From positions 384,001 to 448,000 of the forward strand of contig OY761556.1 of the NCBI GenBank assembly GCA_963664705.1: a DNA stretch of 64,000 nucleotides, written 5' to 3'. The notes beneath the pieces were generated by a model that saw only the letters and a list, made by a program, of their open reading frames with translations, was not told the origin of the DNA and made no database searches. The DNA is from Acidobacteriota bacterium. GTDB lineage: Bacteria; Acidobacteriota; UBA6911. The translations under genes and the position numbers were made by a program. This document shows, in pieces, positions 1-64,000 of the stretch; position 1 is the stretch's first letter, and each line of letters opens with the position of its first letter.

Positions 1-153
1 GGACAAGCCGTTTTCTATCAAGCGGGAATCCCGCTGTTTCAATTCTCTAATTATGCCACCTTGCTGTTTTAGCCGGAAATCAAAGGGTGGGGACTGGGCT
101 TGCCGGAATGGTTTTGCTGCGCCTATGATTATGTATTGAGGAGTGATGGTCCT

Positions 154-1731
154 ATGAGCCTGAGCGCTGCGGGAAACTCTGGATGCCACCGATGGTTCCG
201 CTTCGTTTGCACCACTATGTTGCTGGCCGGTCTGATATCAGAAATAGGAGCGGCTCCGCCGGCAGCGAGTCCGCTGAACCCATCAGAAGAATCCGAAAAC
301 ATTGTCGTGGATGCGGCGGCTCCTTCGCACGCCTTCCCACATTTCTGGGAGCAGATATTCGGTTCGGGCCGCGCCGTGCTCAGCCTTCGGGATTCCTATC
401 GAAAGGACTTGCGCAGGGTAAGGGATGTCACCGAAATGCAGTATGTCCGCTGCCACGCGATCTTTCATGATGAAATCGGCATCTACGGCGAGGACGCCGG
501 TGGGAATCCTGTCTACAACTTTACCTACGCGGATCAGATTTATGACGGTTTACTCGAAAATAAAGTCCGGCCTTTTGTCGAACTGAGTTTCATGCCGTCC
601 AAGCTGGCTGCATCCCAAAAAGAGCACCCATTCTGGTACCGTCCGATCGTGGCTCCTCCAAAGAACTGGAACCGATGGGAAGATCTTATCTACCGCTTTG
701 CGAGCCACCTTGTGGAGCGCTATGGGATAGATGAAGTATCCCGGTGGTATTTCGAAGTCTGGAACGAGCCGAACATCGACTTTTGGGCCGGCGAACCTAA
801 AGAACGTACCTATTATGAGCTGTATGACCGGGCTGCCCGGGCCCTGAAGCATGTCAGCCCCAGACTGCGGGTAGGTGGGCCCGCAACTGCGCAGGCTGCC
901 TGGGTGGATCGCTTTATCGACCATTGTGCAACCGGTGCGGTTCCGGTTGATTTTGTCTCTACTCACGCCTATGCCAATGATACCTCTAAAGATATTTTTG
1001 GTACGATGGAGGTGATTCCCCGCAGTGACATGATTGCCCGCGCAGTACAGAAGGTCTACAAACAGGTTAAAGACTCACGAATGCCGTCTCTGCCGATTGT
1101 CTGGAGCGAATTCAACGCCAGCTATATGAATGAAGTCGAGGTCACGGATTCTCCTTACATGGGACCCTGGTTGGCCAACACAATCCGCCAGTGCGACGGA
1201 TTGGTGTCCTCGCTATCTTACTGGACCTTCTCGGACGTTTTCGAGGAACAGGGTGTTGCCAGGAGTCCATTTTATGGCGGCTTCGGCCTGATTGCGCCCG
1301 GCGGGATTTCCAAAGCCTCCTTTAATGTCTTCAAGCTTCTGCATCAACTGGGAACTGAACGCCTGGAGGCTGCTTCCGCATCGGTGATCGTAACGAAGCT
1401 CCCCGACGGTTCGCTGGCTCTCGCGGTCTGGAATTATTCACCCCCGGGAGTACAGGGTAACGACAGACGTATCACCCTGTCCTTTAAAAATCTTGGCGGC
1501 CGCCGGCGCGTACGCATTGGGCTGGTCGACCGGGATCATGGTTCCCCCCTTTCGGCATGGGAGTCGATGGGCAAACCCCCGTTCCCATCGCGTGCGCAGC
1601 AGCAGGCCCTGCTCAAGGCTGCGGAATTGCCGCCTATGGAAGCACGTACTCTGAAAGCAAGGAGTGAAACGGCTTCCACGGAGATCCTTTTGCAAAGCCA
1701 GGGCTTGGCTCTTGTCATTGTCAAAAAATGA
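154..1731 (+). CDS. Glycoside hydrolase family 39 (beta-xylosidase-like), secreted
   Basis: YVRCHAIFHD, RPFVELSFMP, FEVWNEP (acid/base), DFVSTHAY, WSEFN (nucleophile) and YWTFSDVFEE are GH39 motifs. Start moved to ATG 154, which follows GAGGAG. Hydrophobic N-terminus. Confidence 0.9.
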   Translation: MSLSAAGNSGCHRWFRFVCTTMLLAGLISEIGAAPPAASPLNPSEESENIVVDAAAPSHAFPHFWEQIFGSGRAVLSLRDSYRKDLRRVRDVTEMQYVRCHAIFHDEIGIYGEDAGGNPVYNFTYADQIYDGLLENKVRPFVELSFMPSKLAASQKEHPFWYRPIVAPPKNWNRWEDLIYRFASHLVERYGIDEVSRWYFEVWNEPNIDFWAGEPKERTYYELYDRAARALKHVSPRLRVGGPATAQAAWVDRFIDHCATGAVPVDFVSTHAYANDTSKDIFGTMEVIPRSDMIARAVQKVYKQVKDSRMPSLPIVWSEFNASYMNEVEVTDSPYMGPWLANTIRQCDGLVSSLSYWTFSDVFEEQGVARSPFYGGFGLIAPGGISKASFNVFKLLHQLGTERLEAASASVIVTKLPDGSLALAVWNYSPPGVQGNDRRITLSFKNLGGRRRVRIGLVDRDHGSPLSAWESMGKPPFPSRAQQQALLKAAELPPMEARTLKARSETASTEILLQSQGLALVIVKK

Positions 1732-1801
1732 ATGGAGGGCCGACGCATCGCCGGCAGGGACCGCAGTGGAGGAATCCGTCCTTAAAAAGAAGCCTGCGCA
1801 A

Positions 1802-3136
1802 ATGGTCATATGGTTGCGCCCTGCAGTTTACGCTGCAGGAGTGATTGTTCTATTCGCATGCATGACCATGACGACGGCACTGCGCCTCTCTGTCAGCGCG
1901 GTGCCGATGGATGCAGCCGCGAAGCCAAACGAATTGACTGCGCAGGATAGGTTGCTGCTTGAGGATCTGAGCTCAAGGCTGTTCCGTTTTTTCAATGAAC
2001 ATACCAACCGCAGGACCGGTCTTGTCGACGACCGCGCGCGTGCTGACGGTTCACGGGCATGGCCTCCCGTCTTTGCGAGCATGGCTGCAACCGGATTCGG
2101 ATTGACCGCACTGTCGATCGCGCCGGATCGCGGCTGGCTGACTGCTGAACAGGCGCGCGAACGGCTACGGCTTTATCTCCGGTTTCTTGCAGATAAAGCG
2201 CCGCATGAGCGCGGCTGGTTCTATCACTTCGTATATCCGGAAAGTGGGAAGCGATACGGTTCCTCAGAAATATCATCCATCGATACGGCTTTGCTGCTTT
2301 GCGGTGTGCTGGAGGCACGCTATCGATTTGCGGACGATGCAGAGATAGTGCAGCTTGCCGACAGAATCTGCGAGCGGGTAGATTATCCATGGATGCTGAA
2401 TGGGGATCCGTTTCTTTTATCTCACGGCTGGAAGCCGGAAAGCGGCTTTATCAAATATCGCTGGGATACCTACTCCGAGGACACCGTTCTTTATCTTTTG
2501 GCCATTGGTTCGAAGACCCGGCCGATTCCGGCCGAATCCTGGTATGCATGGAAGCGCACTGCGGTTACCTATGATGCCTACACCTACATTTCGGGCGGAT
2601 CCCTTTTCACGCATCAATACTCGCACGCCTGGGTCGATTATCGAAACAGGAGAGAAATTCATCCACCCTATACCGATTATTTTGAGAACTCCATCGCGGC
2701 AACGCGCGCGCATAGGGCCTTCTGTATGGATCTCTCGGGCAAATTCCCCGGGTATTCCTCCAATGTCTGGGGGATTACTGCTTCCGACAGTGTCAAAGGA
2801 TACCTGGGATGGGGCGGCCCACCGGTTGATCCGTCGATTGACGGTACCGTCGTTCCTTCGGCAGCCGGAGGCTCGCTCATGTTTACTCCGGATATCTGCC
2901 TGTCGGCGCTGCGGACCATGCAAGACAATTATGGGAAGCGGATCTACGGACGTTATGGGTTTGTGGATGCCTTCAATCCAAACACCGGATGGATAGACTC
3001 CGATGTGGTTGGCATCGATGTGGGGATTACCCTGCTGAGCGCAGTGAACCTCATGGATGGCGGCGTGTGGCGCTGGTTCATGCGCAATCCTGAGATCTCA
3101 CATACGATGGATAGAGTCGGATTGGTAAAACGGTAA
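1802..3136 (+). CDS. GH144 / glucoamylase-like (alpha/alpha)6 hydrolase, putative endo-beta-1,2-glucanase
   Basis: ASMAATGFGL, GWFYHF, EISSIDTALL, LFTHQYSHAW, WGITASD, YGFVDAFN and GIDVG motifs. N-terminal hydrophobic segment. Start uncertain (1802 chosen). Confidence 0.8.
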   Translation: MVIWLRPAVYAAGVIVLFACMTMTTALRLSVSAVPMDAAAKPNELTAQDRLLLEDLSSRLFRFFNEHTNRRTGLVDDRARADGSRAWPPVFASMAATGFGLTALSIAPDRGWLTAEQARERLRLYLRFLADKAPHERGWFYHFVYPESGKRYGSSEISSIDTALLLCGVLEARYRFADDAEIVQLADRICERVDYPWMLNGDPFLLSHGWKPESGFIKYRWDTYSEDTVLYLLAIGSKTRPIPAESWYAWKRTAVTYDAYTYISGGSLFTHQYSHAWVDYRNRREIHPPYTDYFENSIAATRAHRAFCMDLSGKFPGYSSNVWGITASDSVKGYLGWGGPPVDPSIDGTVVPSAAGGSLMFTPDICLSALRTMQDNYGKRIYGRYGFVDAFNPNTGWIDSDVVGIDVGITLLSAVNLMDGGVWRWFMRNPEISHTMDRVGLVKR

Positions 3137-3142
3137 TCCACT

Positions 3143-3203
3143 GGGAGCGCCGGGCGTCTCGGCTAACGTGCATATTAGCGCGAATGGGAGCCGCGGCGCT
3201 CCC
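3143..3203. repeat. REP-like inverted repeat between convergent genes
   Basis: GGGAGCGCCG (3143-3152) and CGGCGCTCCC (3194-3203) are perfect reverse complements. Confidence 0.6.
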
Positions 3204-3209
3204 TCCTGC

Positions 3210-6200
3210 CTAAAAACTCAGCCTTGCCTGCAGTTCCACGACGCGGCCGGCGAGCCCCGCATCAGCTTGACCAAACGTGGCCCGGTCAGCGTGCGTTGCA
3301 TTGCTGTCGAACTGGAACGGCTGCAGGTTCAGCTTGTTGAATATATTGAAGAAATTTGCCCGGATGTTGATCTTTGCCGGTTCTTTCATATATCTCAATC
3401 CCGACAATTCGAATGTCTTTCCGAGTGTCATGTCGACTGAAAAGTAACGCGGCCCACGGAAGGAATTGCGACCGATTCCGGGCTGTCCCGATTGGGTAAA
3501 ATCGAAGTAGACGGCGCCTCCTCCGGGGAAATTGCCTCCGGGCCGCGTGAACGCATCGGTACCACTATCGTTAAGCGGTTGGGCAATCTGAGCAATGGGT
3601 CGCGTTGGGGCAAGTGACGGTCCACCTGGAGTGCTGACCGCGACGCCGGTGACGGGCGTCCATGGAAAGCCTGAGTGCGCGGTCAGGATGCTGGAGATTT
3701 GCCAGCCTCCGGCCATCTTTCCAATCCAGTCCTTCCTGGCCCGCAATAGCGGCAGGTCCCATACACCCGACCATGTCAAATAGTGCCTGGCGTCGAAATC
3801 CGACGGTCCGCGCTCGCTGGCCAGATCCTGTGGGTAGGTCTGATTCCCGCACGCGCAGGGGCTGTCGCCGTACGACAGGGTGTCGATACTTTTGCTCCAG
3901 CGATAACGAAGCTCGGTCTGGAAGCCTCGCCCGAATCGGTGCGTCAGACGCGTGGTCATCGCATTGAAGTTGGCATTGACATCATCCATGGGGAGGTAGA
4001 CCGCAAAGAAACTGGGATTGTTTTGGTAAAGAAAGTTCTGGTTTACGATGCGCGCGAAATGATGCCCGGAGCTTCCCTCATAACCCAGCGCGGCCACCCA
4101 CTGGTCCGGCAGTTCATATTCAACGCCGAACGAATATTCATAGACGTATGGCGTTCTCAGATTGGGCTGGGCTCCATAGATCTCGACCGCCGTATCGAAG
4201 CTGCAACCGGCATTTCCGCAAATGCCCCCAGTCACCGGATCAATCCCGTAGGCGAGGGCCTGATTTACCGGAAAACTCAGCGGCGAATTGTTTGTGCCAA
4301 GCGCGTACTGGATCACGCCATTGGCGAATGGTGTTCCGAACCATGTGGGTGCCGTGCCACAGCAGATATTGTTGCGCGCGAAGTATGGAGGGTTCCCGCG
4401 CACGTTGCCAATGCCGTTGTTGGGAATTCGGTTATAGAAAATGCCGAATCCGCCCCGGACGACCAGCCTGTCCGAAAAGGATTTTGGACTATAGGCGAAT
4501 CCGATGCGAGGCGCAAAGTCGGTGAAGATCTTGTCATAAAGATCGCTCACAGGCCGAACAACCGCGTTCCGCAAGTCTCCAGGCGAGGGGAAGAGGATAT
4601 TGCTAAGCTGGCCTTTATCTTCCGCCAGCGGGGAAAAGTACTCCCAGCGTAGGCCGAGATTCAAAGTCAGGTTCGGGTGGACTTTCCAGTCGTCCTGCGC
4701 GAAGAGAGCCCAGTTGCTCGTACGGAAATATTTCTGAGCATCTCCAGGGAAACCGGTTCTCGGGTCCGTGTTAACGCCCTCAAAGATCGGAGTATCGTTG
4801 GCCAGGTTCCAGAAACCGGAGAAGGAATAAACCGGGCGGGCTCCGCCGAGCAGATTGCTGTTGTCCTGCTCCTTGCGGATTTCGATCCCGAACTTGGTTC
4901 CGTGAGGACCCAATACCTTATTCAGCGTGTCGCGAAATTCGATGGTGTTTTGAGCAAAAATGGCCGGCGTGGCTTCGCTGCGTGTTGCGCCGAATTTGAT
5001 ACGACTGAAAGGATAGAACTCGACGTCGATCTCCGGAACGCCGAAGTTGGTGGTAGCGGCATCCGAAACCTGGTTGTCGGAAAACCGCGTAAAGTTGATA
5101 CGCGCCTGGTTCAGCATCGTGGAACTTATTGTGTGATTCCATTCTGCTGTGATGGCTGTGTTGATTGGTTTGAATGCAACGTCGGCAATAGGGCGACTGT
5201 CGGCTCCGGAATCAGCTCCGAACGTATCGAGCGCAGAAACATAGGAACTTGCCATGAACGTATCGTTGCCATGCTGGAAATCCACCCTGCCATTGAACTG
5301 GTCTCCTCTTTTTCTGCTGGGGACCGCAAGAATTACCTGCTGCAGGTCGGGCACTCCGTCAAAACCGCCGCCTGTATAGTGACCATCCGGCTGGTTGGGC
5401 GGATTCGGGTTGACATATGTGCCGAGAGATCCCGTGATGGATCCGATGTCGAGACCCCCGCTGACAGCCTGGCAAGTATTGGCGGGGAAAATACTGCAGG
5501 ATGGCGTGACCACCTGAACAACCCGCGGATCGAGGCCCGGCATCTGAAATACTCTGGCTGTGATTCCCGTGGGGCGGGCTGCAATCACAGCCTGGCGAAA
5601 TTGCGGAGTCTCTATATAGGTAGGGGTGGAATAGTTGGTGCTTTGATTTCTCAGCCCCTCATAGGAAAAGAAGAAAAACAGCTTGTCCTTCAGAATCGGC
5701 CCACCGACACTTCCTCCGAAGTTTCTGAAAGCATTTTCCACGCGTTGAGGGGAAGTCCCATTGGGACCCCCGTACTTGTTGAACGCGTTCAGGCCGGGCT
5801 GGTTATATTTAAAAAAGCCGCTTCCATGGAATTGGTTGGTTCCGTTCTTCGAGATTACCTGGACCTGGGCGCCGGAATTTCGCCCGTACTGGGCGTCGAA
5901 TGCGGTGGACGTAACCTTGATTTCCTTGACCGATTCCTGATTCGGGGTCACCACGGCAGCCCCGCCATACCCAAGACTGTTGACGCTTACTCCGTCAATC
6001 AGGAAATTGTTGTCGCTGACCCGTTGCCCATTCGCCGAAATCTGCGGCTGATTTTCAGTTTGGAATACCGAGGTATTGGATCCTCCCGGTCCGGGCAGAT
6101 TTCCCAACGATACCGCATTGCCATTCCCGGCACGAGAACCACTGCCAAATACGCCGGGAGACAGGCGCAGGATTTCGTAGGGATCTCTTCCCACCTGGGG

Positions 6201-6650
6201 AAGAGACTCGACCTGTTGCGTGCTGAGCGTTGATGACAATTCCGCATTCTCGGTCTGGAGGGCCGGCGCTGTTTCTCCGTAAACTGTGACGGTATTGGTA
6301 ATGTCACCCGGCGCAAGTTTAAAGTTAATGCCGCTGGGGCTCTCGGCCCTGATGACAACGCTTTCCAGCACCGCCTTCTTGAATCCGGTCAGCGATGCGC
6401 TGACCGCATATGCGCCCGGTGCCAATCCCTGGATCCGGTAAAAACCGGAATCCTCCGTAAGGGTGGTATACACCTTGTTTGTTTCTTTGCTGGTTGCGGT
6501 AACAGTAGCGCCCGGGAGGACCCCTCCGGTTATATCCGATACCGTACCTTGGATAGAGGCTCTGAACTGTGCATTAGCGGCAGGAGTCGCTAAAAGCAAG
6601 CTTAGGGCACACAGCAGAATGCCCCAAAGACAACCACTTTGCTTTAACAT
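3210..6650 (-). CDS. TonB-dependent transporter, acidobacterial type (carboxypeptidase-regulatory-like N-domain, plug, barrel)
   Basis: Signal peptide MLKQSG...ANAQ, then IQGTVSD..GGVLPGATV, NNFLIDGV, AQYGRNSG, FAQDDWKVHPNLTLNLGLRWEY and C-terminal QARLSF. The 80-aa ORF extension to 6890 is not credible. Confidence 0.92.
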   Translation of the reverse strand: MLKQSGCLWGILLCALSLLLATPAANAQFRASIQGTVSDITGGVLPGATVTATSKETNKVYTTLTEDSGFYRIQGLAPGAYAVSASLTGFKKAVLESVVIRAESPSGINFKLAPGDITNTVTVYGETAPALQTENAELSSTLSTQQVESLPQVGRDPYEILRLSPGVFGSGSRAGNGNAVSLGNLPGPGGSNTSVFQTENQPQISANGQRVSDNNFLIDGVSVNSLGYGGAAVVTPNQESVKEIKVTSTAFDAQYGRNSGAQVQVISKNGTNQFHGSGFFKYNQPGLNAFNKYGGPNGTSPQRVENAFRNFGGSVGGPILKDKLFFFFSYEGLRNQSTNYSTPTYIETPQFRQAVIAARPTGITARVFQMPGLDPRVVQVVTPSCSIFPANTCQAVSGGLDIGSITGSLGTYVNPNPPNQPDGHYTGGGFDGVPDLQQVILAVPSRKRGDQFNGRVDFQHGNDTFMASSYVSALDTFGADSGADSRPIADVAFKPINTAITAEWNHTISSTMLNQARINFTRFSDNQVSDAATTNFGVPEIDVEFYPFSRIKFGATRSEATPAIFAQNTIEFRDTLNKVLGPHGTKFGIEIRKEQDNSNLLGGARPVYSFSGFWNLANDTPIFEGVNTDPRTGFPGDAQKYFRTSNWALFAQDDWKVHPNLTLNLGLRWEYFSPLAEDKGQLSNILFPSPGDLRNAVVRPVSDLYDKIFTDFAPRIGFAYSPKSFSDRLVVRGGFGIFYNRIPNNGIGNVRGNPPYFARNNICCGTAPTWFGTPFANGVIQYALGTNNSPLSFPVNQALAYGIDPVTGGICGNAGCSFDTAVEIYGAQPNLRTPYVYEYSFGVEYELPDQWVAALGYEGSSGHHFARIVNQNFLYQNNPSFFAVYLPMDDVNANFNAMTTRLTHRFGRGFQTELRYRWSKSIDTLSYGDSPCACGNQTYPQDLASERGPSDFDARHYLTWSGVWDLPLLRARKDWIGKMAGGWQISSILTAHSGFPWTPVTGVAVSTPGGPSLAPTRPIAQIAQPLNDSGTDAFTRPGGNFPGGGAVYFDFTQSGQPGIGRNSFRGPRYFSVDMTLGKTFELSGLRYMKEPAKINIRANFFNIFNKLNLQPFQFDSNATHADRATFGQADAGLAGRVVELQARLSF

Positions 6651-6838
6651 AACGCTTCCTTCGAGAGGTTCTCTTGCTATGCGGGGGGGCTGATTTTTTA
6701 GCCCACAATCAGGCAGCTCATTTGGGGGGGGAATTACTAATAGGATAGATGAAGGTTGTCTTCCAGGCAAGCGCTGGCATTCCCTGCCAGGGAAGCCGGC
6801 GCTCAAAAACGGAGGATGTCGTGATTCCCGGAGGCGTT

Positions 6839-7684
6839 CTATGCGAGGTTTTGTTTGGCCTGATCGATGGATTGCAGAATTGAGGAGCATCGACCCTGCA
6901 ATTCCTCCCAGGTTAATCCTACTGCGGGCAGCATGGTCAGAACTTCTTCACAGGCATGCTCTTCCTCAAGGGCAAGACACTCTTTCAGACTGTCGGACTT
7001 CTGTGCCAGCGCATGACTGAGCCTCAAAATTCCTATGATCGACGGATCTCCCTTGTATAGTTCAGGCTCATGGTGCGCGCGGACGAGATCTACTATCTCC
7101 TTTTCGAATTTCCAGCTTTCGAGCAGGCGGGCTCCTACATCCACGTGATCCACCTCGAAACTGGTTCTCTCCTCTTCCACCGGGGGGAAAGGGCTCGACT
7201 TTGTAAGCGCTTCATATTCTTTCTCGAAATGCTGGGCAAGAACCAGGTGCCCGACATTTTGAACCATGGCTGCGAGGAGGAGTGCATCCCTTTTTTCGCG
7301 CGGCTTGCTGACCGCGAGAACATTGGCGATTCCAACTGTCGCGAGAGCATGGGCCCACACATCCTGCAGATAGGTTCTCGTCACGCGAGGCAACTGGTTA
7401 AATGTATTGATCAGGATCAACCCGGAAGCCATGCTTCTGACTGCCGTATATCCCAGGAGCACGACAGCCTGTCGAATCGACGAAACCTTTCGGAGCAGGC
7501 CATAGGCTGCCGAGTTCACAGTCCGGAGCAGATGCGTGACCAGCCCCGGCTCGGCCATGATTTTTTCTTCCAGCGCACGGCCGGTACTCGCCGGATCACT
7601 CGTAAGAGCCAAGATCGACTGGAGAATGTGAGGAATTGAAGGAATGGACGCTCCCTCGACAATCCTTTGCGCTTTGTCGGCCAT
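6839..7684 (-). CDS. HDOD domain signal-transduction protein
   Basis: IPSIP, EPGLVTHLLRTVNSAAYG, VSSIRQAVVLLG, AAMVQNVGHL, DHVDVGARLLESWKF and HHEP follow the HDOD pattern. Confidence 0.88.
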   Translation of the reverse strand: MADKAQRIVEGASIPSIPHILQSILALTSDPASTGRALEEKIMAEPGLVTHLLRTVNSAAYGLLRKVSSIRQAVVLLGYTAVRSMASGLILINTFNQLPRVTRTYLQDVWAHALATVGIANVLAVSKPREKRDALLLAAMVQNVGHLVLAQHFEKEYEALTKSSPFPPVEEERTSFEVDHVDVGARLLESWKFEKEIVDLVRAHHEPELYKGDPSIIGILRLSHALAQKSDSLKECLALEEEHACEEVLTMLPAVGLTWEELQGRCSSILQSIDQAKQNLA

Positions 7685-8112
7685 TATGATTTGTGCTTGA
7701 GCTGGATGGTTTCCGTCATGACTTTCTCCCAGCGACCTATGTGCCGGTATGCGGTTTCGATCACTTCGTCCAGTTCAGCCAGATCCTTAAAAGGCTTCAG
7801 TATATAATCCGCGGCACCATGGAATCGGCTGTTGGCCACTTTCATCAGACTTGTGTATGCCGTAATCATGATGACAACGATATCGCCATGGATTTTCTTG
7901 ATAGCTTCCAGAAGCTCAATGCCATCCATCTGAGGCATATTGATATCCGTCAATACGATATGGACTTTTGCCAACCGGATCTTTTCCAGTGCGCTTGCAG
8001 CTGTGCTTGCAACGTCCACGCCATATCCGTCCAATTCCAGGTGGGTTTTCAGCGATGAGAGAATATCCTCCTCATCGTCAACCACGAGAATACGCACTTC
8101 ATTCTTTTCCAT
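7684..8112 (-). CDS. Single-domain response regulator (receiver)
   Basis: ILVVDDE, LTDINMPQMDG, MITAY and GAADYILKPF. No output domain. Confidence 0.92.
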   Translation of the reverse strand: MEKNEVRILVVDDEEDILSSLKTHLELDGYGVDVASTAASALEKIRLAKVHIVLTDINMPQMDGIELLEAIKKIHGDIVVIMITAYTSLMKVANSRFHGAADYILKPFKDLAELDEVIETAYRHIGRWEKVMTETIQLKHKS

Positions 8113-8908
8113 CGGATCCTCCTCCCTTTGGGAGCTTAATGATTACATCCGTTCCTCGGCCCTCTTCGCTTTCCAGATGCACGGATCCTCCGTGCCGGCC
8201 AATGATGGATCGGCATAATGGAAGCCCCAGCCCATCTCCGGCCCCTTGAGGCTTCGTCGTAAAATACGGGTCAAAGACCTTGGCCAGAGTTTCCTGACTC
8301 ATTCCGGTTCCGTTGTCTGTGACACGCAAAACGACCTGCCGATTTTCTGCTTTGAGCGAAATCTCCAGCCTTCCGCTGGTTGAATCCTCTTCACCGTATC
8401 TTTGCACGATTGCATCGCGGGCATTGGTCAGCAGCGTGGATACGGCCTGTTCCAGTTGCAGGCGATGCCCGAGCACGCTGAAGTCGCCTGTTTCTTCAAA
8501 CAACAAGCTTACCTTGACCGTACCCGCCATGAGAAATTCGTGGACATGCAGCATATCCCGCGTGACATCCAGCATCGAAACCGCAGATTCGCTTTGCAGG
8601 GAATCCGCCGTGCATTGCTTCAGTTTGTCTGCAATGGCAATGATCCGAATGGTCGCATCGAGAATGCTCTCGAGGTGCTGGCTGAATTTGGACCGCAACT
8701 CGGGGAGGGAATAGGGCCCAAACTTGGCTGTGGCATGCTGCTGCTCGTATTCATCCAGGCAGGGCTGAAGCAGCTTGAACATTTTCTTCAGATTTTGAGC
8801 GTTGACGCGGACAAAAGTGTTGGGATTGTTCAATTCATGAGCAATTGCCAACACGATCCGTTCAATGGCCCCCTGATCAATTCTTTCTACCATGAGCGGA
8901 TTTGCCAT
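8099..8908 (-). CDS. Cytoplasmic histidine kinase lacking a sensor domain (HisKA + HATPase)
   Basis: IAHELNNP H-box at residue ~24, LLTNARDA, DNGTGM, FDPYFTTK and GDGLGL. CAGGAG RBS and an in-frame stop lie just upstream of the ATG. Confidence 0.88.
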   Translation of the reverse strand: MANPLMVERIDQGAIERIVLAIAHELNNPNTFVRVNAQNLKKMFKLLQPCLDEYEQQHATAKFGPYSLPELRSKFSQHLESILDATIRIIAIADKLKQCTADSLQSESAVSMLDVTRDMLHVHEFLMAGTVKVSLLFEETGDFSVLGHRLQLEQAVSTLLTNARDAIVQRYGEEDSTSGRLEISLKAENRQVVLRVTDNGTGMSQETLAKVFDPYFTTKPQGAGDGLGLPLCRSIIGRHGGSVHLESEEGRGTDVIIKLPKGGGSDGKE

Positions 8909-9155
8909 GCGTCAAAATCTCCTGGGTTCGCGGGGCGGCAGTTATTGCAGCCAGTCATCAAGCCTTGTCAGGGCTTCTAAAATGCTCTTATCGGCACCTT
9001 CCACCGGGATCGCAAGCGAAAAGGATCGTCGAGAACAGCAAAATTCTGCGGACTTGCGAAATCTCCGTAGATCCTCATCTTAGCCATCAATTCCCCGGAG
9101 GGCTTTTTCAGATTAGTGTTTGTCCCGCGGCGCGAGTTTGATAATTTGAAGCCTG

Positions 9156-10211
9156 ATGAAGGATACATGCTGCCGAACAGGTCTTGATCCGAGAGACCAG
9201 AGTCCTGCCGATTTCCTGCACAAAGCTGGGAAACTATCGCTTCAGGAGAAGAATGCGCGTCGTTGGCTCGCTACTGTAATTGGAAAAGGCGAGTACCGCC
9301 TGGCTGAATGGGGACGCAAAGGCATTCTGCCCCGGCATCTGCTGGATAGTCTTCCTGAACTGCCGCAATTGCATCTTGAAAAGCGGCTCGTTTCCGAAAT
9401 GTCGCGATTTCAGAAACTGGCCTTTCGTACTGCAGATGACCTGCTGGTGGAATCCGTCATCATCCCGCTGCATCGGCCCGGGGCGTTTTCCATCTGTCTT
9501 TCTTCTCAGATTGGTTGCGCGCTGCGTTGTGCATTTTGTGCTACCGGGCGAATGCAAGCTCAGCGCGACCTGGAGACCTGGGAGATTATCGATCAGTTCA
9601 TCCAGGCAAGAGGGATTGTGCGGGCCGGCGGCGGGCAGGTCACGGGCGCGGTTTTTATGGGAATGGGAGAGCCTTTCCTGAACTATGATCGCGTAATGGC
9701 AGCTGCGGAGTTGCTGAGTTACCCCGTTGAGTCGGCGATCAGTGCGAAGGCGATCACCATCAGCACCGTGGGGATTGTTCCGGCCATGCTGAGATTTGCC
9801 TCCGAAAATCACCACTTTCGGCTTTCCGTCAGCCTGGGAGCCGCGATAGATGAAAAACGCAAACTTCTGATGCCGCTGGCAGGCAGGACTTCCATCGATG
9901 AAGTAATGGAGGCGGCAAGGCACTACGCGCACGCGCGCCGCACGCGCGTGATGCTGTCCTATGTTTGCGTGAGCGGACTGAACGTTTTGGAAGAAGATGC
10001 CCGGGCTTTGGGCCGGGTTATCGGTGATACCCCAGTTCGACTGGATTTGATTGATGTGGATGATCCAACCGGTCGTTTTGTCCCTCCGAACGACTCGGAA
10101 TTGAGTGCATTCCGCGATGCTTTGCGCCGCCACGTGGGGCAGCCCGTTGTACGAAGATATTCGGGCGGCTCGGATATCAGGGCATCGTGCGGTGCCCTGG
10201 GGGCCGGCTAG
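9156..10211 (+). CDS. RlmN/Cfr-family radical SAM RNA methyltransferase-like protein
   Basis: ICLSSQIGCALRCAFCATG (CxxxCxxC plus upstream Cys), FMGMGEP, ITISTVG and DIRASCGAL (methyl-carrier Cys). Confidence 0.88.
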   Translation: MKDTCCRTGLDPRDQSPADFLHKAGKLSLQEKNARRWLATVIGKGEYRLAEWGRKGILPRHLLDSLPELPQLHLEKRLVSEMSRFQKLAFRTADDLLVESVIIPLHRPGAFSICLSSQIGCALRCAFCATGRMQAQRDLETWEIIDQFIQARGIVRAGGGQVTGAVFMGMGEPFLNYDRVMAAAELLSYPVESAISAKAITISTVGIVPAMLRFASENHHFRLSVSLGAAIDEKRKLLMPLAGRTSIDEVMEAARHYAHARRTRVMLSYVCVSGLNVLEEDARALGRVIGDTPVRLDLIDVDDPTGRFVPPNDSELSAFRDALRRHVGQPVVRRYSGGSDIRASCGALGAG

Positions 10212-10229
10212 CCGAAGGCGGCTTCCGGA

Positions 10230-11672
10230 TCAGTCTTCTGATTCGACGACTCCACCATTTTTCCGGAGCTTCCACTCTCTACTGGCCTGCCAGAGAACCA
10301 GGATCGTTCCCAGTGCTATCAGTGTGGCCGCAAGATAGGCCTGGTCATGCATCGCATGGACGATAGAGGAATTCCCGGCCATGGTTACGTCGACATCTTT
10401 GCCTTCATAGTGCTGGAGGCGGCGGGCAAAAAAGGCGCCCATGAGCGAGACGCCGGTCAATTGTCCCAGCGTGCGGCTCATGCTGAGCATGCCGTTGGCT
10501 ACGCCCAGCCTGCGCCTGGGGGCGGATGCCATGATTGCGGCATTGTTGGGGCTTTGAAAGATGGCCATGCCTATGCCGTTCGGCAGAGTCAGCAATATAA
10601 AGCTGGCTGCGGTCGTGAATGCCGTTATTCTGCCCATCAGGATATAACTTACAAAAATCACTGCCAGCCCGACCAGGCTGACAGGACGCGTTCCGAATCT
10701 GTCCGCAAGGGTCCCTGATATCGGTCCCAGTATGATGAGCGCAATCGGTACAACGGACATAATGAGCCCGATATGCTGCTGATCCAGTTTCTTTACCAAT
10801 TGCAGGTAGAATGGAAAGATAAGCAGGATGCCGGAGATGCAGACAAACGAGGCAAATCCCGTAAGCAGGCTCAGAGTGAAACCCACATTGGAAAAAAGCG
10901 AAAGATCCAGCATCGGATGCTTTACGTGACTTTCTATCCAGATGAAGGCGATCAGTGAGACTGCAAATGCGGCCAGCAAGCCTATCACCGGCTCCGAAAA
11001 CAGTCCGTGAGTCTGGGTAAAAGTCATTGCCAGTACGAACGCAAGCATGGTCAGGCCAATGGCCAGGGCGCCCGCCAGGTCAAATGTCTCTGCATGATCT
11101 TTGGGGCGAAGCTCAGGAAGATAAATGCGCACAAGCGCCAGTGACAGCAAGCCAATGGGGATGTTGACGAAAAATATCCAGCGCCAGCTGAGGACATGCA
11201 GAAGAAGCCCTCCCAGGGCCGGTCCGGCCGCAGCACCCAGGGATATGATTCCGGCGGATATTCCAATAGCCTTGCCATGCTCCGTTCGTGGCCATGTTTC
11301 CGTTACAATGGCTACCCCGAGGGAAACAATCATGGCTGATCCGACTGCCTGCAGGAAGCGGAACCCAATCAGCCAGTAAATTCCCGGTGCAAGCCCGCAC
11401 AGCGTCGAGGCGAGTATGAAGACGATGAGCCCGAGGGTGAATACGCGCTTTTTGCCCACCATGTCACCAAGCCGGCCTGCCATCAGAAGCAGAATGGTGA
11501 GCCCCATCAGGAACGATAGAACCGCCCATTGGACAATGTAGAATTTCGTGTGAAGGTCTGTAGTCAGACTCGGCAGGGCGACGTTGACAATAGATCCGTC
11601 CACCGTGCCCATCAATAAAGCGCTTCCTACTGCTACCAGGATCAGCCATTTATGCGTATGCGGTTCTGTCAT
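10230..11672 (-). CDS. DHA2 (EmrB/QacA) family MFS efflux transporter
   Basis: DGSIVNVALP, GRLGDMVGKKR (motif A), GPALGG, WRWIFFVNIPIG and about 14 hydrophobic segments. Confidence 0.92.
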   Translation of the reverse strand: MTEPHTHKWLILVAVGSALLMGTVDGSIVNVALPSLTTDLHTKFYIVQWAVLSFLMGLTILLLMAGRLGDMVGKKRVFTLGLIVFILASTLCGLAPGIYWLIGFRFLQAVGSAMIVSLGVAIVTETWPRTEHGKAIGISAGIISLGAAAGPALGGLLLHVLSWRWIFFVNIPIGLLSLALVRIYLPELRPKDHAETFDLAGALAIGLTMLAFVLAMTFTQTHGLFSEPVIGLLAAFAVSLIAFIWIESHVKHPMLDLSLFSNVGFTLSLLTGFASFVCISGILLIFPFYLQLVKKLDQQHIGLIMSVVPIALIILGPISGTLADRFGTRPVSLVGLAVIFVSYILMGRITAFTTAASFILLTLPNGIGMAIFQSPNNAAIMASAPRRRLGVANGMLSMSRTLGQLTGVSLMGAFFARRLQHYEGKDVDVTMAGNSSIVHAMHDQAYLAATLIALGTILVLWQASREWKLRKNGGVVESED

Positions 11673-11698
11673 AGAGCGCCCAGTATAGCATCCTCCGG

Positions 11699-11726
11699 GA
11701 TTTCCGATTCCAGATTCCGGATTTCG
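11699..11726. repeat. Degenerate heptamer tandem repeat (GATTYCN x4)
   Basis: GATTTCC GATTCCA GATTCCG GATTTCG; same family as 54450-54523. Confidence 0.6.
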
Positions 11727-11829
11727 GGAAGGATGACGAATTTACACCAGCTTTACAGCACGATTCTCCGCGAACGCGTATATAAATATGTGAGTATAAG
11801 CCGAGGGGAAATAAAAGATTAGGAGATGA

Positions 11830-12552
11830 GTGGATATGAGTATTCAACGAAATCGCAGGCGTGAATGGATTTGGGTGTGCGGTGCATGCATATTCCTGAT
11901 GGCGCTCATGGCTTTTGGGCAGGAGGCTCCCCCTCCGGATAACCAGAAGGCGCCTGGAAATCCCGGGTTCCCGCAGATGGCTCAGGGGCCGATGCGGGGC
12001 ATGCAGGGAGCGGGGATGCAAAGACCTGGCATGCAGGGCGCGGGAATGAGGGGCATGAATGAGCCCCGGATGATGCCGGGCAGGCCGGGAGGTGGGCCCG
12101 GAAATGCTATCTCAGAAATCATGCGTCCGGAGATCCAGAAGGAACTGGGAGTCACGGCAGAACAGCGTCAGAAACTGGAAGATATACGATTCAACGCAGA
12201 GAAGGAGTCTATACAGCGTCGTGCGGCCATGCAGGTCCAGCGCATGGAATTGCAGCGCCTGGTGGACGCCGATAATCCGGATCGTGCGGCTGTTGACAAA
12301 AAGATTCAGGAAGTAGCCCAGGAGGAAGCGGCGCTGATGAAAGCATCCATCAATGCCGGTCTGAATGCTAAAGCCGTCCTGACTGCAGAGCAGCGCGCAA
12401 AACTGGCGCAGTTCCGGCAGCGCCGGATGGAACGCAATGGGCCGCCACAGGGTAATTCCGAAATGATGCCGGGTCGGCCGGCCCCGAAGACAGGCTCAGG
12501 CCGCGACAGAGTGCCGCAGCCGGCGATGCCGACACGGCCCCTGGAGAAATAA
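11830..12552 (+). CDS. Periplasmic Spy/CpxP/ZraP-like (LTXXQ) protein with Met/Gly-rich linker
   Basis: Signal peptide, LGVTAEQRQKL and VLTAEQRAKL motifs, helical core, AGGAG RBS. Start is GTG 11830 or ATG 11836. Confidence 0.8.
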   Translation: MDMSIQRNRRREWIWVCGACIFLMALMAFGQEAPPPDNQKAPGNPGFPQMAQGPMRGMQGAGMQRPGMQGAGMRGMNEPRMMPGRPGGGPGNAISEIMRPEIQKELGVTAEQRQKLEDIRFNAEKESIQRRAAMQVQRMELQRLVDADNPDRAAVDKKIQEVAQEEAALMKASINAGLNAKAVLTAEQRAKLAQFRQRRMERNGPPQGNSEMMPGRPAPKTGSGRDRVPQPAMPTRPLEK

Positions 12553-12659
12553 GCGAAGAGATCACCGGGAGCACCAGCTTGCCCGACTTAGCAATGGCGA
12601 AGTCGGGCACTGTCCCAGCAGGCGAGAGCCTAATGCCATTTACTTTTTTTCGGGAGTAT

Positions 12660-13019
12660 TTCTTTCGCCCCTGTCGGGGCTTGCCTATTCTGCGATCGAG
12701 ATCCAGGGGTTCGCTGCGCTCACCCCTGGCTACATTCTATCGGGCCTCCGGCCCTGACTAATCAAAGCCAACTCCGGGCCTTGAGGAAAATCGGAGGCAA
12801 TTTGGATAGTCTGCCAACTTGCAGTTTGCGGGTCCCGGAGCTTAAATATCCGACTGAATCAATAAACGGATATTTCGGATCGTACCAGTATTTTCCTCCA
12901 AACCGGTCAATCCAATGGCAGGCAGCGCGCCGAGGGCGCGCCAGAAAATAGACAGGGGAGAGCGAAGCGAACCCCTGGAATGAAAGCAGAAAAGACGGAG
13001 CCCGGTAGGGGCGAAAGAA
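12660..13019. repeat. REPIN-like element: two inverted ~97-bp multi-hairpin arms around a ~165-bp spacer
   Basis: Left arm TTCTTTCGCCCC...TCCAGGGGTTCGCTGCGCTCACCCCTGGCTA. The reverse complement of 12924-13019 reads TTCTTTCGCCCC...TCCAGGGGTTCGCTTCGCTCTCCCCTGTCTA. Confidence 0.85.
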
Positions 13020-13088
13020 CTGCAATTGCAAAAAGTAAATGGCAGCCGACGAGACGCCGGCGCTCTCAGTGGAGTTTCCTGGCAAAGG

Positions 13089-13772
13089 CTATTCACTCTC
13101 AAAGCGGTAGCCGATGTCCCGAACCGTCTTGATGTATGCGGGGTCCTGCGAGTTGCGTTCTATCTTGGTGCGTAGCGTGGTGATGCACCGATCGACGCTG
13201 CGCGTTGTGACGAGGATGTCATAACCCCAAACATGCCGGATGATTTCATCCCGTGTCAAAGCGCAGCCTGCCCGCCTGACGAAAAGGGACAGCAGACCAA
13301 ATTCCTTGGGCGTAAGTTCGATCTCCTTCCCGCGCCGCAGCAATCGCCGCGAATCCATATTCAAAAGAAAATCCCCAAATTTGAATTCGCGTATTTCCTG
13401 GCGCCGCCTTCTTCGCAGGAATGCATTCACGCGAGCCATCAGTTGTTGGATGTTAAACGGCTTGGTCACGTAGTCGTCGGCGCCCAGATTGAGACCCAGG
13501 ATAATATCTGATTCCTGACCCTTGGCGGTCAGCATGATGATCGGCATATCCAGCCCCTCGCCACGAATCAGCCGGCAAATCTCAAACCCGTTGATGCCCG
13601 GAAGCATGATGTCCAGCAGAATGAGATCCGGATGTGAATTCAGGGCTTCATTCAACCCGGATTCTCCATCCTTTGCCGTCCTGACTTTATATCCTTTGAA
13701 GCCAAAGTTATCCTTTAGCCCACGCAGCATTGCAGGGTCGTCTTCGATAATCAGTATGGCTTCGTCCGGCAT
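13089..13772 (-). CDS. OmpR/PhoB-family response regulator
   Basis: ILIIEDD, LLDIMLPG, MLTAK, GADDYVTKPF, LTPKEFGLL and YIKTVRDIGYRF. Start at MPDEA (13772). Confidence 0.95.
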   Translation of the reverse strand: MPDEAILIIEDDPAMLRGLKDNFGFKGYKVRTAKDGESGLNEALNSHPDLILLDIMLPGINGFEICRLIRGEGLDMPIIMLTAKGQESDIILGLNLGADDYVTKPFNIQQLMARVNAFLRRRRRQEIREFKFGDFLLNMDSRRLLRRGKEIELTPKEFGLLSLFVRRAGCALTRDEIIRHVWGYDILVTTRSVDRCITTLRTKIERNSQDPAYIKTVRDIGYRFESE

Positions 13773-13776
13773 ATGC

Positions 13777-15720
13777 TTACCCGCCTGCAGGAAGTTGAAC
13801 TGTAAAAGTACTGCCTTGGCCCGGTTCGCCTTTGGCTGAAACACTGCCATTGTGGGCTGAGACGATGAATTGAACAATGCTCAACCCCAGCCCGCAACCG
13901 CCGGTTTGCCGCGACAGGGAATGGTCCACCTGGTAGAAGCGATCAAAGATTTTTTTTGCGGCGCTGCGGGGAAAGCCAATCCCGTTGTCCCGGACTTCGA
14001 AACAAAGCGATCCGTTTTCAGCGAAGCCGCGAATCTGGATTTCTTTGTGCTCGCCCGTGTATTTGAGGGCGTTGTCCAGGAGGTTCACGAAAACAGTTGT
14101 CAATGCATCGCGATCTCCAAGGATGGGCGGCATCGCGGGCGCCATATCCAGGCTGAATTTGCAGTCCGGGGACCGCAGACGGTTTCCGAGGGCCCCCACC
14201 GCTGCCTCTACAACTTCCTTCGCCTGCACAATCTCCCGTTCAAACTTTGCCTTGTTGCGTTCCATGCGGGAAAAGGTCAGGAATCCCTCGATCAGGCTGC
14301 TGAGCCGGGCGTTTTCCCTGGCGATCATCTCCAGGTATTCGTGTACCAGCTGAGAGTCATGACTGTGGCCATTGCGCAATGTGTCGACCAACAGCCGCAT
14401 GGAAGCCAGGGGTGTTTTTAATTCATGAGAGACTGTAGCGATCAAGTCATTCTTCAGGCGCGTCAGACGCATCTGGCGCTGCAGATAGGCCACCAGAAGA
14501 ATCGAGAGCACCAGGATTCCTCCAGCCATCAGGATTCCCATCCAGACATAAAGTGCGGTTCTTTGCCTCGCCGCTGATTGAAAGGGATCGGTTCCATCAA
14601 GATAAAGCGCCAGTTCCCACGATGGGAATAGATCCCCGATTTTGCCGCTTTGAACCCCTGTTGATCTGGCGCCCGGCGGTGTGGGAACCAGTCGAATCCC
14701 GTCTGCTGGTTTGGGCGCGCCCATGGCGGAGCTCATAAAACTCAACAATCGTGACTGGTTGAACAATGCGATGTAGGACCGGTCGGTGGGTGTATAAGCC
14801 CATAGATCCTTTGTTCCGGTTGGCTGTATCCGGCCGGTGCTGAGTTGGTTCGGAAAGATTCTGCTGAAACCGGCAGCCACTTCTTCTGCCGCATAGGTCG
14901 GGAATTGGGAAAAACTATCGGGCCAGGTTGAATGCAATTGCTCCATCAGAAAACGCCTTTGAGAGGACGGGATGGAAGTACTTTGATAGTCGCTGAGCTG
15001 CTTTGCCAGTGAGGCGGCAGTCTGGCGGAACAGCGGGTGTCCCGGTCCTTTCATCAACTGCAGGGCGAAAAGCGTGGCATTGAGCTGGATGGAGCGACCT
15101 TGCATATCTTGAATATCCCGGTATCGTGATTCACCCAAAGTATGGACAAGAACATCGATGGCGCGCGGTGGTTTTCCGGCCTTATTGAGGCAGCGCGCAT
15201 CAGCCATCCATGCCAACGCTGTCTCTTGCGTACGCGAGGATTGCCGGGCGATTCCGGCATAGGCTTCCGCCGCAGCCCCTGGATTGTTCTTTGCAAATTC
15301 CAGTTTGCGCGCCTCAAGCCAATTGGGTGTTTGCAGTTCCGCGGACAGGACAGGAAAGGCCGAGGATTCGGGGTAGGTCAGCTCTCCGCTGCGATAAAGG
15401 AGAACTGAATCGACATGTCCGCCGGTGACGAGAAGGCCAAACGATTCCGCCGCCGGGTGCCGGCGAATGGTTTCGGCAATTATTTCGGATTGCCGTACCC
15501 AGGCATTCTGAATTCGTTCTGCGGCAACTTGTATTTGAGATTGATATAAATCCGACAACCGCTGATGCATGGCCAGTTGTTCATTCTGCATCGCCTGGTT
15601 CATGAACCAGAAAACGCCTGCCGCCGGCAACATTACGACCGCAGCCAACAAGGCAAATGCAGGCCACAGCTGCTGGCCATGGCCTGCAAAATTCTTTCTT
15701 CTGGATAGGCGGAATGCCAT
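13777..15720 (-). CDS. Membrane sensor histidine kinase with a large periplasmic domain containing TPR-like helices
   Basis: Two TM segments, VSHELKTPL, NLLDNALKY, DNGIG and GGCGLGL. Confidence 0.92.
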   Translation of the reverse strand: MAFRLSRRKNFAGHGQQLWPAFALLAAVVMLPAAGVFWFMNQAMQNEQLAMHQRLSDLYQSQIQVAAERIQNAWVRQSEIIAETIRRHPAAESFGLLVTGGHVDSVLLYRSGELTYPESSAFPVLSAELQTPNWLEARKLEFAKNNPGAAAEAYAGIARQSSRTQETALAWMADARCLNKAGKPPRAIDVLVHTLGESRYRDIQDMQGRSIQLNATLFALQLMKGPGHPLFRQTAASLAKQLSDYQSTSIPSSQRRFLMEQLHSTWPDSFSQFPTYAAEEVAAGFSRIFPNQLSTGRIQPTGTKDLWAYTPTDRSYIALFNQSRLLSFMSSAMGAPKPADGIRLVPTPPGARSTGVQSGKIGDLFPSWELALYLDGTDPFQSAARQRTALYVWMGILMAGGILVLSILLVAYLQRQMRLTRLKNDLIATVSHELKTPLASMRLLVDTLRNGHSHDSQLVHEYLEMIARENARLSSLIEGFLTFSRMERNKAKFEREIVQAKEVVEAAVGALGNRLRSPDCKFSLDMAPAMPPILGDRDALTTVFVNLLDNALKYTGEHKEIQIRGFAENGSLCFEVRDNGIGFPRSAAKKIFDRFYQVDHSLSRQTGGCGLGLSIVQFIVSAHNGSVSAKGEPGQGSTFTVQLPAGG

Positions 15721-15723
15721 TCG

Positions 15724-17163
15724 CTATTTGGCTTTCAAACTCGTCATGATTGATTCGAATACGGGCCGCATTTTGTCGAGATTGTCTTTTGCCGTTCGGA
15801 AAGAAAAGCTATACGACTTTGCCTCCGACGCGAGTTTATAGACGCAGGCAATAATTTCTTCGCCCGTTTTGGCATTGAGCGTTTTGGTAATATATCGCTC
15901 GCCGGTCAATCCTGCGAAGGATACTTTTTCCCGCGATTCATACGATATTTCATAGCTTTGTTCGATGCCATTAACAACTACTTTGTGCACGATCTTGCTC
16001 TCTGTCGGTTGGGCAATCTGCGCTGCAAGCTGTGAATCTACCTTAAAAACAGTCACTCCCAGGTCTGAATCTACCTCCGGCGCCGCGACTCCAAGAAATG
16101 CAATGTTGCCATAGGTTGAGAGACCGGAGACAGTGGACAAATACCACTGGTGCGGAACGGAAAACACGAGCCCTGTTCCAGGGATTTCAATTATTGCCGG
16201 CTGGTTTTTTCCGACAACCTCGACTGAATGGAGAACAAATTCATCATTGCGGTTGAGGCGTGCCTTTGCAAGGTAGGCATGGCTGTCAGCGCTGATCCAG
16301 AATTTTTGATCTGTGGGCAGACTATCATCTGAAGCCATCACCACCTTGTAACAGTCAAAGGTGCCTGCCGGTACGGTAATGGTTTCCCGGCCGGTTACGG
16401 AAAATCGGACGTTTGCAGATGTGGCGGTGGATGCTTCCAGGAGCGGGACTGTAGCCTGGAATCCCTCCTTTAAGGGAAGGCGGCGCAGTAGCGGTACGAT
16501 CTGCCATGCGTCGTAGGTTGCTCCCTCCATTCTGATTTGCCTCGAGGGCTGGCTGCTATCCTTCAGATTGATTACCTCAATGCTGTCTGAGCCATATCTG
16601 GCTTCGAGAGAGGTCTGATTGGAGCGAACCCAGCTCTTCAGTGGAAGCATGGTGACATCGTCTGCTTCGGTGCCGGAATAGTGACTGGGCGATTGTCCGC
16701 CGCCAAAGAGGTACCGAAGGTTCCATACCGGTTTTCCAGCTTCCTGACCGGATTCCGATATATAAGTTCCAAACACCCCCGACCCATTGTAGGTAAGTCT
16801 CATTACTTCACCGTCGACCCAGGGAGCCGCCTTCAGGGTCAGATACAGACTTTTGGCTATGAGATCTTTCTGCTCAGGGTATAAATTGGCGAGATTGGAA
16901 AAGGTTGAAAGAGCATCCGTTTCGTTCCCCGCCTTCCGGTAGCATATTCCCAGCCGGTATATGGCCTGCGCTGCCACAGTTCTGGTTGTCTCGGTATTGC
17001 CGATAATTTCCTTGTAGATGGCGATTGCATCGTTCAGCTTGCCTAAGGTTTCCTCGGTGTAGATTGCTTTTTCCAGAAGAACCGAAGGATCTTGCGAGGA
17101 AAAAGCCGGGTTTGCCATAAACATCAAAATGAGTGCGATCCCAATTCCCTTGATGCCTTGCAT
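15724..17163 (-). CDS. Secreted TPR + DUF3108-like protein with an extra C-terminal domain
   Basis: Signal peptide, SVLLEKAIYTEETLG TPR and ETITVPAGTFDCYKV. C-terminal ~170 aa resembles a PsbP/Mog1-like fold (tentative). Start at MQGIKG. Confidence 0.72.
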   Translation of the reverse strand: MQGIKGIGIALILMFMANPAFSSQDPSVLLEKAIYTEETLGKLNDAIAIYKEIIGNTETTRTVAAQAIYRLGICYRKAGNETDALSTFSNLANLYPEQKDLIAKSLYLTLKAAPWVDGEVMRLTYNGSGVFGTYISESGQEAGKPVWNLRYLFGGGQSPSHYSGTEADDVTMLPLKSWVRSNQTSLEARYGSDSIEVINLKDSSQPSRQIRMEGATYDAWQIVPLLRRLPLKEGFQATVPLLEASTATSANVRFSVTGRETITVPAGTFDCYKVVMASDDSLPTDQKFWISADSHAYLAKARLNRNDEFVLHSVEVVGKNQPAIIEIPGTGLVFSVPHQWYLSTVSGLSTYGNIAFLGVAAPEVDSDLGVTVFKVDSQLAAQIAQPTESKIVHKVVVNGIEQSYEISYESREKVSFAGLTGERYITKTLNAKTGEEIIACVYKLASEAKSYSFSFRTAKDNLDKMRPVFESIMTSLKAK

Positions 17164-17218
17164 TTTCGTTGTCCTTTCCCAATGCTTCATAACCTTGTTT
17201 GACACAAAGGATCTACTG

Positions 17219-18217
17219 TTAGTTGCCGCCAATTGAGGTGAGTTCCTGATCGGTCGCAACATGGACAACTGCGCCCCAAACACGGTCCTCACTGGCTTTT
17301 ACAATGTATGAATGGATATCGTCGGATATCCAATAGGTTGAGGATGGAGATTGGTTTCCTTTAGTCACGATGACTTTATAGCAGTCAAAGGTGCCGGCGG
17401 GTACCGTGACCCTTTCTCTGGCGACTACCTCTACCTTGGCGTCAAAAAAGATGTAGTTGTAGACAGAAAAAATGGGAATGGAAGTTTGATAATTTTCGTA
17501 AAGCGGCAGACAGCGGAGAAATTGGACCAGCTGAAGCTCGTCATACGCAACACGCGTCAGCGGAAATGTTTTTTTGCCTGATTCATTGTCAACAGTCATC
17601 GAGAAGTCGATCTGACGAGGCCCATATTCCGCGCGAAATACCCGCCAATTCGATCCCTCCTGCACAACGCTGTTGAAAGGAGTAAACGTGGCGGCATCGG
17701 TCAATACGGACATAGTAATGGACCTGAAGCTGATGGTTGACTGCAGATTCCAGGCACGTTTGCCGGCGTTTTCAGCCGATTGGAAGCGATAGGAGACCGT
17801 TCCTAGGGGAGCGCCTCCTTTCATCTTGGCGGATAGCTGCAGGACTTCTCCATCTGCCCAGGGTGCCGGTTTCAATCCCAATGGGTTTGTGGCGGGTGCC
17901 GGAATCAAGGCAATCAGATCTTGCTGTTCCGGGTATAACTTGATCAATTTTGAAAATGCCGCCTGCGCTTGATCATCGTTATGGCTCTTTTGATAGCAAA
18001 TGCCCAGCCTGAAAAGAGCCAGCGCGGCGGTGGAGCGCGTGACATACAGGTCGGCTGCGATCTGCCGGTACAGCCCGATCGCTTCGCTTAAATTGCCCAG
18101 GGTTTCTTCTGTATAGATAGCTTTTTCCAGAAGCACCGATGGATCTTGAGCGGCAAGTTGGGATGAGATCCCCAAAACAAGCATCAAAGCCAGTCCAAGC
18201 CGTGTGAGGCGTTTCAT
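17219..18217 (-). CDS. Secreted TPR + DUF3108-like protein (paralog of 15724-17163)
   Basis: Shares QDPSVLLEKAIYTEETLG, PW.DGEV, LR.LPL and TVPAGTFDCYKV with its neighbour. Start at MKRLTRL. Confidence 0.75.
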   Translation of the reverse strand: MKRLTRLGLALMLVLGISSQLAAQDPSVLLEKAIYTEETLGNLSEAIGLYRQIAADLYVTRSTAALALFRLGICYQKSHNDDQAQAAFSKLIKLYPEQQDLIALIPAPATNPLGLKPAPWADGEVLQLSAKMKGGAPLGTVSYRFQSAENAGKRAWNLQSTISFRSITMSVLTDAATFTPFNSVVQEGSNWRVFRAEYGPRQIDFSMTVDNESGKKTFPLTRVAYDELQLVQFLRCLPLYENYQTSIPIFSVYNYIFFDAKVEVVARERVTVPAGTFDCYKVIVTKGNQSPSSTYWISDDIHSYIVKASEDRVWGAVVHVATDQELTSIGGN

Positions 18218-18387
18218 CTTGGTTTTCCTTTCGGTGGTAGGCCGCAATGGCCAACTCAGTCGAATAGGATGATAGTCCGGGGATGTTACGGAATTGTTAC
18301 GCGCGGATCCAAATATGATCCAATTTTGGGAGGAGCGGGCTGGTTCACTGGGACGCCGCCGGAACGACGGCGCCCCGAGAAACGCTT

Positions 18388-19347
18388 TTACCGGATGCTC
18401 TGGATTTGATCTGAAATGCTTAATTCATAGGTGCTCCATCCGGAGTTCAACCCGTAGGGGCATTGAAGGAAGATAGCTTCTATCCTGCGGATATTTCCCT
18501 TCTCGATTTTGAACAGCTCGGCAATTTGCCAGGTCCAGTTGATCTGTTCGTGATCGAAAAAGCCGAAAGCGAAAGCGATTCCGCGTTCGCGGTCAACGGC
18601 AACGAAACGACGATCCCGAATTCTCGACACGATGTTTTTAAGTGCCCCGGATTCGAACTGCTTTTTGCATTCCTTTGTCGACAGCATCCCGTTTTCATAG
18701 CGTTCGCAGTCGTCGGTGAAAGGATAGTATCCCTTGGTATCGTTCTTCTGCAGTCCGGTGAAGTAGTAATTGGCGACCCGGATCAATTCCTCTCTCGAGG
18801 CGCGTTCTGCTTCAGGGATCACTTCGGTAAAGATCTTGTTCGGTGCGCCCATCTTATCGACAGCCTCTCCAGTCGGCGGGAACTTGGATGCTGGCGCAGG
18901 GCCGCTCAGGCTGACTGTAGGCCGAATGACAAGCTGTTCCACTTCGGTAATCAGGTTGTTCATTATCTTCAGACGGATTGCGACGGCAACCTTGTTATTG
19001 TCTCCCGGCTTGGCAGTAGCACTGGCCGCGGCTTTTGTCGTTACCGTGCCGATAAAGGCGACCTGCTGTGTTTCGGTGTCGGGAATATAGAACTTGTAAT
19101 TTCCTTTGCTCGTCATGTCGTACCATAGCCCCTCGTTGCCCATGGGCAGACGTACGCCGTTTTCCGTAAATTTTATCTCTCTGGCGAAAAGCGCAGGGCT
19201 GACTTCTTTGGCAATCACGGCATCCAGGTAACGGTCGATGAACTTCTCCAGGCAGGCGCGGTCGCATGCGACCTTGGGAGCCGGCTGCGCAAACACCGCG
19301 GGAAGGAATAACAGAAAAGCTGCAACAGCAAACAATTTGATCCGCAT
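18388..19347 (-). CDS. Secreted conserved hypothetical protein (CDRACL N-terminal motif, possibly tandem NTF2-like domains)
   Basis: Signal peptide, AGGAGG RBS and internally repeated motifs (KFTENG / ERYENG; ITEVE / IRRIE). Confidence 0.7.
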   Translation of the reverse strand: MRIKLFAVAAFLLFLPAVFAQPAPKVACDRACLEKFIDRYLDAVIAKEVSPALFAREIKFTENGVRLPMGNEGLWYDMTSKGNYKFYIPDTETQQVAFIGTVTTKAAASATAKPGDNNKVAVAIRLKIMNNLITEVEQLVIRPTVSLSGPAPASKFPPTGEAVDKMGAPNKIFTEVIPEAERASREELIRVANYYFTGLQKNDTKGYYPFTDDCERYENGMLSTKECKKQFESGALKNIVSRIRDRRFVAVDRERGIAFAFGFFDHEQINWTWQIAELFKIEKGNIRRIEAIFLQCPYGLNSGWSTYELSISDQIQSIR

Positions 19348-19455
19348 GGAATTCCTCCTTGGAATTAGAAAATCGCAACTGAGAAAGATTTGAAGTGAAT
19401 AGCGCGGCTATCATACCCGATATCCTTTGTTGCGTCCATCGGGGTCGTCCGCGAT

Positions 19456-20466
19456 TTATTTCGGGTTGATGGTGTAATCGCTGGCAACCGTGAAAAGGTG
19501 ATAGTCCGAGTAGAGATGCCGGTTTCTATATACAAGGCTTCGTCCGTTTTGAGGTTTGAATTCCCAGCTTACATTGATTTCCCTTGGCAGCCAAAACTCC
19601 TGGCTGCTTCGCTCGAAACGAACCTTGGCATAGCGGATGTCCGTGACCGTTTCCCGAAGGGTGGTTGGAGTTTCGGATGCCAGCATGTCGGTTCGCACCC
19701 GCAGAATCTGATAGCTGTCCGGATCCAGCCAGATAAACCCCTCGACCAGGAATCGGGTTCCTGATCCCGTTTCATCCGTGTAGTTGGCCAGGTAATCCCT
19801 GGCTTCAGGTTTTTGAGCAAAAGCCAGCACATGAGCGCTGCGAAAATTATTATCGCATCCAAGGTAGCGGAAATGCGAATTCTGTTGTCGTTCAGGATGA
19901 ATGTACAGGGCCAGGCAGGCATAGCCGGAACTCATGGTAAAGCCAGTGATCTTCTCCGCACTTACTGCGTCGCCCTTTTTGTCGGTTCTGTCTTCTCTCC
20001 ATGTTCTTGTTTTATTGTCAGGGTTGGGCAGGATGAGGTAGCTGAACTCTAAAGAACGTTCTTTGAAGGCCAGGATGCCATTAATGGAATTGCTATCATA
20101 TCGTTCGGTTGCAGCTCCGGGGAGGCGCTTCTCCATCAGCTTCGGCTGACTTCGCTGTTGCTTCTGGTAACTAATCAGATCGTATCGCTGTAATCGAACC
20201 CTCTCAATTGCGGAGGTATTGGCAAAGTCCCGGAAGAAGGACACGACTTTATTTCCGGCCCGCTCCAGAATGGAACTCGGAGATCCCTGGCTTGTATCGA
20301 ACTGAATGCCTGCGCATTCAGTTCGATAGGCGTAGCGCAACTCTTCCGGAGTCATCTCGATCACGCTTTTCTTTTCCTCTTGTTCCGGATGATTTGCCCC
20401 TTGAGCATTGGCCGGAAGTTGATGTGGCAGGCTGAGAGCAATGAAGAAAAGCAGGATTCGAAGCAT
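19456..20466 (-). CDS. Secreted hypothetical protein homologous to the C-terminal domain of the adjacent VWA protein
   Basis: Signal peptide. Shares EMTP.ELR, FF.DFANTSA.E.VRLQRY, RFLVEGF.WLDPDS and YRNRH.YSDYHLFTVASDY with 20547-23612. Confidence 0.8.
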   Translation of the reverse strand: MLRILLFFIALSLPHQLPANAQGANHPEQEEKKSVIEMTPEELRYAYRTECAGIQFDTSQGSPSSILERAGNKVVSFFRDFANTSAIERVRLQRYDLISYQKQQRSQPKLMEKRLPGAATERYDSNSINGILAFKERSLEFSYLILPNPDNKTRTWREDRTDKKGDAVSAEKITGFTMSSGYACLALYIHPERQQNSHFRYLGCDNNFRSAHVLAFAQKPEARDYLANYTDETGSGTRFLVEGFIWLDPDSYQILRVRTDMLASETPTTLRETVTDIRYAKVRFERSSQEFWLPREINVSWEFKPQNGRSLVYRNRHLYSDYHLFTVASDYTINPK

Positions 20467-20546
20467 CTCCCAAGTCCTTTCTTGTAGAGCTACCCAGGTT
20501 TGGCAGACCATCGCCGCTTGCAGGTCAGTCCAGGCCGAAGCGATGC

Positions 20547-23500
20547 CTATTTGTCAGGTACAGCGGGATCGATCTTATAATCGCTGGCAACGGTAAACAG
20601 ATGATAGTCGGAATATGTGTGCCGGTTTCGGTATACCAGCAGGTAACCTTCCGGGTTTAAAAATTCCCAACTCACATCAATTACTTTCGGCAGCCAGAAC
20701 TCGCGGCCGCGCCGCTCGAATCGAACCTTTTCGTAGCGAATATCGGTGATCGTTTCCTTGAGCGCCGTTGTGATTTCCGGCGCAAGCAGATCCGTGCGCA
20801 TTCTTAGAATTTGAAAGCTATCCGGGTCCAGCCAGACGAACCCCTCCACAAGGAAACGGACCGGCGGCGCTCCATAGGATTCCGAGTATCGGGCGAGGTA
20901 GTCCTCGGATTCGGTTTTTTGTGCAAAGGCAATCACATGTGCACCTTGTTTGTCCTCATCTCGCCCCAGATATCGGAATGTCGAATTTTTCTGATGAGCG
21001 GGATGAAGGTACGTGGATTTTCCCGCATGCCCTGCGCTCATGATGAAGCCCGCAAGTTCTTTGGAGTCCACCGCACGTCCGTTTTTATCCTTCCTGTCTT
21101 CGAGCCACGTATTTCCGTCTTTTCCGCCGTTGGTAATAATAAGGTAGCTGAATTCTGTTGAGCGCTCCTTGAGGGATATGTTGGGGCCCAGGAAGAGAGG
21201 AACCGCTTTGCGACCGGTTGCGTCCACCGCCGGAGGCAGAGAATTCAGTTGATTCAGCTGCAGCAGAACAGGCTGAAATCGTTTTTGCGGCAGCGAAAGG
21301 CGCTGCGGGTAGCGCTGAAGCCGAACCTGTTCCCTGGCGGATGTATTGGCAAAATCCTGGAAAAAGGCTACGACTCTCTCCCCGGCTTGCTCTAAAAGGA
21401 AGCTCAGCGTGTCCTGGTTTAAGCTGAATTTAACCCCGGATAACTCCTGGGGATAGGAATCGCGCAATTCGTCAGGAGTCATTTCCAGAACGTTTTTTTT
21501 CGTTGAGACGGCATCCTTATAAGCAGCCAGCTGCTTCTCGTTTCCGATCAATTTTGAGGTAATCTCAAAGTCCATCGTTTGCGTGGCGGTGTGTTCCTTT
21601 GCAGCTTCCGAGCGTTTGTCGGTCACAAGCATCTGCAGGACATAGCTTCCCGGTTGCATTGTCCTTTCAAGCCGCAAATATTTTCGGACCGGGATTCTGG
21701 CGGGATCCTGTAATCCGCCAAGATCTACTTTTTCAAGCTTGCTCCGTGAGACTTCAATTCCGTTTAGATAAAGAATTGTTTGTGTTTCCAGATCCGGCTT
21801 CAGCCCGGCTTCGGTTTTTGCATTGTATGCAAATGCAATAAACTCGATATCATCTCCCGGGAGATAGCTCCTGAGTGCCTGATTGCGCCTGGGTGTTTTC
21901 TTTGACAATTCATTCGAAGACTGACCCGGTTCAGCCGATGCCGATCGAATCCAAGATACATCTTCATCCTGGTTCACGACGAAAACGCTGGACAGTTGCA
22001 TGCGGCTATTCTTTAGATCGGGAATTTCCAGAAACTGGTACGCCGAACCAAGAGCTCCGGATAGATTATCCTTCACGGCAGCTCTGACGTAGTGCGCGCC
22101 GGGCGTTCTCGAAGGAATGGAGATCGCGATGTTGAGCCCATTTTCCCGTATCCACTCTATGTCATGGTCGCTGACAGAAAGCTCAATCGGCGTCTTTCCA
22201 AAATCCTGCGAAAGACCTTCCATATCCGAGGTCGTGGCGACCGCTTCCAGAGAGATGGCATTTTTCCCGTTCTTATCGGGAACTGATTTTATATTCCGGC
22301 CATCCAGGTGCAGCCAGGCGCGCAGCAGGTACTCGCTTTTCGGATCATAGACATAGCCTGTTGCCAAGCTGAGCGCCAGATCATTGTGGCGGAAAGGTGA
22401 GAACATCGCATCGCCCAGCGGATTCGCGGCGATCTCGGGTCCCGGTGCCTTCAAGGTTCCATAAAACCCATCCCGAGTGTGGACGGTGCAGCCCGGGCGC
22501 TTAACCTTGATCTTTACCCTGTGATAGGAGGCGGTACTGTTCGGGTCGAAGGTTTTTTCGGGCGGGATGTACGAGAGCAGGTAGTATCCCTTCATTTCTT
22601 CATCGGCATCGCCAATCCCATTAACAAAGAAGTTGCGCCCGGTGAGGAAGAGCCCTCCCGTCTTTTGGGATAAAGGCAGCGGGCGGTTCTCTCGACGAGT
22701 TGAAGCAATTGTCATCTGTCGTGTTACGGCTGCACTCAAAACTGGAGGTCCTCCCAGTGTTCCCGCCCCTACGGATGCATCCAGCGGCAGCAGGGCTTTG
22801 CCATACTCATCGCGTGTGGCGGAATCGTTTATGAGCCCGATAATATCCAACGTGTGAATTACAACTCCTGCGTGCAATGCCGTATCTGCCAATTTGTCGA
22901 ATGCCGGGTCGCTGCTGACTTTTTCAGGCAGCATTACCTGTGTCGATAGAAACATCAGGAATTTTCGTCCGGGTACGTCCTTCAATGTCCGGATTGTGTA
23001 ATCGATTGCCATGATCTGAGGCGTCCTGTCAATCCGGTCTTCGAAGTATTCAGGAGGGTGGAGCACCGGGTTCCATCTGATTTTGCTGATTCTGGAAAGG
23101 AGCTGTCGTTTGTCCGAGCTGAAGGGATGCATCCCCGCATTTCCACCGGTCGTCTGCATGATGGATACAAGATCGCCGGGCTGCATCTGTCGTTCGACAA
23201 ACTTCTGAAGAGACATGCGCGCGCTCTGGATCTCAGGCATTTCCATGGAGAGGTCGTCTACAAGAAAGAGAATAGTCCGGCGATTAGCGTCCTTCGCAGA
23301 TTCCGGGAAGTGCATCGCTGCTTTCGACGAAGGTTCTGCCGGAACGCTTGTCCCGGCCACTGGAGATATCGTGTTTCTGATATATGTGCTTGCCGTAACT
23401 TTCTGAGGCCGGCCGTCCTGCTCAATTTCAAAATCGTCAGCAGCCAGATCTGCAACTTGTCGGCCTTTACTGTCCACCACCACCGCATCCACACGCACCT

Positions 23501-23612
23501 CTTCGACTCCGACTCGAATACGAAGATCCTCCTTTTCCTGAGTCCGCGCGATGGATAAATGGAAAAATGAAAGCAAACAAATGCCAAGGAACATCCACAA
23601 GTATCGAAGCAT
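20547..23612 (-). CDS. Acidobacterial VWA (VWFA-related) domain protein with an additional C-terminal domain
   Basis: Signal peptide, VRVDAVVVDSKG..VADL..DDFEI.QDG.PQ, ILFLVDDLS, PGRK, TGG and YYLLSY.P. Start at MLRYLW. Confidence 0.85.
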   Translation of the reverse strand: MLRYLWMFLGICLLSFFHLSIARTQEKEDLRIRVGVEEVRVDAVVVDSKGRQVADLAADDFEIEQDGRPQKVTASTYIRNTISPVAGTSVPAEPSSKAAMHFPESAKDANRRTILFLVDDLSMEMPEIQSARMSLQKFVERQMQPGDLVSIMQTTGGNAGMHPFSSDKRQLLSRISKIRWNPVLHPPEYFEDRIDRTPQIMAIDYTIRTLKDVPGRKFLMFLSTQVMLPEKVSSDPAFDKLADTALHAGVVIHTLDIIGLINDSATRDEYGKALLPLDASVGAGTLGGPPVLSAAVTRQMTIASTRRENRPLPLSQKTGGLFLTGRNFFVNGIGDADEEMKGYYLLSYIPPEKTFDPNSTASYHRVKIKVKRPGCTVHTRDGFYGTLKAPGPEIAANPLGDAMFSPFRHNDLALSLATGYVYDPKSEYLLRAWLHLDGRNIKSVPDKNGKNAISLEAVATTSDMEGLSQDFGKTPIELSVSDHDIEWIRENGLNIAISIPSRTPGAHYVRAAVKDNLSGALGSAYQFLEIPDLKNSRMQLSSVFVVNQDEDVSWIRSASAEPGQSSNELSKKTPRRNQALRSYLPGDDIEFIAFAYNAKTEAGLKPDLETQTILYLNGIEVSRSKLEKVDLGGLQDPARIPVRKYLRLERTMQPGSYVLQMLVTDKRSEAAKEHTATQTMDFEITSKLIGNEKQLAAYKDAVSTKKNVLEMTPDELRDSYPQELSGVKFSLNQDTLSFLLEQAGERVVAFFQDFANTSAREQVRLQRYPQRLSLPQKRFQPVLLQLNQLNSLPPAVDATGRKAVPLFLGPNISLKERSTEFSYLIITNGGKDGNTWLEDRKDKNGRAVDSKELAGFIMSAGHAGKSTYLHPAHQKNSTFRYLGRDEDKQGAHVIAFAQKTESEDYLARYSESYGAPPVRFLVEGFVWLDPDSFQILRMRTDLLAPEITTALKETITDIRYEKVRFERRGREFWLPKVIDVSWEFLNPEGYLLVYRNRHTYSDYHLFTVASDYKIDPAVPDK

Positions 23613-23648
23613 AGGTTCAGTGTCCCTGATTCTTCTGTTGATCTCCAA

Positions 23649-23725
23649 TGGAGCACCGGCGTCCGGCCGGTATTAGCATGGTGGAAGCGGCCACGCCCTT
23701 GCCAGGCAAGACGCCAGAACTTCCA
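23649..23725. repeat. Degenerate REP-like doublet
   Basis: TGGAGCACCGGCGTCCGGCCGG with inverted TGCCAGGCAAGACGCCAGAACTTCCA; resembles 13043-13069 and 3143. Confidence 0.45.
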
Positions 23726-23859
23726 GGTGAGACGCGCTGCCGGTATTATGCTCTCAATAGCGGCAGCCGTGCATCCCGGATTTTACTTTTTGCGGCAAAA
23801 CCATCCGCCTATAATGGTCCCGCCATTCACTATCCAGGCTGAAACCACCGGTTATATGA

Positions 23860-25095
<1,236 letters not shown>

Positions 25096-25129
25096 TTTAA
25101 ATCCAAGTCTGCTATCAAAGGAGCTCTGT

Positions 25130-25900
25130 ATGCCTGGAGATAAAGAGGCTGAGAACAAAGAAAACAAAAAACAATTATCACGACGCGATTTTATCGTTAC
25201 GGGAGGAGCGATCGCTGCAGTCGATGCATTGATCGCGACAACTCCGGCGAAAGCCGTTGCTGCCTCTCCCGCGCCGGCGGCGGCGACCTTGCCTGCCTCC
25301 AAAGGGTATCTTGTGTACGACAGCAAGAAGTGTGCGGGCTGCACCACGTGCATGCTCGGATGTTCGCTGGTTCATTACGGCGTTCAGAATCTTTCGAAAT
25401 CCCGCATCCAGATCATGCAGAACTCGTTTGGCAAGTTTCCTACGGATGTAAAAATGGCGCCTTGCCGGCAATGTGTGGCACCGGTCTGCGTGCAGAATTG
25501 TCCTGTTGGCGCCGCCTATGTCGATACCGCCAATGGCAACGTGAGAAGGATCGACAGCAAGAAGTGCGTCGGCTGCAAAACCTGCATCAAGATGTGTCCT
25601 CAGCAGCCGCACCGGACCGTGTGGGTTGTGATTAACGGAACCGGAAAATCCTCCAAGTGCGATCTGTGCATCGATACTCCTTTCTGGAATGAAAAAGGAG
25701 GCCCCGGCGGCAAGCAGGCTTGTGTCGAATCCTGTCCAATGAAGGCGATCCGATTTGTTGCTCAAACCCCCGACCAGGAAGAGACGGATGGATACGACAT
25801 CAATCTCCGGAATGATAACTGGATCAACCTTGGCCTGGTCGACGACAGCACGGTTGTGCCCAAACGCGATCTTTCATGGAAAGTAGGAGGGGGGGAGTAA
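25130..25900 (+). CDS. Tat-signal-bearing 4x[4Fe-4S] electron-transfer subunit (YdhY/DmsB-like)
   Basis: SRRDFI twin-arginine motif with h-region and AKA. Four Cys clusters (CAGCTTC..C, CRQC..PVC..CP, CVGCKTC..CP, KCDLC..ACVESCP). AAGGAG RBS. Confidence 0.9.
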   Translation: MPGDKEAENKENKKQLSRRDFIVTGGAIAAVDALIATTPAKAVAASPAPAAATLPASKGYLVYDSKKCAGCTTCMLGCSLVHYGVQNLSKSRIQIMQNSFGKFPTDVKMAPCRQCVAPVCVQNCPVGAAYVDTANGNVRRIDSKKCVGCKTCIKMCPQQPHRTVWVVINGTGKSSKCDLCIDTPFWNEKGGPGGKQACVESCPMKAIRFVAQTPDQEETDGYDINLRNDNWINLGLVDDSTVVPKRDLSWKVGGGE

Positions 25901-25902
25901 TT

Positions 25903-27948
25903 ATGACAGGCGGATATACTGGCAAAATACTTAGAGTAAACCTGACTACCAAAGCAATCACCACGCTGGACACCTCGAAGTACGAAGAATTTGGCGGCGG
26001 TCATGGAATAGGTTCGGCTGTCTTCTTCGACCTGGTCGGCGATCAACTCCCGTTTGAGGCTTTCGACCCGCGCAATCTCATCATCATGATGGCTTCTCCA
26101 TTCTCGGGAACCTTTATGCCCGGTTCCGGGCGTTGCGAAGTGCAGGGCCTTGGCCCGATGCTGTACCCCATCGAATGGTTTGGCCATAGCAATTTTGGAG
26201 GGCGCTTTACGGCCCAGCTCAAGTTCGCGGGATGGGATGGGATTGTTGTTGAAGGTGCTTCGAGCGAACCCGTTTGGATCAATATCGTCAATGACAAGGT
26301 CAAAATAGAAAGCGCCAAGGGCATCTGGGGAATGGATACCTGGGATACGCAGGAGGAAATTTCCCGGCGCGTTATTCCCGCCTTGAGATATGGAGAGTGG
26401 GCGGAGTTGGCCGAGAATTGCCATACTACTCAGATTCCCGCCGTGGTTTGCTGCGGTCCCGCAGGCGAAAACAAAAGCCGCCTGGGCGCTCTCCTGCATG
26501 GCCCCGGATCGCAAGCGGCGCTCTGCGGCTTCGGAGGAGTGTTCGGATCCAAGAAGCTGAAGGCGATCAGTGCCATCGGGTCTCAGGATATTCCGATTGC
26601 CGACCCGAAGGCTTTCATGGACGCTCGTCTCTGGTTCCGTCAGTTCCAGTGGGATGTGGATAACCCGCGCGAACCTGAAAAATTTGCGAATGGCGGTCCC
26701 TATAGTTTGATCAGCGGACGACCCAGCGGCGGGAATGTGTTGAATCGGGATTACCCTCTAACCCCCGCACGCGCTGCCGCCTGTGCTTCCTGCCCAAGAG
26801 GCTGCCGTATGCGGCTGGCAACGGGCGACAGCAACGAATCGGTATGTGCCGGCACTATGGTGATCAATGTCGATGGATCGGTGAAATTCACTCGGCAAGG
26901 CAACGACCTGATGCAGCGGTATGGACTTGGTCATTGGCAGTTGATGCCGCTCCTGAGCTATGTCCAATTTCTCGCAAAGGAAGGAATCCTTGGAAAAGGC
27001 AAACAGATAGATACCAACCTCCCGCTGGATCAGGCCGGTACGTTCGGGTATGCCGAGGCCCTTATGCGGCAGATTGCGCTTCGACAGGGAATTGGGAAAG
27101 ATCTGGCCGAGGGCTGTGCCCGGTTCGCGGAAAAAATAGGGCGGTATAAGCAGGATGTGAACAGCGGCAACCTCGGGTTGGCTTACTGGGGAACGGCGAA
27201 CCACTACGATCCGGCTATCGAGGCGGAATGGGGATTCGGGTCTCTCCTGGGAGAGCGGGATCTGATGCTCCACATGATGTCCAACTATCCGATCCATTGG
27301 ATGGCCTGGTCGGGAGCCCCGTATCTGACGGCTGAGGAAACGGCAAAGCTGTACACCGACGCGATGGTCCCCTACCAGGGAGATCCTTTCATGGTGGATC
27401 ACAGCGAAGGGCCTACCGGAATTTATTCCGATTCCAAGGTCAAGCAGGTTGCCTGGATCAAACACTATGAAAAGTTCTGGGTTGGGGCCGGCGGATTCTG
27501 CGGCTGGCGCTGGCCCTTGTGCATTACCAACAACACGGCAGACAGAAGGGGCGCGACTCCGCAGGCCGAGCCGAAATTCTGGAATGCCGTAACCGGAAAA
27601 AATCTCTCCTTTGCCGACTACATGGAGATCGGCCACAAGATTTACACGCTTGATCGGTCTATCTGGGTGTTGCAGGGCAGACACCGAAACATGGAGGTGT
27701 TCCCCGACTACGTCTATGACAGGCCGAGCATGGGGCACGACATGACCATGTATGAAAACGGCAAGTGGACTTATGGCAAAGGCGCCGGGCGCAAACTGGA
27801 TCGGGCGAAAGTCGAGGACTTCAAGACACGGTTCTATAAGTTCGAAGGCTTTAATCCCGACAGCGGCTACCCGACGCGCGCAACCCTCGAGAAGATGAAT
27901 CTCAAGAAAGTTGCGGACCTGCTTCAAAGCAAAGGTAGGCTGGGGTAA
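25903..27948 (+). CDS. Aldehyde:ferredoxin oxidoreductase (AOR/WOR/YdhV) family pterin enzyme
   Basis: GYTGKILRVNLT, SNFGG.F...LKFAGWDGIVVEG, GPAGEN, GGVFGSKKLKAI, CASCPRGC and GYPTRATLEKMNL. Confidence 0.92.
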   Translation: MTGGYTGKILRVNLTTKAITTLDTSKYEEFGGGHGIGSAVFFDLVGDQLPFEAFDPRNLIIMMASPFSGTFMPGSGRCEVQGLGPMLYPIEWFGHSNFGGRFTAQLKFAGWDGIVVEGASSEPVWINIVNDKVKIESAKGIWGMDTWDTQEEISRRVIPALRYGEWAELAENCHTTQIPAVVCCGPAGENKSRLGALLHGPGSQAALCGFGGVFGSKKLKAISAIGSQDIPIADPKAFMDARLWFRQFQWDVDNPREPEKFANGGPYSLISGRPSGGNVLNRDYPLTPARAAACASCPRGCRMRLATGDSNESVCAGTMVINVDGSVKFTRQGNDLMQRYGLGHWQLMPLLSYVQFLAKEGILGKGKQIDTNLPLDQAGTFGYAEALMRQIALRQGIGKDLAEGCARFAEKIGRYKQDVNSGNLGLAYWGTANHYDPAIEAEWGFGSLLGERDLMLHMMSNYPIHWMAWSGAPYLTAEETAKLYTDAMVPYQGDPFMVDHSEGPTGIYSDSKVKQVAWIKHYEKFWVGAGGFCGWRWPLCITNNTADRRGATPQAEPKFWNAVTGKNLSFADYMEIGHKIYTLDRSIWVLQGRHRNMEVFPDYVYDRPSMGHDMTMYENGKWTYGKGAGRKLDRAKVEDFKTRFYKFEGFNPDSGYPTRATLEKMNLKKVADLLQSKGRLG

Positions 27949-27961
27949 TACAGCGTAGATA

Positions 27962-28049
27962 GGACCGCTGAGTACGCTGAAGATGCCGATTGCGCGGAAA
28001 GAGATTAAACAGGCTGCGTATTCGGCGTGTTCCGCGTCTTCAGCGGTCC
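27962..28049. repeat. Nonamer-periodic imperfect hairpin in the intercistronic space
   Basis: ACCGCTGAG TACGCTGAA GATGCCGAT TGCGCGGAA ... TTCGGCGTG TTCCGCGTC TTCAGCGGTCC. Confidence 0.6.
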
Positions 28050-28059
28050 ATAGGAGCCA

Positions 28060-30054
28060 GTGATGGGATCAAAATACGAGCATGTATTTGCACCGATTCG
28101 AATCAGAGGCGTCGATTTCAAAAACCGTTTGGAACTGGCTCCTCCATCGCCCAATCTGGCTGATCGCCAGGGCAGGGTGACGCCGGAATTTGTAGATTTT
28201 TTCAGAACCTTCGCCCAGGGCGGCACTGCCGTTCTCCATGTCGGCAATTCCGTTGTCGATATCAGGGAAGCGTGCGATGAGGAGCGTCAACTCGATCTGG
28301 GGAGCGACGAATGCATTCTCCCGCTTACGCGGTTTGTGGAAATGTGCCACGGCTATGGTGCTCTTGCTTCGCTGGAAATTAACCACAACGGCAAGGATTC
28401 CGATGTCGGCAAAACCGGGAAGGCCTTCAGCCCATCCTCCTTCATCCCTTCCAGCGAGATCTGGCGGGCGCAGATGCAGGGAAGGGAACCGGTCCCCACA
28501 ATCGCAATGGATCATGTGAAAATTAGGGAGACGGTGGAGAAGTACGCCGTTGCTGCCTATCGATGCAAGCGCGCGGGTTTCAAGATGGGCATGATCCACG
28601 GTGGGCACGGGAACCTGATTTCCCAATTTGCCAGCCGGCTCTACAACAAACGCACCGATGATTACGGCGGTTCTCTCGAGAACAGAGCACGCTTTGCCAT
28701 TGAAGTTCTGGACCGCGTACGAGCACTCTGCGGCGAACACTTTGTGATTGAATATCGTATTTCTGCCGACGAGATACACCCTGATGGGATGCACTTCGAG
28801 GAGACCCTTCGTTTTATCGAGCTGATACAGGATAAAGTCGACATCCTGCATGTGTCCGCAGGGCTTCATGGCGAATTTCAGTATATGCGGAACTGGTGGC
28901 AGAACTATCTGATGGATCGCGCCTTTAATGTTCACTATGCCGCGGATATTAAGAAAGCCTTTCCCAAACTCCTTGTCTGTACGGTTGGCTCAATCATGGA
29001 TATTGCAAAAGCCGAGGAGATCATTGCTGCGGGACAGGCCGATTTTGTTGCCATGTGTCGGCCGCTGCTTGCAGATCCGGAAATGCCGAGGAAGTATGCC
29101 TTGGGCAAAGAAGAGGACCGCCGGCCGTGCCTGCGTTGTCAATACTGCGGCTTCCGGCTCATGATTCCTGCCGTTATCAATTGCGCCGTCAATCCCTATC
29201 TCGGGAATGAAACAGAGTTCCCAGGAGCGAAGGTTCCCAGGGCGGAGATAAAAAAGAGGGTGGCGGTGGTGGGGGGCGGCCCCGCCGGGATCCAGGCTCT
29301 GCAGACGTTATGCGAGCGCGGCCACGAAGTTACCCTTTATGAGAAGAGCGGACAGTTGGGTGGGCGCGTTGTCGATGGATCGGTTCTGCCGTTTAAACAG
29401 GACGTCAAAGATTATCTCGATTACCTGGTCTGCCAGGCGAACAAAGCCCCGGCGCGCATCCTTCTGAATACCGAAGCGACAAAGGAAGTGCTGGATCGGG
29501 AGCATTATGATGCGCTGATCATCGCTGTCGGTTCGACCCCTGTGGTTCCCCGCTTGCCGGGAATCGACAAGCCGCATGTCCATTGGGCACCGGAGGCGGA
29601 TGGGGGCAAGGTTAAGGTAGGTGATAAGACCGTGATTGTCGGAGCCGGCTCAGTTGGAATTGAGTCCGCCATCGGGCTTAAGAGGGCCGGGAAAGATGTG
29701 ATCGTTATTGAAATGGCTCCGGATATGTCGAATCTCCGCGCCTCAGCCGGAGGCGCGGCTTCGGAATTGACCTCCTTGATCCAGGAACTCGCAATTCCCG
29801 TTCATCTCGACTGCCAATTGGAGGAAGTCACCGATACGCAGGTGATCTGTCGTAATTCCAAAACTTCCGCGCGCGTTGAATTCGCGGCCAATACAGTGCT
29901 TCTGGCCGTGGGCATGTCAGCCAGTCAGGATGTCGCCGATTCATTGCGCCGCAGTGCACCTGAAACAGAAGTTTTTATCGTCGGCGACGCATCGGAAGTA
30001 GGAACGATTGCCGGTGCGGTCCGCGCCGCCTTCAAAGCTGCCGCATATATTTAG
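28060..30054 (+). CDS. NADH:flavin oxidoreductase (OYE-like TIM barrel + FeS + FAD domain; enoate/dienoyl-CoA reductase family)
   Basis: HGGHG.LISQF.S..YNKRTD.YGGSLENRARF, RPLLADP, CLRCQYC...CAVNP and VVGGGPAG. Confidence 0.92.
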   Translation: MMGSKYEHVFAPIRIRGVDFKNRLELAPPSPNLADRQGRVTPEFVDFFRTFAQGGTAVLHVGNSVVDIREACDEERQLDLGSDECILPLTRFVEMCHGYGALASLEINHNGKDSDVGKTGKAFSPSSFIPSSEIWRAQMQGREPVPTIAMDHVKIRETVEKYAVAAYRCKRAGFKMGMIHGGHGNLISQFASRLYNKRTDDYGGSLENRARFAIEVLDRVRALCGEHFVIEYRISADEIHPDGMHFEETLRFIELIQDKVDILHVSAGLHGEFQYMRNWWQNYLMDRAFNVHYAADIKKAFPKLLVCTVGSIMDIAKAEEIIAAGQADFVAMCRPLLADPEMPRKYALGKEEDRRPCLRCQYCGFRLMIPAVINCAVNPYLGNETEFPGAKVPRAEIKKRVAVVGGGPAGIQALQTLCERGHEVTLYEKSGQLGGRVVDGSVLPFKQDVKDYLDYLVCQANKAPARILLNTEATKEVLDREHYDALIIAVGSTPVVPRLPGIDKPHVHWAPEADGGKVKVGDKTVIVGAGSVGIESAIGLKRAGKDVIVIEMAPDMSNLRASAGGAASELTSLIQELAIPVHLDCQLEEVTDTQVICRNSKTSARVEFAANTVLLAVGMSASQDVADSLRRSAPETEVFIVGDASEVGTIAGAVRAAFKAAAYI

Positions 30055-30059
30055 CCGAA

Positions 30060-30103
30060 TCTGTGGAATTCGTGGCGGAAATGGCTGCCACGAATTCCAC
30101 AGA
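30060..30103. terminator. Perfect 17-bp hairpin between convergent genes
   Basis: TCTGTGGAATTCGTGGC / GCCACGAATTCCACAGA. Confidence 0.7.
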
Positions 30104-30108
30104 CATTT

Positions 30109-31506
30109 CTAGCGGGCCGGCTTGATATTCTGATTTACACGAAACAGATTGCCCGGATCATACCGCTCCTTGATTTCGGCCAGCCGCGCGAGATTCCCTC
30201 GATAGCTTCCCGCAATCCTGTCCTCTCCTTCATCCATCAGGAAATTGACATAGGCTCCGCCTGCGGATAGAGGGTGCAGCGCGTTCCAATAATCGCGGAC
30301 CCAATCGCGATATCCCGTCATGTCGGCCGGATCCGGGCTTATGGCGGCAATGATGTGGGCAAACTTCACATCCCGATAGCTGAAAGCGGTGTCATCGGGT
30401 CCAACGTCATGCACGGCTCCATCGAGAGGGTAAATGTGCATTACGGAATGAACCGTTGGAACCTTGGGACCATACTGAATGTGCTGGGCAATCATCTTGT
30501 CGCTCAGATCACCGACAAAATCCGCCTTCCAATAATGGTTCAGCCCGGGCGGTACCAGTGCGTCAAACATGGACTGGAGCGCCGGATAGGGCACGGGACC
30601 CAGGTGAGCGAAGAGTGGCGGTCCGAAATCCCGAATCGGCTTTGTTGCCATCTCTCCCGTGTCCAGATCACCACAGTAGGCAGTGACGATGCCGCATAGA
30701 GTTTTCATATGCAGGTGTTCCGGGAAGGGTGGCCCCGGAGGGACAATCAAAAAGGCAAAGAAGGCACTCAGTTCGCGCGGAGAGTTTTTCATGAAGTCCC
30801 GATAGCAGCGCAGAACCTCCGTAGACTTTTCCAATGGATAGAGAATTACGCCTGCGTATAGCGTGCTCACCGGATGCAAACGAAATTCAAACGACGTGAC
30901 TATGCCAAAGTTGCCGCCGCCCCCCCGGATGGCCCAGAAGAGATCCGCGTGTTCCGAAGGGCTGGCAATGCGCAATTTGCCATCCGCCGTGACTACATCC
31001 GCAGACAACAAATTATCGCAAGCCAGTCCATAGCGTCGAGTCAGGTATCCAAAGCCACCCCCGGTGGTCAATCCGCCGACTCCCGTGGTGGAAATAATTC
31101 CGCCCGGAGTTGCCAGCCCGAATATTTGCGTGGCGTGATCCACATCACGCCATGTGCAGCCTCCCTCGATACGTGCCGTTCTGTTCCTGGGATCTATGCG
31201 AATGCCTTTCATTCGCGAAAGATCGATCACAAGGCCGTCATCGCAGGTGCCGAATCCGGGTGCGCTGTGACCTCCGCCACGTATTGCCAGCGGGAGTTTG
31301 TGCTTCCGGGCAAAATCGACGCAGTGAATCACGTCGGCAATGTCCGCGCATGGCACGATCAGTCTTGGTTTCCGGTCTATCATCGCATTGTAGACTCGGC
31401 GGGCTTTCTCGTACGCTTCATCCCCATTCTGGATGATCGGGCCTTTCAGCGCCGGGGCAAACTGCTTCACCACTTCATCAGCGGGAAACGCCGCTGCTTT
31501 TTCCAT
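30109..31506 (-). CDS. FAD-linked oxidase (BBE / 6-hydroxy-D-nicotine oxidase family)
   Basis: IRGGGHS (covalent-FAD His), TGVGGLTTGGG.G, DLFWAIRGGGGNFG, YVNF and YDPGNLF. Start at MEKAAA. Confidence 0.92.
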   Translation of the reverse strand: MEKAAAFPADEVVKQFAPALKGPIIQNGDEAYEKARRVYNAMIDRKPRLIVPCADIADVIHCVDFARKHKLPLAIRGGGHSAPGFGTCDDGLVIDLSRMKGIRIDPRNRTARIEGGCTWRDVDHATQIFGLATPGGIISTTGVGGLTTGGGFGYLTRRYGLACDNLLSADVVTADGKLRIASPSEHADLFWAIRGGGGNFGIVTSFEFRLHPVSTLYAGVILYPLEKSTEVLRCYRDFMKNSPRELSAFFAFLIVPPGPPFPEHLHMKTLCGIVTAYCGDLDTGEMATKPIRDFGPPLFAHLGPVPYPALQSMFDALVPPGLNHYWKADFVGDLSDKMIAQHIQYGPKVPTVHSVMHIYPLDGAVHDVGPDDTAFSYRDVKFAHIIAAISPDPADMTGYRDWVRDYWNALHPLSAGGAYVNFLMDEGEDRIAGSYRGNLARLAEIKERYDPGNLFRVNQNIKPAR

Positions 31507-31728
31507 GTTGCCTCTACAATTCCGGGGGGATTTGGTTGAAGTCCGACAGGTACAAACTAGCTTAATTATACATGGTGTCGCCGCCGGCAAAAGCTTTTTG
31601 CCGGCGCCGCGGTGTTTTGGAGTGAATGCGCGGATGGATGGGGGCATTCATCCGATTGTAGTGCCTGTCAAAATATCTGCAGGTGCGATCTTTTTGTATT
31701 AGTATTACTTCTTCAAAATACATATTGA

Positions 31729-34032
31729 ATGATTCTTTTGATATCAATGAAAACGACAGGTCAGGAAGACAGTTCGCAAATGCTCCATCATCCGATGCGA
31801 CAATGGGCCGCCATGGCTGCAATAGCCCTCCTGGCGGGCATATGTATATATATACCGGCATACGTATTCACCCAAAAAATATATGCTTATCATCTAAAAC
31901 AGCCGGAAACGATTCAGGGTGGACTTGAACTGCTGGTTCTGTTTATTGTGTCGGGGCTTGCAGCCTGCTGTATCCGACGATCCTCCCTTGTTACCATTGT
32001 GATTGCGGTCCTGGCTGGCCTTTACCTGCAGGTGCACTCCATTCTCCTTACCGCGGCACTGGGGCTTTTGTTTCTCGAAGCTCTGATGCAGATTGGTGGG
32101 GCCGTTCTGCGGCTGTTTCGCCTGCAGGATCCCAAAGCATGCAGTCTGCAGGCTTATCTTGCCCGGTTTATTGTCGGAATTTCTGCCTGGATAGTCGGCG
32201 CGCTTCTTTTTTCTGCCTGTGGGTCGGGGAGCATCGCATTTCTTCGTTTTTATTCAATCGTGCTGGCATCGGCGGCGATTGCGTCTGCTCCATCGATGCC
32301 TTTGAGCCTGACACTTGTTGAGCAATTCGAGCGCGCGAACAATAAAGACAGAGTCCTGATCCTGTTTTTGTTGGCCCTGATATTAACGCAGTTTGGCAAA
32401 GCCAACTTCGGCACCGATTATGATTCGGCCTGGTATGGTCTGAGGCCGGAGCGCGTTCTGATCGGAACTCATTCGCTGTTCGATAGCTTGAAGCTGACGC
32501 ATTTTGTTTACTACTACCCGAAGCAATTTGAGATTCTAACGCTTCCCCTCGCCGAGTTGAACCGGGGCATTTACATTGTCGCTTTTAATGTGTTTCTGCT
32601 GGGGATCGTTTTCCTGACCACCTATCGCCTCGGGAAGGAACTCGGGCTGGGCCGCACTTCCGCGCTATTCATAACGGCGCTTGTCGGAAGCATCCCTGCC
32701 GTCTCCAATATGGCCTCTACCGCCAAAAGCGACAATCTCATTGCTCTATATGCATATCTTGCGGCCCTGTTTTTCTGGCAATGGTGCAAGGGAAGGACGT
32801 CCCTTGATCTTTCACTGGCGCTGACCTCAGTTCTGGGGATGATGTCCACAAAAATTACTGCCTATGCCTACGCGCCCGTGCTTGCCTTCGGGTTTATTCT
32901 CACGGGGATTCTGCTTCACAGAAGCGCGAAGAACGCCGAACTGCCTGGTAGTCATCCAGACCTCGATGAAAAGCCTGGCCTCCGCAGTTATGTGCCGGTG
33001 ATCCTTGGAGCCTGCAATTATGGCGGGCTTGCCTTCAGAACATGGCTCTTAACGGGCATTCCGACCATGCCCGCGTTTGTGACGCTCTGGAAAATACTGG
33101 GACTGACCCCCAGATATCCATGGAATTCCTCGCAATTCGGTTTCCTGGGAGTTCCGATAAACTCGCCGGGCGATTTCTTTACGCACTGGTACAAGCTACT
33201 TTTTGATCCCTATTCCTATGCACACTATGCAATGTCGTGGCCGGGCAATATCGCTTTTTTTGCCATATGTGTGTTGCTGATCCTGGCCGTAATCCGCTCT
33301 ATCCCGGGATCCAGGCAGACGGGTTTCCTCTGCGCCTGCATACCGATAATGGCGTGTGGGATCTTCATGGCGTGTCTCTTGCGAAGGCATGGGGATGGCA
33401 GTACGGATGGGAATTATTACACGATCCCGGTTGTGCTCACTGTCTTTGCCGTTGCCGGCATTCTGTCGCGCCTCAGCGGAAAGCTTCGCATTGCGGTAAT
33501 CACGTGTGGCGCGGGATTTATCCTGCTTCACTTGCTGGTTATGTTTGTTTCTCACTGGTCATGGCATCCGGGAACGCAGGCTTTCAAGTTCTCGCTCCAG
33601 AAGCCTCAGATCAACGCGGAAGCTGGTGCTGAAGCCGCCCTGAGGGATATCGGAGCCTGGGAAATCGAGGAGTATTTGCGGGTGCATCCTCAGATTCGCC
33701 TGTGCGTGGGGTTCAGCAGAGGGGAGGAGCGCACGTTGCGATCGCTTTCCTGCACCCATGAGGATTTTGAGCAGATCGGAGGCACATTCCCACACCTGTT
33801 TGAGACCGCATCCGGGTTCAGGCAATACCTGGCATGGGCGCGGCCGGATATGCTTATCATGCCGAAATCGACTTCCTTCAGTCCCGGGAAAGTCGATTAC
33901 AATGTCTGGCTTGCATTTCAGGAGCTATCCGGGAATCCAGGGGTGACGCGGGTAGAGTCGGCAAAGTATTCCGCTCTCGATCTCTCTGCAATCAAGTCCG
34001 AGCTATCGGCTGGGAATCCGGTGAAGAAATGA
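31729..34032 (+). CDS. Polytopic membrane protein, putative GT-C fold glycosyltransferase
   Basis: More than 15 TM segments; DYDSAWYG, YYP..FE and AKSD loop motifs; C-terminal soluble domain. Start uncertain (31729, 31747 or 31780). Confidence 0.6.
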   Translation: MILLISMKTTGQEDSSQMLHHPMRQWAAMAAIALLAGICIYIPAYVFTQKIYAYHLKQPETIQGGLELLVLFIVSGLAACCIRRSSLVTIVIAVLAGLYLQVHSILLTAALGLLFLEALMQIGGAVLRLFRLQDPKACSLQAYLARFIVGISAWIVGALLFSACGSGSIAFLRFYSIVLASAAIASAPSMPLSLTLVEQFERANNKDRVLILFLLALILTQFGKANFGTDYDSAWYGLRPERVLIGTHSLFDSLKLTHFVYYYPKQFEILTLPLAELNRGIYIVAFNVFLLGIVFLTTYRLGKELGLGRTSALFITALVGSIPAVSNMASTAKSDNLIALYAYLAALFFWQWCKGRTSLDLSLALTSVLGMMSTKITAYAYAPVLAFGFILTGILLHRSAKNAELPGSHPDLDEKPGLRSYVPVILGACNYGGLAFRTWLLTGIPTMPAFVTLWKILGLTPRYPWNSSQFGFLGVPINSPGDFFTHWYKLLFDPYSYAHYAMSWPGNIAFFAICVLLILAVIRSIPGSRQTGFLCACIPIMACGIFMACLLRRHGDGSTDGNYYTIPVVLTVFAVAGILSRLSGKLRIAVITCGAGFILLHLLVMFVSHWSWHPGTQAFKFSLQKPQINAEAGAEAALRDIGAWEIEEYLRVHPQIRLCVGFSRGEERTLRSLSCTHEDFEQIGGTFPHLFETASGFRQYLAWARPDMLIMPKSTSFSPGKVDYNVWLAFQELSGNPGVTRVESAKYSALDLSAIKSELSAGNPVKK

Positions 34033-34070
34033 GATGTGGCATGCACGTCTTGCCGGCAAGAGCGAACCGT

Positions 34071-34098
34071 GGAGCGCGGTGGCTTGCCACCGCACTCC
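34071..34098. repeat. REP-like palindrome
   Basis: GGAGCGCGGTGGC-TT-GCCACCGCACTCC; related to 62086-62158. Confidence 0.65.
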
Positions 34099-34155
34099 GA
34101 AGGGCTTCGCCTCGATAAATAGATGCAGCATTAGCCGGGATGGCGCCCCAGTGGG

Positions 34156-35001
34156 TTAATCAAACTGCGCGATAGTAGTGCCATAGGCATGGGTGGCCGC
34201 TTCATCCAGCGACAGCTTTCGCAAATTCTGGCTTAAAATCTCAACTCCCCAGGGTCCGGTATACCCGGCTTTGAGCATGCAGCCGACAAAGCCTTTGACG
34301 TCGAATTCTCCCTCTCCACAGAAGGTTCGGTGATTAATGGTGTCTTCATGCAGGCTCCACGGGCATGTCAGCGTGCCGTCATTTATTTCAATGCCGAGCA
34401 GGTACCGGGATGGTATGCGGGCTATTTCCTCGTAGGGAATGCCGAGCTTTACCATATGCCACAGGTCGATCATGATACCGCCGTTTTTTGCATCCGCTCC
34501 CTGCACCATTTCCAGCGTTTCGGGCAGAGTGCGAATCATGGCATCCACAATCAGCTCAAACAGGATGCTCGTTCCGACATTGGCTGCATCGGCGCACACT
34601 TTGGCAAATGACTCGATCAGACGAGGCATGGGTACGCTGTTCATATCAAAATCCCCGATTTTAATATGTCGCGCTCCCAATGCTTCAGCCGCCTTCATCA
34701 GCAGCTGTTTGGTTTCGTCCGATTTTTTCTTCTTTTCCCCGTCGAGGAACCAGTCGGTCAGGAATTCCAGTTCAACGTGCTTGATGCCGTTATCATCCAG
34801 AATCTGCTTCATTTCCTTCAAGCTGAGGCGCTGCAGGGTGTGTTCAATATCGACTTCCTTGAGTCCGATTCCGGTGAAGCCCGCGCGGGAAGCTGCCTTG
34901 ACCCGGTCTTCAAAAGTGAAAGGGCTGTATTCATATTCGGAATGGGGATGAACGTTGCCTGCCAATGTCCAGTAAGAACCAACTATATCTGCCTTTTTCA
35001 T
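34156..35001 (-). CDS. Sugar-phosphate isomerase/epimerase (xylose-isomerase-like TIM barrel)
   Basis: AGFTGIGL, LFE, IDLWH, EIND, R..CGEGEFD and GYTGPWGVE metal-ligand pattern. Confidence 0.85.
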   Translation of the reverse strand: MKKADIVGSYWTLAGNVHPHSEYEYSPFTFEDRVKAASRAGFTGIGLKEVDIEHTLQRLSLKEMKQILDDNGIKHVELEFLTDWFLDGEKKKKSDETKQLLMKAAEALGARHIKIGDFDMNSVPMPRLIESFAKVCADAANVGTSILFELIVDAMIRTLPETLEMVQGADAKNGGIMIDLWHMVKLGIPYEEIARIPSRYLLGIEINDGTLTCPWSLHEDTINHRTFCGEGEFDVKGFVGCMLKAGYTGPWGVEILSQNLRKLSLDEAATHAYGTTIAQFD

Positions 35002-35062
35002 GATCGAGATCCTCCTGTAAGAGAGCGTCTCATCCTATGCGAACCGATAGGATAGAGTCAAT

Positions 35063-35254
35063 GACAGGAGGTAGGGGAAAGGAGGCAGGAGGCAGGAGGC
35101 AGGATTGAGAGCGGACCTCTATCCAGTCAGTACTCCTGCTCGAGAATTTCGTTGATCCGTTTGGCCTGGGCATTTTCATAACAGTGCATTGCCTCCCGTC
35201 TCCTGACTCCTGCCTCCTGCCTCCTGCCTCCTGCCTCCTGACTCCTGTCTCCTT
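35063..35254. repeat. Inverted heptamer arrays (CAGGAGG)n ... (CCTCCTG)n
   Basis: About 6 units at 35063-35105 and about 9 complementary units at 35191-35254. Confidence 0.9.
35118..35189 (-). pseudogene. Short IS3-family transposase-like remnant
   Basis: Reads HCYENAQAKRINEILEQEY*LDR, resembling the IS3 integrase-core motif (CYENA.AER.NGILK.E). Confidence 0.5.
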
Positions 35255-35346
35255 TCTTCTCCCTTTTTCGTTTATAATGGCCGTCGAACTGTACTGTTTC
35301 TCCATAGAGACAATTGTTGGAAGTATCGCACATATTCGGAGGTTCT

Positions 35347-37815
35347 ATGAAGCGTGGTTGTTTGGCTTGGATCTGGATTCTCGGCTTTCTTTTCACTGCA
35401 AATGCGGCAGACCTTTCAACGGCATCCTCGCAGGATCTGGTTGCCGTATATCAGAAGCTGCGGGCTTTACAGGGAGGGAGTCAGTCTGCCTCCGTCGAGA
35501 ATGTTGCCTTTAAGCGCGATGCCGCCACGTTTACGTTTCTGAACGGGCGCATTCTATTTTCCGAGCCGGTCGGGGATCACGTACTCGCGGCCTATTTCCA
35601 GGGAGAGGGCCGCTTTGAGCTGGAGCCTCCCTCTGCGGTTGATCAGCGCCAGTTGGCGCGATTTGCCGGGAATCAGAAACTTACGGATATGTTTCGTGAA
35701 GCGGTCTTCTTTTTCACAGATGATACGTTCGCCGAGATGAGCAAGCTGATGAAGGTGCGAGCGACGCCGAAGGCGGCGGATTCGCCCTTTGCGGCTGCTC
35801 AAAAGCGGTATTCCGACAGCTATAACAACTGGATTGATAACACGCGTAAAGGCAATCCGGTTATGCGCAACCTGGCGGCACGCATGCTCGCGGATCTCAC
35901 GGACCGGTCCAGCAAGGGGTTCTTTCTGGCCGATTTCAAGGGCAGCAAGTCCGGCGATTTACTGTATCAAGTGAGCTGGAACCGTGATGGCTTGCTTTAC
36001 CCATGGGTCCGGATGGGCGATGAGGTGACGCTTCTCCGCCTTCGGCCAGGCGAGTATACCGAATGGTGGGCGGGGTTTCATCTTTCCTCCGAGTATGCGG
36101 CGTCCCGACATCCGGATCACCGCACGTTGCATGTTCATTCTCCCGCCGCGACCATTGATTTAGCGGTTGGGAAAGAGCATTCCATTACGGCCACAGCGGA
36201 GCTTGAATATGTGGTCCATGAAGGTGCGAGCCGCGTTATACCGTTCAATTTAAACAGCGTGCTTCGCATCAGTGCCGTTGATGATGGGACGGGGAAGAAG
36301 CTCAACTTCATCCAGGAAGATAAGAAGCTGGATAACGATCCGTGGTTCATCGTCGATGAGCCTGCAAAGGCGGGTCAGAAGTACAAAGTGCGGATCAGCT
36401 ACAAGGAGGACTCCACCTACGAAACGCGCATCATCTACGATCAGGGAAGCGGCTTGTACTTTGTTGCGTCTCGCGATACCTGGTATCCGAGTTTTGGCAA
36501 ACTGGACGACCGGACTCAATATCAAATCAATGCCCGGTCTCCGAAGAGATTTGCATTTATGGCCAGTGGCGCCCTATTGAAGTCCGTCAAGGAAAAGGAC
36601 GAACTGATCACATCCTGGAAATCCGAGCTTCCGCTGGACGTCGTCGGATTCAATTATGGAGATTTTGTCGAATCGAGCCAAAGCACTCCGACCTTGAAGC
36701 TGACTGCCTATGCCGGACGGGAATTACCGAATGATCTGAAGGGCATAGAAGCAGGCTTCAATGTGGGAACCATCATGAAGGATGGACGGTCTGATGTCGG
36801 GCTTAGCCTGGCAGGGCTGAATACAACTTCCATGGTGAAGGATGCGGCCATCAACGGCATTCAGGCTTTCAGCTTTTATGAATTCCTATTAGGAAGCTTG
36901 CCCTTCAAATCCATCGCGGTGTCGCAACAATCCGGCCGGTCCAGTCTTGGCAGTCCAAATCTGATTTTTGCTCCTACCTCCGTGTTCCTGGATTCCGGGA
37001 CGCAAAACAAGTTGGGATTTCTGCGAACGGCGGAGCAGCGCGAATTTCAGCGCACGACAGTCGTTCATGAAATGGCGCACCAATGGCTGGAACATATGGT
37101 GGGCGGTCGAACGTATCACGATCAGTGGCTATGGGATGGCGGAGCCGATTTTGTCACCTCCATGTACCTGCGCCAGTTTGATCCCAAGGCGCTCGGCGAG
37201 TTCCGCGATATCCGGCGGAAATGGCTATTATCCAAATCCCCGGCGGGGTACCGCCCGGTGGATGCCGGCCCCATGTGTCTGGGGGGACAGCTCAATGAGT
37301 ACGACGCAAAAACAAATTCAGTCTATTTGAACCAGTTTAAGGGCGGATATGTAATGGAGATGATCCGCGTGTTAATGTTCGACCCCAAATTGAAAAATCC
37401 CAATGCCCGGTTTATTGCAATGATGCACGAATTTACCTCCACCTTCGCCGGACAGAACGTGTCCACGGAAGATTTCCGCAAGATTGTGGAAAAGCATGCC
37501 GGAATGTCCATGGAATGGTTTTTTGAGCAGTGGGTCTATGGATCTCAGACGCCGGTGTACGATTTCAGTTATCAGCTGTCCGGTGCCGATGGTGGCCAAA
37601 CGGAGGTGACGCTTTCTCTGACACAGTCGGCGGTTTCGGACTCTTTCAAGATGCAACTGCCGCTCTATGCAGTTGTGAACGGACAGCAGCAGTACCTGGG
37701 ATTGATCGGTGTATCAGGAACCAAGCCGCTGAAGACAAGTCTGAAGCTTCCGATGCGACCGGAGAAGGTAGTGCTGGATCCGGAGCGGAGCATTCTGGCG
37801 GAGATCCGTCAATAG
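35347..37815 (+). CDS. Secreted M1-family (gluzincin) aminopeptidase-like protein, degenerate active site
   Basis: Signal peptide, HEMAHQW, STEDF..IVEKH and WFFEQWVYG. GGAGG RBS before ATG 35347. Confidence 0.82.
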   Translation: MKRGCLAWIWILGFLFTANAADLSTASSQDLVAVYQKLRALQGGSQSASVENVAFKRDAATFTFLNGRILFSEPVGDHVLAAYFQGEGRFELEPPSAVDQRQLARFAGNQKLTDMFREAVFFFTDDTFAEMSKLMKVRATPKAADSPFAAAQKRYSDSYNNWIDNTRKGNPVMRNLAARMLADLTDRSSKGFFLADFKGSKSGDLLYQVSWNRDGLLYPWVRMGDEVTLLRLRPGEYTEWWAGFHLSSEYAASRHPDHRTLHVHSPAATIDLAVGKEHSITATAELEYVVHEGASRVIPFNLNSVLRISAVDDGTGKKLNFIQEDKKLDNDPWFIVDEPAKAGQKYKVRISYKEDSTYETRIIYDQGSGLYFVASRDTWYPSFGKLDDRTQYQINARSPKRFAFMASGALLKSVKEKDELITSWKSELPLDVVGFNYGDFVESSQSTPTLKLTAYAGRELPNDLKGIEAGFNVGTIMKDGRSDVGLSLAGLNTTSMVKDAAINGIQAFSFYEFLLGSLPFKSIAVSQQSGRSSLGSPNLIFAPTSVFLDSGTQNKLGFLRTAEQREFQRTTVVHEMAHQWLEHMVGGRTYHDQWLWDGGADFVTSMYLRQFDPKALGEFRDIRRKWLLSKSPAGYRPVDAGPMCLGGQLNEYDAKTNSVYLNQFKGGYVMEMIRVLMFDPKLKNPNARFIAMMHEFTSTFAGQNVSTEDFRKIVEKHAGMSMEWFFEQWVYGSQTPVYDFSYQLSGADGGQTEVTLSLTQSAVSDSFKMQLPLYAVVNGQQQYLGLIGVSGTKPLKTSLKLPMRPEKVVLDPERSILAEIRQ

Positions 37816-37878
37816 CCGGGCGGGAGCGCCGGGTGCCCGTCGTCTGCGGTGTCGGGCAATCCGGTGCCCCGGTTGGCA

Positions 37879-38913
37879 TTAATGCATGGTTGGATCGAGT
37901 TCCGGTTCGGGGCCCTGGGAGGGTGTTTTTCCCAGATTGGTGATATGCAGCCTGATTGCCTCTGAATCGGGGACGCTTTTGTCCAGCGATAGGTACATGT
38001 TCATGTGCTCTTTGGCACCGTTGATATCGCCCTTTGCCTCCAGAATTCTTCCCCATACATATTCGGCTCTGGAGATTCGGTGGGCTGAGTCCAGGCGAAG
38101 GACATCCTGTATCGCCGATGCAGCCTGATCGAGGTCATTCAGCATATAGCTTGCGATAGCCTTGTGGAAATAAACATCGGGATACGGCTTCTTCTTGTCC
38201 GCTTTGCCCAGGGCGTCCGATGTTTTGATCACGCACTCCCAGTCTTTCAGCTTGCTGCAGGTATGCACGAGAGTCAGGTAGGGAGCGAGGAATTTGTTGT
38301 CCGCAGCAAGGGCTTTCTCAAAAGCTTCCCGCGATTCCTTGAGGGAGTTCTCGTGATCGAGCACGACTCCCAGCGCATGCCAACCGGCGGCGTATTTAGG
38401 CTCCTTGGCCATTCCCTGCTGAAATCGCGCGATGGCTTCGTCGTGATTTCGGTTGTCTAGGGCTTTCATGGCTGCCTTGAGGTCGCCTTTTGAGCGCAAC
38501 GGCATGTTCGAATCAGACATGATGATGGTATAGGGATCGTCTGCCGGCGAAGAAATCACGATCGTCCCCAGTGTGGTGGTGGTGCTCAGATAGCCGTTCA
38601 GCGCAGAGATATCAATGGACGTCGAGGTGTAGCCTGTATGGGTCGCCCGGATGACGCACGCGCGTGTCCGCATTGGATCCACATCCATCCGCCACAGGTA
38701 TTCTCCGTTCTTGTCTGTCAGCGGTCCCGGGGCAGATCCCTGGCCATCACTGCAGTGACGTTCAATCCCGACTCTCATAGGAGGCGGCGATCCGTTGGGT
38801 AGTGTCACCTTTCCCCGGATGATCACCGGATAGTTTTCGGCAACGGCAATCCGGAGCGCGGAAAACAGGAGTGCCGCCATACAGAGCGGAAGGAGTTTAC
38901 GTCTGAAGTTCAT
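37879..38913 (-). CDS. Secreted TPR protein with N-terminal beta-sandwich domain
   Basis: Signal peptide, IRGKVTLPNG.PP and several TPR units (AAGWHALGVVL...A...FEKAL..D). Confidence 0.8.
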   Translation of the reverse strand: MNFRRKLLPLCMAALLFSALRIAVAENYPVIIRGKVTLPNGSPPPMRVGIERHCSDGQGSAPGPLTDKNGEYLWRMDVDPMRTRACVIRATHTGYTSTSIDISALNGYLSTTTTLGTIVISSPADDPYTIIMSDSNMPLRSKGDLKAAMKALDNRNHDEAIARFQQGMAKEPKYAAGWHALGVVLDHENSLKESREAFEKALAADNKFLAPYLTLVHTCSKLKDWECVIKTSDALGKADKKKPYPDVYFHKAIASYMLNDLDQAASAIQDVLRLDSAHRISRAEYVWGRILEAKGDINGAKEHMNMYLSLDKSVPDSEAIRLHITNLGKTPSQGPEPELDPTMH

Positions 38914-39102
38914 AGCTTCCCTTGTGCAATAAAAAGAGATTCAGTTAGAGCCGGGAGTTGCTGCTGCACGTCAAACCGTATGCGTTCTATGGATGCATTA
39001 TACCGATCCGCGGTTCATTCCACGTGAAATAAAACAAAATGATGCGTAGAAGGAGGATTTCTGCTATGGTCCAATCCTTATTAGAAAAGGAGAAGAGGTG
39101 TA

Positions 39103-40293
39103 ATGGCTAAGGCATTGGAAGGCGTCAGGGTGTTGGATTTTACGCAATATTTGTCTGGTCCCCACTGCACATCGGTTTTGAGTGAACTGGGCGCGGATAT
39201 CATCAAAATCGAGATGCCGGGCAAGGGAGAACCCGAGCGGCAAGCCATGCCCAAAACTCCAAAGAAAGAGTCCTATCAATTTCTCTCCTATAATCGAGGA
39301 AAGAAAAGCATCACCCTGAACCTCAAGAGCCCCCAAGGTATTGAAGTGGCCAAAAAGCTGGCGGCCAAAGTGGATGTCCTCGTCGAGAACTTTGCGCCTG
39401 GCGGCATGGACCGACTGGGTTTGAGCTATGACGAAATACGCAAAATCAATCCGGGGATTGTCTATGCATCCATTTCCGGCTTCGGTCAGACCGGTCCGCG
39501 CCGCAACGACGTCAGCTATGACGTGGTTGCCCAGGCCATGGGAGGCCTGATGAGCGTTACCGGGTATGCAGGCGGCGAACCCCTGAAGGCGGGGATTTCT
39601 CTCGGCGATTACATGGGCGGATATAACGGCGCCATCGCTATTCTGGCTGCGCTCTATTATCGAAAAGTAACCGGAGAAGGTCAGGCCATTGACATATCGA
39701 TGCAGGATGGCATCTGGGCAATGGTTTTCCCCGATCGAGCCAACTACTTCGACACCCATGAAGTCCCCAAAAGATTCGGCAACAAGCTCAGCAGTTCCGC
39801 TCCTTTCGGTGCTTACAATGCCAAAGATGGATATGTGGTGATCTGTACGATTACGGATCCTCAATGGCACAAAGTCCTCCAGGCAATGGGCCGGGACGAT
39901 TTGATCACCGAGCCGCGTTTTGCCACGCGCGAAATGCGAACCAGGAACATGGAAGAGGTTGACGGTATGGTACAGGCGTGGTGCCAGCAGAAGACGGTGG
40001 ATGAGGTCTTCGCGGTATTAAAGGAATTTGGCGTGCCCTGTTCGCCGCTGCCGTCTTTCGACCAGGTTGCCAGCGATCCACACCTGCTGAGCAGAGAGAT
40101 GATTGTTGAGGTGGAGCAGCCGGTTTCCGGGAAAGTAAAGCTCAGCGGTTCCGTCTATAAAATGACCAAGACCCCGGGCAACCGCAAAATGAGAGTTCCG
40201 GAGGTTGGCGAGCACAACCAGGAGGTGTATGGCGGGATCCTCGGACTTGATGCTCAGGAAATGAAGAAGCTCAAAGACGATTCCATTATCTAA
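39103..40293 (+). CDS. Family III CoA-transferase (CaiB/BaiF)
   Basis: ALEGVRVLDFTQ..SGP, NRGKKSITLNLK, DVLVENFAPG, YASISGFGQTGP and catalytic Asp in LGDYMGG. Confidence 0.95.
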   Translation: MAKALEGVRVLDFTQYLSGPHCTSVLSELGADIIKIEMPGKGEPERQAMPKTPKKESYQFLSYNRGKKSITLNLKSPQGIEVAKKLAAKVDVLVENFAPGGMDRLGLSYDEIRKINPGIVYASISGFGQTGPRRNDVSYDVVAQAMGGLMSVTGYAGGEPLKAGISLGDYMGGYNGAIAILAALYYRKVTGEGQAIDISMQDGIWAMVFPDRANYFDTHEVPKRFGNKLSSSAPFGAYNAKDGYVVICTITDPQWHKVLQAMGRDDLITEPRFATREMRTRNMEEVDGMVQAWCQQKTVDEVFAVLKEFGVPCSPLPSFDQVASDPHLLSREMIVEVEQPVSGKVKLSGSVYKMTKTPGNRKMRVPEVGEHNQEVYGGILGLDAQEMKKLKDDSII

Positions 40294-40312
40294 ATCTAAT
40301 GATGCAGTTCTT

Positions 40313-40375
40313 TCCTTCTTCCCCATTTTTCAATATCGGGGCCTGCCTCCGATATTGAAAAATGGGGAAGAAGGA
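40313..40375. terminator. Perfect 27-bp inverted repeat downstream of the CoA-transferase
   Basis: TCCTTCTTCCCCATTTTTCAATATCGG, 9-nt loop, CCGATATTGAAAAATGGGGAAGAAGGA. Confidence 0.6.
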
Positions 40376-40446
40376 GTCGATCCCGGATTTTTGCTTGTTT
40401 TTGTTCCGCCCTGCGAAACAGAGTTCCCCTAGGTGCATTTTTCTTG

Positions 40447-40475
40447 TTGACAAAATCGAGAATTCGATTTAAAAA
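40447..40475 (+). promoter_or_regulatory. Putative sigma70 promoter with a palindromic operator in the spacer
   Basis: TTGACA-17 bp-TAAAAA; the spacer region is AAATCGA-gaat-TCGATTT. Confidence 0.45.
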
Positions 40476-40581
40476 GATCCTTTGCTAGTTACGCAAGGTC
40501 TGGATCTATCCCCGCACCAGGTTATAGATTCTTCCGACAGAGCCGGCACTATTTTTTTTCTATTAACTTTGGAGGTAACCC

Positions 40582-41250
40582 GTGACCGATCAGGAATTTT
40601 TAGATGTACTTACATCGAGAAAAAGCATCCGGCGATACAAACCGGATCCGGTACCAGACGAGATGATCGACAAGATCCTCGAGGCAGCCCGATGGGCACC
40701 GACAGGTGAAAATTACCAACCGTGGAGATTTATCGTAGTCCGCGATCAGGAAACCAGGAACAAGATTGGCGATCTCTCCAAGCAGGGAAGCGGATCGCGT
40801 ATGACCTCCTGGTACTGCCTCAGCGAATTGCAGCAGAGATTCGAAGGAATTGAAGACCCGGTCAAGAGAGCGGAAGTGCTTGAGTTCATGTATTCCGGAA
40901 GAGTGTCCGAATTCTGCAAGCAGGCGCCGGTGGTCATTGCTGTAATTGGTGACTTGAGAGTAGGAAGCGTTGACGTGCCTTATGATCTTTGCGCGGCGAT
41001 GGAAAACATGATCCTTCAGGCTCACCAGATGGGATTGGGCTCCTGCTGGGTATATGGTCCGGTCGCCAGCACGAGAGATGCCATCCGATTTAAGGATATC
41101 CTGGGCATCCCGCAGGGAATGGGCTATTACAAGGTGCTCTCTTATCTTGCAGTCGGGTATCCCAAGGAACAGCGCAAGCATCCGAGACCCAAACTGCCGC
41201 TTTCTGAAATGGTTTTCTGGGAAAAATTTGGAAACAAGGAGAGGATCTGA
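40582..41250 (+). CDS. Nitroreductase family flavoprotein
   Basis: SRKSIRRY, EAARWAPTGEN.QPWRFIVV, ENMILQA..MGLGSCW and VGYP. GGAGG RBS with GTG start. Confidence 0.92.
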   Translation: MTDQEFLDVLTSRKSIRRYKPDPVPDEMIDKILEAARWAPTGENYQPWRFIVVRDQETRNKIGDLSKQGSGSRMTSWYCLSELQQRFEGIEDPVKRAEVLEFMYSGRVSEFCKQAPVVIAVIGDLRVGSVDVPYDLCAAMENMILQAHQMGLGSCWVYGPVASTRDAIRFKDILGIPQGMGYYKVLSYLAVGYPKEQRKHPRPKLPLSEMVFWEKFGNKERI

Positions 41251-41801
41251 TGGATAGCATAAAGTATTGCAACGAATTGCTGGCAAGGGTTGAAGCTCTC
41301 ATGTATCAGGAGCTCTCCGGCATGGCCCACTGGAAGTGTGAATTTGTGGGTGCTGATTTTATCCGCGCTCAGAAAATTGAAGGAACGACGGTTGAGGAAG
41401 TAACGGAAAGCTGCATCAAAGCGATGAAGGCTGCCGGGCTCGTCTCCGACGTAACCTACAAAACCAGCCCTGACGGCATCATGCTCAAGCTGAAGATCAA
41501 GAACTGCATCCATCATGAAAAGGAAGTTCTTGTTGAAGCGGAAGGCGTCGATCCGTACATCTGCCCTATCGCCAACATGATTCTGGACCAGATTCACGAG
41601 AAGCTGAACTATACGACGAGCTACAAGTCCAAACAGGCTATCGATAAAGATAAGAAGCAGTGCTTGATCTACAATGCTCTTTACAAGACCGGCGAGCAGA
41701 TCGGTCAGATATCGGATTGGCTGAAGGACGATGAAGACAGGGAATGGCTGGAGAATCAGCCTTCGCAGATCCTTGCCGCAGCGGACAGAAAGAAGAAATA
41801 G
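41250..41801 (+). CDS. Hypothetical protein with Cys/His cluster (possible V4R-like ligand-binding fold)
   Basis: Start overlaps the nitroreductase stop codon; KIKNCIH...YICP...C pattern. Confidence 0.6.
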   Translation: MDSIKYCNELLARVEALMYQELSGMAHWKCEFVGADFIRAQKIEGTTVEEVTESCIKAMKAAGLVSDVTYKTSPDGIMLKLKIKNCIHHEKEVLVEAEGVDPYICPIANMILDQIHEKLNYTTSYKSKQAIDKDKKQCLIYNALYKTGEQIGQISDWLKDDEDREWLENQPSQILAAADRKKK

Positions 41802-42001
41802 CTGCATGATTGTCCGGGCTCTGAAGGCCCGAAATCCATCGGAAGCCGCGCGAGAACGCGGCTTCCATATGGACCCTCTGTATTTATCCTCCGTTCAAAC
41901 TCCAATTCGCAATTTTTTATATCTGCAAGAGAAGAGGCTGTCTTTGTAGAATAGCCATAGGCTTTGCCGCGTGCATTCGCGGCTTAATCAGTGAGGACGA
42001 T

Positions 42002-42352
42002 ATGCCAGGGTTGAGCGCAGCCATGAAGGGCAGGATTTTCGAAGCGCTGGATGCCACCAGTTTCAGGCAACGGGGCTTCCATGTGGATTATGATGAAAAG
42101 AATGACGTGCTTGTGACGATCACCCGCTTCACGTATCGGTTCACGCTAAATTCGACGGATGCCGGATTTGTTACTGGCGAGTATCCCGGCATCGCTTCGG
42201 AAAAAGCCGAGATAATGCAAAGAAGCGATTTTGAATCGTGCCTTCGTGCCATCCGTGAATGGGCGACAAGAATCCTGGACAGGGAGGAGTCCGCCATTCT
42301 TGATGAATTTGGAGGTGTGGCTGATCGCGATCCCTCGCTTCCCCTGAAGTGA
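42002..42352 (+). CDS. Hypothetical protein
   Basis: GAGGA RBS; the ORF fills the gap between neighbours; no recognisable motif. Confidence 0.6.
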   Translation: MPGLSAAMKGRIFEALDATSFRQRGFHVDYDEKNDVLVTITRFTYRFTLNSTDAGFVTGEYPGIASEKAEIMQRSDFESCLRAIREWATRILDREESAILDEFGGVADRDPSLPLK

Positions 42353-42376
42353 AGGCAGACCACGCTCCGGGCGGCA

Positions 42377-43354
42377 TTACCAGGCAGCCGCATCCATTGC
42401 CAGCTTTATCACCCCGTCTTCGTGCGTTTCGTACATTTCAAACGCTCTCTGCGCTTCGCGGATGGGCAGTCTGTGGGTGCAAAAGCTCGTCAGCTCCCGT
42501 TGATTTGCCATGAAGAGATCCTGGGCCTTCATCAGATACTCTTTCCATGCCGGCGTGACGGTCCCAATCAGGACCGCATTTTTCCGAAAGAAAGTTTCAT
42601 ATTCCAGCGCATAGACATTGTGGTCCGGGACTCCAAAGGCGAGAACGGTTCCACGCTTTTGCACCAGTTCCAGTGCATCGTTCAGGGTGTCCATCTGGTG
42701 TCCAACCGCTTCAATCACTATGTCCACAGGCTTCCAGTTGCTGCCAGCCGCCCGCATCCCGTGAACGACCTCAATCGCACTGCCGACTATGGTTTCGCCG
42801 GCTCCGAGTTCCTCCGCTTTTTTGCAGCGGTTCTCAAACGGATCGATGCCAATGATTCGGCCCGCGCCTCTTTTGTGCGCAAGCCAGCAGAACATCAGTC
42901 CTATGGACCCCAGACCCAGTACGGCAATTGATTTCCCCTCGATCTCACCTAGACGGTCCATTGCGTTTATGACCGTGGAGAGAGGCTGGATGATGCAGGC
43001 GGCTCCCGGGTCCATGATCTTTGGATTTAGGAGAATAGTCCGAGCGGTCTGAGCCAGGAAATACTCGGCAAGCCCCTGGTTGCCGTCCGGAATCGAAAGC
43101 ACCCGGTCTCCCGGTTTGAATTGCGAAGACGCGCTTGCCACGATCTCTCCGATGCATTCGTGTACCGGTGCGCCCGGGGGCATCGGATATGTCTGATGTC
43201 GCTTTTTCCCGGTAAAGAAAGGGATATCGCTTCCGCAAAGCGAAACCCAGGCCGTTCGGACAAGGAGGTGTTCGCTGCTGCCTTGCGGCAAGGAGGGCAC
43301 TGGCATTTCCACTGGTTCAAGAAAGCGCGGCTTTACGGCGTGGAGCAGTTTCAT
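42377..43354 (-). CDS. Zn-dependent medium-chain dehydrogenase (threonine/sorbitol-DH-like)
   Basis: LCGSD, VHECIG, VLGLGSIG and IEAVG. Structural-zinc lobe absent. Start at MKLLHA. Confidence 0.88.
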   Translation of the reverse strand: MKLLHAVKPRFLEPVEMPVPSLPQGSSEHLLVRTAWVSLCGSDIPFFTGKKRHQTYPMPPGAPVHECIGEIVASASSQFKPGDRVLSIPDGNQGLAEYFLAQTARTILLNPKIMDPGAACIIQPLSTVINAMDRLGEIEGKSIAVLGLGSIGLMFCWLAHKRGAGRIIGIDPFENRCKKAEELGAGETIVGSAIEVVHGMRAAGSNWKPVDIVIEAVGHQMDTLNDALELVQKRGTVLAFGVPDHNVYALEYETFFRKNAVLIGTVTPAWKEYLMKAQDLFMANQRELTSFCTHRLPIREAQRAFEMYETHEDGVIKLAMDAAAW

Positions 43355-43595
43355 TGCATTCCCTTTCTGGCAATCGGCGAAATTTCCGGCGGAAAAGCAG
43401 CCGGTAATTCCATGAATCAGCCAAGGATGATAGTTCGCGCGATGTGAGGCGTCAATCATCCAGATCCTCTGTTTCCGGGTTCACAATCCAGGCAATCACC
43501 GGCACAATCCGTCCCAGGTCAAAGGGGGCACCAATTCCCTGCGATTGCTCGCCACTTATGTGTAGATATGCCAACAATATGCAAAGTCATATTCC

Positions 43596-43624
43596 TTGAC
43601 TGCGCCTGGAAAGAAAATTAGGAT
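43596..43624 (+). promoter_or_regulatory. Putative sigma70 promoter of TBDT 43900
   Basis: TTGACT-17 bp-TAGGAT; identical boxes and spacing at 47914-47942. Confidence 0.65.
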
Positions 43625-43766
43625 TGGCTCATATTGGGTTGATTCCTCACATTACGGTGCTGGTTTTCTCCGAACGATGATGAAGGGCTTTTGCTCTTGT
43701 TCGATGTGAGATTCCCGCGCATCACCAACTGATTCTATCTGGCCTTATACGACATAGCATTGCGAT

Positions 43767-43793
43767 CCTGTTCGATCACCCTGGCTCGAACAG
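43767..43793 (+). promoter_or_regulatory. Conserved leader hairpin, copy 1 (candidate cis-regulatory element)
   Basis: CCTGTTCGA-TCACCCTGGC-TCGAACAG. Confidence 0.55.
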
Positions 43794-43899
43794 TCATTGT
43801 GCTGGCCAGGGACCGCTGTCGGTATTGGCCTATCCACCATGGTTCCGGCATCGGCCCTCATTCTCAATTTCTTTCTCAACCTGAGGGAGGACATGTTTC

Positions 43900-46800
43900 A
43901 TGCGATCAATCATTAAAGCATTCGGCTGTGTGCTCATCCTTTCAGCGATGGCCCTTGCGCAGGGCGATCGCGGCACGATTACGGGAGCAGTGACCGATCC
44001 GGCAGGCGCCGTGATTGGTGGCGCGGCAGTCAAAGCAAAAAACGCGGCAACCGGCGCCGAGTATTCAACAATAACTACCAACACCGGCAACTACACTCTC
44101 GCCCAGTTGCTGCCCGGCCCTTATGAACTATCGGTTTCCATGTCCGGCTTCAAAACGCTTGCCCGGACAGGTCTCACCGTGGTTTCCGCGCAAATAATGC
44201 GCATCGACGCTGCCTTGGAAATAGGCGCAATCTCCGAAACCGTTTCCGTGGATGCCGCCGCTGCCCTGCTGAAGACGGAGAGCGGCGAACTGAGCCATAC
44301 CATCCAGGGGGAGTTGCTGAACAACCTACCCGTTTTTTCCATTGGCAGCTATGCAGGAACGACAGGCATCCGGAACCCATACGCTGTGATCCAGATGCTT
44401 CCGGGCGCCGATTTTACCCCCGATAACAACGTTAAGGTCAATGGCGCGCCGAGCAACACCCAGGGGTTGCGTGTCGAGGGCATGGATGCCACCAACAACA
44501 TGTGGCAGCAGATGTCCCAATATACGCAGACCGGCGTCGAAGCCGTCCAGGAATTCGGCATACAAACAAGCAACTACGCGGCCGAATACGGGCAGGCGGG
44601 AACGGCTGTGTTTAATTTGACGATGAAGTCCGGCACGAACCAGCTTCATGGATCCGCTTATGACTACTTCGTGAACGAAGCCCTGAATGCCGGAACGCCG
44701 TTTACGTCTGACGGGACGGGGGGAAAACTTCGTCCCCGCAATCGAAGAAACGACTTCGGCTTCACAGTCGGCGGGCCCGTGTATCTGCCCAAAATGTTCA
44801 ACGGTCGCGACAGGGCGTTCTTCTTTTTCAGTTTTGAACAGTATCGCCAGGCTACCACCACGAACAGCTTTGTGACAGTTCCCACTCTTGCCATGCGGAA
44901 AGGAGATTTCAGTGCGATCCAGGGTGCCGCTCCCCTGAAAAACTCCAGCGGCAATGTAATCACTGATGTGCTCGGCCGCCCGGTCTACCAGAATACGATC
45001 TATGACCCGAGCACAGAACGAGTTGTCAATGGAGTCCGGGTATGGGATCCCTTCCTCGGCAACAAGATCCCGCAGGAAAGATGGGATCCGGCTGCATTGG
45101 CCGTACAGAGCTACATGTATGAGCCGGGTTATGGTGGCGCGGATGCCTCGAAACTGACCAACAATGCGATGCTGACCGTTCCCGCATCCGTTGTGACCTG
45201 GATCCCATCAGTCAAAGTGGATTATTCGATTAGTCCAAGAGCCAAGGTATCCGGGTTTTGGTCAAGGAATAGCTATGCACCAGGTGGTTCTGCCGGCTTG
45301 CCCGCGCAGATCACTTCCTTCATGCCGACTCCATCCGTGAATCACACAGTCCGGCTCAACTTCGATTACACTGTCAAGCCCACCATGCTGCTGCATCTTG
45401 GTGCGGGACTTATGCAGACTGTCCTGACTTACAATGCCGGAGGACATACTCCCCAAAAGGATCTTAAAATACCTGGAGGAACAGACGCCAATCCGTATCT
45501 TACAACCATGATCAATACTACGTATGGTGGCTATTCTCCGGCGACAGGCCCGGCCATGGATGTGCGGTTTGTCGATCTGAAGCCGACGGCAAATCCCAGC
45601 TTGACCTGGATCAAGGGGAATCACAGTTACAAATTTGGCGGAGAACTGGTCGTGGAATCCCATCCGGACTATAGCAGGAGCTACGCCAATAACTATTACT
45701 ACTTCTCTCCAAACCAGACCGCGGATCCTTCCCTGAGCTTGAGCGGCACAACCCTCCCCTCCGGGACAGCCATCGGGTTCGCCTATGCCAGCTTTCTCAT
45801 GGGGAATTACAACCAGGTAACCAGCAACACGACCGCAAAAGGGCACCTGGGAAACCACGCCTTCGCTTTTTACGCGCAGGACTCGTGGAAGATCACGTCC
45901 AAAGTTACCTTGGATTACGGCTTGCGCTACGATTTCCAAACCTACCTGAAGGAGCAGTATGGCCGAATGGGCAGTCTGGTGCCCTCGGCGATGAACCCCA
46001 AAGTTGGTCTGCCGGGCGCAATTCAGTATGAAGGCAATGGGCAGGGACACTGCAACTGTGCATTTGGGAAAAACTATCCGTATGCCTTTGGCCCTCGGCT
46101 CGGGCTTGCGTGGCAGATGCTTCCCAAGACCGTATTACGTGCCGGCATCGGCATCTCCTACGGAAAGACAACAGAACTCGGCTACCTGAGCAATCAGTTG
46201 TCAGGTATGGTGAGTTATCAGAACCCGGGGCAGGGCCTGCCGGCCGGGCAATTATCGACAGGCGTACCTCCCGGCGTTACGCCGACGTGGCCTACAACGG
46301 ACACAAGCGCCTATCCGCATCTTCCCTCTCTCGACCCTCCGGCGATGTTTTACGATTACAACATGGGCCGGCCGTCCAGGACTGTCCAGTGGAGCTTCGG
46401 GATCCAGCGGGAAATCACCAAGGATTTGCTTCTGGAAGTCTCCTATGTTGGCAACCGCGGCGCATGGTGGTATGCCGGAGCATTGAGGGATTGGAACGCC
46501 TTAACCCCGGAGGATCTGAAAAGCAAATGGGGGCTTGACGTCGGAGTCAAGGCCGACCGGGACTTGCTGGTGAATACTTTAGGTGCTGCCCAGGCCAAGT
46601 ATCCCGGGCGGTTTACCACGCCCTTTGCCGGCTTTCCTGCGGCAACCGCAACGCTCGCTCAGGCGCTTGCTCCATTCCCTCAATTCTCAAGCATGAACCT
46701 GATCTTCGCGCCGTTGGGGCGTACCTGGTACGATGCTCTGCAGGCCAACCTCAACAAGAGGTTCGCGCATAATTTCTCTTTCCAATATAGTTTCACCTGG

Positions 46801-47574
46801 CAGAAGGAGCTCTATTCTGGAGCCGAAAACTCCTATTGGTTCGGCGGTCCCAGGAATGCTCTGATCAATGACGTGGCCAACCGGTCGGTCAACAAATACA
46901 TGTCAGGCTTGTCACGTCCACTAATGCATAACATAGCTCTGAGTTACACGACACCCAGGGTTTTCGCCCAATACAAGATGTTATCCCTGTTCTTGCGAGA
47001 CTGGCAGATCAACATCCAGGCTCGTTACAGGAGCGGGTATCTGCTTCAAGTGCCAGTTGCGTCCAGCAACCTGCCTAACGCTCTCCACCGCTCGGCTACC
47101 GGCGGGGCAGTCGCTGGAACCCCAACTACCTTTGCAAACAGAGTGCCGGGACAACCGGTGTTCATGGACCAGAGCGGCAACGCAATCGACATCAACAGCC
47201 GCAATTGGGACCCGAGCCAGGCCTTCGTACTTAATCCGAAAGCGTGGACGGAACCGGATGAGGGGAAGTTCGGCACCTCTGCGGCCTACTATAGTGACTA
47301 CAGGTCATTTCGCCATCCCCAGGAAAATGTGGGGTTGGCTCGTAACTTCCGGTTCGGCCGTGATGGTCGGATGAACCTGAATCTTCGGGCCGAATTCACC
47401 AATATCTTCAACCGGCTTTACCTGCCAGACCCAACAGCAACAAATGCCGGGGCAACACAAACCAAATCCTCTACCGGTCAACCGACTGGCGGATTCGGAT
47501 ATATCAACCTTCAGAGTTCTCAAATCGCGTCGAATGTCCGGATGGGCCAGATTGTCGCCCGCCTCAGTTTCTAA
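43900..47574 (+). CDS. TonB-dependent transporter, acidobacterial type
   Basis: Signal peptide, AQGDRGTITGAVTDPAGA, TSNYAAEYG, FYAQDSWKIT.K.TLDYGLRYD and C-terminal ARLSF. Confidence 0.93.
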   Translation: MRSIIKAFGCVLILSAMALAQGDRGTITGAVTDPAGAVIGGAAVKAKNAATGAEYSTITTNTGNYTLAQLLPGPYELSVSMSGFKTLARTGLTVVSAQIMRIDAALEIGAISETVSVDAAAALLKTESGELSHTIQGELLNNLPVFSIGSYAGTTGIRNPYAVIQMLPGADFTPDNNVKVNGAPSNTQGLRVEGMDATNNMWQQMSQYTQTGVEAVQEFGIQTSNYAAEYGQAGTAVFNLTMKSGTNQLHGSAYDYFVNEALNAGTPFTSDGTGGKLRPRNRRNDFGFTVGGPVYLPKMFNGRDRAFFFFSFEQYRQATTTNSFVTVPTLAMRKGDFSAIQGAAPLKNSSGNVITDVLGRPVYQNTIYDPSTERVVNGVRVWDPFLGNKIPQERWDPAALAVQSYMYEPGYGGADASKLTNNAMLTVPASVVTWIPSVKVDYSISPRAKVSGFWSRNSYAPGGSAGLPAQITSFMPTPSVNHTVRLNFDYTVKPTMLLHLGAGLMQTVLTYNAGGHTPQKDLKIPGGTDANPYLTTMINTTYGGYSPATGPAMDVRFVDLKPTANPSLTWIKGNHSYKFGGELVVESHPDYSRSYANNYYYFSPNQTADPSLSLSGTTLPSGTAIGFAYASFLMGNYNQVTSNTTAKGHLGNHAFAFYAQDSWKITSKVTLDYGLRYDFQTYLKEQYGRMGSLVPSAMNPKVGLPGAIQYEGNGQGHCNCAFGKNYPYAFGPRLGLAWQMLPKTVLRAGIGISYGKTTELGYLSNQLSGMVSYQNPGQGLPAGQLSTGVPPGVTPTWPTTDTSAYPHLPSLDPPAMFYDYNMGRPSRTVQWSFGIQREITKDLLLEVSYVGNRGAWWYAGALRDWNALTPEDLKSKWGLDVGVKADRDLLVNTLGAAQAKYPGRFTTPFAGFPAATATLAQALAPFPQFSSMNLIFAPLGRTWYDALQANLNKRFAHNFSFQYSFTWQKELYSGAENSYWFGGPRNALINDVANRSVNKYMSGLSRPLMHNIALSYTTPRVFAQYKMLSLFLRDWQINIQARYRSGYLLQVPVASSNLPNALHRSATGGAVAGTPTTFANRVPGQPVFMDQSGNAIDINSRNWDPSQAFVLNPKAWTEPDEGKFGTSAAYYSDYRSFRHPQENVGLARNFRFGRDGRMNLNLRAEFTNIFNRLYLPDPTATNAGATQTKSSTGQPTGGFGYINLQSSQIASNVRMGQIVARLSF

Positions 47575-47589
47575 TCTCTCCCTGGATTG

Positions 47590-47624
47590 TGCTGGGGGCC
47601 GGCCTAAGCTGGCCCCCAGCATTT
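47590..47624 (+). terminator. Rho-independent terminator-like hairpin
   Basis: TGCTGGGGGCCGGC / GCTGGCCCCCAGCA followed by TTT. Confidence 0.6.
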
Positions 47625-47625
47625 C

Positions 47626-47691
47626 AAAACGCCGCGATTGCACGAATTCCCCAAGAATGCTTTGGGCAATCCGTGTCATTCGCGACGTTTT
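47626..47691. repeat. CACGAATT-type nonamer-periodic hairpin
   Basis: AAAACGCCGCGATTGCACGAATT ... AATCCGTGTCATTCGCGACGTTTT; homologous to 51874-51936. Confidence 0.6.
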
Positions 47692-47913
47692 TGAAAGCTG
47701 CTGCCGCAGTGAGCAACCTGCGATAAGAACAGATTGTGGCCCGCTTCAATTTCTGGCAAATCTCCTGTTTTTCGTGGGAGCTGGTCAGGCCGGCTCTCAT
47801 CCCCCCTCTTACCCGCCATCAATCGCCAATATCCTATTTCGAATCAATCTAATTTTCTTTGCAACTCTTGTATTTTCCTTAGGTTTCCAGAATATTAGTT
47901 TGAATTAATCTGC

Positions 47914-47942
47914 TTGACTGTTATTGCAATCGCAAATAGGAT
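47914..47942 (+). promoter_or_regulatory. Putative sigma70 promoter of TBDT 48202
   Basis: TTGACT-17 bp-TAGGAT. Confidence 0.65.
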
Positions 47943-48063
47943 GGTGCCACAAATGGGAGTGTTCTACGCAAAGGGATAATATTCTACGCATCCCGAAATC
48001 CCCGGGCGATTCTCCCAGCGCTTTACAGATTTATCTGATTTCGCTTTAACAATCTGTTGCTTG

Positions 48064-48091
48064 CCCTGTTCGACTCCCTGGCTCGAATGGG
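48064..48091 (+). promoter_or_regulatory. Conserved leader hairpin, copy 2
   Basis: CCCTGTTCGA-CTCCCTGGC-TCGAATGGG. Confidence 0.55.
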
Positions 48092-48201
48092 TGTATTTGC
48101 TTGAGATAGCGGATGACCGGCCGTAGTGCAATTGGATTTGCGGCTGGTAAGAAGCTTTTGTTTCGTGCGTCTCGGTTTGTCAACCCTAGGAGGTATTACT
48201 G

Positions 48202-51200
48202 ATGCGTTTATTGCTGAAGGCATGCTGTTGCGTGCTCCTTCTGGCAGGAATTGCCCTTGCCCAGTCGGACCGCGGCACCATCACCGGCACCGTCACTGAT
48301 CCTGCAGGCGCTGTAGCTCCGAATGCTTCGATCAAGGCGAAAAACATAGGGAACGGTGCTGAATATCAGACATTGAGTACCAATACCGGCAATTACACAC
48401 TTGCCCAATTGCCATCTGGAAGCTATGAACTCACGGTTGCAATGACTGGATTTAAGACATTTGTCCGTCAGGGAATCACAGTCGCCGCAGCCCAAACCCT
48501 CCGCGTTAATGTCAGCCTCGAGGTGGGAGCCATTTCGGAGACCGTCACGGTCAGTGAAGATGCTCCTCTGCTCAAGACTGAAAGCGGGGAATTAAGCCAC
48601 AACGTCCGTTCGGATACGCTGGATTCGCTCCCGGTTTTGTCTATCGGCGGAAGCGCAGGCAGTACCGGTATTCGAAATCCATATGCCGTTATGCAGGTTC
48701 TGCCGGGCGCCGACTGGCGGCCGGATGCCAGCGTCAGAGTCAACGGTGCTCCCGGCAACTCGCAGGCTTTGCGCGTTGAGGGTATGGACGCGACCAATAA
48801 CATGTGGCAGCAACAAGGCCAATATACCCAGCAGGGTGTAGATGCTATTCAAGAGTTTGCTGTCGCCACCAGCAATTATGCGGCTGAATTCGGGCAGGCA
48901 GGATCTGCCGTATTCAACCTGACCATGAAGTCCGGTACGAATGCGCTGCATGGGAGTGTTTACGAATACTTTGTTAATGAGGCCCTCAACGCTTCGACGC
49001 CGTATTCGGAAGATAGTGCTGGAAACAAGAACCGGCCACGTTCCCGCCGGAACGATTTCGGATTCACCCTCGGTGGACCGATCTACGTGCCGAAAGTGTA
49101 TGATGGCCGTGACAAATCCTTCTTCTTTTTCAGCTTTGAGGAATATCGCCAGGCCACAACCACAAAGACCGCTGCGACGGTTCCAACGCTCAAGATGCGC
49201 ACCGGTGATTTCAGCGAAATCCTAGGAACAACCGCGATCGGCACGGATATTCTGGGCCGACCTATTTATGAGAACCAGCTATATGACTGGCGCACTGAAC
49301 GCCTGGTGAACGGCACGCGTATCTGGGATCCGTTCAAGAACAATCAAATTGATTCCTCTTTGTTTGATTCATCGGCAGTGCTGATTCAGGCGATGTTTCC
49401 CAAGCCGGAGACGTCCGGGCTGACTCAGAACTGGAATCAACAGACCGCAAACTCAACCCTGACCTTTATTCCTTCGGTCAAGATTGATTATTCGCTCAAC
49501 AACAAGGCCAAGTTGTCCGGATACTGGTCGAGGAATTCCTTCAATACGACCGCGGATGATGGCCTCCCAATCGCCATCACGGCTGGTGTACCCAATACCT
49601 TCCTGTCGCACACGCTGCGCGTCAATCTGGATTACACCATCACCCCGACCATGTTGTTACATGTCGGCACAGGGCTCATGGTCAACCGGATGAGACAGTT
49701 GGCTCCGCAAGGAGTGGATACAAAAGCCACCTTCGGAATCAACACGCAGGCAAAGGGTTTCCCATATATCGCTGGACCTGTCAGCACCAGCTTTGGTGGG
49801 TTCTCCCCGACGATGGGTTCGGTCATGAACTCCCAGCTTGATAATCTCAAGCCGACTGCGAATCCGAGTTTGACCTGGATTCGTGGGAACCACACCTATA
49901 AGTTTGGCGGAGAGTTGATCGTCGAATCGCATCCGAGCTACAGCGAAACATTCGCCAACAACTGGTTTACCTTTGCAACGGCTCAGACCGGCGATCCTTC
50001 GCTGGCCTATACCAACCTCGGTGGGAAAACGACCGGTTTTGCATACGCCAGCTTTCTTACCGGCCGCGTAGGCAGCGGGTATACAAATGCACCGAGCAGA
50101 GGACATCTGGGATCCCACTCCATTGCTTTTTATGCACAGGACTCCTGGAAGATCACGCCCAAGATCACCCTGGATTACGGGCTGCGTTATGATTACCAGA
50201 CCTATCTTAAGGAACAATACGGACGGTGGGCCAACTTCTCCCCAACCGCTTTGAATCCGAACATTATCAATCCCGTGACCAATCAGCCCATGCCGGGCGC
50301 CACTATTTTTGAGGGCAGCGGAGCGGGTCACTGCAACTGCAGTTTTGCAGATACCTACAAGTTTGCCTTTGGACCGCGCCTTGGTTTGGCTTGGCAGGTG
50401 ATGCCAAAGACCGTCATTCGCGCCGGTATCGGTATTTCCTACGGCCGAACCCCTGAACTTGGCTACCTGAACAACACGCTGTCAAGTTTTGTGACCTATG
50501 GCGCCACTGCTCCTGGTTTGGCTGCCGCCCAGCTGCATGACGGCCCTCCTGCGGCCTATACGGTTGTGTGGCCTGACATTCGCGCGGATGCATTCCCCAA
50601 ATTGCCCAGCCTTGGCCCACCGGCAATGGCGGTCGATCGCAACGCGGGCCGTCCTCCTCGGACCGTTCAGTGGAGCTTCGGTATTCAACGTGAAATTACC
50701 AAGGACCTGATGGTTGACCTTTCATATGTAGGCAACCGCGGTGCCTGGTGGCAGGCCAATCCGTTGGTTGATATCAACGGCGTAACCCCCGAATACCTGA
50801 AGACCAAGTGGGGATTGGATGTCAACAGTGCGGCAGATAGGACCCTGCTGACAACATCCTACGCGAACCTCTCGGCTGCGGACAAAATTCGATTCCCGTT
50901 GCCGTTTACCAAATTCCCTACAAGCTACAATCTGATCCAGGCGCTTCGGCCTTTCCCGCAGTTCAGCACCATCTCGATGATGTGGGCTCCGCTGGGACGC
51001 ACCTGGTACGATTCGGCTCAGCTCAAAGTAACGAAGAGGTTTTCGCATAACTTTGATTTGAGCTATAGCTTCACCTTCCAGAAAGAAATGACGATGGGTT
51101 CGGAACTCTCGTATCAGCTCTTCGGCACCATCAACCCGATGGTCGGCGATGTTGCAAATCGGGCATCCAATAAATACATCTCCGGTTTGTCGAGACCGTT

Positions 51201-51825
51201 CATGAACGTCGTTGCCACGAGCTACACGGTTCCTAAGGTTTTCCCTGGAAACAAAATCGTATCGCAGATTCTGCGCGACTGGCAGTTCAGCGCGCTGTTG
51301 CGCTACACCAGCGGACAGCCGCTCCAGGTGCCGAACTCTACTGGTTCGACTCAGACACTGTTGGCCCGCGCGAACAATACGTTTGCCAACAGAGTGGCCG
51401 GACAATCGCTCTTTGCCGATCAGAATGGCAACGCGATTGACATCAATGGGAATTACGATCCAGCCACCACGTTCGTGCTGAATCCCAAAGCATGGACATC
51501 GCCAGCGGATGGACAGTTCACCACTTCCACCGCCTATTACAACGATTATCGCGGCCGCAGGCATCCGACGGAAAACATGAGCTTGGCTCGTAATTTCCGG
51601 ATGGGACGCGACGGTCACTATACTCTGCAATTAAGGGCCGAGTTCAACAACATCTTCAACCGTCTGTATGTTCCCGACCCCAGCAACCTGACCGCTGGTG
51701 CAACCCAAACCTATAAAGCCGGTACAAACCTGACCACTGGCGGATTTGGGTACATCAACATGAAGGCTGCAGCAGTAGCCAGCAACGTGCGTACAGGACA
51801 AGTCGTCGCACGCTTCAGCTTCTAG
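48202..51825 (+). CDS. TonB-dependent transporter, paralog of 43900-47574
   Basis: Long shared tracts (GIRNPYAV, LRVEGMDATNNMWQQ, LKPTANPSLTWI, GHCNC.F) and C-terminal ARFSF. Confidence 0.93.
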   Translation: MRLLLKACCCVLLLAGIALAQSDRGTITGTVTDPAGAVAPNASIKAKNIGNGAEYQTLSTNTGNYTLAQLPSGSYELTVAMTGFKTFVRQGITVAAAQTLRVNVSLEVGAISETVTVSEDAPLLKTESGELSHNVRSDTLDSLPVLSIGGSAGSTGIRNPYAVMQVLPGADWRPDASVRVNGAPGNSQALRVEGMDATNNMWQQQGQYTQQGVDAIQEFAVATSNYAAEFGQAGSAVFNLTMKSGTNALHGSVYEYFVNEALNASTPYSEDSAGNKNRPRSRRNDFGFTLGGPIYVPKVYDGRDKSFFFFSFEEYRQATTTKTAATVPTLKMRTGDFSEILGTTAIGTDILGRPIYENQLYDWRTERLVNGTRIWDPFKNNQIDSSLFDSSAVLIQAMFPKPETSGLTQNWNQQTANSTLTFIPSVKIDYSLNNKAKLSGYWSRNSFNTTADDGLPIAITAGVPNTFLSHTLRVNLDYTITPTMLLHVGTGLMVNRMRQLAPQGVDTKATFGINTQAKGFPYIAGPVSTSFGGFSPTMGSVMNSQLDNLKPTANPSLTWIRGNHTYKFGGELIVESHPSYSETFANNWFTFATAQTGDPSLAYTNLGGKTTGFAYASFLTGRVGSGYTNAPSRGHLGSHSIAFYAQDSWKITPKITLDYGLRYDYQTYLKEQYGRWANFSPTALNPNIINPVTNQPMPGATIFEGSGAGHCNCSFADTYKFAFGPRLGLAWQVMPKTVIRAGIGISYGRTPELGYLNNTLSSFVTYGATAPGLAAAQLHDGPPAAYTVVWPDIRADAFPKLPSLGPPAMAVDRNAGRPPRTVQWSFGIQREITKDLMVDLSYVGNRGAWWQANPLVDINGVTPEYLKTKWGLDVNSAADRTLLTTSYANLSAADKIRFPLPFTKFPTSYNLIQALRPFPQFSTISMMWAPLGRTWYDSAQLKVTKRFSHNFDLSYSFTFQKEMTMGSELSYQLFGTINPMVGDVANRASNKYISGLSRPFMNVVATSYTVPKVFPGNKIVSQILRDWQFSALLRYTSGQPLQVPNSTGSTQTLLARANNTFANRVAGQSLFADQNGNAIDINGNYDPATTFVLNPKAWTSPADGQFTTSTAYYNDYRGRRHPTENMSLARNFRMGRDGHYTLQLRAEFNNIFNRLYVPDPSNLTAGATQTYKAGTNLTTGGFGYINMKAAAVASNVRTGQVVARFSF

Positions 51826-51837
51826 TCCATCGCAAGA

Positions 51838-51936
51838 TGTTTGGGGCCGCGGTTCATCCGGGCCCCAAACAAAAACGCCACGAATTGTACGAATTCCGCG
51901 AAACATCTTCGAGAAATTCGTGCAATTCGTGGCGTT
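51838..51936. terminator. GC hairpin plus nonamer-periodic hairpin between convergent genes
   Basis: TGTTTGGGGCC / GGCCCCAAACA, then AACGCCACGAATTGTACGAATT ... AATTCGTGCAATTCGTGGCGTT. Confidence 0.65.
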
Positions 51937-51948
51937 CTGTTTTTCGGC

Positions 51949-54441
51949 CTATATTTTCCCCAGGGCCTTCAGGACTCTTGCGGGCGTCAACGGATAATCC
52001 AGCGCCCACTTGCCTGTCGCGTTATGGATCGCGCCCGCGGTGACTCCCGACAGGGATGCGCCGGTAGCTTCTCCAATGCCGCAGGCTCCATAGGATGAGT
52101 ATCCCATGTGGCTTTCATTGAGGATGCATTCAATATCCGGGTAATCATTCATCGTTCCGATGTGATACCCGATGTTGTCAAAATTCAGCCCCACGCCGGT
52201 GCGCGGACAGTAAATCTTTTCCTCGGTTGCGCTTCTCCCCAGCCCCATGATCGCGCCGCCGTATTGTTGAGCCTCAGCGCTGCGTCGGCTGAACAGATGG
52301 CCGACGTCATTGGTGCACACGAGGTTTGTGACGAGCACTTCCCCGGTTTCGGTGTCCACTTCGACCTCGATAAAATGCGCCTGCCGGCTCATGATGTACA
52401 TCTGCGGATGTGGTTTACCATCAAGCGTCAGCCCGCTGACGTTGGGCACAACCGGATGGACAATGGCCGGATCATCGCCCCAGTTCGGACTCGCGACTTC
52501 CTTAACGCTTTTTCTGCTTTTCGGATTTGCTTTCTCAAAAACAAACCCGTCCTTGACATCGAGCTCTTCCGGCTTTTTGCCGGCAAAAGATACGGAGCTC
52601 TTGCTCGGTGCAAACCCGCGCGGCGGGCCTCCCATCCCAGCCGGCTTGATTGCGTATTCAATGATCTTTCGTTTCAGTTCGCGTGCAGCAACGACGAGTT
52701 GGGGTGTTGATTGACCAATCCCCATGGCTCCGCCGGGAACCCAGAATTGGAAGGTGTCGGCATCCGTCCGTTGATTCTGAACAATAATGTCTTCGTAATT
52801 CAGGCCCGATTCTGAAGCGACGCAGTGGCGGAATGAAGACTCGGTATCCATGCCGAAGTCGGGACGCAAACCTACGATGGTAAGCTTCCCCTGGCGCAGA
52901 ATAAGGCATGCAAACTGCCTGCCGGCTATCCAGCTCCATTCATTGATATGCATGAAACCAAGACCGTGCATCCTGCCGTTAGGAAGTTTTCTTGTGCCAG
53001 GCGCATGCCATTTCTTATCCCATTGAATGGCGTCTTTTCCCAGTTTGATTATTTCCCTCAGGCTTTGTCGCTGGGGGAATGCGTTTTCTTTCTGGTATTT
53101 TGTTACCCAATCCCAATCGTGCCCCTGGCAGCCATCGTTCTTAAGCGCGACTTCCGTGGGATCCAAGCCAAACTCAGCCGCAACCTTGGAAAACATTACA
53201 TGGTGTGGCACGCAGCATTGGGACCCGTGCCTGAAACATACGTGATGTCCGTGGTTGATCAGCGCCCATTGTTGCGTATTGCGGAAATTGTGAATGCTGG
53301 TGGATTCGTGCGTTTTGTCGATGTGAAGTTCACCGACGGGTCCTGTCACATCCCAGTCGACTGCCGTGATGGTCCCGTCTTTTTTTGCCCCTACCTTGCA
53401 GCGATAGATCGCGGCATCATCTCCGTTTGCATAAAAATTGCTCTCGTCATAAAGAAGCTTTACCGGCCGGTCTTTTGCCCTTTTGGCAAGAATGACCGCG
53501 AGTCGGATAAAGGCCGTGGAGTATCCCAGCCATGCAATACCACCGTACCAGGCACCCTGGTACGGCACCGTAACCGTCAGTTTGTTGTGCTCGCAAAGCG
53601 GCGGGATAGGCTGCATGCGGTCCGTGGGCTTCGCAGCGGCTTCAACATCAACACTGCCATAGCCGAGCGAGACCTGAGACAGCCCTGCCTGTACGGTGCT
53701 CGGCATAGTCAGGACGGGGTGCATATGGGCGGTATGGTGTGGCCACAGATCCAGGTGGTCTCCGCGCCATTGAGCGACGCAAGCCATTGCCTCCACACCC
53801 GCCGGCGTATTCGTGCCCCTGGTAAACGTGTATTCAATCGTCTTGTCTGCCTCTGCAAATCCTTTCTCGATGTCCCCGATTTCAGTCGATTTGGTGGGCA
53901 CCAGGGTATTGGGATCCTTCAAGTCTTTTCCCAGCCGCAGTATTTCCGGCATGATCTTGGGCGCATCCGGCTTCAAGGATTTTTCCATGTCCAGGATGAA
54001 GGGCAGCTCTTCCCACTCAATCTGAATCATCCTGAGGGCGCGGTCGCATAGCTCCTCGCTGTCGGCTACGACAACAACTCCCATCGGATGCTGGAAGAAA
54101 TCGCCGGTTCGCGGAAGGGTAAGAATGTTGTATCGACTGGAGCAGTATCCTCCAGTTGAGTTTTCAAACTGAATGTCGGGATCGTCGAACCGCAGGATAT
54201 CCCGGACGCCAACAAGGGCTGCCGCCTTGCTTGTGTCCATTTTTGTTATTTTTGCATGCGCGTACGGGGATGTGAGTATCTTCGCGTACAGCATCCCCGG
54301 AAGAACCACATCTCGCGTAAAAACTGCCTGGCCGGATAGCTTGTCATGGGCGTCCTGACGGGACATTCCCTTGTCAACAGGTGAGACTTCCGGCGGTTTC
54401 CATGTCCACGGTCTGAAATCTTCCGGCATTCCATTCTCCAT
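51949..54441 (-). CDS. Xanthine oxidase/aldehyde oxidoreductase family molybdopterin-binding large subunit
   Basis: R.DA.DKLSG.A.FT.D..LPGMLYAKILTSPYAHAKI, VGAKKDG.I, AHFIEVEVDTETGEV, NDVG, GIGE and YPLTP.RVL. Start at 54441 or 54429. Confidence 0.92.
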   Translation of the reverse strand: MENGMPEDFRPWTWKPPEVSPVDKGMSRQDAHDKLSGQAVFTRDVVLPGMLYAKILTSPYAHAKITKMDTSKAAALVGVRDILRFDDPDIQFENSTGGYCSSRYNILTLPRTGDFFQHPMGVVVVADSEELCDRALRMIQIEWEELPFILDMEKSLKPDAPKIMPEILRLGKDLKDPNTLVPTKSTEIGDIEKGFAEADKTIEYTFTRGTNTPAGVEAMACVAQWRGDHLDLWPHHTAHMHPVLTMPSTVQAGLSQVSLGYGSVDVEAAAKPTDRMQPIPPLCEHNKLTVTVPYQGAWYGGIAWLGYSTAFIRLAVILAKRAKDRPVKLLYDESNFYANGDDAAIYRCKVGAKKDGTITAVDWDVTGPVGELHIDKTHESTSIHNFRNTQQWALINHGHHVCFRHGSQCCVPHHVMFSKVAAEFGLDPTEVALKNDGCQGHDWDWVTKYQKENAFPQRQSLREIIKLGKDAIQWDKKWHAPGTRKLPNGRMHGLGFMHINEWSWIAGRQFACLILRQGKLTIVGLRPDFGMDTESSFRHCVASESGLNYEDIIVQNQRTDADTFQFWVPGGAMGIGQSTPQLVVAARELKRKIIEYAIKPAGMGGPPRGFAPSKSSVSFAGKKPEELDVKDGFVFEKANPKSRKSVKEVASPNWGDDPAIVHPVVPNVSGLTLDGKPHPQMYIMSRQAHFIEVEVDTETGEVLVTNLVCTNDVGHLFSRRSAEAQQYGGAIMGLGRSATEEKIYCPRTGVGLNFDNIGYHIGTMNDYPDIECILNESHMGYSSYGACGIGEATGASLSGVTAGAIHNATGKWALDYPLTPARVLKALGKI

Positions 54442-54449
54442 TGTAAAAA

Positions 54450-54523
54450 GATTCCCGATGTCAAATTTCGGATTCCAGATTCCCGATCTCCAGTCCGAAA
54501 TCGAGAATCTGGAATTTAGAATT
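54450..54523. repeat. Inverted heptamer arrays (GATTYCN)
   Basis: GATTCCC GATGTCA AATTTCG GATTCCA GATTCCC GATCTCC ... CGAAATC GAGAATC TGGAATT TAGAATT. Confidence 0.7.
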
Positions 54524-54529
54524 CACTCA

Positions 54530-56080
54530 TTACCTGGGGTCGACACAGGTAAAATTTTCGGCTTTGTTGATATCGCCGGATCCCTTGAATTTGGGGACTT
54601 TGGGATAGACGCATGCGGGCCTCGTCCGGGACACCACGCCTTTGTCTCGCTGTACGAAGGTAATTGTTTCCGGAGCTTCTCCTTTTTCTACCCAATTCTG
54701 AATGGCGGTAAAGGAGTCGAAGTCCTTCTGGCCGCCCATGAAACCCGGGCAGCCGGTCGATCCTGGGATCATGAACATTCGGGCAAAATCCTGCGTCTTG
54801 CCGGGTCCGCCCATGGTGCTTTCCACTTTCTCGTAATATTCCAGATAGCTGCGCACCGGCAGCGCATTCGAATTCCACGACCCGGCCAGGATGATCTTTC
54901 CGCCGGCCTTCTTAAAAGGCCTTAGGTCCGGATTATTGGCGTCCACCACTTTGCCGGCTTTTTTGATCCCCAGGCGAGTGTCCTTATCAACATCAAATGT
55001 GCGCCAGTCCCAGTTGAGGTCTTCTTTAACCATTCCTTTGAAGTAATCGACATTAACAAAGAAGGGATCTTTTTCAACCATGATAGGAGCCCAGGTCAAC
55101 TCGCTTCCCGGCTGGAAGCCGCTGTAGATCTGCGTTCCATCCTTGAATTTTGCTCCGGCATAGATCTTTTTCACCGTATCCACCTGGGCTGCAGTCAGGC
55201 AGGTCGGTTCATCGGTGTTGCCGCTGCACTGGATGGTTTTTGGGTCAAATTTGCATTCTCGCGGGTCGGTAATCAAACCATCTTTGAAGCCGTCAATGGC
55301 ATCGCAGGCTTCAATGGCGGCTTGGTTGATGATCCCGAGCTTCTTTCCGATATAGCCGGGAGCATTGACTCCATCTTTCAGGGCTACCCAGCTTATGTAC
55401 AGCGATCCGGGCTGTAAATGAGAGATCCAGTAGGCGGGATCGGTTACGACGATTCCGTCATAATCGTTCGGGTAGCGCTGTGCTTCGTTCAGTCCCTGGT
55501 TGCTTCCGTTGTGGCAGCTGTTCCAGTAGGAGTGCTGAGCAGGTTTGCCGTAATATGCAGTGATAAATGCTTTTGCTGCAACCGTCATTTCGTGAACCGC
55601 GCGATAACCCCAGTCCGCCCATTTTTCCGGGTGGCCGACTGCCCATTTTGCCGTGTCGTCAACATGGCCGGTATCAGTGGATGCGGTTGCCCATCCCTGC
55701 GCGACATTGCCTGCAAGAGCACCGCGGGCCAGGGATCCGATGAACCCCGGGTTCCCCACGCCAAAAAATCTGCCGTTCCAATTGGAGGCGAGCGGGAGCC
55801 AGACCTCGATTCCGATGTGCGAATCTTTGGATGGCGCCGAATAGGCTTCAATGCGGCAGAACGGAACCGAAACCTTTTGTCCGGCCTTGGTGTTGATAAA
55901 ACCTTCCTGTACGGGCATTTCCCATCCGGCATCCATGGCCTTTGCCGAGGTAATGGTGAGGTTGGGTATCTTGAGCGATGTCAGGCTTTCGCAGGATTGT
56001 TGAGCATGTACGGGCAATGTAAGAAACAGGAAAGCGGCCAGCATTCCTATCGCGATACAGGAGCAAGTTCGCAAATTCAT
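54530..56080 (-). CDS. Secreted tannase/feruloyl-esterase-fold protein with non-canonical catalytic residues
   Basis: Signal peptide, IEVWLP...WNGRF.G.GN.G, ASTDTGH, AQRYP.DYDG, CDA.DG..DG.I.DP..C, NPDL.PF...GGK, WVEKG.AP and RP.C.YP. Confidence 0.88.
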   Translation of the reverse strand: MNLRTCSCIAIGMLAAFLFLTLPVHAQQSCESLTSLKIPNLTITSAKAMDAGWEMPVQEGFINTKAGQKVSVPFCRIEAYSAPSKDSHIGIEVWLPLASNWNGRFFGVGNPGFIGSLARGALAGNVAQGWATASTDTGHVDDTAKWAVGHPEKWADWGYRAVHEMTVAAKAFITAYYGKPAQHSYWNSCHNGSNQGLNEAQRYPNDYDGIVVTDPAYWISHLQPGSLYISWVALKDGVNAPGYIGKKLGIINQAAIEACDAIDGFKDGLITDPRECKFDPKTIQCSGNTDEPTCLTAAQVDTVKKIYAGAKFKDGTQIYSGFQPGSELTWAPIMVEKDPFFVNVDYFKGMVKEDLNWDWRTFDVDKDTRLGIKKAGKVVDANNPDLRPFKKAGGKIILAGSWNSNALPVRSYLEYYEKVESTMGGPGKTQDFARMFMIPGSTGCPGFMGGQKDFDSFTAIQNWVEKGEAPETITFVQRDKGVVSRTRPACVYPKVPKFKGSGDINKAENFTCVDPR

Positions 56081-56175
56081 AGAAATACCTCTTGGGAAAT
56101 AGAGTTTAGTCCAGGTCTCCTCTGGTCAGAGATGGGGGGTATTATACTAGTGTTTAAGGAAGGGAAGTTAGTGAT

Positions 56176-56221
56176 AAAAAAGCGCCATGCATTGCATAAA
56201 ATCAAGCAATGCATGGCGCTT
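56176..56221 (-). terminator. Rho-independent terminator
   Basis: AAGCGCCATGCATTGC / GCAATGCATGGCGCTT with an A-run on the plus strand (U-run on minus). Confidence 0.8.
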
Positions 56222-56228
56222 GGTCCGA

Positions 56229-58640
56229 CTAGATTTTCCCGAGGGCTTTCAAAACTCTATCCGGTGTTGTCGGGTAATCCAAAACCCATTTCCCGGTTGC
56301 ATTGTAAATGGCCGCAGCCGTGATTCCCGACATGGCGGCACCTGAATTTTCTCCGATGCCAAAGGATCCGAATGCTGCGTACCCCAGATGGCTTTCATTG
56401 AGGAGACAGGTCGAGGCCGGGTAGTCGTTCATCGTCCCGATATGGTAATTGACCAGGTCGAAGTTCAAGGCGACACCGGTGCGCGGACACCAGACATGTT
56501 CCTCGGTGGCACTCCTCCCCAATCCCATGATGGCTCCGCCATACTGTTGAGCCTGGGCTCCGCGAGGATTAAAGAGATGCCCGACATCGTTGACACAGAC
56601 GATGTTGGTGACGTCGACCATCCCTGTCTCCGTATCCACTTCGACTTCAATGAAGTGAGCCTGCCGTCCCATCGCGTACCAGGTGCTGTCGGGTTTCCCA
56701 TCCACCGTCAGACTGGTTACTCTTCCCACCACAGGATGGGTAATGGCCGGATCTGCATCCCAGAATATGTCCGCGACTTCGCGGACTGTCTTGCGGTTGG
56801 ATGGATTCGCTTTTTCGAAGACGTAACTGTCTTTGATGTCCAGATCCTCCGGCTTCTTGCCTGGGAATGCCGGCGGTTGTGCCGTCTTGAAGAAGTGGCT
56901 CGTATTGTAGGCGGGGGTTGGCCGCACAGCATATTCGAGAATTTTCTTCTTCAGTTCCTTTGCAGCCATTATCAACTGGGTGGTGATAAAGGTTGTTGAA
57001 TAGGATCCTCCCGGCTGCCACATGTAATAGCTGCTGTTATCCGAGCGCTTTTCGTGGATGACAGTGTGTTCGTACTTCAGCCCCAGTTCCGAAGCTACAA
57101 TGTGGCGTGCCCCGGATTCGCTGTCCACTCCGAGGTCCGCTCGCACTCCCACGATCGCCAGAATGCCATTGCGAAGCATCAGACAGCCAAAGGTCATTCC
57201 CGGCTCAGGCGCCCAGAAAGCCCATTCATTGACTTCCATAAAGCCCATGCCGTGCATCCTGCCATTCGGCAGTTTCTTGGAGCCTGGCGCGTGCCACTTC
57301 TTGTCCCAGGCGATGGCCGCCTTTCCCTTATCAATGACTTCTTTCAGAGACCAGCGCTGAGGAAATCCGTTTTCCTTCTGGTACCGCGTAACCCAATCCC
57401 AGTCGTGCCCTCTACATCCGTCGTTCTTTAGCGCGACCTCTGTTGGATCCAGTCCGAATTCCGCGGCGACGCGGCTGATCATCACATCATGCGGAACAGT
57501 CGCATGGGAGCCATGGCGGAAACAGATGAGATGCCCCTTGTTGACCAGTGGCCACTGCACCGTGCCGCGTATGTTGGGTATCTTGGTGCATTCGTAGGTT
57601 TTGTCGACGGCGGCATTGCGGACTCCAATCAAGTCCCACTGACAAGCTGTAATGGTTCCGTCCTTTTTCGCTCCTACCTTGCAGGTATATGTTCCCGCTT
57701 CGTCTCCGAGGACCAGGTGATTGCTCTGGTCATACAGAAGTTTTACCGGTCGGCCTTCCGCTCTCCTGGCCAGGATGACCGCAATGCGTGTGAAGCACAT
57801 CGAGTAGGCAAGCCACGAAAAACCGCCGAAATAGGCGCCCTGATAGGGCATGGTCACGGTAATCTTCGACCAGTCCGCTAATGGCGCGACCGCTTTTTCT
57901 CTTTTGTCCAACGGGTTGACCAGGAACCATTGCGGAATATCCTGATGATGAACCCACATATCGAGAAAGTCTCCCCGCCATTGAGCCACGCAGACCGCCG
58001 GTTCTACTCCCGCGGACGAGTTGTATTCTCTTTTGATCGTGTATTGGATCACCTTGTCGGCTTCGGCAAATCCCTTTTCCATGTCGCCGTAGGTCACGTC
58101 TTCCGCAAAGATAGTGTTCGGATCCTTTGCCTTCTCGTTCACCCGTTTGACTTCGGGCATGGTTTTGATTGCGTTCGGCCTGGCAGCCTCTTCCATGTCC
58201 AGGATGAACGGCTGCTCTTCCCAGTCGATTTTCACGGCTCGCAGGGCTCTGTCGCAGGCTTCCTCGCTGTCGCCAACAACCGCAACGCCCATCGGGTGAT
58301 TATAATAATCGCTGGCTCCGGGAAGGCTGAGGATATCGCACATGCCGGAAACCTCGTACCATGCGCCTGTCCCGCTGTCATATTTGATGTCGGAATCATC
58401 AAAGGTCATGATGTCCCGTACACCCGGCAAAGCCTTTGCCTGGCTTATGTCGATCTTCGTGATTTTTGCGTGGGCATAGGGAGATGTGAGAATTTTGGCA
58501 TACAGCATCCCTGGCAGATAAATGTCTCTGGTATAGGCTGCTTTGCCGCTTGCCCTTTCATGCCCATCCTGTCGCGGCATATTGTTCTGGGTTTTTCGAT
58601 AGTCTTCTGGCACCGGCCAGGTCCAGGGTCTGTAATCCAT
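56229..58640 (-). CDS. Xanthine oxidase-family molybdopterin-binding large subunit (paralog of 51949-54441)
   Basis: Same motifs as the paralog; shares RPWTW, CFRHGS, ALKNDGC.GHDWDWVT.YQKEN and YHIGTMNDYP. Confidence 0.92.
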   Translation of the reverse strand: MDYRPWTWPVPEDYRKTQNNMPRQDGHERASGKAAYTRDIYLPGMLYAKILTSPYAHAKITKIDISQAKALPGVRDIMTFDDSDIKYDSGTGAWYEVSGMCDILSLPGASDYYNHPMGVAVVGDSEEACDRALRAVKIDWEEQPFILDMEEAARPNAIKTMPEVKRVNEKAKDPNTIFAEDVTYGDMEKGFAEADKVIQYTIKREYNSSAGVEPAVCVAQWRGDFLDMWVHHQDIPQWFLVNPLDKREKAVAPLADWSKITVTMPYQGAYFGGFSWLAYSMCFTRIAVILARRAEGRPVKLLYDQSNHLVLGDEAGTYTCKVGAKKDGTITACQWDLIGVRNAAVDKTYECTKIPNIRGTVQWPLVNKGHLICFRHGSHATVPHDVMISRVAAEFGLDPTEVALKNDGCRGHDWDWVTRYQKENGFPQRWSLKEVIDKGKAAIAWDKKWHAPGSKKLPNGRMHGMGFMEVNEWAFWAPEPGMTFGCLMLRNGILAIVGVRADLGVDSESGARHIVASELGLKYEHTVIHEKRSDNSSYYMWQPGGSYSTTFITTQLIMAAKELKKKILEYAVRPTPAYNTSHFFKTAQPPAFPGKKPEDLDIKDSYVFEKANPSNRKTVREVADIFWDADPAITHPVVGRVTSLTVDGKPDSTWYAMGRQAHFIEVEVDTETGMVDVTNIVCVNDVGHLFNPRGAQAQQYGGAIMGLGRSATEEHVWCPRTGVALNFDLVNYHIGTMNDYPASTCLLNESHLGYAAFGSFGIGENSGAAMSGITAAAIYNATGKWVLDYPTTPDRVLKALGKI

Positions 58641-58657
58641 GGTTACACCTCATATCG

Positions 58658-58742
58658 GATTGACGATTTACGATTGTAGATTGACGATTGAAAAAACAAA
58701 GCATGCTTTCAAATCGTCATCGTAAATCGTCAATCGTAAATT
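58658..58742. repeat. Inverted heptamer arrays (GATTKAC)
   Basis: GATTGAC GATTTAC GATTGTA GATTGAC GATTGAA ... GTAAATC GTCAATC GTAAATT. Confidence 0.85.
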
Positions 58743-58760
58743 ACAGGTTCTCTACTAAAA

Positions 58761-60191
58761 CTAATGCGTTCCGAACAATATGGCGCCCTGTTTCTGGAGG
58801 ATGTCCTGCAGTTCGGTCACATCCTGTTCGAGTTGTCTGGGCGTAATGCTCTTGCGCGCACAAATGCCGGCGGCCACACCCGCGGCCTGTCCCGTCACCA
58901 TCGTTTCCTGCAGAAATCTCTTATAGGAATCTCTGTCGGTTGAGATGGCTTTGCCTGCAACGAGCAGATTGTCGATCACCCGCGGCACGAGGCAGCGATA
59001 AGGTATATCGTACGATCCGCCGTCTTTAGGATGGACGACTCCCTGGTAGGCAATTGTGTCGCCGGTGGCGATGTGTTTGGCTCCTGACGAGAAGCCGCTC
59101 TTGCCGATTACATCCTTAAACTTTCTTGCCTCGGCACAGTCCGCTTTGGTCAGAACGTAATCGCCCATGATGCGGCGGCTTTCGCGGATGCGCAGTTCTG
59201 CGCACATGCGGGTCAGATAGGAGTTTTCGAAGCCGGGCATGTATTTCTTGATGAATTTCAGTGCCATCCGGATCTGTTTCCGGCATTCGACTTCGCAATA
59301 GGTCAGATCCCGAACATCCGTAGGATCGGAATTGCCCACCTGCGATGAGTGCTGGAAGTGCGCCTGCAGGTGGCCATTATCTCGGGGCATGATGAAGAAA
59401 CCTACGCCGCTGTATTCGTGCCATTCGCCCGCGGCCAGTGCCTTGTCGCGCAGGGAATAAAAGCCCATGAAATTGGTGATTTCCCGGACATCCTTGACCT
59501 GGCGGAATCTCTCGGCAATCTGTTCATTTGTCCAGTTAAGATAGGGATGCGTCATGAAGTTGATGTCGAAGGCCACGTTATCTTTGACATACTGCAGAAC
59601 CTTGTCCCAGTCCACACCATCGACTGTGAAAGATACGGTGTGTGGCTCCAGCTGATCCTTCGACACCTTTTCAAATGGGGCGCCGGCTCTTGCTGAGATT
59701 TCGCCTTCTCCCGTGCAATCAATGATTATCTTTCCAAGCACGGCCTGGCGGCCCGAGGGATTCTCAACGATGACTCCGCAGATCGCGTCGCCATTCTTCA
59801 GGACATCGACCGCGAGGGAGTGCAGTTGCAGATGGACGCCGTTCTCCTCCATCATTTCAAAAATCAGGAGTCCCCAGTAATCCGGGTCTACGAGCGCAAA
59901 GTCGTATCCAATCCTAAAGTCCGGAATAGTGTGCGGGATGGCATGCCCGGCCTTCAGCAACCGCTGATGGGTTTCCTCCATAATGCCGCCGATAATCTGC
60001 TCTTTGCGTGGATTGAACATGTAGGCATAGGCAAATCCCGGAGGTCCCGAGACATTCATTTGTCCGCCCAGAACACCCAACCGTTCAATGAGGATTGTCT
60101 TGGCGCCGGTACGGGCAGAGGCGATCGCTGCGGCCACTCCGGATGTTCCTCCGCCGACGACCACAACATCAAATTCTCCATAAATTTCCAT
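58761..60191 (-). CDS. FAD-dependent oxidoreductase (FAD_oxidored-type)
   Basis: DVVVVGGGTSG..AAIASAR.GA, IDCTGEG, RESRRI.GDY.LT, YDIPYRCLVP..IDNLLVAG and GQAAG.AA. Start at MEIYGEF. Confidence 0.9.
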   Translation of the reverse strand: MEIYGEFDVVVVGGGTSGVAAAIASARTGAKTILIERLGVLGGQMNVSGPPGFAYAYMFNPRKEQIIGGIMEETHQRLLKAGHAIPHTIPDFRIGYDFALVDPDYWGLLIFEMMEENGVHLQLHSLAVDVLKNGDAICGVIVENPSGRQAVLGKIIIDCTGEGEISARAGAPFEKVSKDQLEPHTVSFTVDGVDWDKVLQYVKDNVAFDINFMTHPYLNWTNEQIAERFRQVKDVREITNFMGFYSLRDKALAAGEWHEYSGVGFFIMPRDNGHLQAHFQHSSQVGNSDPTDVRDLTYCEVECRKQIRMALKFIKKYMPGFENSYLTRMCAELRIRESRRIMGDYVLTKADCAEARKFKDVIGKSGFSSGAKHIATGDTIAYQGVVHPKDGGSYDIPYRCLVPRVIDNLLVAGKAISTDRDSYKRFLQETMVTGQAAGVAAGICARKSITPRQLEQDVTELQDILQKQGAILFGTH

Positions 60192-60211
60192 TCTGGTGTC
60201 CCCTTGCTGGT

Positions 60212-60264
60212 TACAGGTAGCGGCTGCAAGTTTTGAGGCCTGTGACTTGCAGCTGCAACCTGTA
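60212..60264. repeat. Intercistronic 20-bp imperfect hairpin with approximate 7-nt periodicity
   Basis: TACAGGTAGCGGCTGCAAGT / ACTTGCAGCTGCAACCTGTA (18/20). Confidence 0.65.
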
Positions 60265-60273
60265 CTGTGTCTC

Positions 60274-62007
60274 CTACTTCTTGAATTCCTCGATATTCCT
60301 GGCGACCTTGCCGTTCGGCAAAGTGACCGGCAGGACAATGCCTTCGCTGTGCAATGCCCAGGGCAGAATAACACCGGAATGACCGCCGCGCCCGCCGGCA
60401 ACCACGATTTCAACATCCTTGGGCGAACGTGTTACCGGCATCGGATGTTTTGTCGCGAACTCGGGTGGGCGGACCGGTACAAGCCCTCTTCCGCGCACCA
60501 TGGGGGTATCGTGAACGGCGCGCAGATGAATGTGCTCGCGGATCATGTCTTTTGTGTATCCTGAATTCTTGAGCATCATTCCATGATCGGGCGTGAGGAC
60601 GAGGATGAGCGGGCCTGGAATGTAGGCGTTGTTGGTGCCGAGCGTGGTGCAGCAATCCGTAATCGTATCCAGGAGATCGTGGCCATTCAGGCTCAGGAAA
60701 TCAATGATATCGTGCTGCGGTTCCGCCTTGAGGACATAGACGGTGGTGGTTTCCGCGTCGTAGTGTTCCTCGTTAATCATCTGCCATTGGGCCAGACTCG
60801 GTTCTTCGGCAAAGCAGTAGGTAAATTCCGCCTGCGAGGCAATACAATCCAGATCGCAGATGCCGGGCACCGAACGACAGACGTTCAGGATAACCAGGTT
60901 TACAGCACGGCCCAACGTGGCATTTCCAGGATAGCCGGGACCGAGGCATCCTTGTTTGCCGGACAGCCCGATCTGCTGCGCAATGGGTCCGCTGACCAGA
61001 ACCAGGTTTCCCCCGGGATGCGAGGTCGTAACGGATTGAAGCAGATTGTATCTGCGGTCCGCCAGCGCTTTAAACGCAGCCACCAATACGGGCATGGCCT
61101 GCGGCTTACATCCGGCCATGACCGCGGCAATCGCGACATCCTTAACCGTAACGTCCTTGCCGGTCGGCCCGACTTCACGCCACAGCGTTTCGTCCGGGCT
61201 CCAGGGGCAGTAGGCATACATTCGGTTCAGCCGGGACTGAGTCGGCGGAATCACTGGCAGTCCATCTCCGATGTGCTCCCGGTCGAGATAATCCATGACC
61301 TCTTCCATGTAGCAGCCCGGTTCGCACAGTTTGTCCTCCTGGACTTTGAGTGCTTCCGTTATTGGCAGGAGGCCATCTGCGGCCGGAGGAACGAGATCCA
61401 TCTTGAAATCGATGCGGGCTACTTCTGCCAGTTTCTTGGGTTCGGCCGTCAACGAATCAGTGATGTAATCCCACTTCAGATCGATCTGTTGCCGGACTTC
61501 CTCAACAGTGCTCGCCTGGTAGATATCAATTTTGCACAGGCACAGGTTGCCGGCGCGATAGACGGCAACACCCTCCACCAGTTCGCCGCCCGGAGGCGCC
61601 GTAATATAGACGGTCGGGATACCAAGTTTTTCCAGCGCGATGGTTACAATGCACGTGGCGGGAGATGTTCCCATATCGCCAAGTGCTACCACGGCCGCAT
61701 CCGGCTTTTCCTTGGCCAGCATCGCCGCATATGCCTCCAGCGCTTTCGTGTCCTTTCCTCTAACGGTTTCCAGATAATCAATAAAATTGCTGATTCCCAT
61801 TTCACGAAAGCGCTCCTTGATACGGACAAAGACCTCTCCGTAATTGCAGAAGCTGAGTTTCGTGTTGTTGTAAAACAGAATTTTGCCTTTTTTCAGCTTA
61901 TCAATAGTTGTCCTGGGGGCCAGTTTTAGAATTGGCCTCTCCTGAATTCCACGCGGGTCCAACAAAGAAGTAAGTTTACCGTCCAAGTGAAGACACTCCT
62001 TTCGCAT
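60274..62007 (-). CDS. UGSC-family-like fusion protein (N-terminal UGSC-like domain + large partner domain), lacking Sec
   Basis: N-domain NNTK...DAAVVALGDMGTS...LEKLGIPTV. C-domain GDGLPVIPPT, VAIAAVMAGCKP, NATLGRAV.L, CFAE and IVVAGG. Confidence 0.7.
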   Translation of the reverse strand: MRKECLHLDGKLTSLLDPRGIQERPILKLAPRTTIDKLKKGKILFYNNTKLSFCNYGEVFVRIKERFREMGISNFIDYLETVRGKDTKALEAYAAMLAKEKPDAAVVALGDMGTSPATCIVTIALEKLGIPTVYITAPPGGELVEGVAVYRAGNLCLCKIDIYQASTVEEVRQQIDLKWDYITDSLTAEPKKLAEVARIDFKMDLVPPAADGLLPITEALKVQEDKLCEPGCYMEEVMDYLDREHIGDGLPVIPPTQSRLNRMYAYCPWSPDETLWREVGPTGKDVTVKDVAIAAVMAGCKPQAMPVLVAAFKALADRRYNLLQSVTTSHPGGNLVLVSGPIAQQIGLSGKQGCLGPGYPGNATLGRAVNLVILNVCRSVPGICDLDCIASQAEFTYCFAEEPSLAQWQMINEEHYDAETTTVYVLKAEPQHDIIDFLSLNGHDLLDTITDCCTTLGTNNAYIPGPLILVLTPDHGMMLKNSGYTKDMIREHIHLRAVHDTPMVRGRGLVPVRPPEFATKHPMPVTRSPKDVEIVVAGGRGGHSGVILPWALHSEGIVLPVTLPNGKVARNIEEFKK

Positions 62008-62085
62008 TCCTGATTTAGCACAAACAGCCTAATTTGGGGTGGCAGCCAGGTCAACGAAAATCGGGTAGGAATCTGTGCCGCGGGC

Positions 62086-62158
62086 GCCTTTGGAGCGGGC
62101 CGTTTGCTGCCGCCTTATAGAGCCGAAAGATGGTGGCAATCCACCGTTCTTCCAAGGC
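62086..62158. repeat. Degenerate REP-like doublet
   Basis: GCCTTTGGAGCGGGCCGTTTGCTGCCGCCTT ... GGTGGCAATCCACCGTTCTTCCAAGGC. Confidence 0.55.
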
Positions 62159-62167
62159 CTTCAACAT

Positions 62168-62207
62168 AAAAAAAGGCTGGCGATCGATATGATTGCCAGC
62201 CTTTTTT
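62168..62207 (-). terminator. Rho-independent terminator (A/T tracts on both sides)
   Basis: AAAAAAAGGCTGGCGATC / GATTGCCAGCCTTTTTT. Confidence 0.85.
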
Positions 62208-62224
62208 AAATTGGGATTCAGCAG

Positions 62225-64000
62225 CTATGCTTTACCGAGCTTGCCCTTGGACTGCAGGACGTCGGCGACCTGCTTCATGCCGAGATCCTCGAGCGTCTTG
62301 CGTTTGGGATAACCCGAATCCGGGTCCCAGCCCTCGATCTTATAGAAGTGAGTCTTAAACTGATCGACTCCTTCCCTGGTGAAGTAGAGTTCCTTGCAGT
62401 TTTGGAACTCCCATTTATCACCGTTGAGGATGGGCAACGTCTGGGCATATCCGCAATAGGAGGCGCCGGGCCTGTAGTAATAGCCCGAGAAATTCTCCAT
62501 CTTTTTGTGTCTGCCCTGCATCACGAAAATCGCCCGCTTTAAAGTCCATGCGCGTCGGCCAATCTCCAATCCATCGTTGAAGGAATGGTTTCTTCCGGTG
62601 ATTGCATTGAGGAACGTGGGTTCGGCGGTAGGAGTGCGCCCGTTGTTGAGCTGGCAGTATCCCCAATCGCAGAAGCCGACCGATTCCTTGTAATAGTTCC
62701 AGTAGTGTTGGTGCCAGGCGACCCATTCGGCTTTGTGTTTGGAATAGATGCCCGTCTTATACGCCTGATCCCCTTGCCAGGTATAATCGAACCAGAGCGG
62801 TTCGTTCCTTAGCGTGCCGGCCGCATAGTTTTTCACACTCTGTTCAGCATCCCCTCGCCCCCAGCTGATATCGTGGCTGTTGATATCTCTGGAATCGAGC
62901 AGATTGCCGTAAGCCCATTCGACTCCGGGCATGGACCAGTGATCCATGAATCCCCACATTGTCTGGCGAGCCAGAGTATTGAAGTCATCGGTTCTTCCAA
63001 TCGCTTCAACCAGGCGAGCTGTTCCCTCTCCGAGGAGCTTGCCAAAGCCTTCTCGGTTGGCGATCGCCCGGCCATACATCTCCATGAATTCCTGGCTTGG
63101 GAATTTTTCCATTGGAAGAGGCGCCGTGTCGAACTTGGTGCCGGGGCCGATGATCTTCATCTCATACATCTTCATCATGTACCAGCCGAGCGCGGAGTAG
63201 GCGGGAATATTCGGCTGAATCGGGAATTCCTTGTTGTGGGCAGTCGGGAATGACATCGGACCCTGGAAACAGGTTTCCATGCCATTGATTCCAAACTGCT
63301 GAATGATGTCGGTCCCTTTCTGATTGATGTCGCGCGGGAGTTGCACACCGTTGGACTGTTCTTTCGTAATGGAGAACCATGTCGATTCCGCGCAATCGTC
63401 GGAATCCGCACTGTAAGCCCGGTTTCGCGTGTGGCACATTCTGCTGCCCATGCCGCAGCCCGCGCAGCATGAGGAAACATCATTGGCTCCGCCGCCAAAC
63501 CCGCCGCCGCCGGGAGTGCCGCGGAAATACTTTTCCTTGGCATCAACAAGCGCTTTGGGATCGGCTATTTTGAGACTGCCGGAGCCTACGACCGCAACGG
63601 CTTTCAGGTTTTTTGAACCGAAAACGCCGCCAAATCCACCCTGACCGGCGCCACTGCCGCCGCCATGTACGAGGGAAGCAACTCTCGTCATGTTTTCACC
63701 GGCCGCTCCAATCGTGACGATTGCGGGTCTTTGCAGCGTAAATCCGCCATCCAACTGCTGCCAATCCGTTCCGTAGCGAACGCCTGTTCTCTTCCAGATT
63801 TCCTCCTGGCATTTCCAAGTGGTCATGCCCCATAAATCTTTGGCGTCTTCCAGGGTCACTTTGTCGTCAACGATATTGATGTATACAGGAGAGTCCGCTT
63901 TGCCTATCACTGCCACGCCATCCCAGCCGGCCAGCTTCAGCATCGTAGAAAACGTGCCGCCGAAATTGCTGTGACACCACCACTGGATTGGATAACACTG
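62225..64000 (-). CDS. Second AOR/WOR/YdhV-family oxidoreductase (5' end outside the window)
   Basis: The frame is open to the window edge (QCYPIQWWCHSNFGGTFSTMLKLAGWDG); GAAGEN, GGVFGSKNLKAV and DSGYPKRKTLEDLGM. Paralog of 25903-27948. Confidence 0.92.
   Translation of the reverse strand, partial: QCYPIQWWCHSNFGGTFSTMLKLAGWDGVAVIGKADSPVYINIVDDKVTLEDAKDLWGMTTWKCQEEIWKRTGVRYGTDWQQLDGGFTLQRPAIVTIGAAGENMTRVASLVHGGGSGAGQGGFGGVFGSKNLKAVAVVGSGSLKIADPKALVDAKEKYFRGTPGGGGFGGGANDVSSCCAGCGMGSRMCHTRNRAYSADSDDCAESTWFSITKEQSNGVQLPRDINQKGTDIIQQFGINGMETCFQGPMSFPTAHNKEFPIQPNIPAYSALGWYMMKMYEMKIIGPGTKFDTAPLPMEKFPSQEFMEMYGRAIANREGFGKLLGEGTARLVEAIGRTDDFNTLARQTMWGFMDHWSMPGVEWAYGNLLDSRDINSHDISWGRGDAEQSVKNYAAGTLRNEPLWFDYTWQGDQAYKTGIYSKHKAEWVAWHQHYWNYYKESVGFCDWGYCQLNNGRTPTAEPTFLNAITGRNHSFNDGLEIGRRAWTLKRAIFVMQGRHKKMENFSGYYYRPGASYCGYAQTLPILNGDKWEFQNCKELYFTREGVDQFKTHFYKIEGWDPDSGYPKRKTLEDLGMKQVADVLQSKGKLGKA

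Follow-up and report, generated by a model that had tools for sequence, protein, structure and literature searches.

The gene cluster at positions 43,596 to 64,000 of the window (the whole 64,000-nucleotide stretch that was analyzed) is not one system. Its conserved unit consists of three genes encoding a UGSC fusion, a PF12831 flavoprotein (the FAD enzyme), and XO2, an XO-family molybdenum subunit. We lean toward regarding this trio as a catabolic core for a small imported solute, with the adjacent twin TonB-dependent transporters (TBDTs) probably separate from it. On our best reading, the core is undescribed and the solute is possibly methylated.

Gene layout and conservation of the core

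All genes named in the sequence-only reading are present and intact, as judged from open reading frames and Pfam/NCBIfam matches (Table 1). The TBDT genes lie on the plus strand, and the enzyme genes, from AOR to XO1, occupy the minus strand and converge on them. Positions 44001 to 64000 are covered as a single piece, with zero differences, by short-read contigs of two runs, both from one sample that may be the window's own source. Pfam matches also confirmed a second esterase/Tat-FeS/AOR/OYE run at 23.9 to 30 kb, whose AOR is one among about 15 similar paralogs (39% identity).

Table 1. Features of the cluster and its flanks, in window coordinates
Feature	Position	Strand	Description
Zn-ADH-family gene	42377-43459	-	Synteny anchor
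Promoter-like TTGACT-17-TAGGAT, TBDT1 upstream	43596-43624	+	Hexamers repeated at 47914-47942, upstream of TBDT2
24-nt motif, TBDT1 leader	43767-43790	+	Weak hairpin (z about -3); second copy in TBDT2 leader, about 48065-48087
TBDT1	43900-47574	+	CarboxypepD_reg + OMP_b-brl_4 TonB-dependent transporter, 1224 aa
Strong terminator-like hairpin after TBDT1	47575-47630	+	z -5.9; not listed by simple scan
TBDT2	48202-51825	+	TonB-dependent transporter, 1207 aa
Hairpin between converging TBDT2 and XO1	51835-51875	.	z -5.3; followed by a dispersed palindromic repeat
XO1	51949-54441	-	XO-family Mo large subunit, 830 aa
Tannase-fold protein	54530-56080	-	PF07519; signal-peptide-like start by eye
XO2	56229-58640	-	XO-family Mo large subunit, 803 aa
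FAD oxidoreductase	58761-60191	-	PF12831, 476 aa
UGSC-like fusion	60274-61986	-	570 aa, TTG start
Terminator-like hairpin + U-tract between AOR and UGSC	62160-62215	-	z -7.8; not listed by simple scan
AOR/WOR-family subunit	62225-64267	-	680 aa; start beyond window end (64000)
Tat-signal 4Fe-4S subunit, AOR partner gene	64289-65032		Just past window

The earlier view that these genes form one system holds for part of the minus-strand run, which is conserved, has no characterized close relative, and has a core that lies near transporters outside the genus; it does not extend to the TBDTs, the substrate, or a single transcript. Because a hairpin and U-tract separate AOR from UGSC, the AOR-to-XO1 run is probably not one transcript.

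In our sample of 30 genomes from the genus, 19 besides this one have a UGSC ortholog (at least 80%), with the FAD gene directly next in 18 and the remaining locus stopping at a contig edge. The FAD gene has orthologs (at least 79%) in 24 genomes besides this one; XO2 is directly next in 18 of these, within 6 kb in 3, and on a separate contig in 1, the last 2 being contig-limited. Three genomes (G003, G007, and G018) have the order AOR-FAD, with UGSC located elsewhere. Such conservation is ordinary within the genus: of 73 close co-directional pairs taken from the fetched loci, 57 are likewise adjacent in genome G000, and the genomes are kin.

The FAD enzyme is a core gene whose pairing with UGSC is conserved across phyla. 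We compared 27 loci outside the genus that encode a full-length-type UGSC fusion (their record titles name five phyla, plus others). In 17 of these, UGSC has a FAD homolog no more than 8 kb away, adjacent in 15 and within 6 kb in 2; the 10 loci lacking one belong mostly to the 57 to 67% branch. XO2 was found beside the core inside the genus only, where it is the third conserved gene. A transporter occurs within four genes in 19 of the 27 outside loci (15 by Pfam and 4 via a shared BLAST best match, with no control set), and the types found near the core in other lineages are inner-membrane carriers (TRAP, TTT, ABC, or MFS). Six of the 17 FAD-bearing outside loci, two of them near-identical, contain a canonical AOR or an ALDH, and genes for URO-D/corrinoid methyltransferases are present in 7 of the 27 outside loci and near the core in 7 genus genomes.

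Active sites of the cluster enzymes

The proposal that nearly every member departs from its family's consensus fits the tannase-fold protein, the UGSC fusion, and the AOR, applies partly to XO1 and XO2, and fails for the FAD enzyme, whose GGGxxG dinucleotide-binding motif is intact (GGGTSG). The FAD enzyme matches PF12831 over its full length (E 1.7e-93), as do all of its Atlas matches, and has no solved close relative. Foldseek matches to its model are spread over many types of flavoenzyme, all with TM below 0.5, the top one being a geranylgeranyl-reductase-like protein (TM 0.46).

The N-terminal UGSC domain of the fusion scores 26.2 bits against PF24696 (cutoff 25) and far below the cutoff for NF041046 (24.9 versus 125), and its C-terminal domain of 375 aa has no Pfam or NCBIfam match. 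The protein is selenium-free, with MGTS where UxxC is expected. This motif occurs in all 120 closest homologs, the wider set showing VGVS, MGTT, or MGTS, and neither UxxC/CxxC position held Sec or Cys in any of 36 aligned orthologs. Like the UGSC-containing selenoproteins and the "UGSC/Unknown_1" fusion, whose function is given as uncharacterized in the relevant parts of PMC2398784 and PMC13188914, it joins a PF24696 domain to a large unannotated one. It differs from them in having no UxxC and no signal peptide (localization throughout was judged by eye, without a predictor), in its pairing with a PF12831 flavoprotein, and in the predicted fold of its N-domain, which resembles alpha/beta folds of the flavodoxin/Rossmann-like type (Z about 10), versus a published suggestion of a Trx-like fold.

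XO1 and XO2, which are 59% identical, possess the hammerhead and both Moco-binding domains and keep the conserved Arg and catalytic Glu (in XO2, the Arg and GE motifs), features common to the XO-family trimers 4-hydroxybenzoyl-CoA reductase, PaoABC, and CoxSML. They differ from these trimers in being only about 25 to 30% identical, in having RHGS in place of RGFG, and in the distance to a small or medium subunit (more than 230 kb). No 2Fe-2S or FAD subunit adjoins XO1, and no CoxS-like gene occurs within 230 kb of either gene. Four stand-alone CoxS+CoxM pairs are encoded elsewhere in the genome, and XO1 and XO2 possibly use these orphan pairs in trans; in G007, G018, and G064, XO2 or UGSC has a CoxS-CoxL-CoxM set immediately upstream. 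The best solved relative of XO2 is the alpha subunit of 4-hydroxybenzoyl-CoA reductase. Among 301 genomes of the phylum, each scored for no more than 3 candidates, the XO1/2 subfamily was found in this genus only. XO1 itself is accessory and loosely linked to the core.

The tannase-fold protein matches PF07519 (E 4e-100) and is homologous over its full length to 6g21 (E 1.6e-65). The tannase/feruloyl esterase/MHETase family is characterized by a CS-D-HC motif, as outlined in the pertinent part of PMC7070470. Our protein shares with that family the full-length homology and both flanking cysteines (Cys189 and Cys444, kept in 120 of 120 homologs) but replaces the triad with conserved alternatives: His190 for Ser (120 of 120), Ser404 for Asp (115 of 120), and Gly443 for His (118 of 120). 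With all three catalytic residues replaced, it falls outside the canonical serine esterases, which weakens the case for an aromatic-ester substrate. CS and HC are retained in 10 of 13 tannase paralogs in the same genome.

In the AOR, a Cys-containing motif stands where PEYE/Glu313 is expected, and aldehyde oxidation by this enzyme, part of the original proposal, is therefore doubtful; canonical AOR paralogs and the AORs at three other loci (L039, L066, and L080) keep PEYE or PDFE. Its middle domain aligns poorly to 1aor, so that Thr243, Tyr427, and His448 are hard to place; across the lineage alignment, His443 does not vary. An extra cysteine, Cys292, is present without exception in 16 lineage sequences. 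Its offset from the first Fe-S Cys is +24, compared with +23 for a BamB-like paralog, and canonical paralogs have no counterpart; one alignment puts it in the BamB column, others a few columns off. The best NCBIfam match is PRK09849, which we take to be the YdhV family, and a lineage-only AOR profile scores AOR 1aor above BamB. Within the AOR/WOR family, as treated in the relevant section of PMC12096430, a protein Cys is the metal ligand in the YdhV/BamB clades (BamB Cys322 and YdhV Cys336). The cluster AOR shares AFOR_N, AFOR_C, GSKNLKA, at least four Cys, and a polyferredoxin partner with the clades described there; it differs in the replacement of PEYE/Glu313 and DxxGxD, in GQGG for GRGG, and in the extra conserved Cys close to where BamB has its ligand. 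The enzyme is part of a lineage subfamily of about 15 paralogs, a clear match to neither AOR sensu stricto nor YdhV/BamB as delimited there. With its Tat 4Fe-4S partner, the AOR constitutes an accessory module.

Linkage of the twin transporters to the enzymes

TBDT1 and TBDT2 are 58% identical. Among the 29 other genomes of the genus, many of them fragmented and with at most 23 candidates scored in each, no close ortholog of the pair was found, the best match (63%, to TBDT2) lying in an unrelated neighborhood. The similarity noticed upstream of the two genes is real and comprises the promoter-like hexamers and, about 130 nt before each start, a motif of 24 nt. A promoter scan returned 7 sites versus 13.3 in shuffles, so promoter-like matches carry no weight by themselves. 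The 24-nt motif, present in 0 of 139 fetched loci, is likely a relic of tandem duplication. No Rfam match was found, and no motif is shared between the TBDT leaders and the regions upstream of the enzyme genes, which possibly have an unseen operator in common with the TBDTs.

Co-occurrence across genomes, which the sequence-only reading had put forward as its test, failed for the transporters: none of 84 partly redundant loci around core genes contains a TBDT1/2-type gene, and of 41 TBDTs of the same subfamily in other genomes, 1 has an XO1/2-type gene no more than 10 kb away, versus about 1.0 expected. Metagenome contig L160 carries the whole AOR-to-XO1 run and the flanking Zn-ADH gene, 3 kb beyond XO1; the TBDT pair is absent and its slot holds other genes, among them a Sec-type UGSC gene. 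L158 has the order XO2-tannase-XO1. No SusD-like Pfam match was found among the window proteins scanned. TBDT1 and TBDT2 are probably not part of the conserved enzyme core and lie beside it in this genome only; they are best read as unrelated duplicated transporters next to a catabolic core, in a genus with large paralog expansions.

UGSC domains number 9 to 54 in each of the 30 genus genomes, versus 0 to 2 in 21 other genomes of the family, and the genus genes mostly have an in-frame TGA.

Outside the focal locus in this genome, TBDT genes lie near Sec-type UGSC genes in 9 of 33 cases (2.0 expected, P = 0.0005), AOR near UGSC in 5 of 19 (1.1 expected, P = 0.012), and TBDT near XO in 4 of 33 (1.3 expected, P = 0.04); only TBDT-UGSC survives correction for 15 proximity tests. 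TBDT-UGSC neighbors likewise occur in G006 and G064, and TBDT-XO-UGSC clusters recur in G000 (4.05 to 4.06 Mb) and G006:C29. The TBDT-UGSC association, together with two loci from other Acidobacteriota (L049 and L050) in which a TBDT of another subfamily stands beside UGSC-FAD, counts against separating the twin TBDTs from the core. These proximities, the UGSC expansion, and the Sec-type UGSC gene in the TBDT slot of L160 are also what would be expected if many loci of the genus are combinations of TBDTs, UGSC selenoproteins destined for export, Tat-exported AOR-family enzymes, and orphan XO subunits, the TBDT pair having moved in here because it feeds periplasmic members (AOR/FeS and a tannase-fold binding protein) and not the cytoplasmic trio. 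We consider this unlikely: the enriched partner, Sec-type UGSC, is absent from the focal cluster, and the clustering could also stem from insertion-tolerant regions in common.

Proposed function of the core

For the catabolic core that we favor, the following steps are inferred around the observed gene order. The trio would work in the cytoplasm on a small polar, probably methylated compound imported by an inner-membrane carrier of the kinds encoded near the core in other lineages. The flavoprotein, with the UGSC protein, may oxidize a C-N or C-S bond and release an aldehyde, which XO2, with 2Fe-2S and FAD subunits encoded elsewhere, would convert to the acid, a step that a canonical AOR or aldehyde dehydrogenase would perform in other phyla. 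Removal of a methyl group could fall to a corrinoid methyltransferase, for which a gene often lies nearby. The Tat-FeS/AOR and tannase-fold/XO1 pairs would be modules of their own, added to the core in part of the genus. Since no core-cluster enzyme has a characterized close relative, the aldehyde step and the methylated substrate are drawn from neighboring genes only.

The core might instead be reductive, with UGSC as a PrdB/GrdB-type subunit, the FAD protein supplying electrons, and the Cys-bearing AOR as a BamB/YdhV-type reductase. The solved relative of XO2, the position of Cys292, the PRK09849 match, and the top Foldseek match of the FAD model are in keeping with such a role, as is a faint match of UGSC residues 87 to 132 to PrdB (TIGR04483). 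We judge it improbable, however, as the PrdB match is not significant (E 0.15), the Sec/Cys nucleophile is missing from all 36 aligned orthologs, the lineage-only profile favors AOR 1aor over BamB, and the Foldseek matches are diverse.

Also improbable is a PUL-like locus, with aromatic esters or aldehydes entering through the two TBDTs to be hydrolyzed and oxidized anaerobically by the whole run: the six families cluster more tightly than in any of 2,000 independent circular shifts (maximum, 4; a post hoc test, the families having been picked from the cluster), gene order recurs in L160 and L158, TBDT-XO-UGSC clusters exist elsewhere, and one TBDT is known to serve a lignin-derived biphenyl (from the pertinent part of PMC6874591), but the missing TBDT linkage, the altered tannase-fold and AOR active sites, the convergent genes with intervening hairpins and no common upstream motif, and the absence of ring-cleavage or benzoyl-CoA pathway genes among annotated neighbors all speak against it. 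Like PUL/CUT loci and aromatic uptake in Sphingobium SYK-6, as described in that part of PMC6874591, the cluster has a TonB-dependent transporter gene adjoining catabolic genes; it differs from them in that the linkage is not conserved, the genes are convergent, and SusD-like matches and aromatic pathway genes are lacking.

Finally, there is a slim chance that the genus harbors a large, undescribed set of "redox utilization loci," in which TBDTs supply dozens of exported UGSC selenoproteins together with Cys-ligated AOR-family enzymes, orphan Mo subunits, and a His-centered tannase fold, all of them acting on small nonsugar solutes. The present cluster would be the hub of this set, where the cross-phylum, selenium-free UGSC/flavoprotein pair would cleave C-N or C-S bonds by an enzymology not yet described. 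If true, this would provide the first function for the UGSC family.

Layout of the transporter-enzyme locus

According to the sequence-only reading, this region holds a PUL-like locus for the anaerobic uptake and oxidation of aromatic or aldehyde substrates. The genes that it named are all present by ORF listing and family scans. Two TonB-dependent transporter genes on the plus strand (TBDT1 and TBDT2, 58% identical) face a minus-strand series encoding a xanthine-oxidase-family Mo large subunit (XO1), a tannase-fold protein (PF07519), a second such large subunit (XO2), a PF12831 flavoprotein (FAD), a selenium-free UGSC-like fusion, and an AOR-family subunit (AOR), which starts at 64267, beyond the window end. 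Positions 44001-64000 are spanned unchanged by contigs of two runs, both from one sample that is possibly the source of the window, and Rfam returned zero matches, both for the window and for the following 20-kb locus.

Several other features of the sequence were recorded in passing. Dispersed, palindromic, REP-like repeats of three families occupy intergenic sites of the cluster, and every family is also represented at other places in the genome; five ORFs (319, 351, 1033, 767, and 183 amino acids) lack a Pfam match. A separate run of esterase (GLSMG intact), Tat-FeS, AOR, and OYE genes includes an AOR that is 39% identical to the focal one and belongs to another branch of the same subfamily.

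Positions of features at the locus and of related loci
Feature	Position	Strand	Remark
TBDT1	43900-47574	+	ORF listing, family scan
TBDT2	48202-51825	+	ORF listing, family scan
Tat-signal 4Fe-4S gene	64289-65032		precedes AOR; outside window
REP-like repeats	47625-47695, 51870-51940, 58658-58742, 62100-62165		window
ORFs without Pfam match	18388-23648, 31729-34032, 41250-41801		window
Esterase-Tat-FeS-AOR-OYE run	23872-30054		window
C-H-N tannase-fold subfamily	54530-56080 (window); 4862168-4863895 (G000, the window's genome)
BamB/YdhV-like AOR paralog	3824814-3826775		G000
Second FAD paralog region	2793801-2801305		G000
LysR-to-methyltransferase loci	L049:5252-16804; L050:2479-13412		other Acidobacteriota

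In a purpose-made ORF set of the genome (n = 5180), there are 35 TBDT, 24 XO large-subunit, 20 AOR, 35 UGSC-like, 13 tannase-fold, and 8 PF12831 genes. Six families together in one cluster were reached by 0 of 2000 shifts in a test that was post hoc. A similar gene mix, made of other paralogs, is found on a 58-kb contig of another genome (G006:C29, L122-L124), where many genes for XO subunits, Sec-type UGSC proteins, and CoxS/CoxM are packed together with a TBDT pair.

Conservation of the UGSC-FAD-XO2 unit

The UGSC-FAD(-XO2) unit is conserved, and genes for inner-membrane carriers, for methyltransferases, and for enzymes that oxidise aldehydes lie next to it repeatedly. Within the genus set of 30 genomes, UGSC orthologs of at least 80% identity occur in 19 other genomes, leaving out four that have only a 64-66% UGSC of another branch; FAD is directly next in 18 of these, and a contig end cuts the 19th. 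FAD orthologs (at least 79%) occur in 24 other genomes: 18 have XO2 directly next, 3 have it up to 6 kb away, 1 carries it on another contig, and 2 are contig-limited. Since 57 of 73 close codirectional pairs from 38 fetched loci are likewise adjacent in the window's genome, the trio behaves as an ordinary operon.

AOR and the tannase-XO1 pair behave as looser modules than the trio. An AOR of the focal subfamily (63-91% identity) is the gene immediately before UGSC or FAD in 10 of the 24 genomes with a FAD ortholog. Of 25 XO1 orthologs, 4 have the tannase-fold gene directly ahead of them, and in 5 other genomes no more than 15 kb separates XO1 from XO2. By raw count, there is also a URO-D-family gene near the core in 7 genus genomes and a GlcD/GlcF-like pair in 4. 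Separately, a second FAD paralog (66%) in the genome has an MFS gene next to it and then a distant TBDT; this FAD-MFS arrangement recurs in another genome (G001), where it flanks a UGSC of 66%.

A genome scan with UGSC, in which close relatives were 81-90% identical, kept 71 loci and left 26 distant matches (27-34%) uncounted. Fusions of the same type (57-82%) occupy 27 loci outside the genus, with a FAD homolog adjacent in 15, within 6 kb in 2, and absent from 10; the UGSC-FAD loci fall in Bacillota, Spirochaetota, Actinomycetota, Desulfobacterota/Deltaproteobacteria, and other Acidobacteriota. As raw frequencies without a control (neighbours within four genes; 122 of 153 scanned), TRAP, TTT, ABC, or MFS transporters accompany 19 of the 27 outside loci and corrinoid/URO-D methyltransferase genes 7 of the 27, and canonical AOR or ALDH genes occur in 6 of the 17 that bear FAD. 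In L039, L059, L065, L066, and L074, the neighbours of UGSC-FAD encode binding proteins of the TRAP (DctP), TTT (TctC), and ABC kinds. Among 301 genomes of the phylum, with up to three candidates scored per genome, XO2-type genes turned up in this genus only; relatives at 40-46% also exist, and distant relatives have generic names.

Active sites of the enzymes and the UGSC family

The triad of the tannase-fold protein is replaced throughout its 120 closest homologs, Ser by His190 in 120, Asp by Ser404 in 115, and His by Gly443 in 118, with both cysteines retained. Ester hydrolysis by this protein is unlikely, judging from its sequence, because the CS-D-HC motif that defines the tannase family (PMC7070470) has been lost. 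The subfamily, which bears C-H-N at the nucleophile elbow without the catalytic Asp or His, is labelled feruloyl esterase in databases and has close homologs in 27 of the 30 genus genomes.

AOR has other residues in place of the PEYE and DxxGxD motifs, and an additional cysteine, Cys292, is invariant in the lineage. Aldehyde-oxidising AORs are described as retaining Thr243, Glu313, Tyr427, and His448, and YdhV and BamB as having a Cys ligand instead (PMC12096430); alignments differ on whether Cys292 corresponds to that ligand. BamB appeared as the top relative when the profile had included a BamB-like paralog, a ranking set aside for that reason, and a lineage-only profile ranks 1aor first. 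The motif changes are common to approximately 15 paralogs, indicating that they mark the subfamily and not the locus. Many of these paralogs in the genome are paired with Tat 4Fe-4S genes, some are without the third Fe-S cysteine, and one looks BamB/YdhV-like.

Both XO1 and XO2 retain the Arg and GE motifs, and no small or medium subunit is encoded nearby. Genome-wide, 12 of the 24 XO large subunits are orphans, lacking a 2Fe-2S gene within 3 kb, and four CoxS+CoxM pairs are encoded on their own, which suggests shared electron-transfer modules. The genome encodes XdhC-family genes and binding proteins of PBP_like_2, a family to which TupA belongs. In a second orphan XO subfamily, GISH stands in place of the GE motif.

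The FAD enzyme appears intact, and none of its close relatives has a solved structure: a fold search returned generic flavoenzyme folds only, and matches to PDB sequences were limited to the Rossmann motif. A possible connection with E. coli IbeA or with ergothioneine desulfurisation has no part in our conclusions.

The UGSC fusion has MGTS in place of UxxC. Its model is confident (pLDDT 89.6), with an N-terminal domain of generic alpha/beta fold; the C-terminal domain (residues 196-570) has no Pfam or NCBIfam match. Foldseek with this model gave nothing at E ≤ 0.001, the weak top rows being class I fumarate hydratases (TM ~0.2), and the VIA fold search spanned residues 27-193 only.

The expansion of UGSC genes is the most striking item seen in passing. 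In the window's genome, 31 of 35 have an in-frame TGA at the UxxC site after a long open frame and are predicted selenoproteins (e.g., loci L155, L156, and L157); a 32nd candidate, with 9 open codons upstream, was dropped as a chance match. Many have signal-peptide-like or Tat starts, the predicted selenoproteins lie near TBDTs above chance, and standard gene calling breaks their genes at TGA. The Sec machinery includes two selA genes and three tRNA-Sec calls. PF24696 members number 9-54 per genome in the 30 genus genomes, whereas 21 genomes from the rest of the family have 0-2 each.

Linkage of the transporters and interpretation of the locus

The claim of a TBDT-coupled aromatic oxidation system fails on present evidence. 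A set of 84 loci surrounding core genes, with some redundancy and with about 16 genomes reaching at least 6 kb past XO2, contained no TBDT1/2-type sequence, and 1 of 41 members of the transporter subfamily outside the window's genome lies within 10 kb of an XO1/2-type gene, with ~1.0 expected (74 XO coordinates, two of them estimated). The subfamily (E ≤ 1e-200) is present in at least 10 of 29 other genomes (up to 23 candidates per genome), its best match, at 63%, in an unrelated neighbourhood. The only TBDTs in the 84 loci, of another subfamily, are in L049 and L050. Both of these loci run LysR, TBDT, MFS, UGSC, FAD, corrinoid protein, and methyltransferase, a tidier uptake-and-catabolism locus than that of the window.

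The slot of the TBDT pair in the window lies between XO1 and a Zn-ADH-family gene (ADH). In a metagenome scan of 80 loci, mostly short, one contig (L160) reads AOR-UGSC-FAD-XO2-(MBL)-tannase-(other XO)-XO1 at 79-90% and continues beyond XO1 with a Sec-type UGSC, an MBL gene, and then the ADH ortholog. Linkage of ADH to XO1 is absent in all 20 other genus genomes with ADH, which is therefore a synteny anchor in L160 only. Locus L158 has XO2-tannase-XO1 at 91-95% on a contig that ends short of the slot, and L161 has tannase-XO-XO1 and no TBDT.

The leaders of TBDT1 and TBDT2 carry the same -35/-10-like hexamers and have in common a 24-nt motif that is absent from all other intergenic DNA of the genome and from 139 loci, which fits a tandem duplication and provides no tie to the enzymes. 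Strong hairpins, unlisted by a simple scan, lie 3' of TBDT1 (z = -5.9), TBDT2 (z = -5.3), and AOR (z = -7.8, at 62160-62215). The GC and GC3 contents of the transporter genes match those of the enzyme genes, so the former bear no compositional sign of foreign origin.

The core is probably real and the TBDTs incidental to it. Starting from a small solute, probably methylated, flavin-dependent oxidative cleavage would yield an aldehyde, which XO2, with subunits borrowed in trans, would oxidise to the acid; the UGSC protein, having lost the Sec/Cys pair, may serve as a partner or binder. This mechanism in full is tentative, and core and mechanism together make an explanation that we favor modestly over others. 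When the focal locus is removed, TBDT-UGSC proximity (9 of 33 versus 2.0 expected, P = 0.0005) is the sole association surviving correction for 15 pairs, AOR-UGSC (P = 0.012) and TBDT-XO (P = 0.04) being weaker. A genus-wide modular periplasmic kit, TBDTs included, is unlikely. A reductive core is quite improbable, and the PUL-like model is marginally more so.

Catabolic operons of transporters and redox enzymes are a known kind. The core and its rewired members had no match in open-access literature (main texts), nor did a gene cluster combining AOR, xanthine dehydrogenase, TonB-dependent, and Acidobacteriota have a full one; open-access searches for TonB-dependent/Acidobacteria/periplasmic selenoprotein, UBA6911 selenocysteine, and anaerobic xanthine oxidoreductase desulfurase returned none, and for the PF12831/IbeA flavoprotein nothing relevant. 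The main text of a genomics preprint on the family (10.1101/2021.04.09.439258) contains no molybd-, TonB, seleno-, or xanthine; its supplements may list such genes.

Few selenoprotein families are reported to be as common in aquatic metagenomes as UGSC proteins, which are described as uncharacterised (PMC2398784, PMC13188914). Three conserved, rewired active sites meet at this locus: a tannase fold whose nucleophile position is occupied by His, an extra-Cys AOR-family enzyme, and orphan XO subunits. In five phyla, a selenium-free UGSC keeps its place next to one flavoprotein and a solute transporter, which opens the question of UGSC function to testing; the substrate should become apparent from ligand screens on the binding proteins encoded nearby.

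What the first reader, a model, noticed from the sequence alone, without database searches (positions are those of the whole stretch)
43596..48201. Conserved hairpin in the long 5' leaders of both TBDT paralogs: candidate new cis-regulatory RNA
Seen: both genes have TTGACT-17-TAGGAT about 260-275 nt upstream of the ATG. The leaders are largely diverged except for CCTGTTCGA-(TCA/CT)CCCTGGC-TCGAA, about 110-115 nt before the start (43767-43793 and 48064-48091), and TCAACC just before the RBS. Copy 1 closes with Watson-Crick pairs (CTG/CAG); copy 2 has TGG, which still pairs through two G-U wobbles. That pattern favours RNA structure, and the loop CCCTGGC is invariant. I cannot match it to a riboswitch I know. 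Inference: an RNA element or protein-binding site co-regulating the transporters.
Basis: partly seen in the sequence, partly recalled or inferred. Interest (0 to 1): 0.7.

Follow-up and report, generated by a model that had tools for sequence, protein, structure and literature searches.

The report
Conserved hairpin before acidobacterial transporter genes
Both transporter genes carry, about 120 bases before their start codons, a small hairpin whose stem changes in matched pairs across related bacteria while its loop stays fixed, so it is likely an uncatalogued RNA control site that an as yet unidentified regulator, probably a protein, would recognise.

Summary
Each TonB-dependent transporter (TBDT) leader has a 7-8 bp hairpin (43768-43793, 48065-48091) with loop A-N2-3-CCCUGGC-N. 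It is the only significant likeness between the two leaders. I found 21 canonical copies, all 114-144 nt before the start codon of one TBDT subfamily: 12 in five genomes of one uncultured acidobacterial genus and 9 in metagenome contigs. The stem covaries (95% paired, 5 of 7 pairs with double changes, 0/500 shuffles); G-U pairs outnumber A-C 10:2, pointing to the mRNA strand. No Rfam family matches. Only 10 of 40 subfamily leaders carry it, and four genomes have the loop sequence about 56 nt before the start on a different, weakly supported stem. Tests for a loop-Shine-Dalgarno pseudoknot, a conserved cis partner, a leader peptide, a sigma-54 promoter and a partner small RNA were negative. Best reading: an RNA site that presents its loop to a trans-acting regulator, more likely a protein than a small RNA; a riboswitch is less likely. 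No partner is identified and transcription is only hinted at. The scan probably noted this element before in another genome (e1-6718984).

The parts
43596..43624 (+). sigma-70-like promoter candidate of TBDT1 (TTGACT-17-TAGGAT)
   Evidence: TTGAC-type sites upstream of 18 of 23 homologous leaders; start site not mapped
43768..43793 (+). conserved hairpin, copy 1: 7-bp stem, 12-nt loop
   Evidence: (z -3.08 on +, -1.38 on -)
43779..43785 (+). conserved loop heptamer CCCUGGC, copy 1
   Evidence: CCCUGG in 21 of 21, following C in 20 of 21 (11 of the 21 were found by a search that required CCCTGG)
43805..43811 (+). GCCAGGG, exact complement of the loop; peculiar to this copy
   Evidence: strong downstream complement in only 3 of 21 leaders
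43808..43858 (+). predicted second hairpin, sequence not conserved
   Evidence: fold prediction only
43869..43891 (+). predicted local hairpin over the Shine-Dalgarno of TBDT1, with TCAACC in and around its loop
   Evidence: not shared with copy 2
43900..47574 (+). TBDT1, 1224 aa, CarboxypepD_reg + OMP_b-brl_4/TonB barrel
   Evidence: 58% identical to TBDT2
47914..47942 (+). sigma-70-like promoter candidate of TBDT2
48065..48091 (+). conserved hairpin, copy 2: 8-bp stem with two G-U pairs, 11-nt loop
   Evidence: (z -2.58 on +, -0.86 on -)
48076..48082 (+). conserved loop heptamer CCCUGGC, copy 2
48116..48148 (+). predicted second hairpin, sequence not conserved
   Evidence: fold prediction only
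48180..48193 (+). TCAACC followed by the Shine-Dalgarno AGGAGG of TBDT2
   Evidence: TCAACC exact in 3 of 21 homologues
48202..51825 (+). TBDT2, 1207 aa, same domain layout as TBDT1

Best explanation
The element is a covarying hairpin upstream of one TBDT subfamily that likely folds in the 5' leader of the mRNA and likely holds its CCCUGGC loop open for a trans-acting RNA-binding protein, which would tune translation or decay of these transporter messages. Shown here: conservation of stem pairing and loop sequence, the strand bias, and the tie to the start codon. Inferred: that the leader is transcribed through the hairpin, that something binds the loop, that the binder is a protein, and that expression changes. 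The direction of the effect is not determined.
For: Stem: 95% of 140 cells paired against 90.6% shuffled, 5 of 7 pairs with double changes, 0/500 shuffles, slid controls 28-54%. G-U 10, A-C 2 among 147 cells. Copies sit in three TBDT lineages 51-66% identical at the N-terminus while the rest of the two window leaders is unalignable. A copy not in the training set was found before the same subfamily with a further compensatory change (G064:C5). Loop-to-ATG is 114-145 nt while promoter-to-loop is 83-277 nt. Contigs from 4 of 4 RNA libraries laid cover the hairpin, and one joins it to the start of the coding region across 89 diverged bases. The closing G-C pair is invariant in 20 of 20 and the first loop A is at least 90% conserved, which fits shape recognition (inference). 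Cis explanations failed. All 5 motif-bearing genomes tested encode RRM_1 proteins and Hfq-like proteins. A bacterial RRM protein acting on TBDT (susC) translation is published for Bacteroides (PMC11697453, passages seen).
Against: No binder is identified. The RRM gene that lies next to or within about 5 kb of subfamily genes in 4 genomes is near-core, found in 26 of 30 genus genomes including those without the subfamily, so its position says little. CCCUGG hairpin loops are not enriched upstream of genes genome-wide (7 against a mean of 4.6 for 60 letter permutations), so there is no sign of a wider regulon. Only 10 of 40 subfamily leaders have the canonical form; intact genes have altered or lost it (L356, L345). 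One gene in another genus keeps the loop sequence without the stem, which fits a base-pairing partner better. The 11 pattern-found copies were chosen by eye for their stems, and many copies are close kin. The RNA-library contigs are from relatives, may include DNA, and no silent stretch was laid as control.
Confidence: 0.4

Rival explanations
1. The loop is the seed target of a trans-encoded small RNA carrying GCCAGGG, which would pair with it in a kissing interaction and change translation or decay.
For: A contiguous invariant heptamer in an exposed loop looks like a seed match (inference). The two single-base changes seen in otherwise intact loops are C to U (L239, L006), which a partner G tolerates. 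The loop sequence persists at another distance in four genomes and without the stem in G056. Hfq-like genes in 5 of 5 genomes tested. TBDT leaders paired by small RNAs are published: ChvR-chvT, including a site 59-70 nt before the start (PMC6237742) and FopS-susC (PMC11697453).
Against: Of 202 intergenic GCCAGGG sites in the genome, only 2 non-repeat sites had a terminator behind them, neither convincing. Three sites tested in five relatives were a Shine-Dalgarno region, a sigma-54-like promoter on the other strand and a small ferredoxin gene. This covers 3 of 115 non-repeat sites, so absence is not shown.
Confidence: 0.27
2. The hairpin is the core of a small riboswitch-like sensor that binds a metabolite or ion, perhaps the transported substrate, and switches ribosome access through the downstream hairpins.
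For: Long leader, fixed association with one transporter subfamily in varied gene neighbourhoods, and in 10 of 23 leaders a strong helix between the bases just 5' of the hairpin and the Shine-Dalgarno spacer that competes for the outer stem pairs.
Against: Only about 10 conserved bases in one loop, with no second conserved element. The long-range helix is weak across the alignment (17-43 of 500 shuffles reach it) and absent from both window copies (p 0.43, 0.76). Forcing the hairpin barely changes predicted Shine-Dalgarno access in most leaders. No Rfam match. Neighbouring genes give no common pathway.
Confidence: 0.12
3. The loop pairs in cis with its own Shine-Dalgarno region or another part of the leader (pseudoknot), so no outside factor is needed.
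For: CCUGG can pair with YYAGG, present before the Shine-Dalgarno in 15 of 21 motif leaders against 5 of 28 others (kin not independent). Copy 1, L216 and L189 have strong downstream complements.
Against: Loop-to-Shine-Dalgarno duplex energy is the same in motif and non-motif leaders (-5.5 and -5.6 kcal/mol, p 0.48), as is the energy to open the ribosome site (11.6 and 12.4, p 0.49). Downstream complementarity is not above shuffles overall (mean z -0.16, p 0.45). The loop shows no covariation with any partner.
Confidence: 0.08
4. It is a DNA-level site (operator, methylation site or sigma-54 -24 box) or an inherited remnant without function.
For: It is an inverted repeat; CTGGCAC resembles a sigma-54 -24 box and CCTGG is a CCWGG site (both recalled). 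It has been lost or altered in 30 of 40 subfamily leaders.
Against: Arms change in compensating pairs with G-U bias while the asymmetric centre is fixed. Distance to the promoter varies threefold. The sigma-54 -12 element is absent in 21 of 21. It survives where flanks are unalignable. In a gene with an ACG start and an internal TGA the loop has decayed.
Confidence: 0.13

Closest known systems
RbpB (RRM protein) and FopS small RNAs acting on susC leaders, Bacteroides thetaiotaomicron (PMC11697453; passages seen)
   Same: Post-transcriptional control at the 5' region of TBDT messages in a genome with many TBDT paralogues; RRM_1 proteins are present here too.
   Different: There the small RNAs pair at the translation initiation region and RbpB binds broadly in single-stranded RNA. 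Here the conserved site is a stem-loop 114-144 nt upstream, and neither a small RNA nor a bound protein is identified.
ChvR-chvT, Caulobacter crescentus (PMC6237742; passages seen)
   Same: A TBDT leader with a regulatory site well upstream of the start codon (-70 to -59) that overlaps a predicted stem-loop.
   Different: One target and a known small RNA with two pairing sites; the leader stem-loop is described as weak. Here a covarying hairpin is shared by many paralogues and no partner is known.
CsrA/RsmA-bound leader hairpins (recalled)
   Same: A short stem presenting a conserved loop in a 5' leader.
   Different: The loop is A-N2-3-CCCUGGC-N, not an ANGGA motif; it is far from the Shine-Dalgarno; CsrA was found in only 1 of 5 motif-bearing genomes.
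Riboswitches before TBDT genes (cobalamin/btuB) and the acidobacterial nadA NAD+-I motif (PMC6859854; search listing only)
   Same: A conserved structured leader tied to one gene family.
   Different: No Rfam match; far fewer conserved bases; no conserved switching platform.
U1A-type RRM recognition of a 7-nt sequence in a 10-nt hairpin loop (eukaryotic; recalled, no call)
   Same: Loop size, a contiguous conserved heptamer and an invariant closing pair.
   Different: Different sequence and domain of life; an analogy of shape only.

Membership tests
structured cis-regulatory RNA motif (candidate) | conserved secondary structure with covariation | tested here: met
   blind copy
structured cis-regulatory RNA motif (candidate) | consistently upstream of, and on the strand of, one gene family | tested here: met
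   the 11 top model hits in 51 family genomes all precede the subfamily
structured cis-regulatory RNA motif (candidate) | lies inside the transcript | tested here: inconclusive
   promoter-like site upstream in 18 of 23; RNA-library contigs cover it, no strand, start or DNA control
structured cis-regulatory RNA motif (candidate) | changes expression of the downstream gene | not testable with these tools
   needs reporter assays
known Rfam family (riboswitches, T-box, leaders) | score at or near a family's gathering threshold | tested here: not met
   no gathering hit; only unrelated weak hits
riboswitch | conserved expression platform (terminator or Shine-Dalgarno sequestration coupled to the aptamer) | tested here: inconclusive
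   long-range helix strong in 10 of 23, not in the window copies; ribosome-site opening energy not unusual
riboswitch | direct binding of a small ligand | not testable with these tools
   needs in-line probing
CsrA/RsmA site | GGA-containing loop, and CsrA in the genomes that carry it | tested here: not met
   loop lacks GGA; CsrA in 1 of 5 genomes, 87-98% complete
small-RNA target site | a conserved trans-encoded RNA with the complementary seed | tested here: inconclusive
   3 of 115 non-repeat intergenic sites tested in relatives, none a small RNA
leader-peptide or arrest-peptide attenuator (RAPP-type) | conserved translated upstream ORF across the element | tested here: not met
   0 of 23 leaders have a Shine-Dalgarno-started ORF over the loop in any frame; loop length changes by one base; stop codons in L179 and L220 in the Arg-x-Pro frame
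sigma-54 promoter | GG-N10-GC (-24/-12) | tested here: not met
   0 of 21
REP repeat | many dispersed copies, with CCCCTGG paired in the stem and a GTAG foot | tested here: not met
   2 copies in the genome with CCCTGG in the loop; the genome's real REP-like family is separate

The most novel reading that the evidence does not exclude
The hairpin is the sensing core of a new, minimal riboswitch class, or of a leader that reads another RNA directly (for example loop UGGC pairing with a GCCA tRNA end, as the T-box bulge does, without any T-box fold), and is the first post-transcriptional control element for the Oar-like transporters of Acidobacteriota, pointing to their unknown substrate.
Probability: 0.12. 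Interest if true: 0.85.

Novelty: new member of a known kind. Interest (0 to 1): 0.45.

Why it matters
These genomes carry dozens of orphan TonB-dependent transporters with no known substrate or regulation (40 TBDT-like genes in this genome). A defined 26-nt element with an invariant loop is ready bait for pull-downs, probing and reporters, and could identify a regulator or signal for this transporter subfamily. Its reach is narrow: one genus among the genomes searched, about a quarter of the subfamily's genes, and uncultured hosts as far as the record titles show, which limits both surprise and ease of testing.

Tried and rejected
Rfam at gathering and E-value level: nothing relevant. The window-type stem pattern found no copy in 50 other family genomes; relatives use a different stem sequence. 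Whole-leader folding is not unusually stable (z -0.91 and -1.77). Model search of 137 class genomes: 10 weaker hits were inspected, 8 of them from outside the family; 9 lie in long ORFs, and one intergenic hairpin (31.2 bits, G039) has a different loop and no gene start found behind it. Loop-Shine-Dalgarno pairing, unusual ribosome-site occlusion and a conserved cis partner were not supported; two of the 21 motif rows used a start 6-9 nt too early. The long-range helix is a sub-clade feature. Upstream ORF, sigma-54 promoter, REP origin: rejected. A tRNA T-arm reading was rejected because the 5' strand cannot pair with CCCUG (sequence inspection). A 16S rRNA stretch and one tRNA-Glu contain similar short words; treated as coincidence. 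No genome-wide enrichment of the loop. A 2-mismatch pattern for the short-leader form was mostly noise: of the 30 loci inspected most matches lay in ORFs, and one new copy before a TBDT was found. Laying RNA-library contigs on the whole locus showed relatives at mostly under 95% identity and cannot rank expression; lack of cover upstream of 43645 is not used as evidence. The careful tree did not finish; the quick tree was used. Paper searches showed no description of this motif in the listings; supplementary motif tables were not read.
Full report
Observation. The two genes at 43900-47574 and 48202-51825 encode TonB-dependent transporters with a CarboxypepD_reg domain and an OMP_b-brl_4 barrel, 58% identical; NCBIfam names no subfamily above cut-off. 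The hairpin is the only significant likeness between the leaders: local score 36 against a maximum of 29 in 1000 shuffles, and 16 without it. The exact core occurs twice in the genome, and the model finds no third copy above noise. Rfam has no match.

Homologues. I took close relatives of the protein in congeneric genomes, fetched 20 upstream regions and read 18 leaders. Four carried the same loop on a stem of different sequence (CCGCUCG/CGRGCGG). A looser pattern gave 67 matches in 51 family genomes. I examined 47 of them plus one further site of the own genome: 12 had a stem of 7 or more pairs; 9 of these lay outside long ORFs and all 9 preceded this subfamily, while 3 lay inside long ORFs. 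To avoid choosing on the stem, I then scanned for the loop hexamer 174-204 nt before the codons for DRGT(I/V)TG: 87 stretches in the genome collection and 120 (capped) in metagenomes. Of 211 matches, 54 rows were TBDT genes. Six were copies already known, 11 were new and recognisably homologous, and 37 rows (duplicates included, several from other acidobacterial families) were left out because they showed no homologous stem by eye; a few of those have other hairpins around CCCUGG that I could not tell from chance. Record titles for the genus-level hits read uncultured Acidobacteriota.

Covariation. On 20 copies the 7-bp stem is paired in 95.0% of 140 cells against 90.6% in shuffles, 5 of 7 pairs change on both sides, and no shuffle of 500 reaches either value; slid controls give 28-54%. 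RNAalifold recovers the same stem from the whole leader and nothing else. G-U pairs outnumber A-C 10 to 2 and both window copies fold better on the + strand. Caveats: close kin inflate these counts, 11 copies were picked by eye, and loop invariance is partly built in. Three checks do not share that bias. The 10 copies found from the protein side or by the model also all have CCCUGGC. The model found an untrained copy at 35.4 bits before a subfamily gene, with another compensatory pair. Contigs from four RNA libraries of four studies match at the hairpin; in one run a contig joins it to the coding start across 89 diverged bases, and in another a contig joins it to a block 24 nt downstream of the -10 hexamer. 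These contigs are from relatives and could be DNA.

Distribution. The 11 best model hits in 51 family genomes (32-57 bits) lie in five genomes of the genus, all before the subfamily; the next hit scores 25.8 bits, and six such weaker hits read by eye did not show the element before a TBDT. In 137 class genomes no convincing copy lies outside the genus. On a quick tree of 65 N-terminal sequences the canonical form falls in three lineages (support 94, 98, 100), 51-66% identical between lineages. Of 41 genus genes at E 1e-110 or better, 40 have a readable leader: 10 canonical, 3 with the loop sequence about 56 nt before the start, 4 altered, 23 without (my tally). A fourth short-leader copy came from a pattern search. 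The short form's stem is ambiguous (z -0.97 and +0.18 for two of them), so 'same loop on a new stem' is suggestive only. One altered loop belongs to a gene with an ACG start and an internal TGA, but others belong to open genes. One gene in another genus keeps the 11-nt loop sequence about 243 nt upstream without the stem.

RNA or DNA. Loop-to-ATG distance is 114-145 nt in 23 leaders, while TTGAC-type promoter candidates, seen in 18 of 23, lie 83-277 nt upstream of the loop. With the G-U bias and the fixed asymmetric centre, this favours a role in the message over an operator. No copy has a sigma-54 -12 element and none has a Shine-Dalgarno-started ORF over the loop.

Mechanism. Cis models did poorly. 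A helix joining the bases 5' of the hairpin to the Shine-Dalgarno spacer is strong in 10 of 23 leaders but absent from both window copies and weak across the alignment. The energy to open the ribosome site and the loop-Shine-Dalgarno duplex energy are the same in 21 motif and 28 non-motif leaders. Complementarity of the loop to the downstream leader is not above shuffles, although copy 1 and two others have strong complements. That leaves an outside partner. I searched the genome's 202 intergenic GCCAGGG sites for a small RNA and tested three in relatives; none was one. Hfq-like and RRM_1 genes are present in all five genomes tested, CsrA in one. An RRM gene lies close to subfamily genes in four genomes but is near-core in the genus. 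The loop is not enriched before other genes, and gene neighbourhoods share no pathway. I commit to a protein-recognised loop (0.40) over a small-RNA seed (0.27), a DNA site or remnant (0.13), a riboswitch (0.12) and a cis pseudoknot (0.08). The preference for a protein rests on the invariant closing pair and first loop base and on the failed, but thin, small-RNA search; it is an inference.

Comparison and novelty. The nearest published systems are RbpB/FopS on Bacteroides susC messages (PMC11697453; passages) and ChvR on Caulobacter chvT (PMC6237742; passages). It may work like either, but membership is not shown. Five paper searches (listings and abstract starts only) showed no description of this motif; supplementary motif tables of large screens were not read and could hold it. 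U1A, CsrA, T-box and sigma-54 features are recalled, not from calls. Verdict: a real, uncatalogued, narrowly distributed candidate cis-regulatory RNA hairpin; a new member of a known kind; interest 0.45.

Noticed in passing
window 12700-12760 (+) and about 12930-12990 (-); genome-wide: A REP-like palindromic repeat family with about 65 copies in the genome, many with a GTAG foot; its stem contains CCCCTGG. No associated transposase was looked for.
   Followed up: partly
G000:C1:4495182 (-) and 4491031 (-) leaders: A second tandem pair of the same TBDT subfamily; the first has a hairpin about 150 nt upstream with loop AAACCCUCGGCU, one base longer than the motif, on an A/U-rich stem.
   Followed up: partly
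L356:2815-2870 (-), L357, L041: A sub-lineage in which the hairpin at the same position has a zipped loop, GAAU-NYYGG-AUUC; possibly a second specificity.
   Followed up: partly
G000:C1:4899241 (-) and 2797187 (+) leaders; L096: More distant TBDT genes with CCCUGG in or near a hairpin loop at -48, -210 and about -70; not above background as a group (5 of 40 against 7.8%).
   Followed up: partly
L034, L035, L038; G000 leaders at 2648903 (+) and 2680592 (-): A conserved palindrome TGTCACA-N4-5-TGTGACA just upstream of the -35 hexamer of other TBDT genes, a likely transcription-factor operator; absent from the two window leaders.
   Followed up: no
L415 about 300-325 (-) = G000:C1 about 6838750-6838775: A sigma-54-like promoter (TGGCAC-N5-TTGCA) conserved with G024 in a 1.36 kb region without ORFs of 120 aa or more.
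   Followed up: no
window 43427-43455 (-): A promoter-like site (10 of 12) back to back with the TBDT1 promoter, facing the divergent Zn-dependent dehydrogenase gene; it lies inside the longest ORF call (42377-43459), so the true start is probably further in.
   Followed up: no
window 39103-43459 and 51949-58640: CoA-transferase III, nitroreductase, Zn-dehydrogenase, tannase/feruloyl esterase and two molybdopterin oxidoreductase large subunits flank the pair, suggesting aromatic-compound catabolism; not shared by other motif loci.
   Followed up: partly
window 43648-43678: A 31-nt block near the predicted 5' end of leader 1 is 30/31 identical in one RNA-library contig of a relative while the next 89 bases differ; it is not seen in the other aligned leaders.
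   Followed up: partly
L346 (G019:C49), L340 (G064:C4): Broken subfamily copies: one with an ACG start and an internal TGA, one frameshifted after about 140 codons with an intact hairpin, and one truncated fragment lacking it.
   Followed up: partly

What the first reader, a model, noticed from the sequence alone, without database searches (positions are those of the whole stretch)
54530..56080. Tannase/feruloyl-esterase fold with the whole Ser-Asp-His triad replaced
Seen: the nucleophile elbow GCSxGG reads SCHNGS (His codon at 55511-55513), the HC motif (PGMxHC) reads PGSTGC, and the acid motif (HGxxD) reads GSWNS. Both disulfide Cys of the CS-D-HC signature, the lid motifs and the signal peptide are retained. 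His has effectively moved to the nucleophile position as the base His became Gly. Inference: coordinated re-wiring rather than decay, giving either new chemistry or a periplasmic aromatic-binding protein serving the Mo enzyme encoded directly downstream.
Basis: partly seen in the sequence, partly recalled or inferred. Interest (0 to 1): 0.7.

Follow-up and report, generated by a model that had tools for sequence, protein, structure and literature searches.

The report
Tannase-fold subfamily with histidine replacing serine
This gene belongs to a conserved bacterial group of proteins that keep the tannase/feruloyl-esterase fold but have lost all three ester-cutting residues and carry a fixed histidine where the serine was, so they likely run a different, still untested reaction although databases call them esterases.

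Summary
Observation confirmed. The 516-aa ORF (54530-56080, minus strand) has the tannase fold, and against FoFaeC the triad reads S201→H190, D412→S404, H452→G443, with both flanking Cys kept.

It is not decay. All 120 top homologues share SCHNG, dN/dS is 0.045-0.06, and His-bearing proteins form one clade against 39 Ser tannases. That clade has basal forms with His/Glu/Met and this derived form with His/Ser/Gly.

New here: Asp214, at the alternative acid site after strand β6, is fixed (172/173) against 21/141 in Ser tannases. My best reading (0.5) is a His190-Asp214 general acid/base enzyme with no acyl-serine step; the main rival is a non-catalytic binder (0.27). The geometry could not be measured.

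The Mo-enzyme link holds only in the window's subclade: 8 of 8 distinct close loci, 0 of 144 others.

I found no paper on it, but this scan noted the His/Glu/Met branch before on another genome (e1-7001706).

The parts
54530..56080 (-). ORF, 516 aa, tannase/feruloyl-esterase fold, His-elbow subfamily (P0001)
   Evidence: Pfam PF07519 E=3.9e-100; AF2 pLDDT 91.4; Foldseek TM 0.86 to 6G21; VIA Z 45.2, rmsd 2.3 A over 479 residues to 8BHH
56003..56080 (-). Likely Sec signal peptide, residues 1-26 (VHA|QQ)
   Evidence: sequence, judged by eye; A26, Q27 and Q28 at least 90% conserved; no predictor run
55745..55750 (-). Oxyanion loop: Pro111 (family Gly) and Gly112 (oxyanion-hole Gly, kept)
   Evidence: alignment to FoFaeC G122/G123; P111 in 172/173 against 1/141 in Ser tannases
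55511..55519 (-). Nucleophile elbow Ser188-Cys189-His190; His190 replaces the catalytic Ser
   Evidence: DSSP strand 183-189 then helix 190-202
55439..55441 (-). Asp214 at the end of strand β6 (alternative acid position), likely partner of His190
   Evidence: 172/173 against 21/141; strand 209-215; position described in PMC7034887
55412..55414 (-). Gln223, fixed in the clade, at the start of the lid and likely pocket-lining
   Evidence: 173/173 against 18/141
55280..55303 (-). Lid aspartates D260/D263/D267 (Ca2+ motif, identity recalled)
   Evidence: 173/173 each
54869..54871 (-). Ser404 at the old catalytic Asp site (Glu in basal members)
   Evidence: S 132, E 40, G 1 of 173; encoded by both AGY and TCN codons
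54749..54754 (-). Gly443 at the old catalytic His site (Met in basal members) and Cys444, the likely disulfide partner of Cys189
   Evidence: G 137, M 31, I 2, R 2, N 1 of 173; C444 173/173
56141..56146 (-). TATAAT -10-like box upstream of the gene
   Evidence: sequence; TATAAT present 41-76 nt before the start in 7 of 7 close relatives checked; no full promoter called by the scan
56174..56221 (-). Terminator-like hairpin plus U-tract ending the upstream Mo gene
   Evidence: 16-bp stem, -29.5 kcal/mol, followed by T6
54472..54515 (-). 19-bp intergenic hairpin between this gene and the downstream Mo gene, no U-tract
   Evidence: long hairpins, mostly of other sequence, at this place in 8 of 8 relatives folded
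51949..54441 (-). Xanthine-oxidase-family Mo large subunit, conserved downstream partner within the window's subclade only
   Evidence: Pfam; below all NCBIfam cut-offs; synteny

Best explanation
This tannase-fold protein has lost the Ser-Asp-His triad and carries a fixed histidine at the serine's place, and it likely works as an exported general acid/base enzyme in which His190, likely oriented by Asp214, activates water or the substrate without a covalent acyl-serine step. Shown: the fold, the residue swaps, their fixation in one clade under purifying selection, retention of the oxyanion Gly, both Cys and the lid aspartates, and a synteny link to a Mo large subunit within the window's subclade. 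Inferred: that the His190 ring fills the space freed by the old base His (now Met or Gly); that Asp214, and in basal members the longer Glu404, hydrogen-bond it; and that the substrate is a small aromatic carbonyl compound (a labile ester or lactone hydrolysed by activated water, or a lyase/tautomerase step giving or taking an aldehyde) feeding the Mo, W or PQQ oxidoreductases that three lineages place beside it.
For: His190 in 120/120 top phmmer hits and in 30/30 loci picked by HMM without a motif filter. One clade, SH-aLRT 100, 40 His rows against 39 Ser rows, quick tree. dN/dS 0.045-0.061 against five close relatives. The old sites drift (acid site S/E/G, base site G/M/I/R/N) while H190, D214 and Q223 are fixed: constraint moved, it did not vanish. 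D214 sits at the end of β6, the documented alternative acid position that contacts the nucleophile and the base imidazole (PMC7034887 passages; PMC11878206). α/β-fold enzymes that work on a His-Asp dyad with a dispensable nucleophile exist (HOD/AqdC, PMC10548524 passages). The oxyanion Gly is kept in 166/173. No transporter is a steady neighbour: the ABC cluster occurs in 4 and the two MFS clusters in 4 each of 81 loci.
Against: No coordinates were available, so the His190-Asp214 contact was never measured. Asp at 214 also occurs in 21/141 ordinary Ser tannases and is missing in one His member, L031, so it may be structural. The family-wide Gly before the oxyanion Gly is Pro here (172/173), which may close the oxyanion site. 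The oxidoreductase association is lineage-bound: Mo/W/PQQ markers within 7 kb in 5/29 Acidobacteriota His-Asn loci against 3/51 Ser tannase loci, Fisher p=0.13. The markers were drawn from His-clade neighbourhoods, and kin are not independent. No activity data exist.
Confidence: 0.5

Rival explanations
1. Non-catalytic periplasmic binder or carrier (pseudoenzyme, GID1-like): His190 hydrogen-bonds an aromatic acid or aldehyde in the old acyl pocket and hands it to an oxidoreductase or sensor.
For: All three catalytic residues are gone. The hydrophobic pocket positions are largely kept against the FoFaeC list in PMC13618265 (I219, L222, I333, F340, V342, A406, L407). The Mo gene lies directly downstream in 8 of 8 close loci. 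The genome has twin-arginine 2Fe-2S small subunits, one beside a 45%-identical paralogue of that Mo subunit, so export of the Mo enzyme is possible.
Against: There is no constant partner across the clade (0/144 with Mo directly downstream) and no steady transporter or sensor. A fixed His plus a fixed Asp at a known acid site is more than a binder needs (inference). The window's Mo subunit has no signal peptide and no small subunit nearby.
Confidence: 0.27
2. His190 is itself the nucleophile and forms a transient acyl- or phospho-imidazole, using the kept oxyanion hole.
For: His sits at the elbow apex and Gly112 is kept.
Against: The imidazole nitrogens lie further from the backbone than a Ser oxygen (general chemistry), and no second base remains to hydrolyse an intermediate. 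I found no precedent at this position in the two reviews read in part.
Confidence: 0.1
3. His190 and Asp214, with Glu404/Met443 in basal members, form a metal site, making a metallo-hydrolase or redox protein.
For: His, Asp, Glu, Met and two Cys cluster at the old active site in basal members; redox genes are frequent neighbours.
Against: Glu404 and Met443 are lost in the window's branch (S 132, G 137 of 173), leaving two ligands. His221 alternates with Arg (140/33). The Cys pair is a disulfide in solved relatives (PMC7568301).
Confidence: 0.07
4. Still a serine esterase, using Ser188, Ser401 or Ser404 as a relocated nucleophile with His190 as base.
For: Ser188 is 173/173. Ser404 is encoded by both AGY and TCN codons, which suggests selection for its hydroxyl.
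Against: Ser188 occurs beside an intact triad in 10/141 Ser tannases and lies in strand β5. Ser401 is Ala or Gly in 9/173, and Ser404 is Glu in 40/173.
Confidence: 0.04
5. Neutral decay of a redundant paralogue.
For: The genome holds 11 other tannase-family paralogues with Ser at the elbow.
Against: dN/dS about 0.05; open frame; matches at E<=1e-180 in 27 of 29 other genomes of the genus; upstream TATAAT conserved in 7/7.
Confidence: 0.01

Closest known systems
Fungal tannase-family feruloyl esterases FoFaeC (6FAT, 8BHH, 9HUN), AoFaeB (3WMT) and the A. oryzae esterase 6G21
   Same: Whole fold with lid (VIA Z 45, rmsd 2.3-2.4 A, about 480 residues, 29-31% identity); active-site Cys pair, oxyanion Gly and lid aspartates kept.
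   Different: Ser→His, Asp→Ser (Glu in basal members), His→Gly (Met in basal members); Gly→Pro in the oxyanion loop; Ala→Asp after β6.
Ideonella sakaiensis MHETase (6QGA, 6QZ3)
   Same: Bacterial tannase-family fold (Z 36); Cys pair flanking the nucleophile and base positions (PMC7568301).
   Different: MHETase uses S225-H528-D492 and S225A is inactive; none of the three is present here. Position 131 is Gly in 91% of 6,671 family sequences and Pro here.
Cofactor-free dioxygenases HOD/AqdC (His-Asp dyad α/β-fold enzymes)
   Same: Precedent for working without the nucleophile, with a His-Asp general base (PMC10548524 passages).
   Different: Their His251 is the canonical base His of the triad; here that His is lost and a new His sits at the elbow. 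A different family; O2 use is unlikely for Desulfatiglans, which I recall as strict anaerobes.
E. coli RutD
   Same: α/β fold without a Ser nucleophile and with a His at the elbow region; its paper was not available, and its claim that His occupies the nucleophile's place is recalled.
   Different: The sequence reads G-H-A-L-G: Ala at the apex and His one residue before, with a later GGH motif retained (by eye). Here His is at the apex after Cys and the base His is gone. RutD is 266 aa and lacks the tannase lid.

Membership tests
Tannase/feruloyl esterase family (PF07519), by descent and fold | Pfam match over the curated cut-off | tested here: met
   336.5 bits against a cut-off of 29.8
Tannase/feruloyl esterase family (PF07519), by descent and fold | α/β core with large helical lid | tested here: met
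   TM 0.85-0.87 to 6G21, 3WMT and 6FAT; Z 45
Tannase/feruloyl esterase family (PF07519), by descent and fold | Two Cys flanking the nucleophile and base positions | tested here: met
   C189 and C444, each 173/173; the disulfide itself was not observed
Serine esterases of the tannase family (functional class) | Ser at the nucleophile elbow | tested here: not met
   His190
Serine esterases of the tannase family (functional class) | Asp after β7 | tested here: not met
   Ser404 here; Glu in 40/173 of the clade
Serine esterases of the tannase family (functional class) | His after β8 | tested here: not met
   Gly443; no His at this column in 173
Serine esterases of the tannase family (functional class) | Oxyanion hole amides | tested here: inconclusive
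   G112 and N191 align to G123/T202, but the preceding Gly is Pro; no coordinates
Serine esterases of the tannase family (functional class) | Hydrolysis of aromatic esters | not testable with these tools
   needs an assay
His-Asp dyad α/β-fold enzymes (HOD/AqdC type) | Base His at the canonical post-β8 site | tested here: not met
   Gly443
His-Asp dyad α/β-fold enzymes (HOD/AqdC type) | Acid hydrogen-bonded to the base His | tested here: inconclusive
   D214 fixed at the end of β6; contact not measurable
RutD family | G-H-A-x-G elbow with His one residue before the apex | tested here: not met
   RutD GHALG against S-C-H-N-G here; no NCBIfam hit for P0001
Periplasmic solute-binding component of a transporter | Conserved linkage to ABC/TRAP transporter genes | tested here: not met
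   ABC cluster in 4 of 81 loci, no constant transporter neighbour

The most novel reading that the evidence does not exclude
An α/β-hydrolase lineage rebuilt its catalytic machinery in place: the base histidine moved from the post-β8 loop to the nucleophile elbow, first paired with a lengthened Glu at the old acid site and then with an Asp after β6 alone, giving a serine-free periplasmic enzyme that makes or consumes aromatic aldehydes or lactones for Mo, W and PQQ oxidoreductases in Acidobacteriota and Desulfatiglans.
Probability: 0.35. Interest if true: 0.8.

Novelty: new variant of a known kind. Interest (0 to 1): 0.6.

Why it matters
Reviews describe the post-β8 histidine as conserved in α/β hydrolases and list Ser, Cys, Asp or a missing nucleophile at the elbow (PMC11878206 and PMC7034887, passages read). 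This clade breaks both rules and is under strong selection. It is annotated as 'feruloyl esterase' in many records, so esterase counts for soil and sediment Acidobacteriota and for Desulfatiglans are likely inflated. It also offers a natural series (S-D-H → H-E-M → H-E-G → H-S-G) for studying how an active site is re-wired, and one expressed protein with H190A/D214N variants would test it.

Tried and rejected
- Decay: rejected.
- Adjacent Ser as nucleophile: rejected on distribution.
- Heme c attachment through the C-H plus M-C pair: considered by reasoning only and dropped. There is no CxxCH, Met is lost in most members, and the Cys pair is a disulfide in solved relatives.
- Family-wide Mo partnership: rejected (0/144).
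- General oxidoreductase enrichment: not shown like-for-like in Acidobacteriota His-Asn loci (5/29 against 3/51, p=0.13). It is suggestive in His-Glu loci (16/36 against 2/20 Ser tannase loci from five of the same genomes) and untested for Desulfatiglans (9/12, no control).
- ESM Atlas returned only tannase clusters and had no structure for it.
- NCBIfam gave no hit for P0001 or P0123.
- The promoter scan called no full promoter here.
- No RNA holder listed; this says nothing on expression.
- Paper searches that found no description of the clade. The library lacks most subscription papers, and no supplements were read; the supplement of PMC7568301 (conservation of 6,671 sequences) might show His at position 225.
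- Papers not held.
- The tree is the quick version, without bootstraps, on 79 of 129 rows.

Full report
Observation. The ORF at 54530-56080 (minus strand) encodes 516 aa and matches Pfam Tannase PF07519 at E=3.9e-100. An AlphaFold2 model built on 121 sequences has mean pLDDT 91.4. It superposes on fungal feruloyl esterases with TM 0.85-0.87 and VIA Z 45, rmsd 2.3 A over about 480 residues. I numbered the phmmer alignment to FoFaeC/9HUN with the residues named in PMC13618265 (passages): S201→H190, D412→S404, H452→G443, C200/C453→C189/C444, oxyanion G123→G112 and T202→N191, G122→P111, A225→D214. In the model, His190 begins the helix after strand 183-189, which is the elbow apex.

A conserved clade, not decay. 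All 120 top hits of the protein search (60-91% identity; 6505 hits at E<=0.001, 120 listed) read SCHNG, carry Asp214 and lack His at the base site. A scan of GTDB genomes gave 79 loci (186 confirmed stretches, best 80 kept). By record title, 62 are Acidobacteriota, 12 Desulfatiglans-type Thermodesulfobacteriota, 2 Gammaproteobacteria and 3 others. These revealed a second branch, SCHEGG, with Glu at the acid site and Met at the base site. Metagenome and same-genus loci added His-Asn forms with E/M, E/R, E/I and E/G. One pattern of each collection scan was the His motif, so His counts in those sets are partly by construction. The unfiltered sets are the 120 phmmer hits and the 30 HMM-picked loci, and all carry His. 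A quick IQ-TREE tree on 79 of 129 rows puts 40 His proteins on one side of a branch with SH-aLRT 100 against 39 Ser tannases; His-Glu has support 82 and His-Asn 98 (no bootstrap, midpoint root). Glu404 and Met443 occur on both sides of that split, so H-E-M is likely ancestral and H-S-G, as in the window, derived. The HMM search of 1.84 billion 50%-cluster representatives returned, among the best 150, only one full-length and three fragmentary members; 126 of 160 aligned domains read S-D-H, and I saw no full-length intermediate with elbow His plus base His. dN/dS against five close relatives is 0.045-0.061; two more were saturated and one gave 0.044. Matches at E<=1e-180 occur in 27 of 29 other genomes of the window's genus and in 0 of 21 genomes of other genera of its family. 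The window's genome has a second His paralogue (C1:4862150-4863895, H-E-G) and 11 with Ser. TATAAT precedes the gene here and in 7 of 7 close relatives checked, behind a terminator-like hairpin.

What is fixed. Among 173 His proteins non-redundant at 90%, against 141 Ser representatives: S188 173 against 10; D214 172 against 21; Q223 173 against 18; P111 172 against 1; G112 166 against 120; C189, C444, W402 and D260/263/267 all 173. The old acid site is S 132, E 40, G 1, and the old base site G 137, M 31, I 2, R 2, N 1. Constraint left the old sites and appears at new ones. Asp214 closes strand β6, which PMC7034887 (passages) names as the alternative acid position, in contact with both the nucleophile and the base imidazole. 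Against this reading, 15% of ordinary tannases also have Asp there, and one His member lacks it (L031). I could not measure the contact, because the model's coordinates are not returned.

Neighbourhood. The window places the gene between two xanthine-oxidase-family Mo large subunits, downstream of AFOR, UGSC-like and FAD-oxidoreductase genes. A Mo large subunit starts directly downstream in 10 of 10 loci at 68% identity or more with at least 500 bp of room, and in one shorter locus. Three of these 11 are the same sequence fetched twice, leaving 8 distinct loci. The count is 0 of 144 for loci below 68% (7 have one elsewhere in the locus; duplicates not removed). In two of the eight the adjacent Mo gene is a different paralogue (28-29% identity), and upstream flanks vary, so the pair is kept across contexts. 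The genome has 21 Mo large-subunit matches. The downstream one has no signal peptide or nearby small subunit, though five 2Fe-2S subunits with RRxFL-type N-termini exist elsewhere. Other lineages have other partners: Fer4-AFOR-SGL-multiheme-AKR in Desulfatiglans, and PQQ dehydrogenase plus cytochrome c and a lactonase-like propeller in Acidiferrales. Controls with Mo/W/PQQ markers within 7 kb: Ser tannases 3/51, random windows 11%, Acidobacteriota His-Asn 5/29 (p=0.13 against Ser; by the maps, four of the five are the window's subclade), Desulfatiglans 9/12, His-Glu 16/36 against 2/20 Ser loci from five of the same genomes. The markers came from His neighbourhoods and kin are not independent, so this is a lead only.

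Mechanism. Most likely (0.5) His190 acts as a general acid/base oriented by Asp214, ancestrally with Glu404, in the space freed by the old His, with no acyl-serine. The substrate is likely a small aromatic carbonyl compound handled in the periplasm beside aldehyde/alcohol oxidoreductases. The residue pattern is shown; the contacts, the catalysis and the substrate are inferred. Rivals: non-catalytic binder 0.27, His nucleophile 0.10, metal site 0.07, relocated Ser 0.04, decay 0.01.

Comparison. By descent and fold it is a tannase-family member; by the triad tests it is not a serine esterase. It would work most like HOD/AqdC, where a His-Asp pair is the base and the nucleophile is dispensable (PMC10548524 passages), but those keep the canonical His. 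RutD has GHALG, with His one place before the apex; its paper could not be read, so its mechanism is recalled only. PMC11878206 (passages and Discussion) lists Ser, Asp, Cys or no nucleophile and no elbow His. PMC7568301 (passages; supplement not read) calls most active-site positions highly conserved over 6,671 family sequences. Nine paper searches (listings seen) showed no description of this clade.

Earlier scan notes. e1-2324240 gave the RutD lead.

Verdict. A real, conserved, re-wired subfamily and a new variant of a known kind; interest 0.6.

Noticed in passing
window 51949-54441 and 56229-58640 (-): Two divergent xanthine-oxidase-family Mo large subunits (59% identical to each other) with no adjacent 2Fe-2S or FAD subunit. 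The genome has 21 such matches, five of them in a 58-100% group; all NCBIfam models score far below cut-off.
   Followed up: partly
G000:C1 68004, 3090402, 4313845, 6002125: Four near-identical 2Fe-2S small subunits with RRNFLK twin-arginine N-termini and an extra C-x2-C...H-x4-H zinc-finger-like stretch; only one lies beside a Mo large subunit.
   Followed up: partly
window 60274-62007 (-): 577-aa UGSC-related protein. Split UGSC-type gene pairs recur near both His-clade and ordinary tannases.
   Followed up: no
P0146, P0173, P0184, P0221, P0223, P0261: Other tannase-family cluster representatives with a changed elbow (Cys or Gly in place of Ser), some also without the base His: further independent triad losses.
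   Followed up: no
L031:5373-8569, L060:5171-8539, L162: Tandem pairs of His-clade genes; L031 pairs a His-Glu member lacking Asp214 with a His-Asn member.
   Followed up: no
L063:5768-6769 (-) and 18 relatives: A family of secreted-looking proteins of about 320 aa with no Pfam hit (N-terminal CDRACLE motif), sometimes doubled, near 16 of 81 loci and also near ordinary tannases.
   Followed up: partly
window 54472-54515: One arm of the intergenic hairpin has 12 short matches elsewhere in the genome, a REP-like repeat; relatives carry long hairpins, mostly of other sequence, at the same place.
   Followed up: partly
window 43900-47574 and 48202-51825 (+): Two tandem TonB-dependent-type outer-membrane β-barrel genes (PF25183) converging on the Mo/tannase block.
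   Followed up: no
G000:C1 1135179-1137206 and 6309391-6311526: Two long Ser-type tannase paralogues lack the elbow Cys and the base-side Cys (GSSQGG...NHGL, GNSAGG...GHIG).
   Followed up: no
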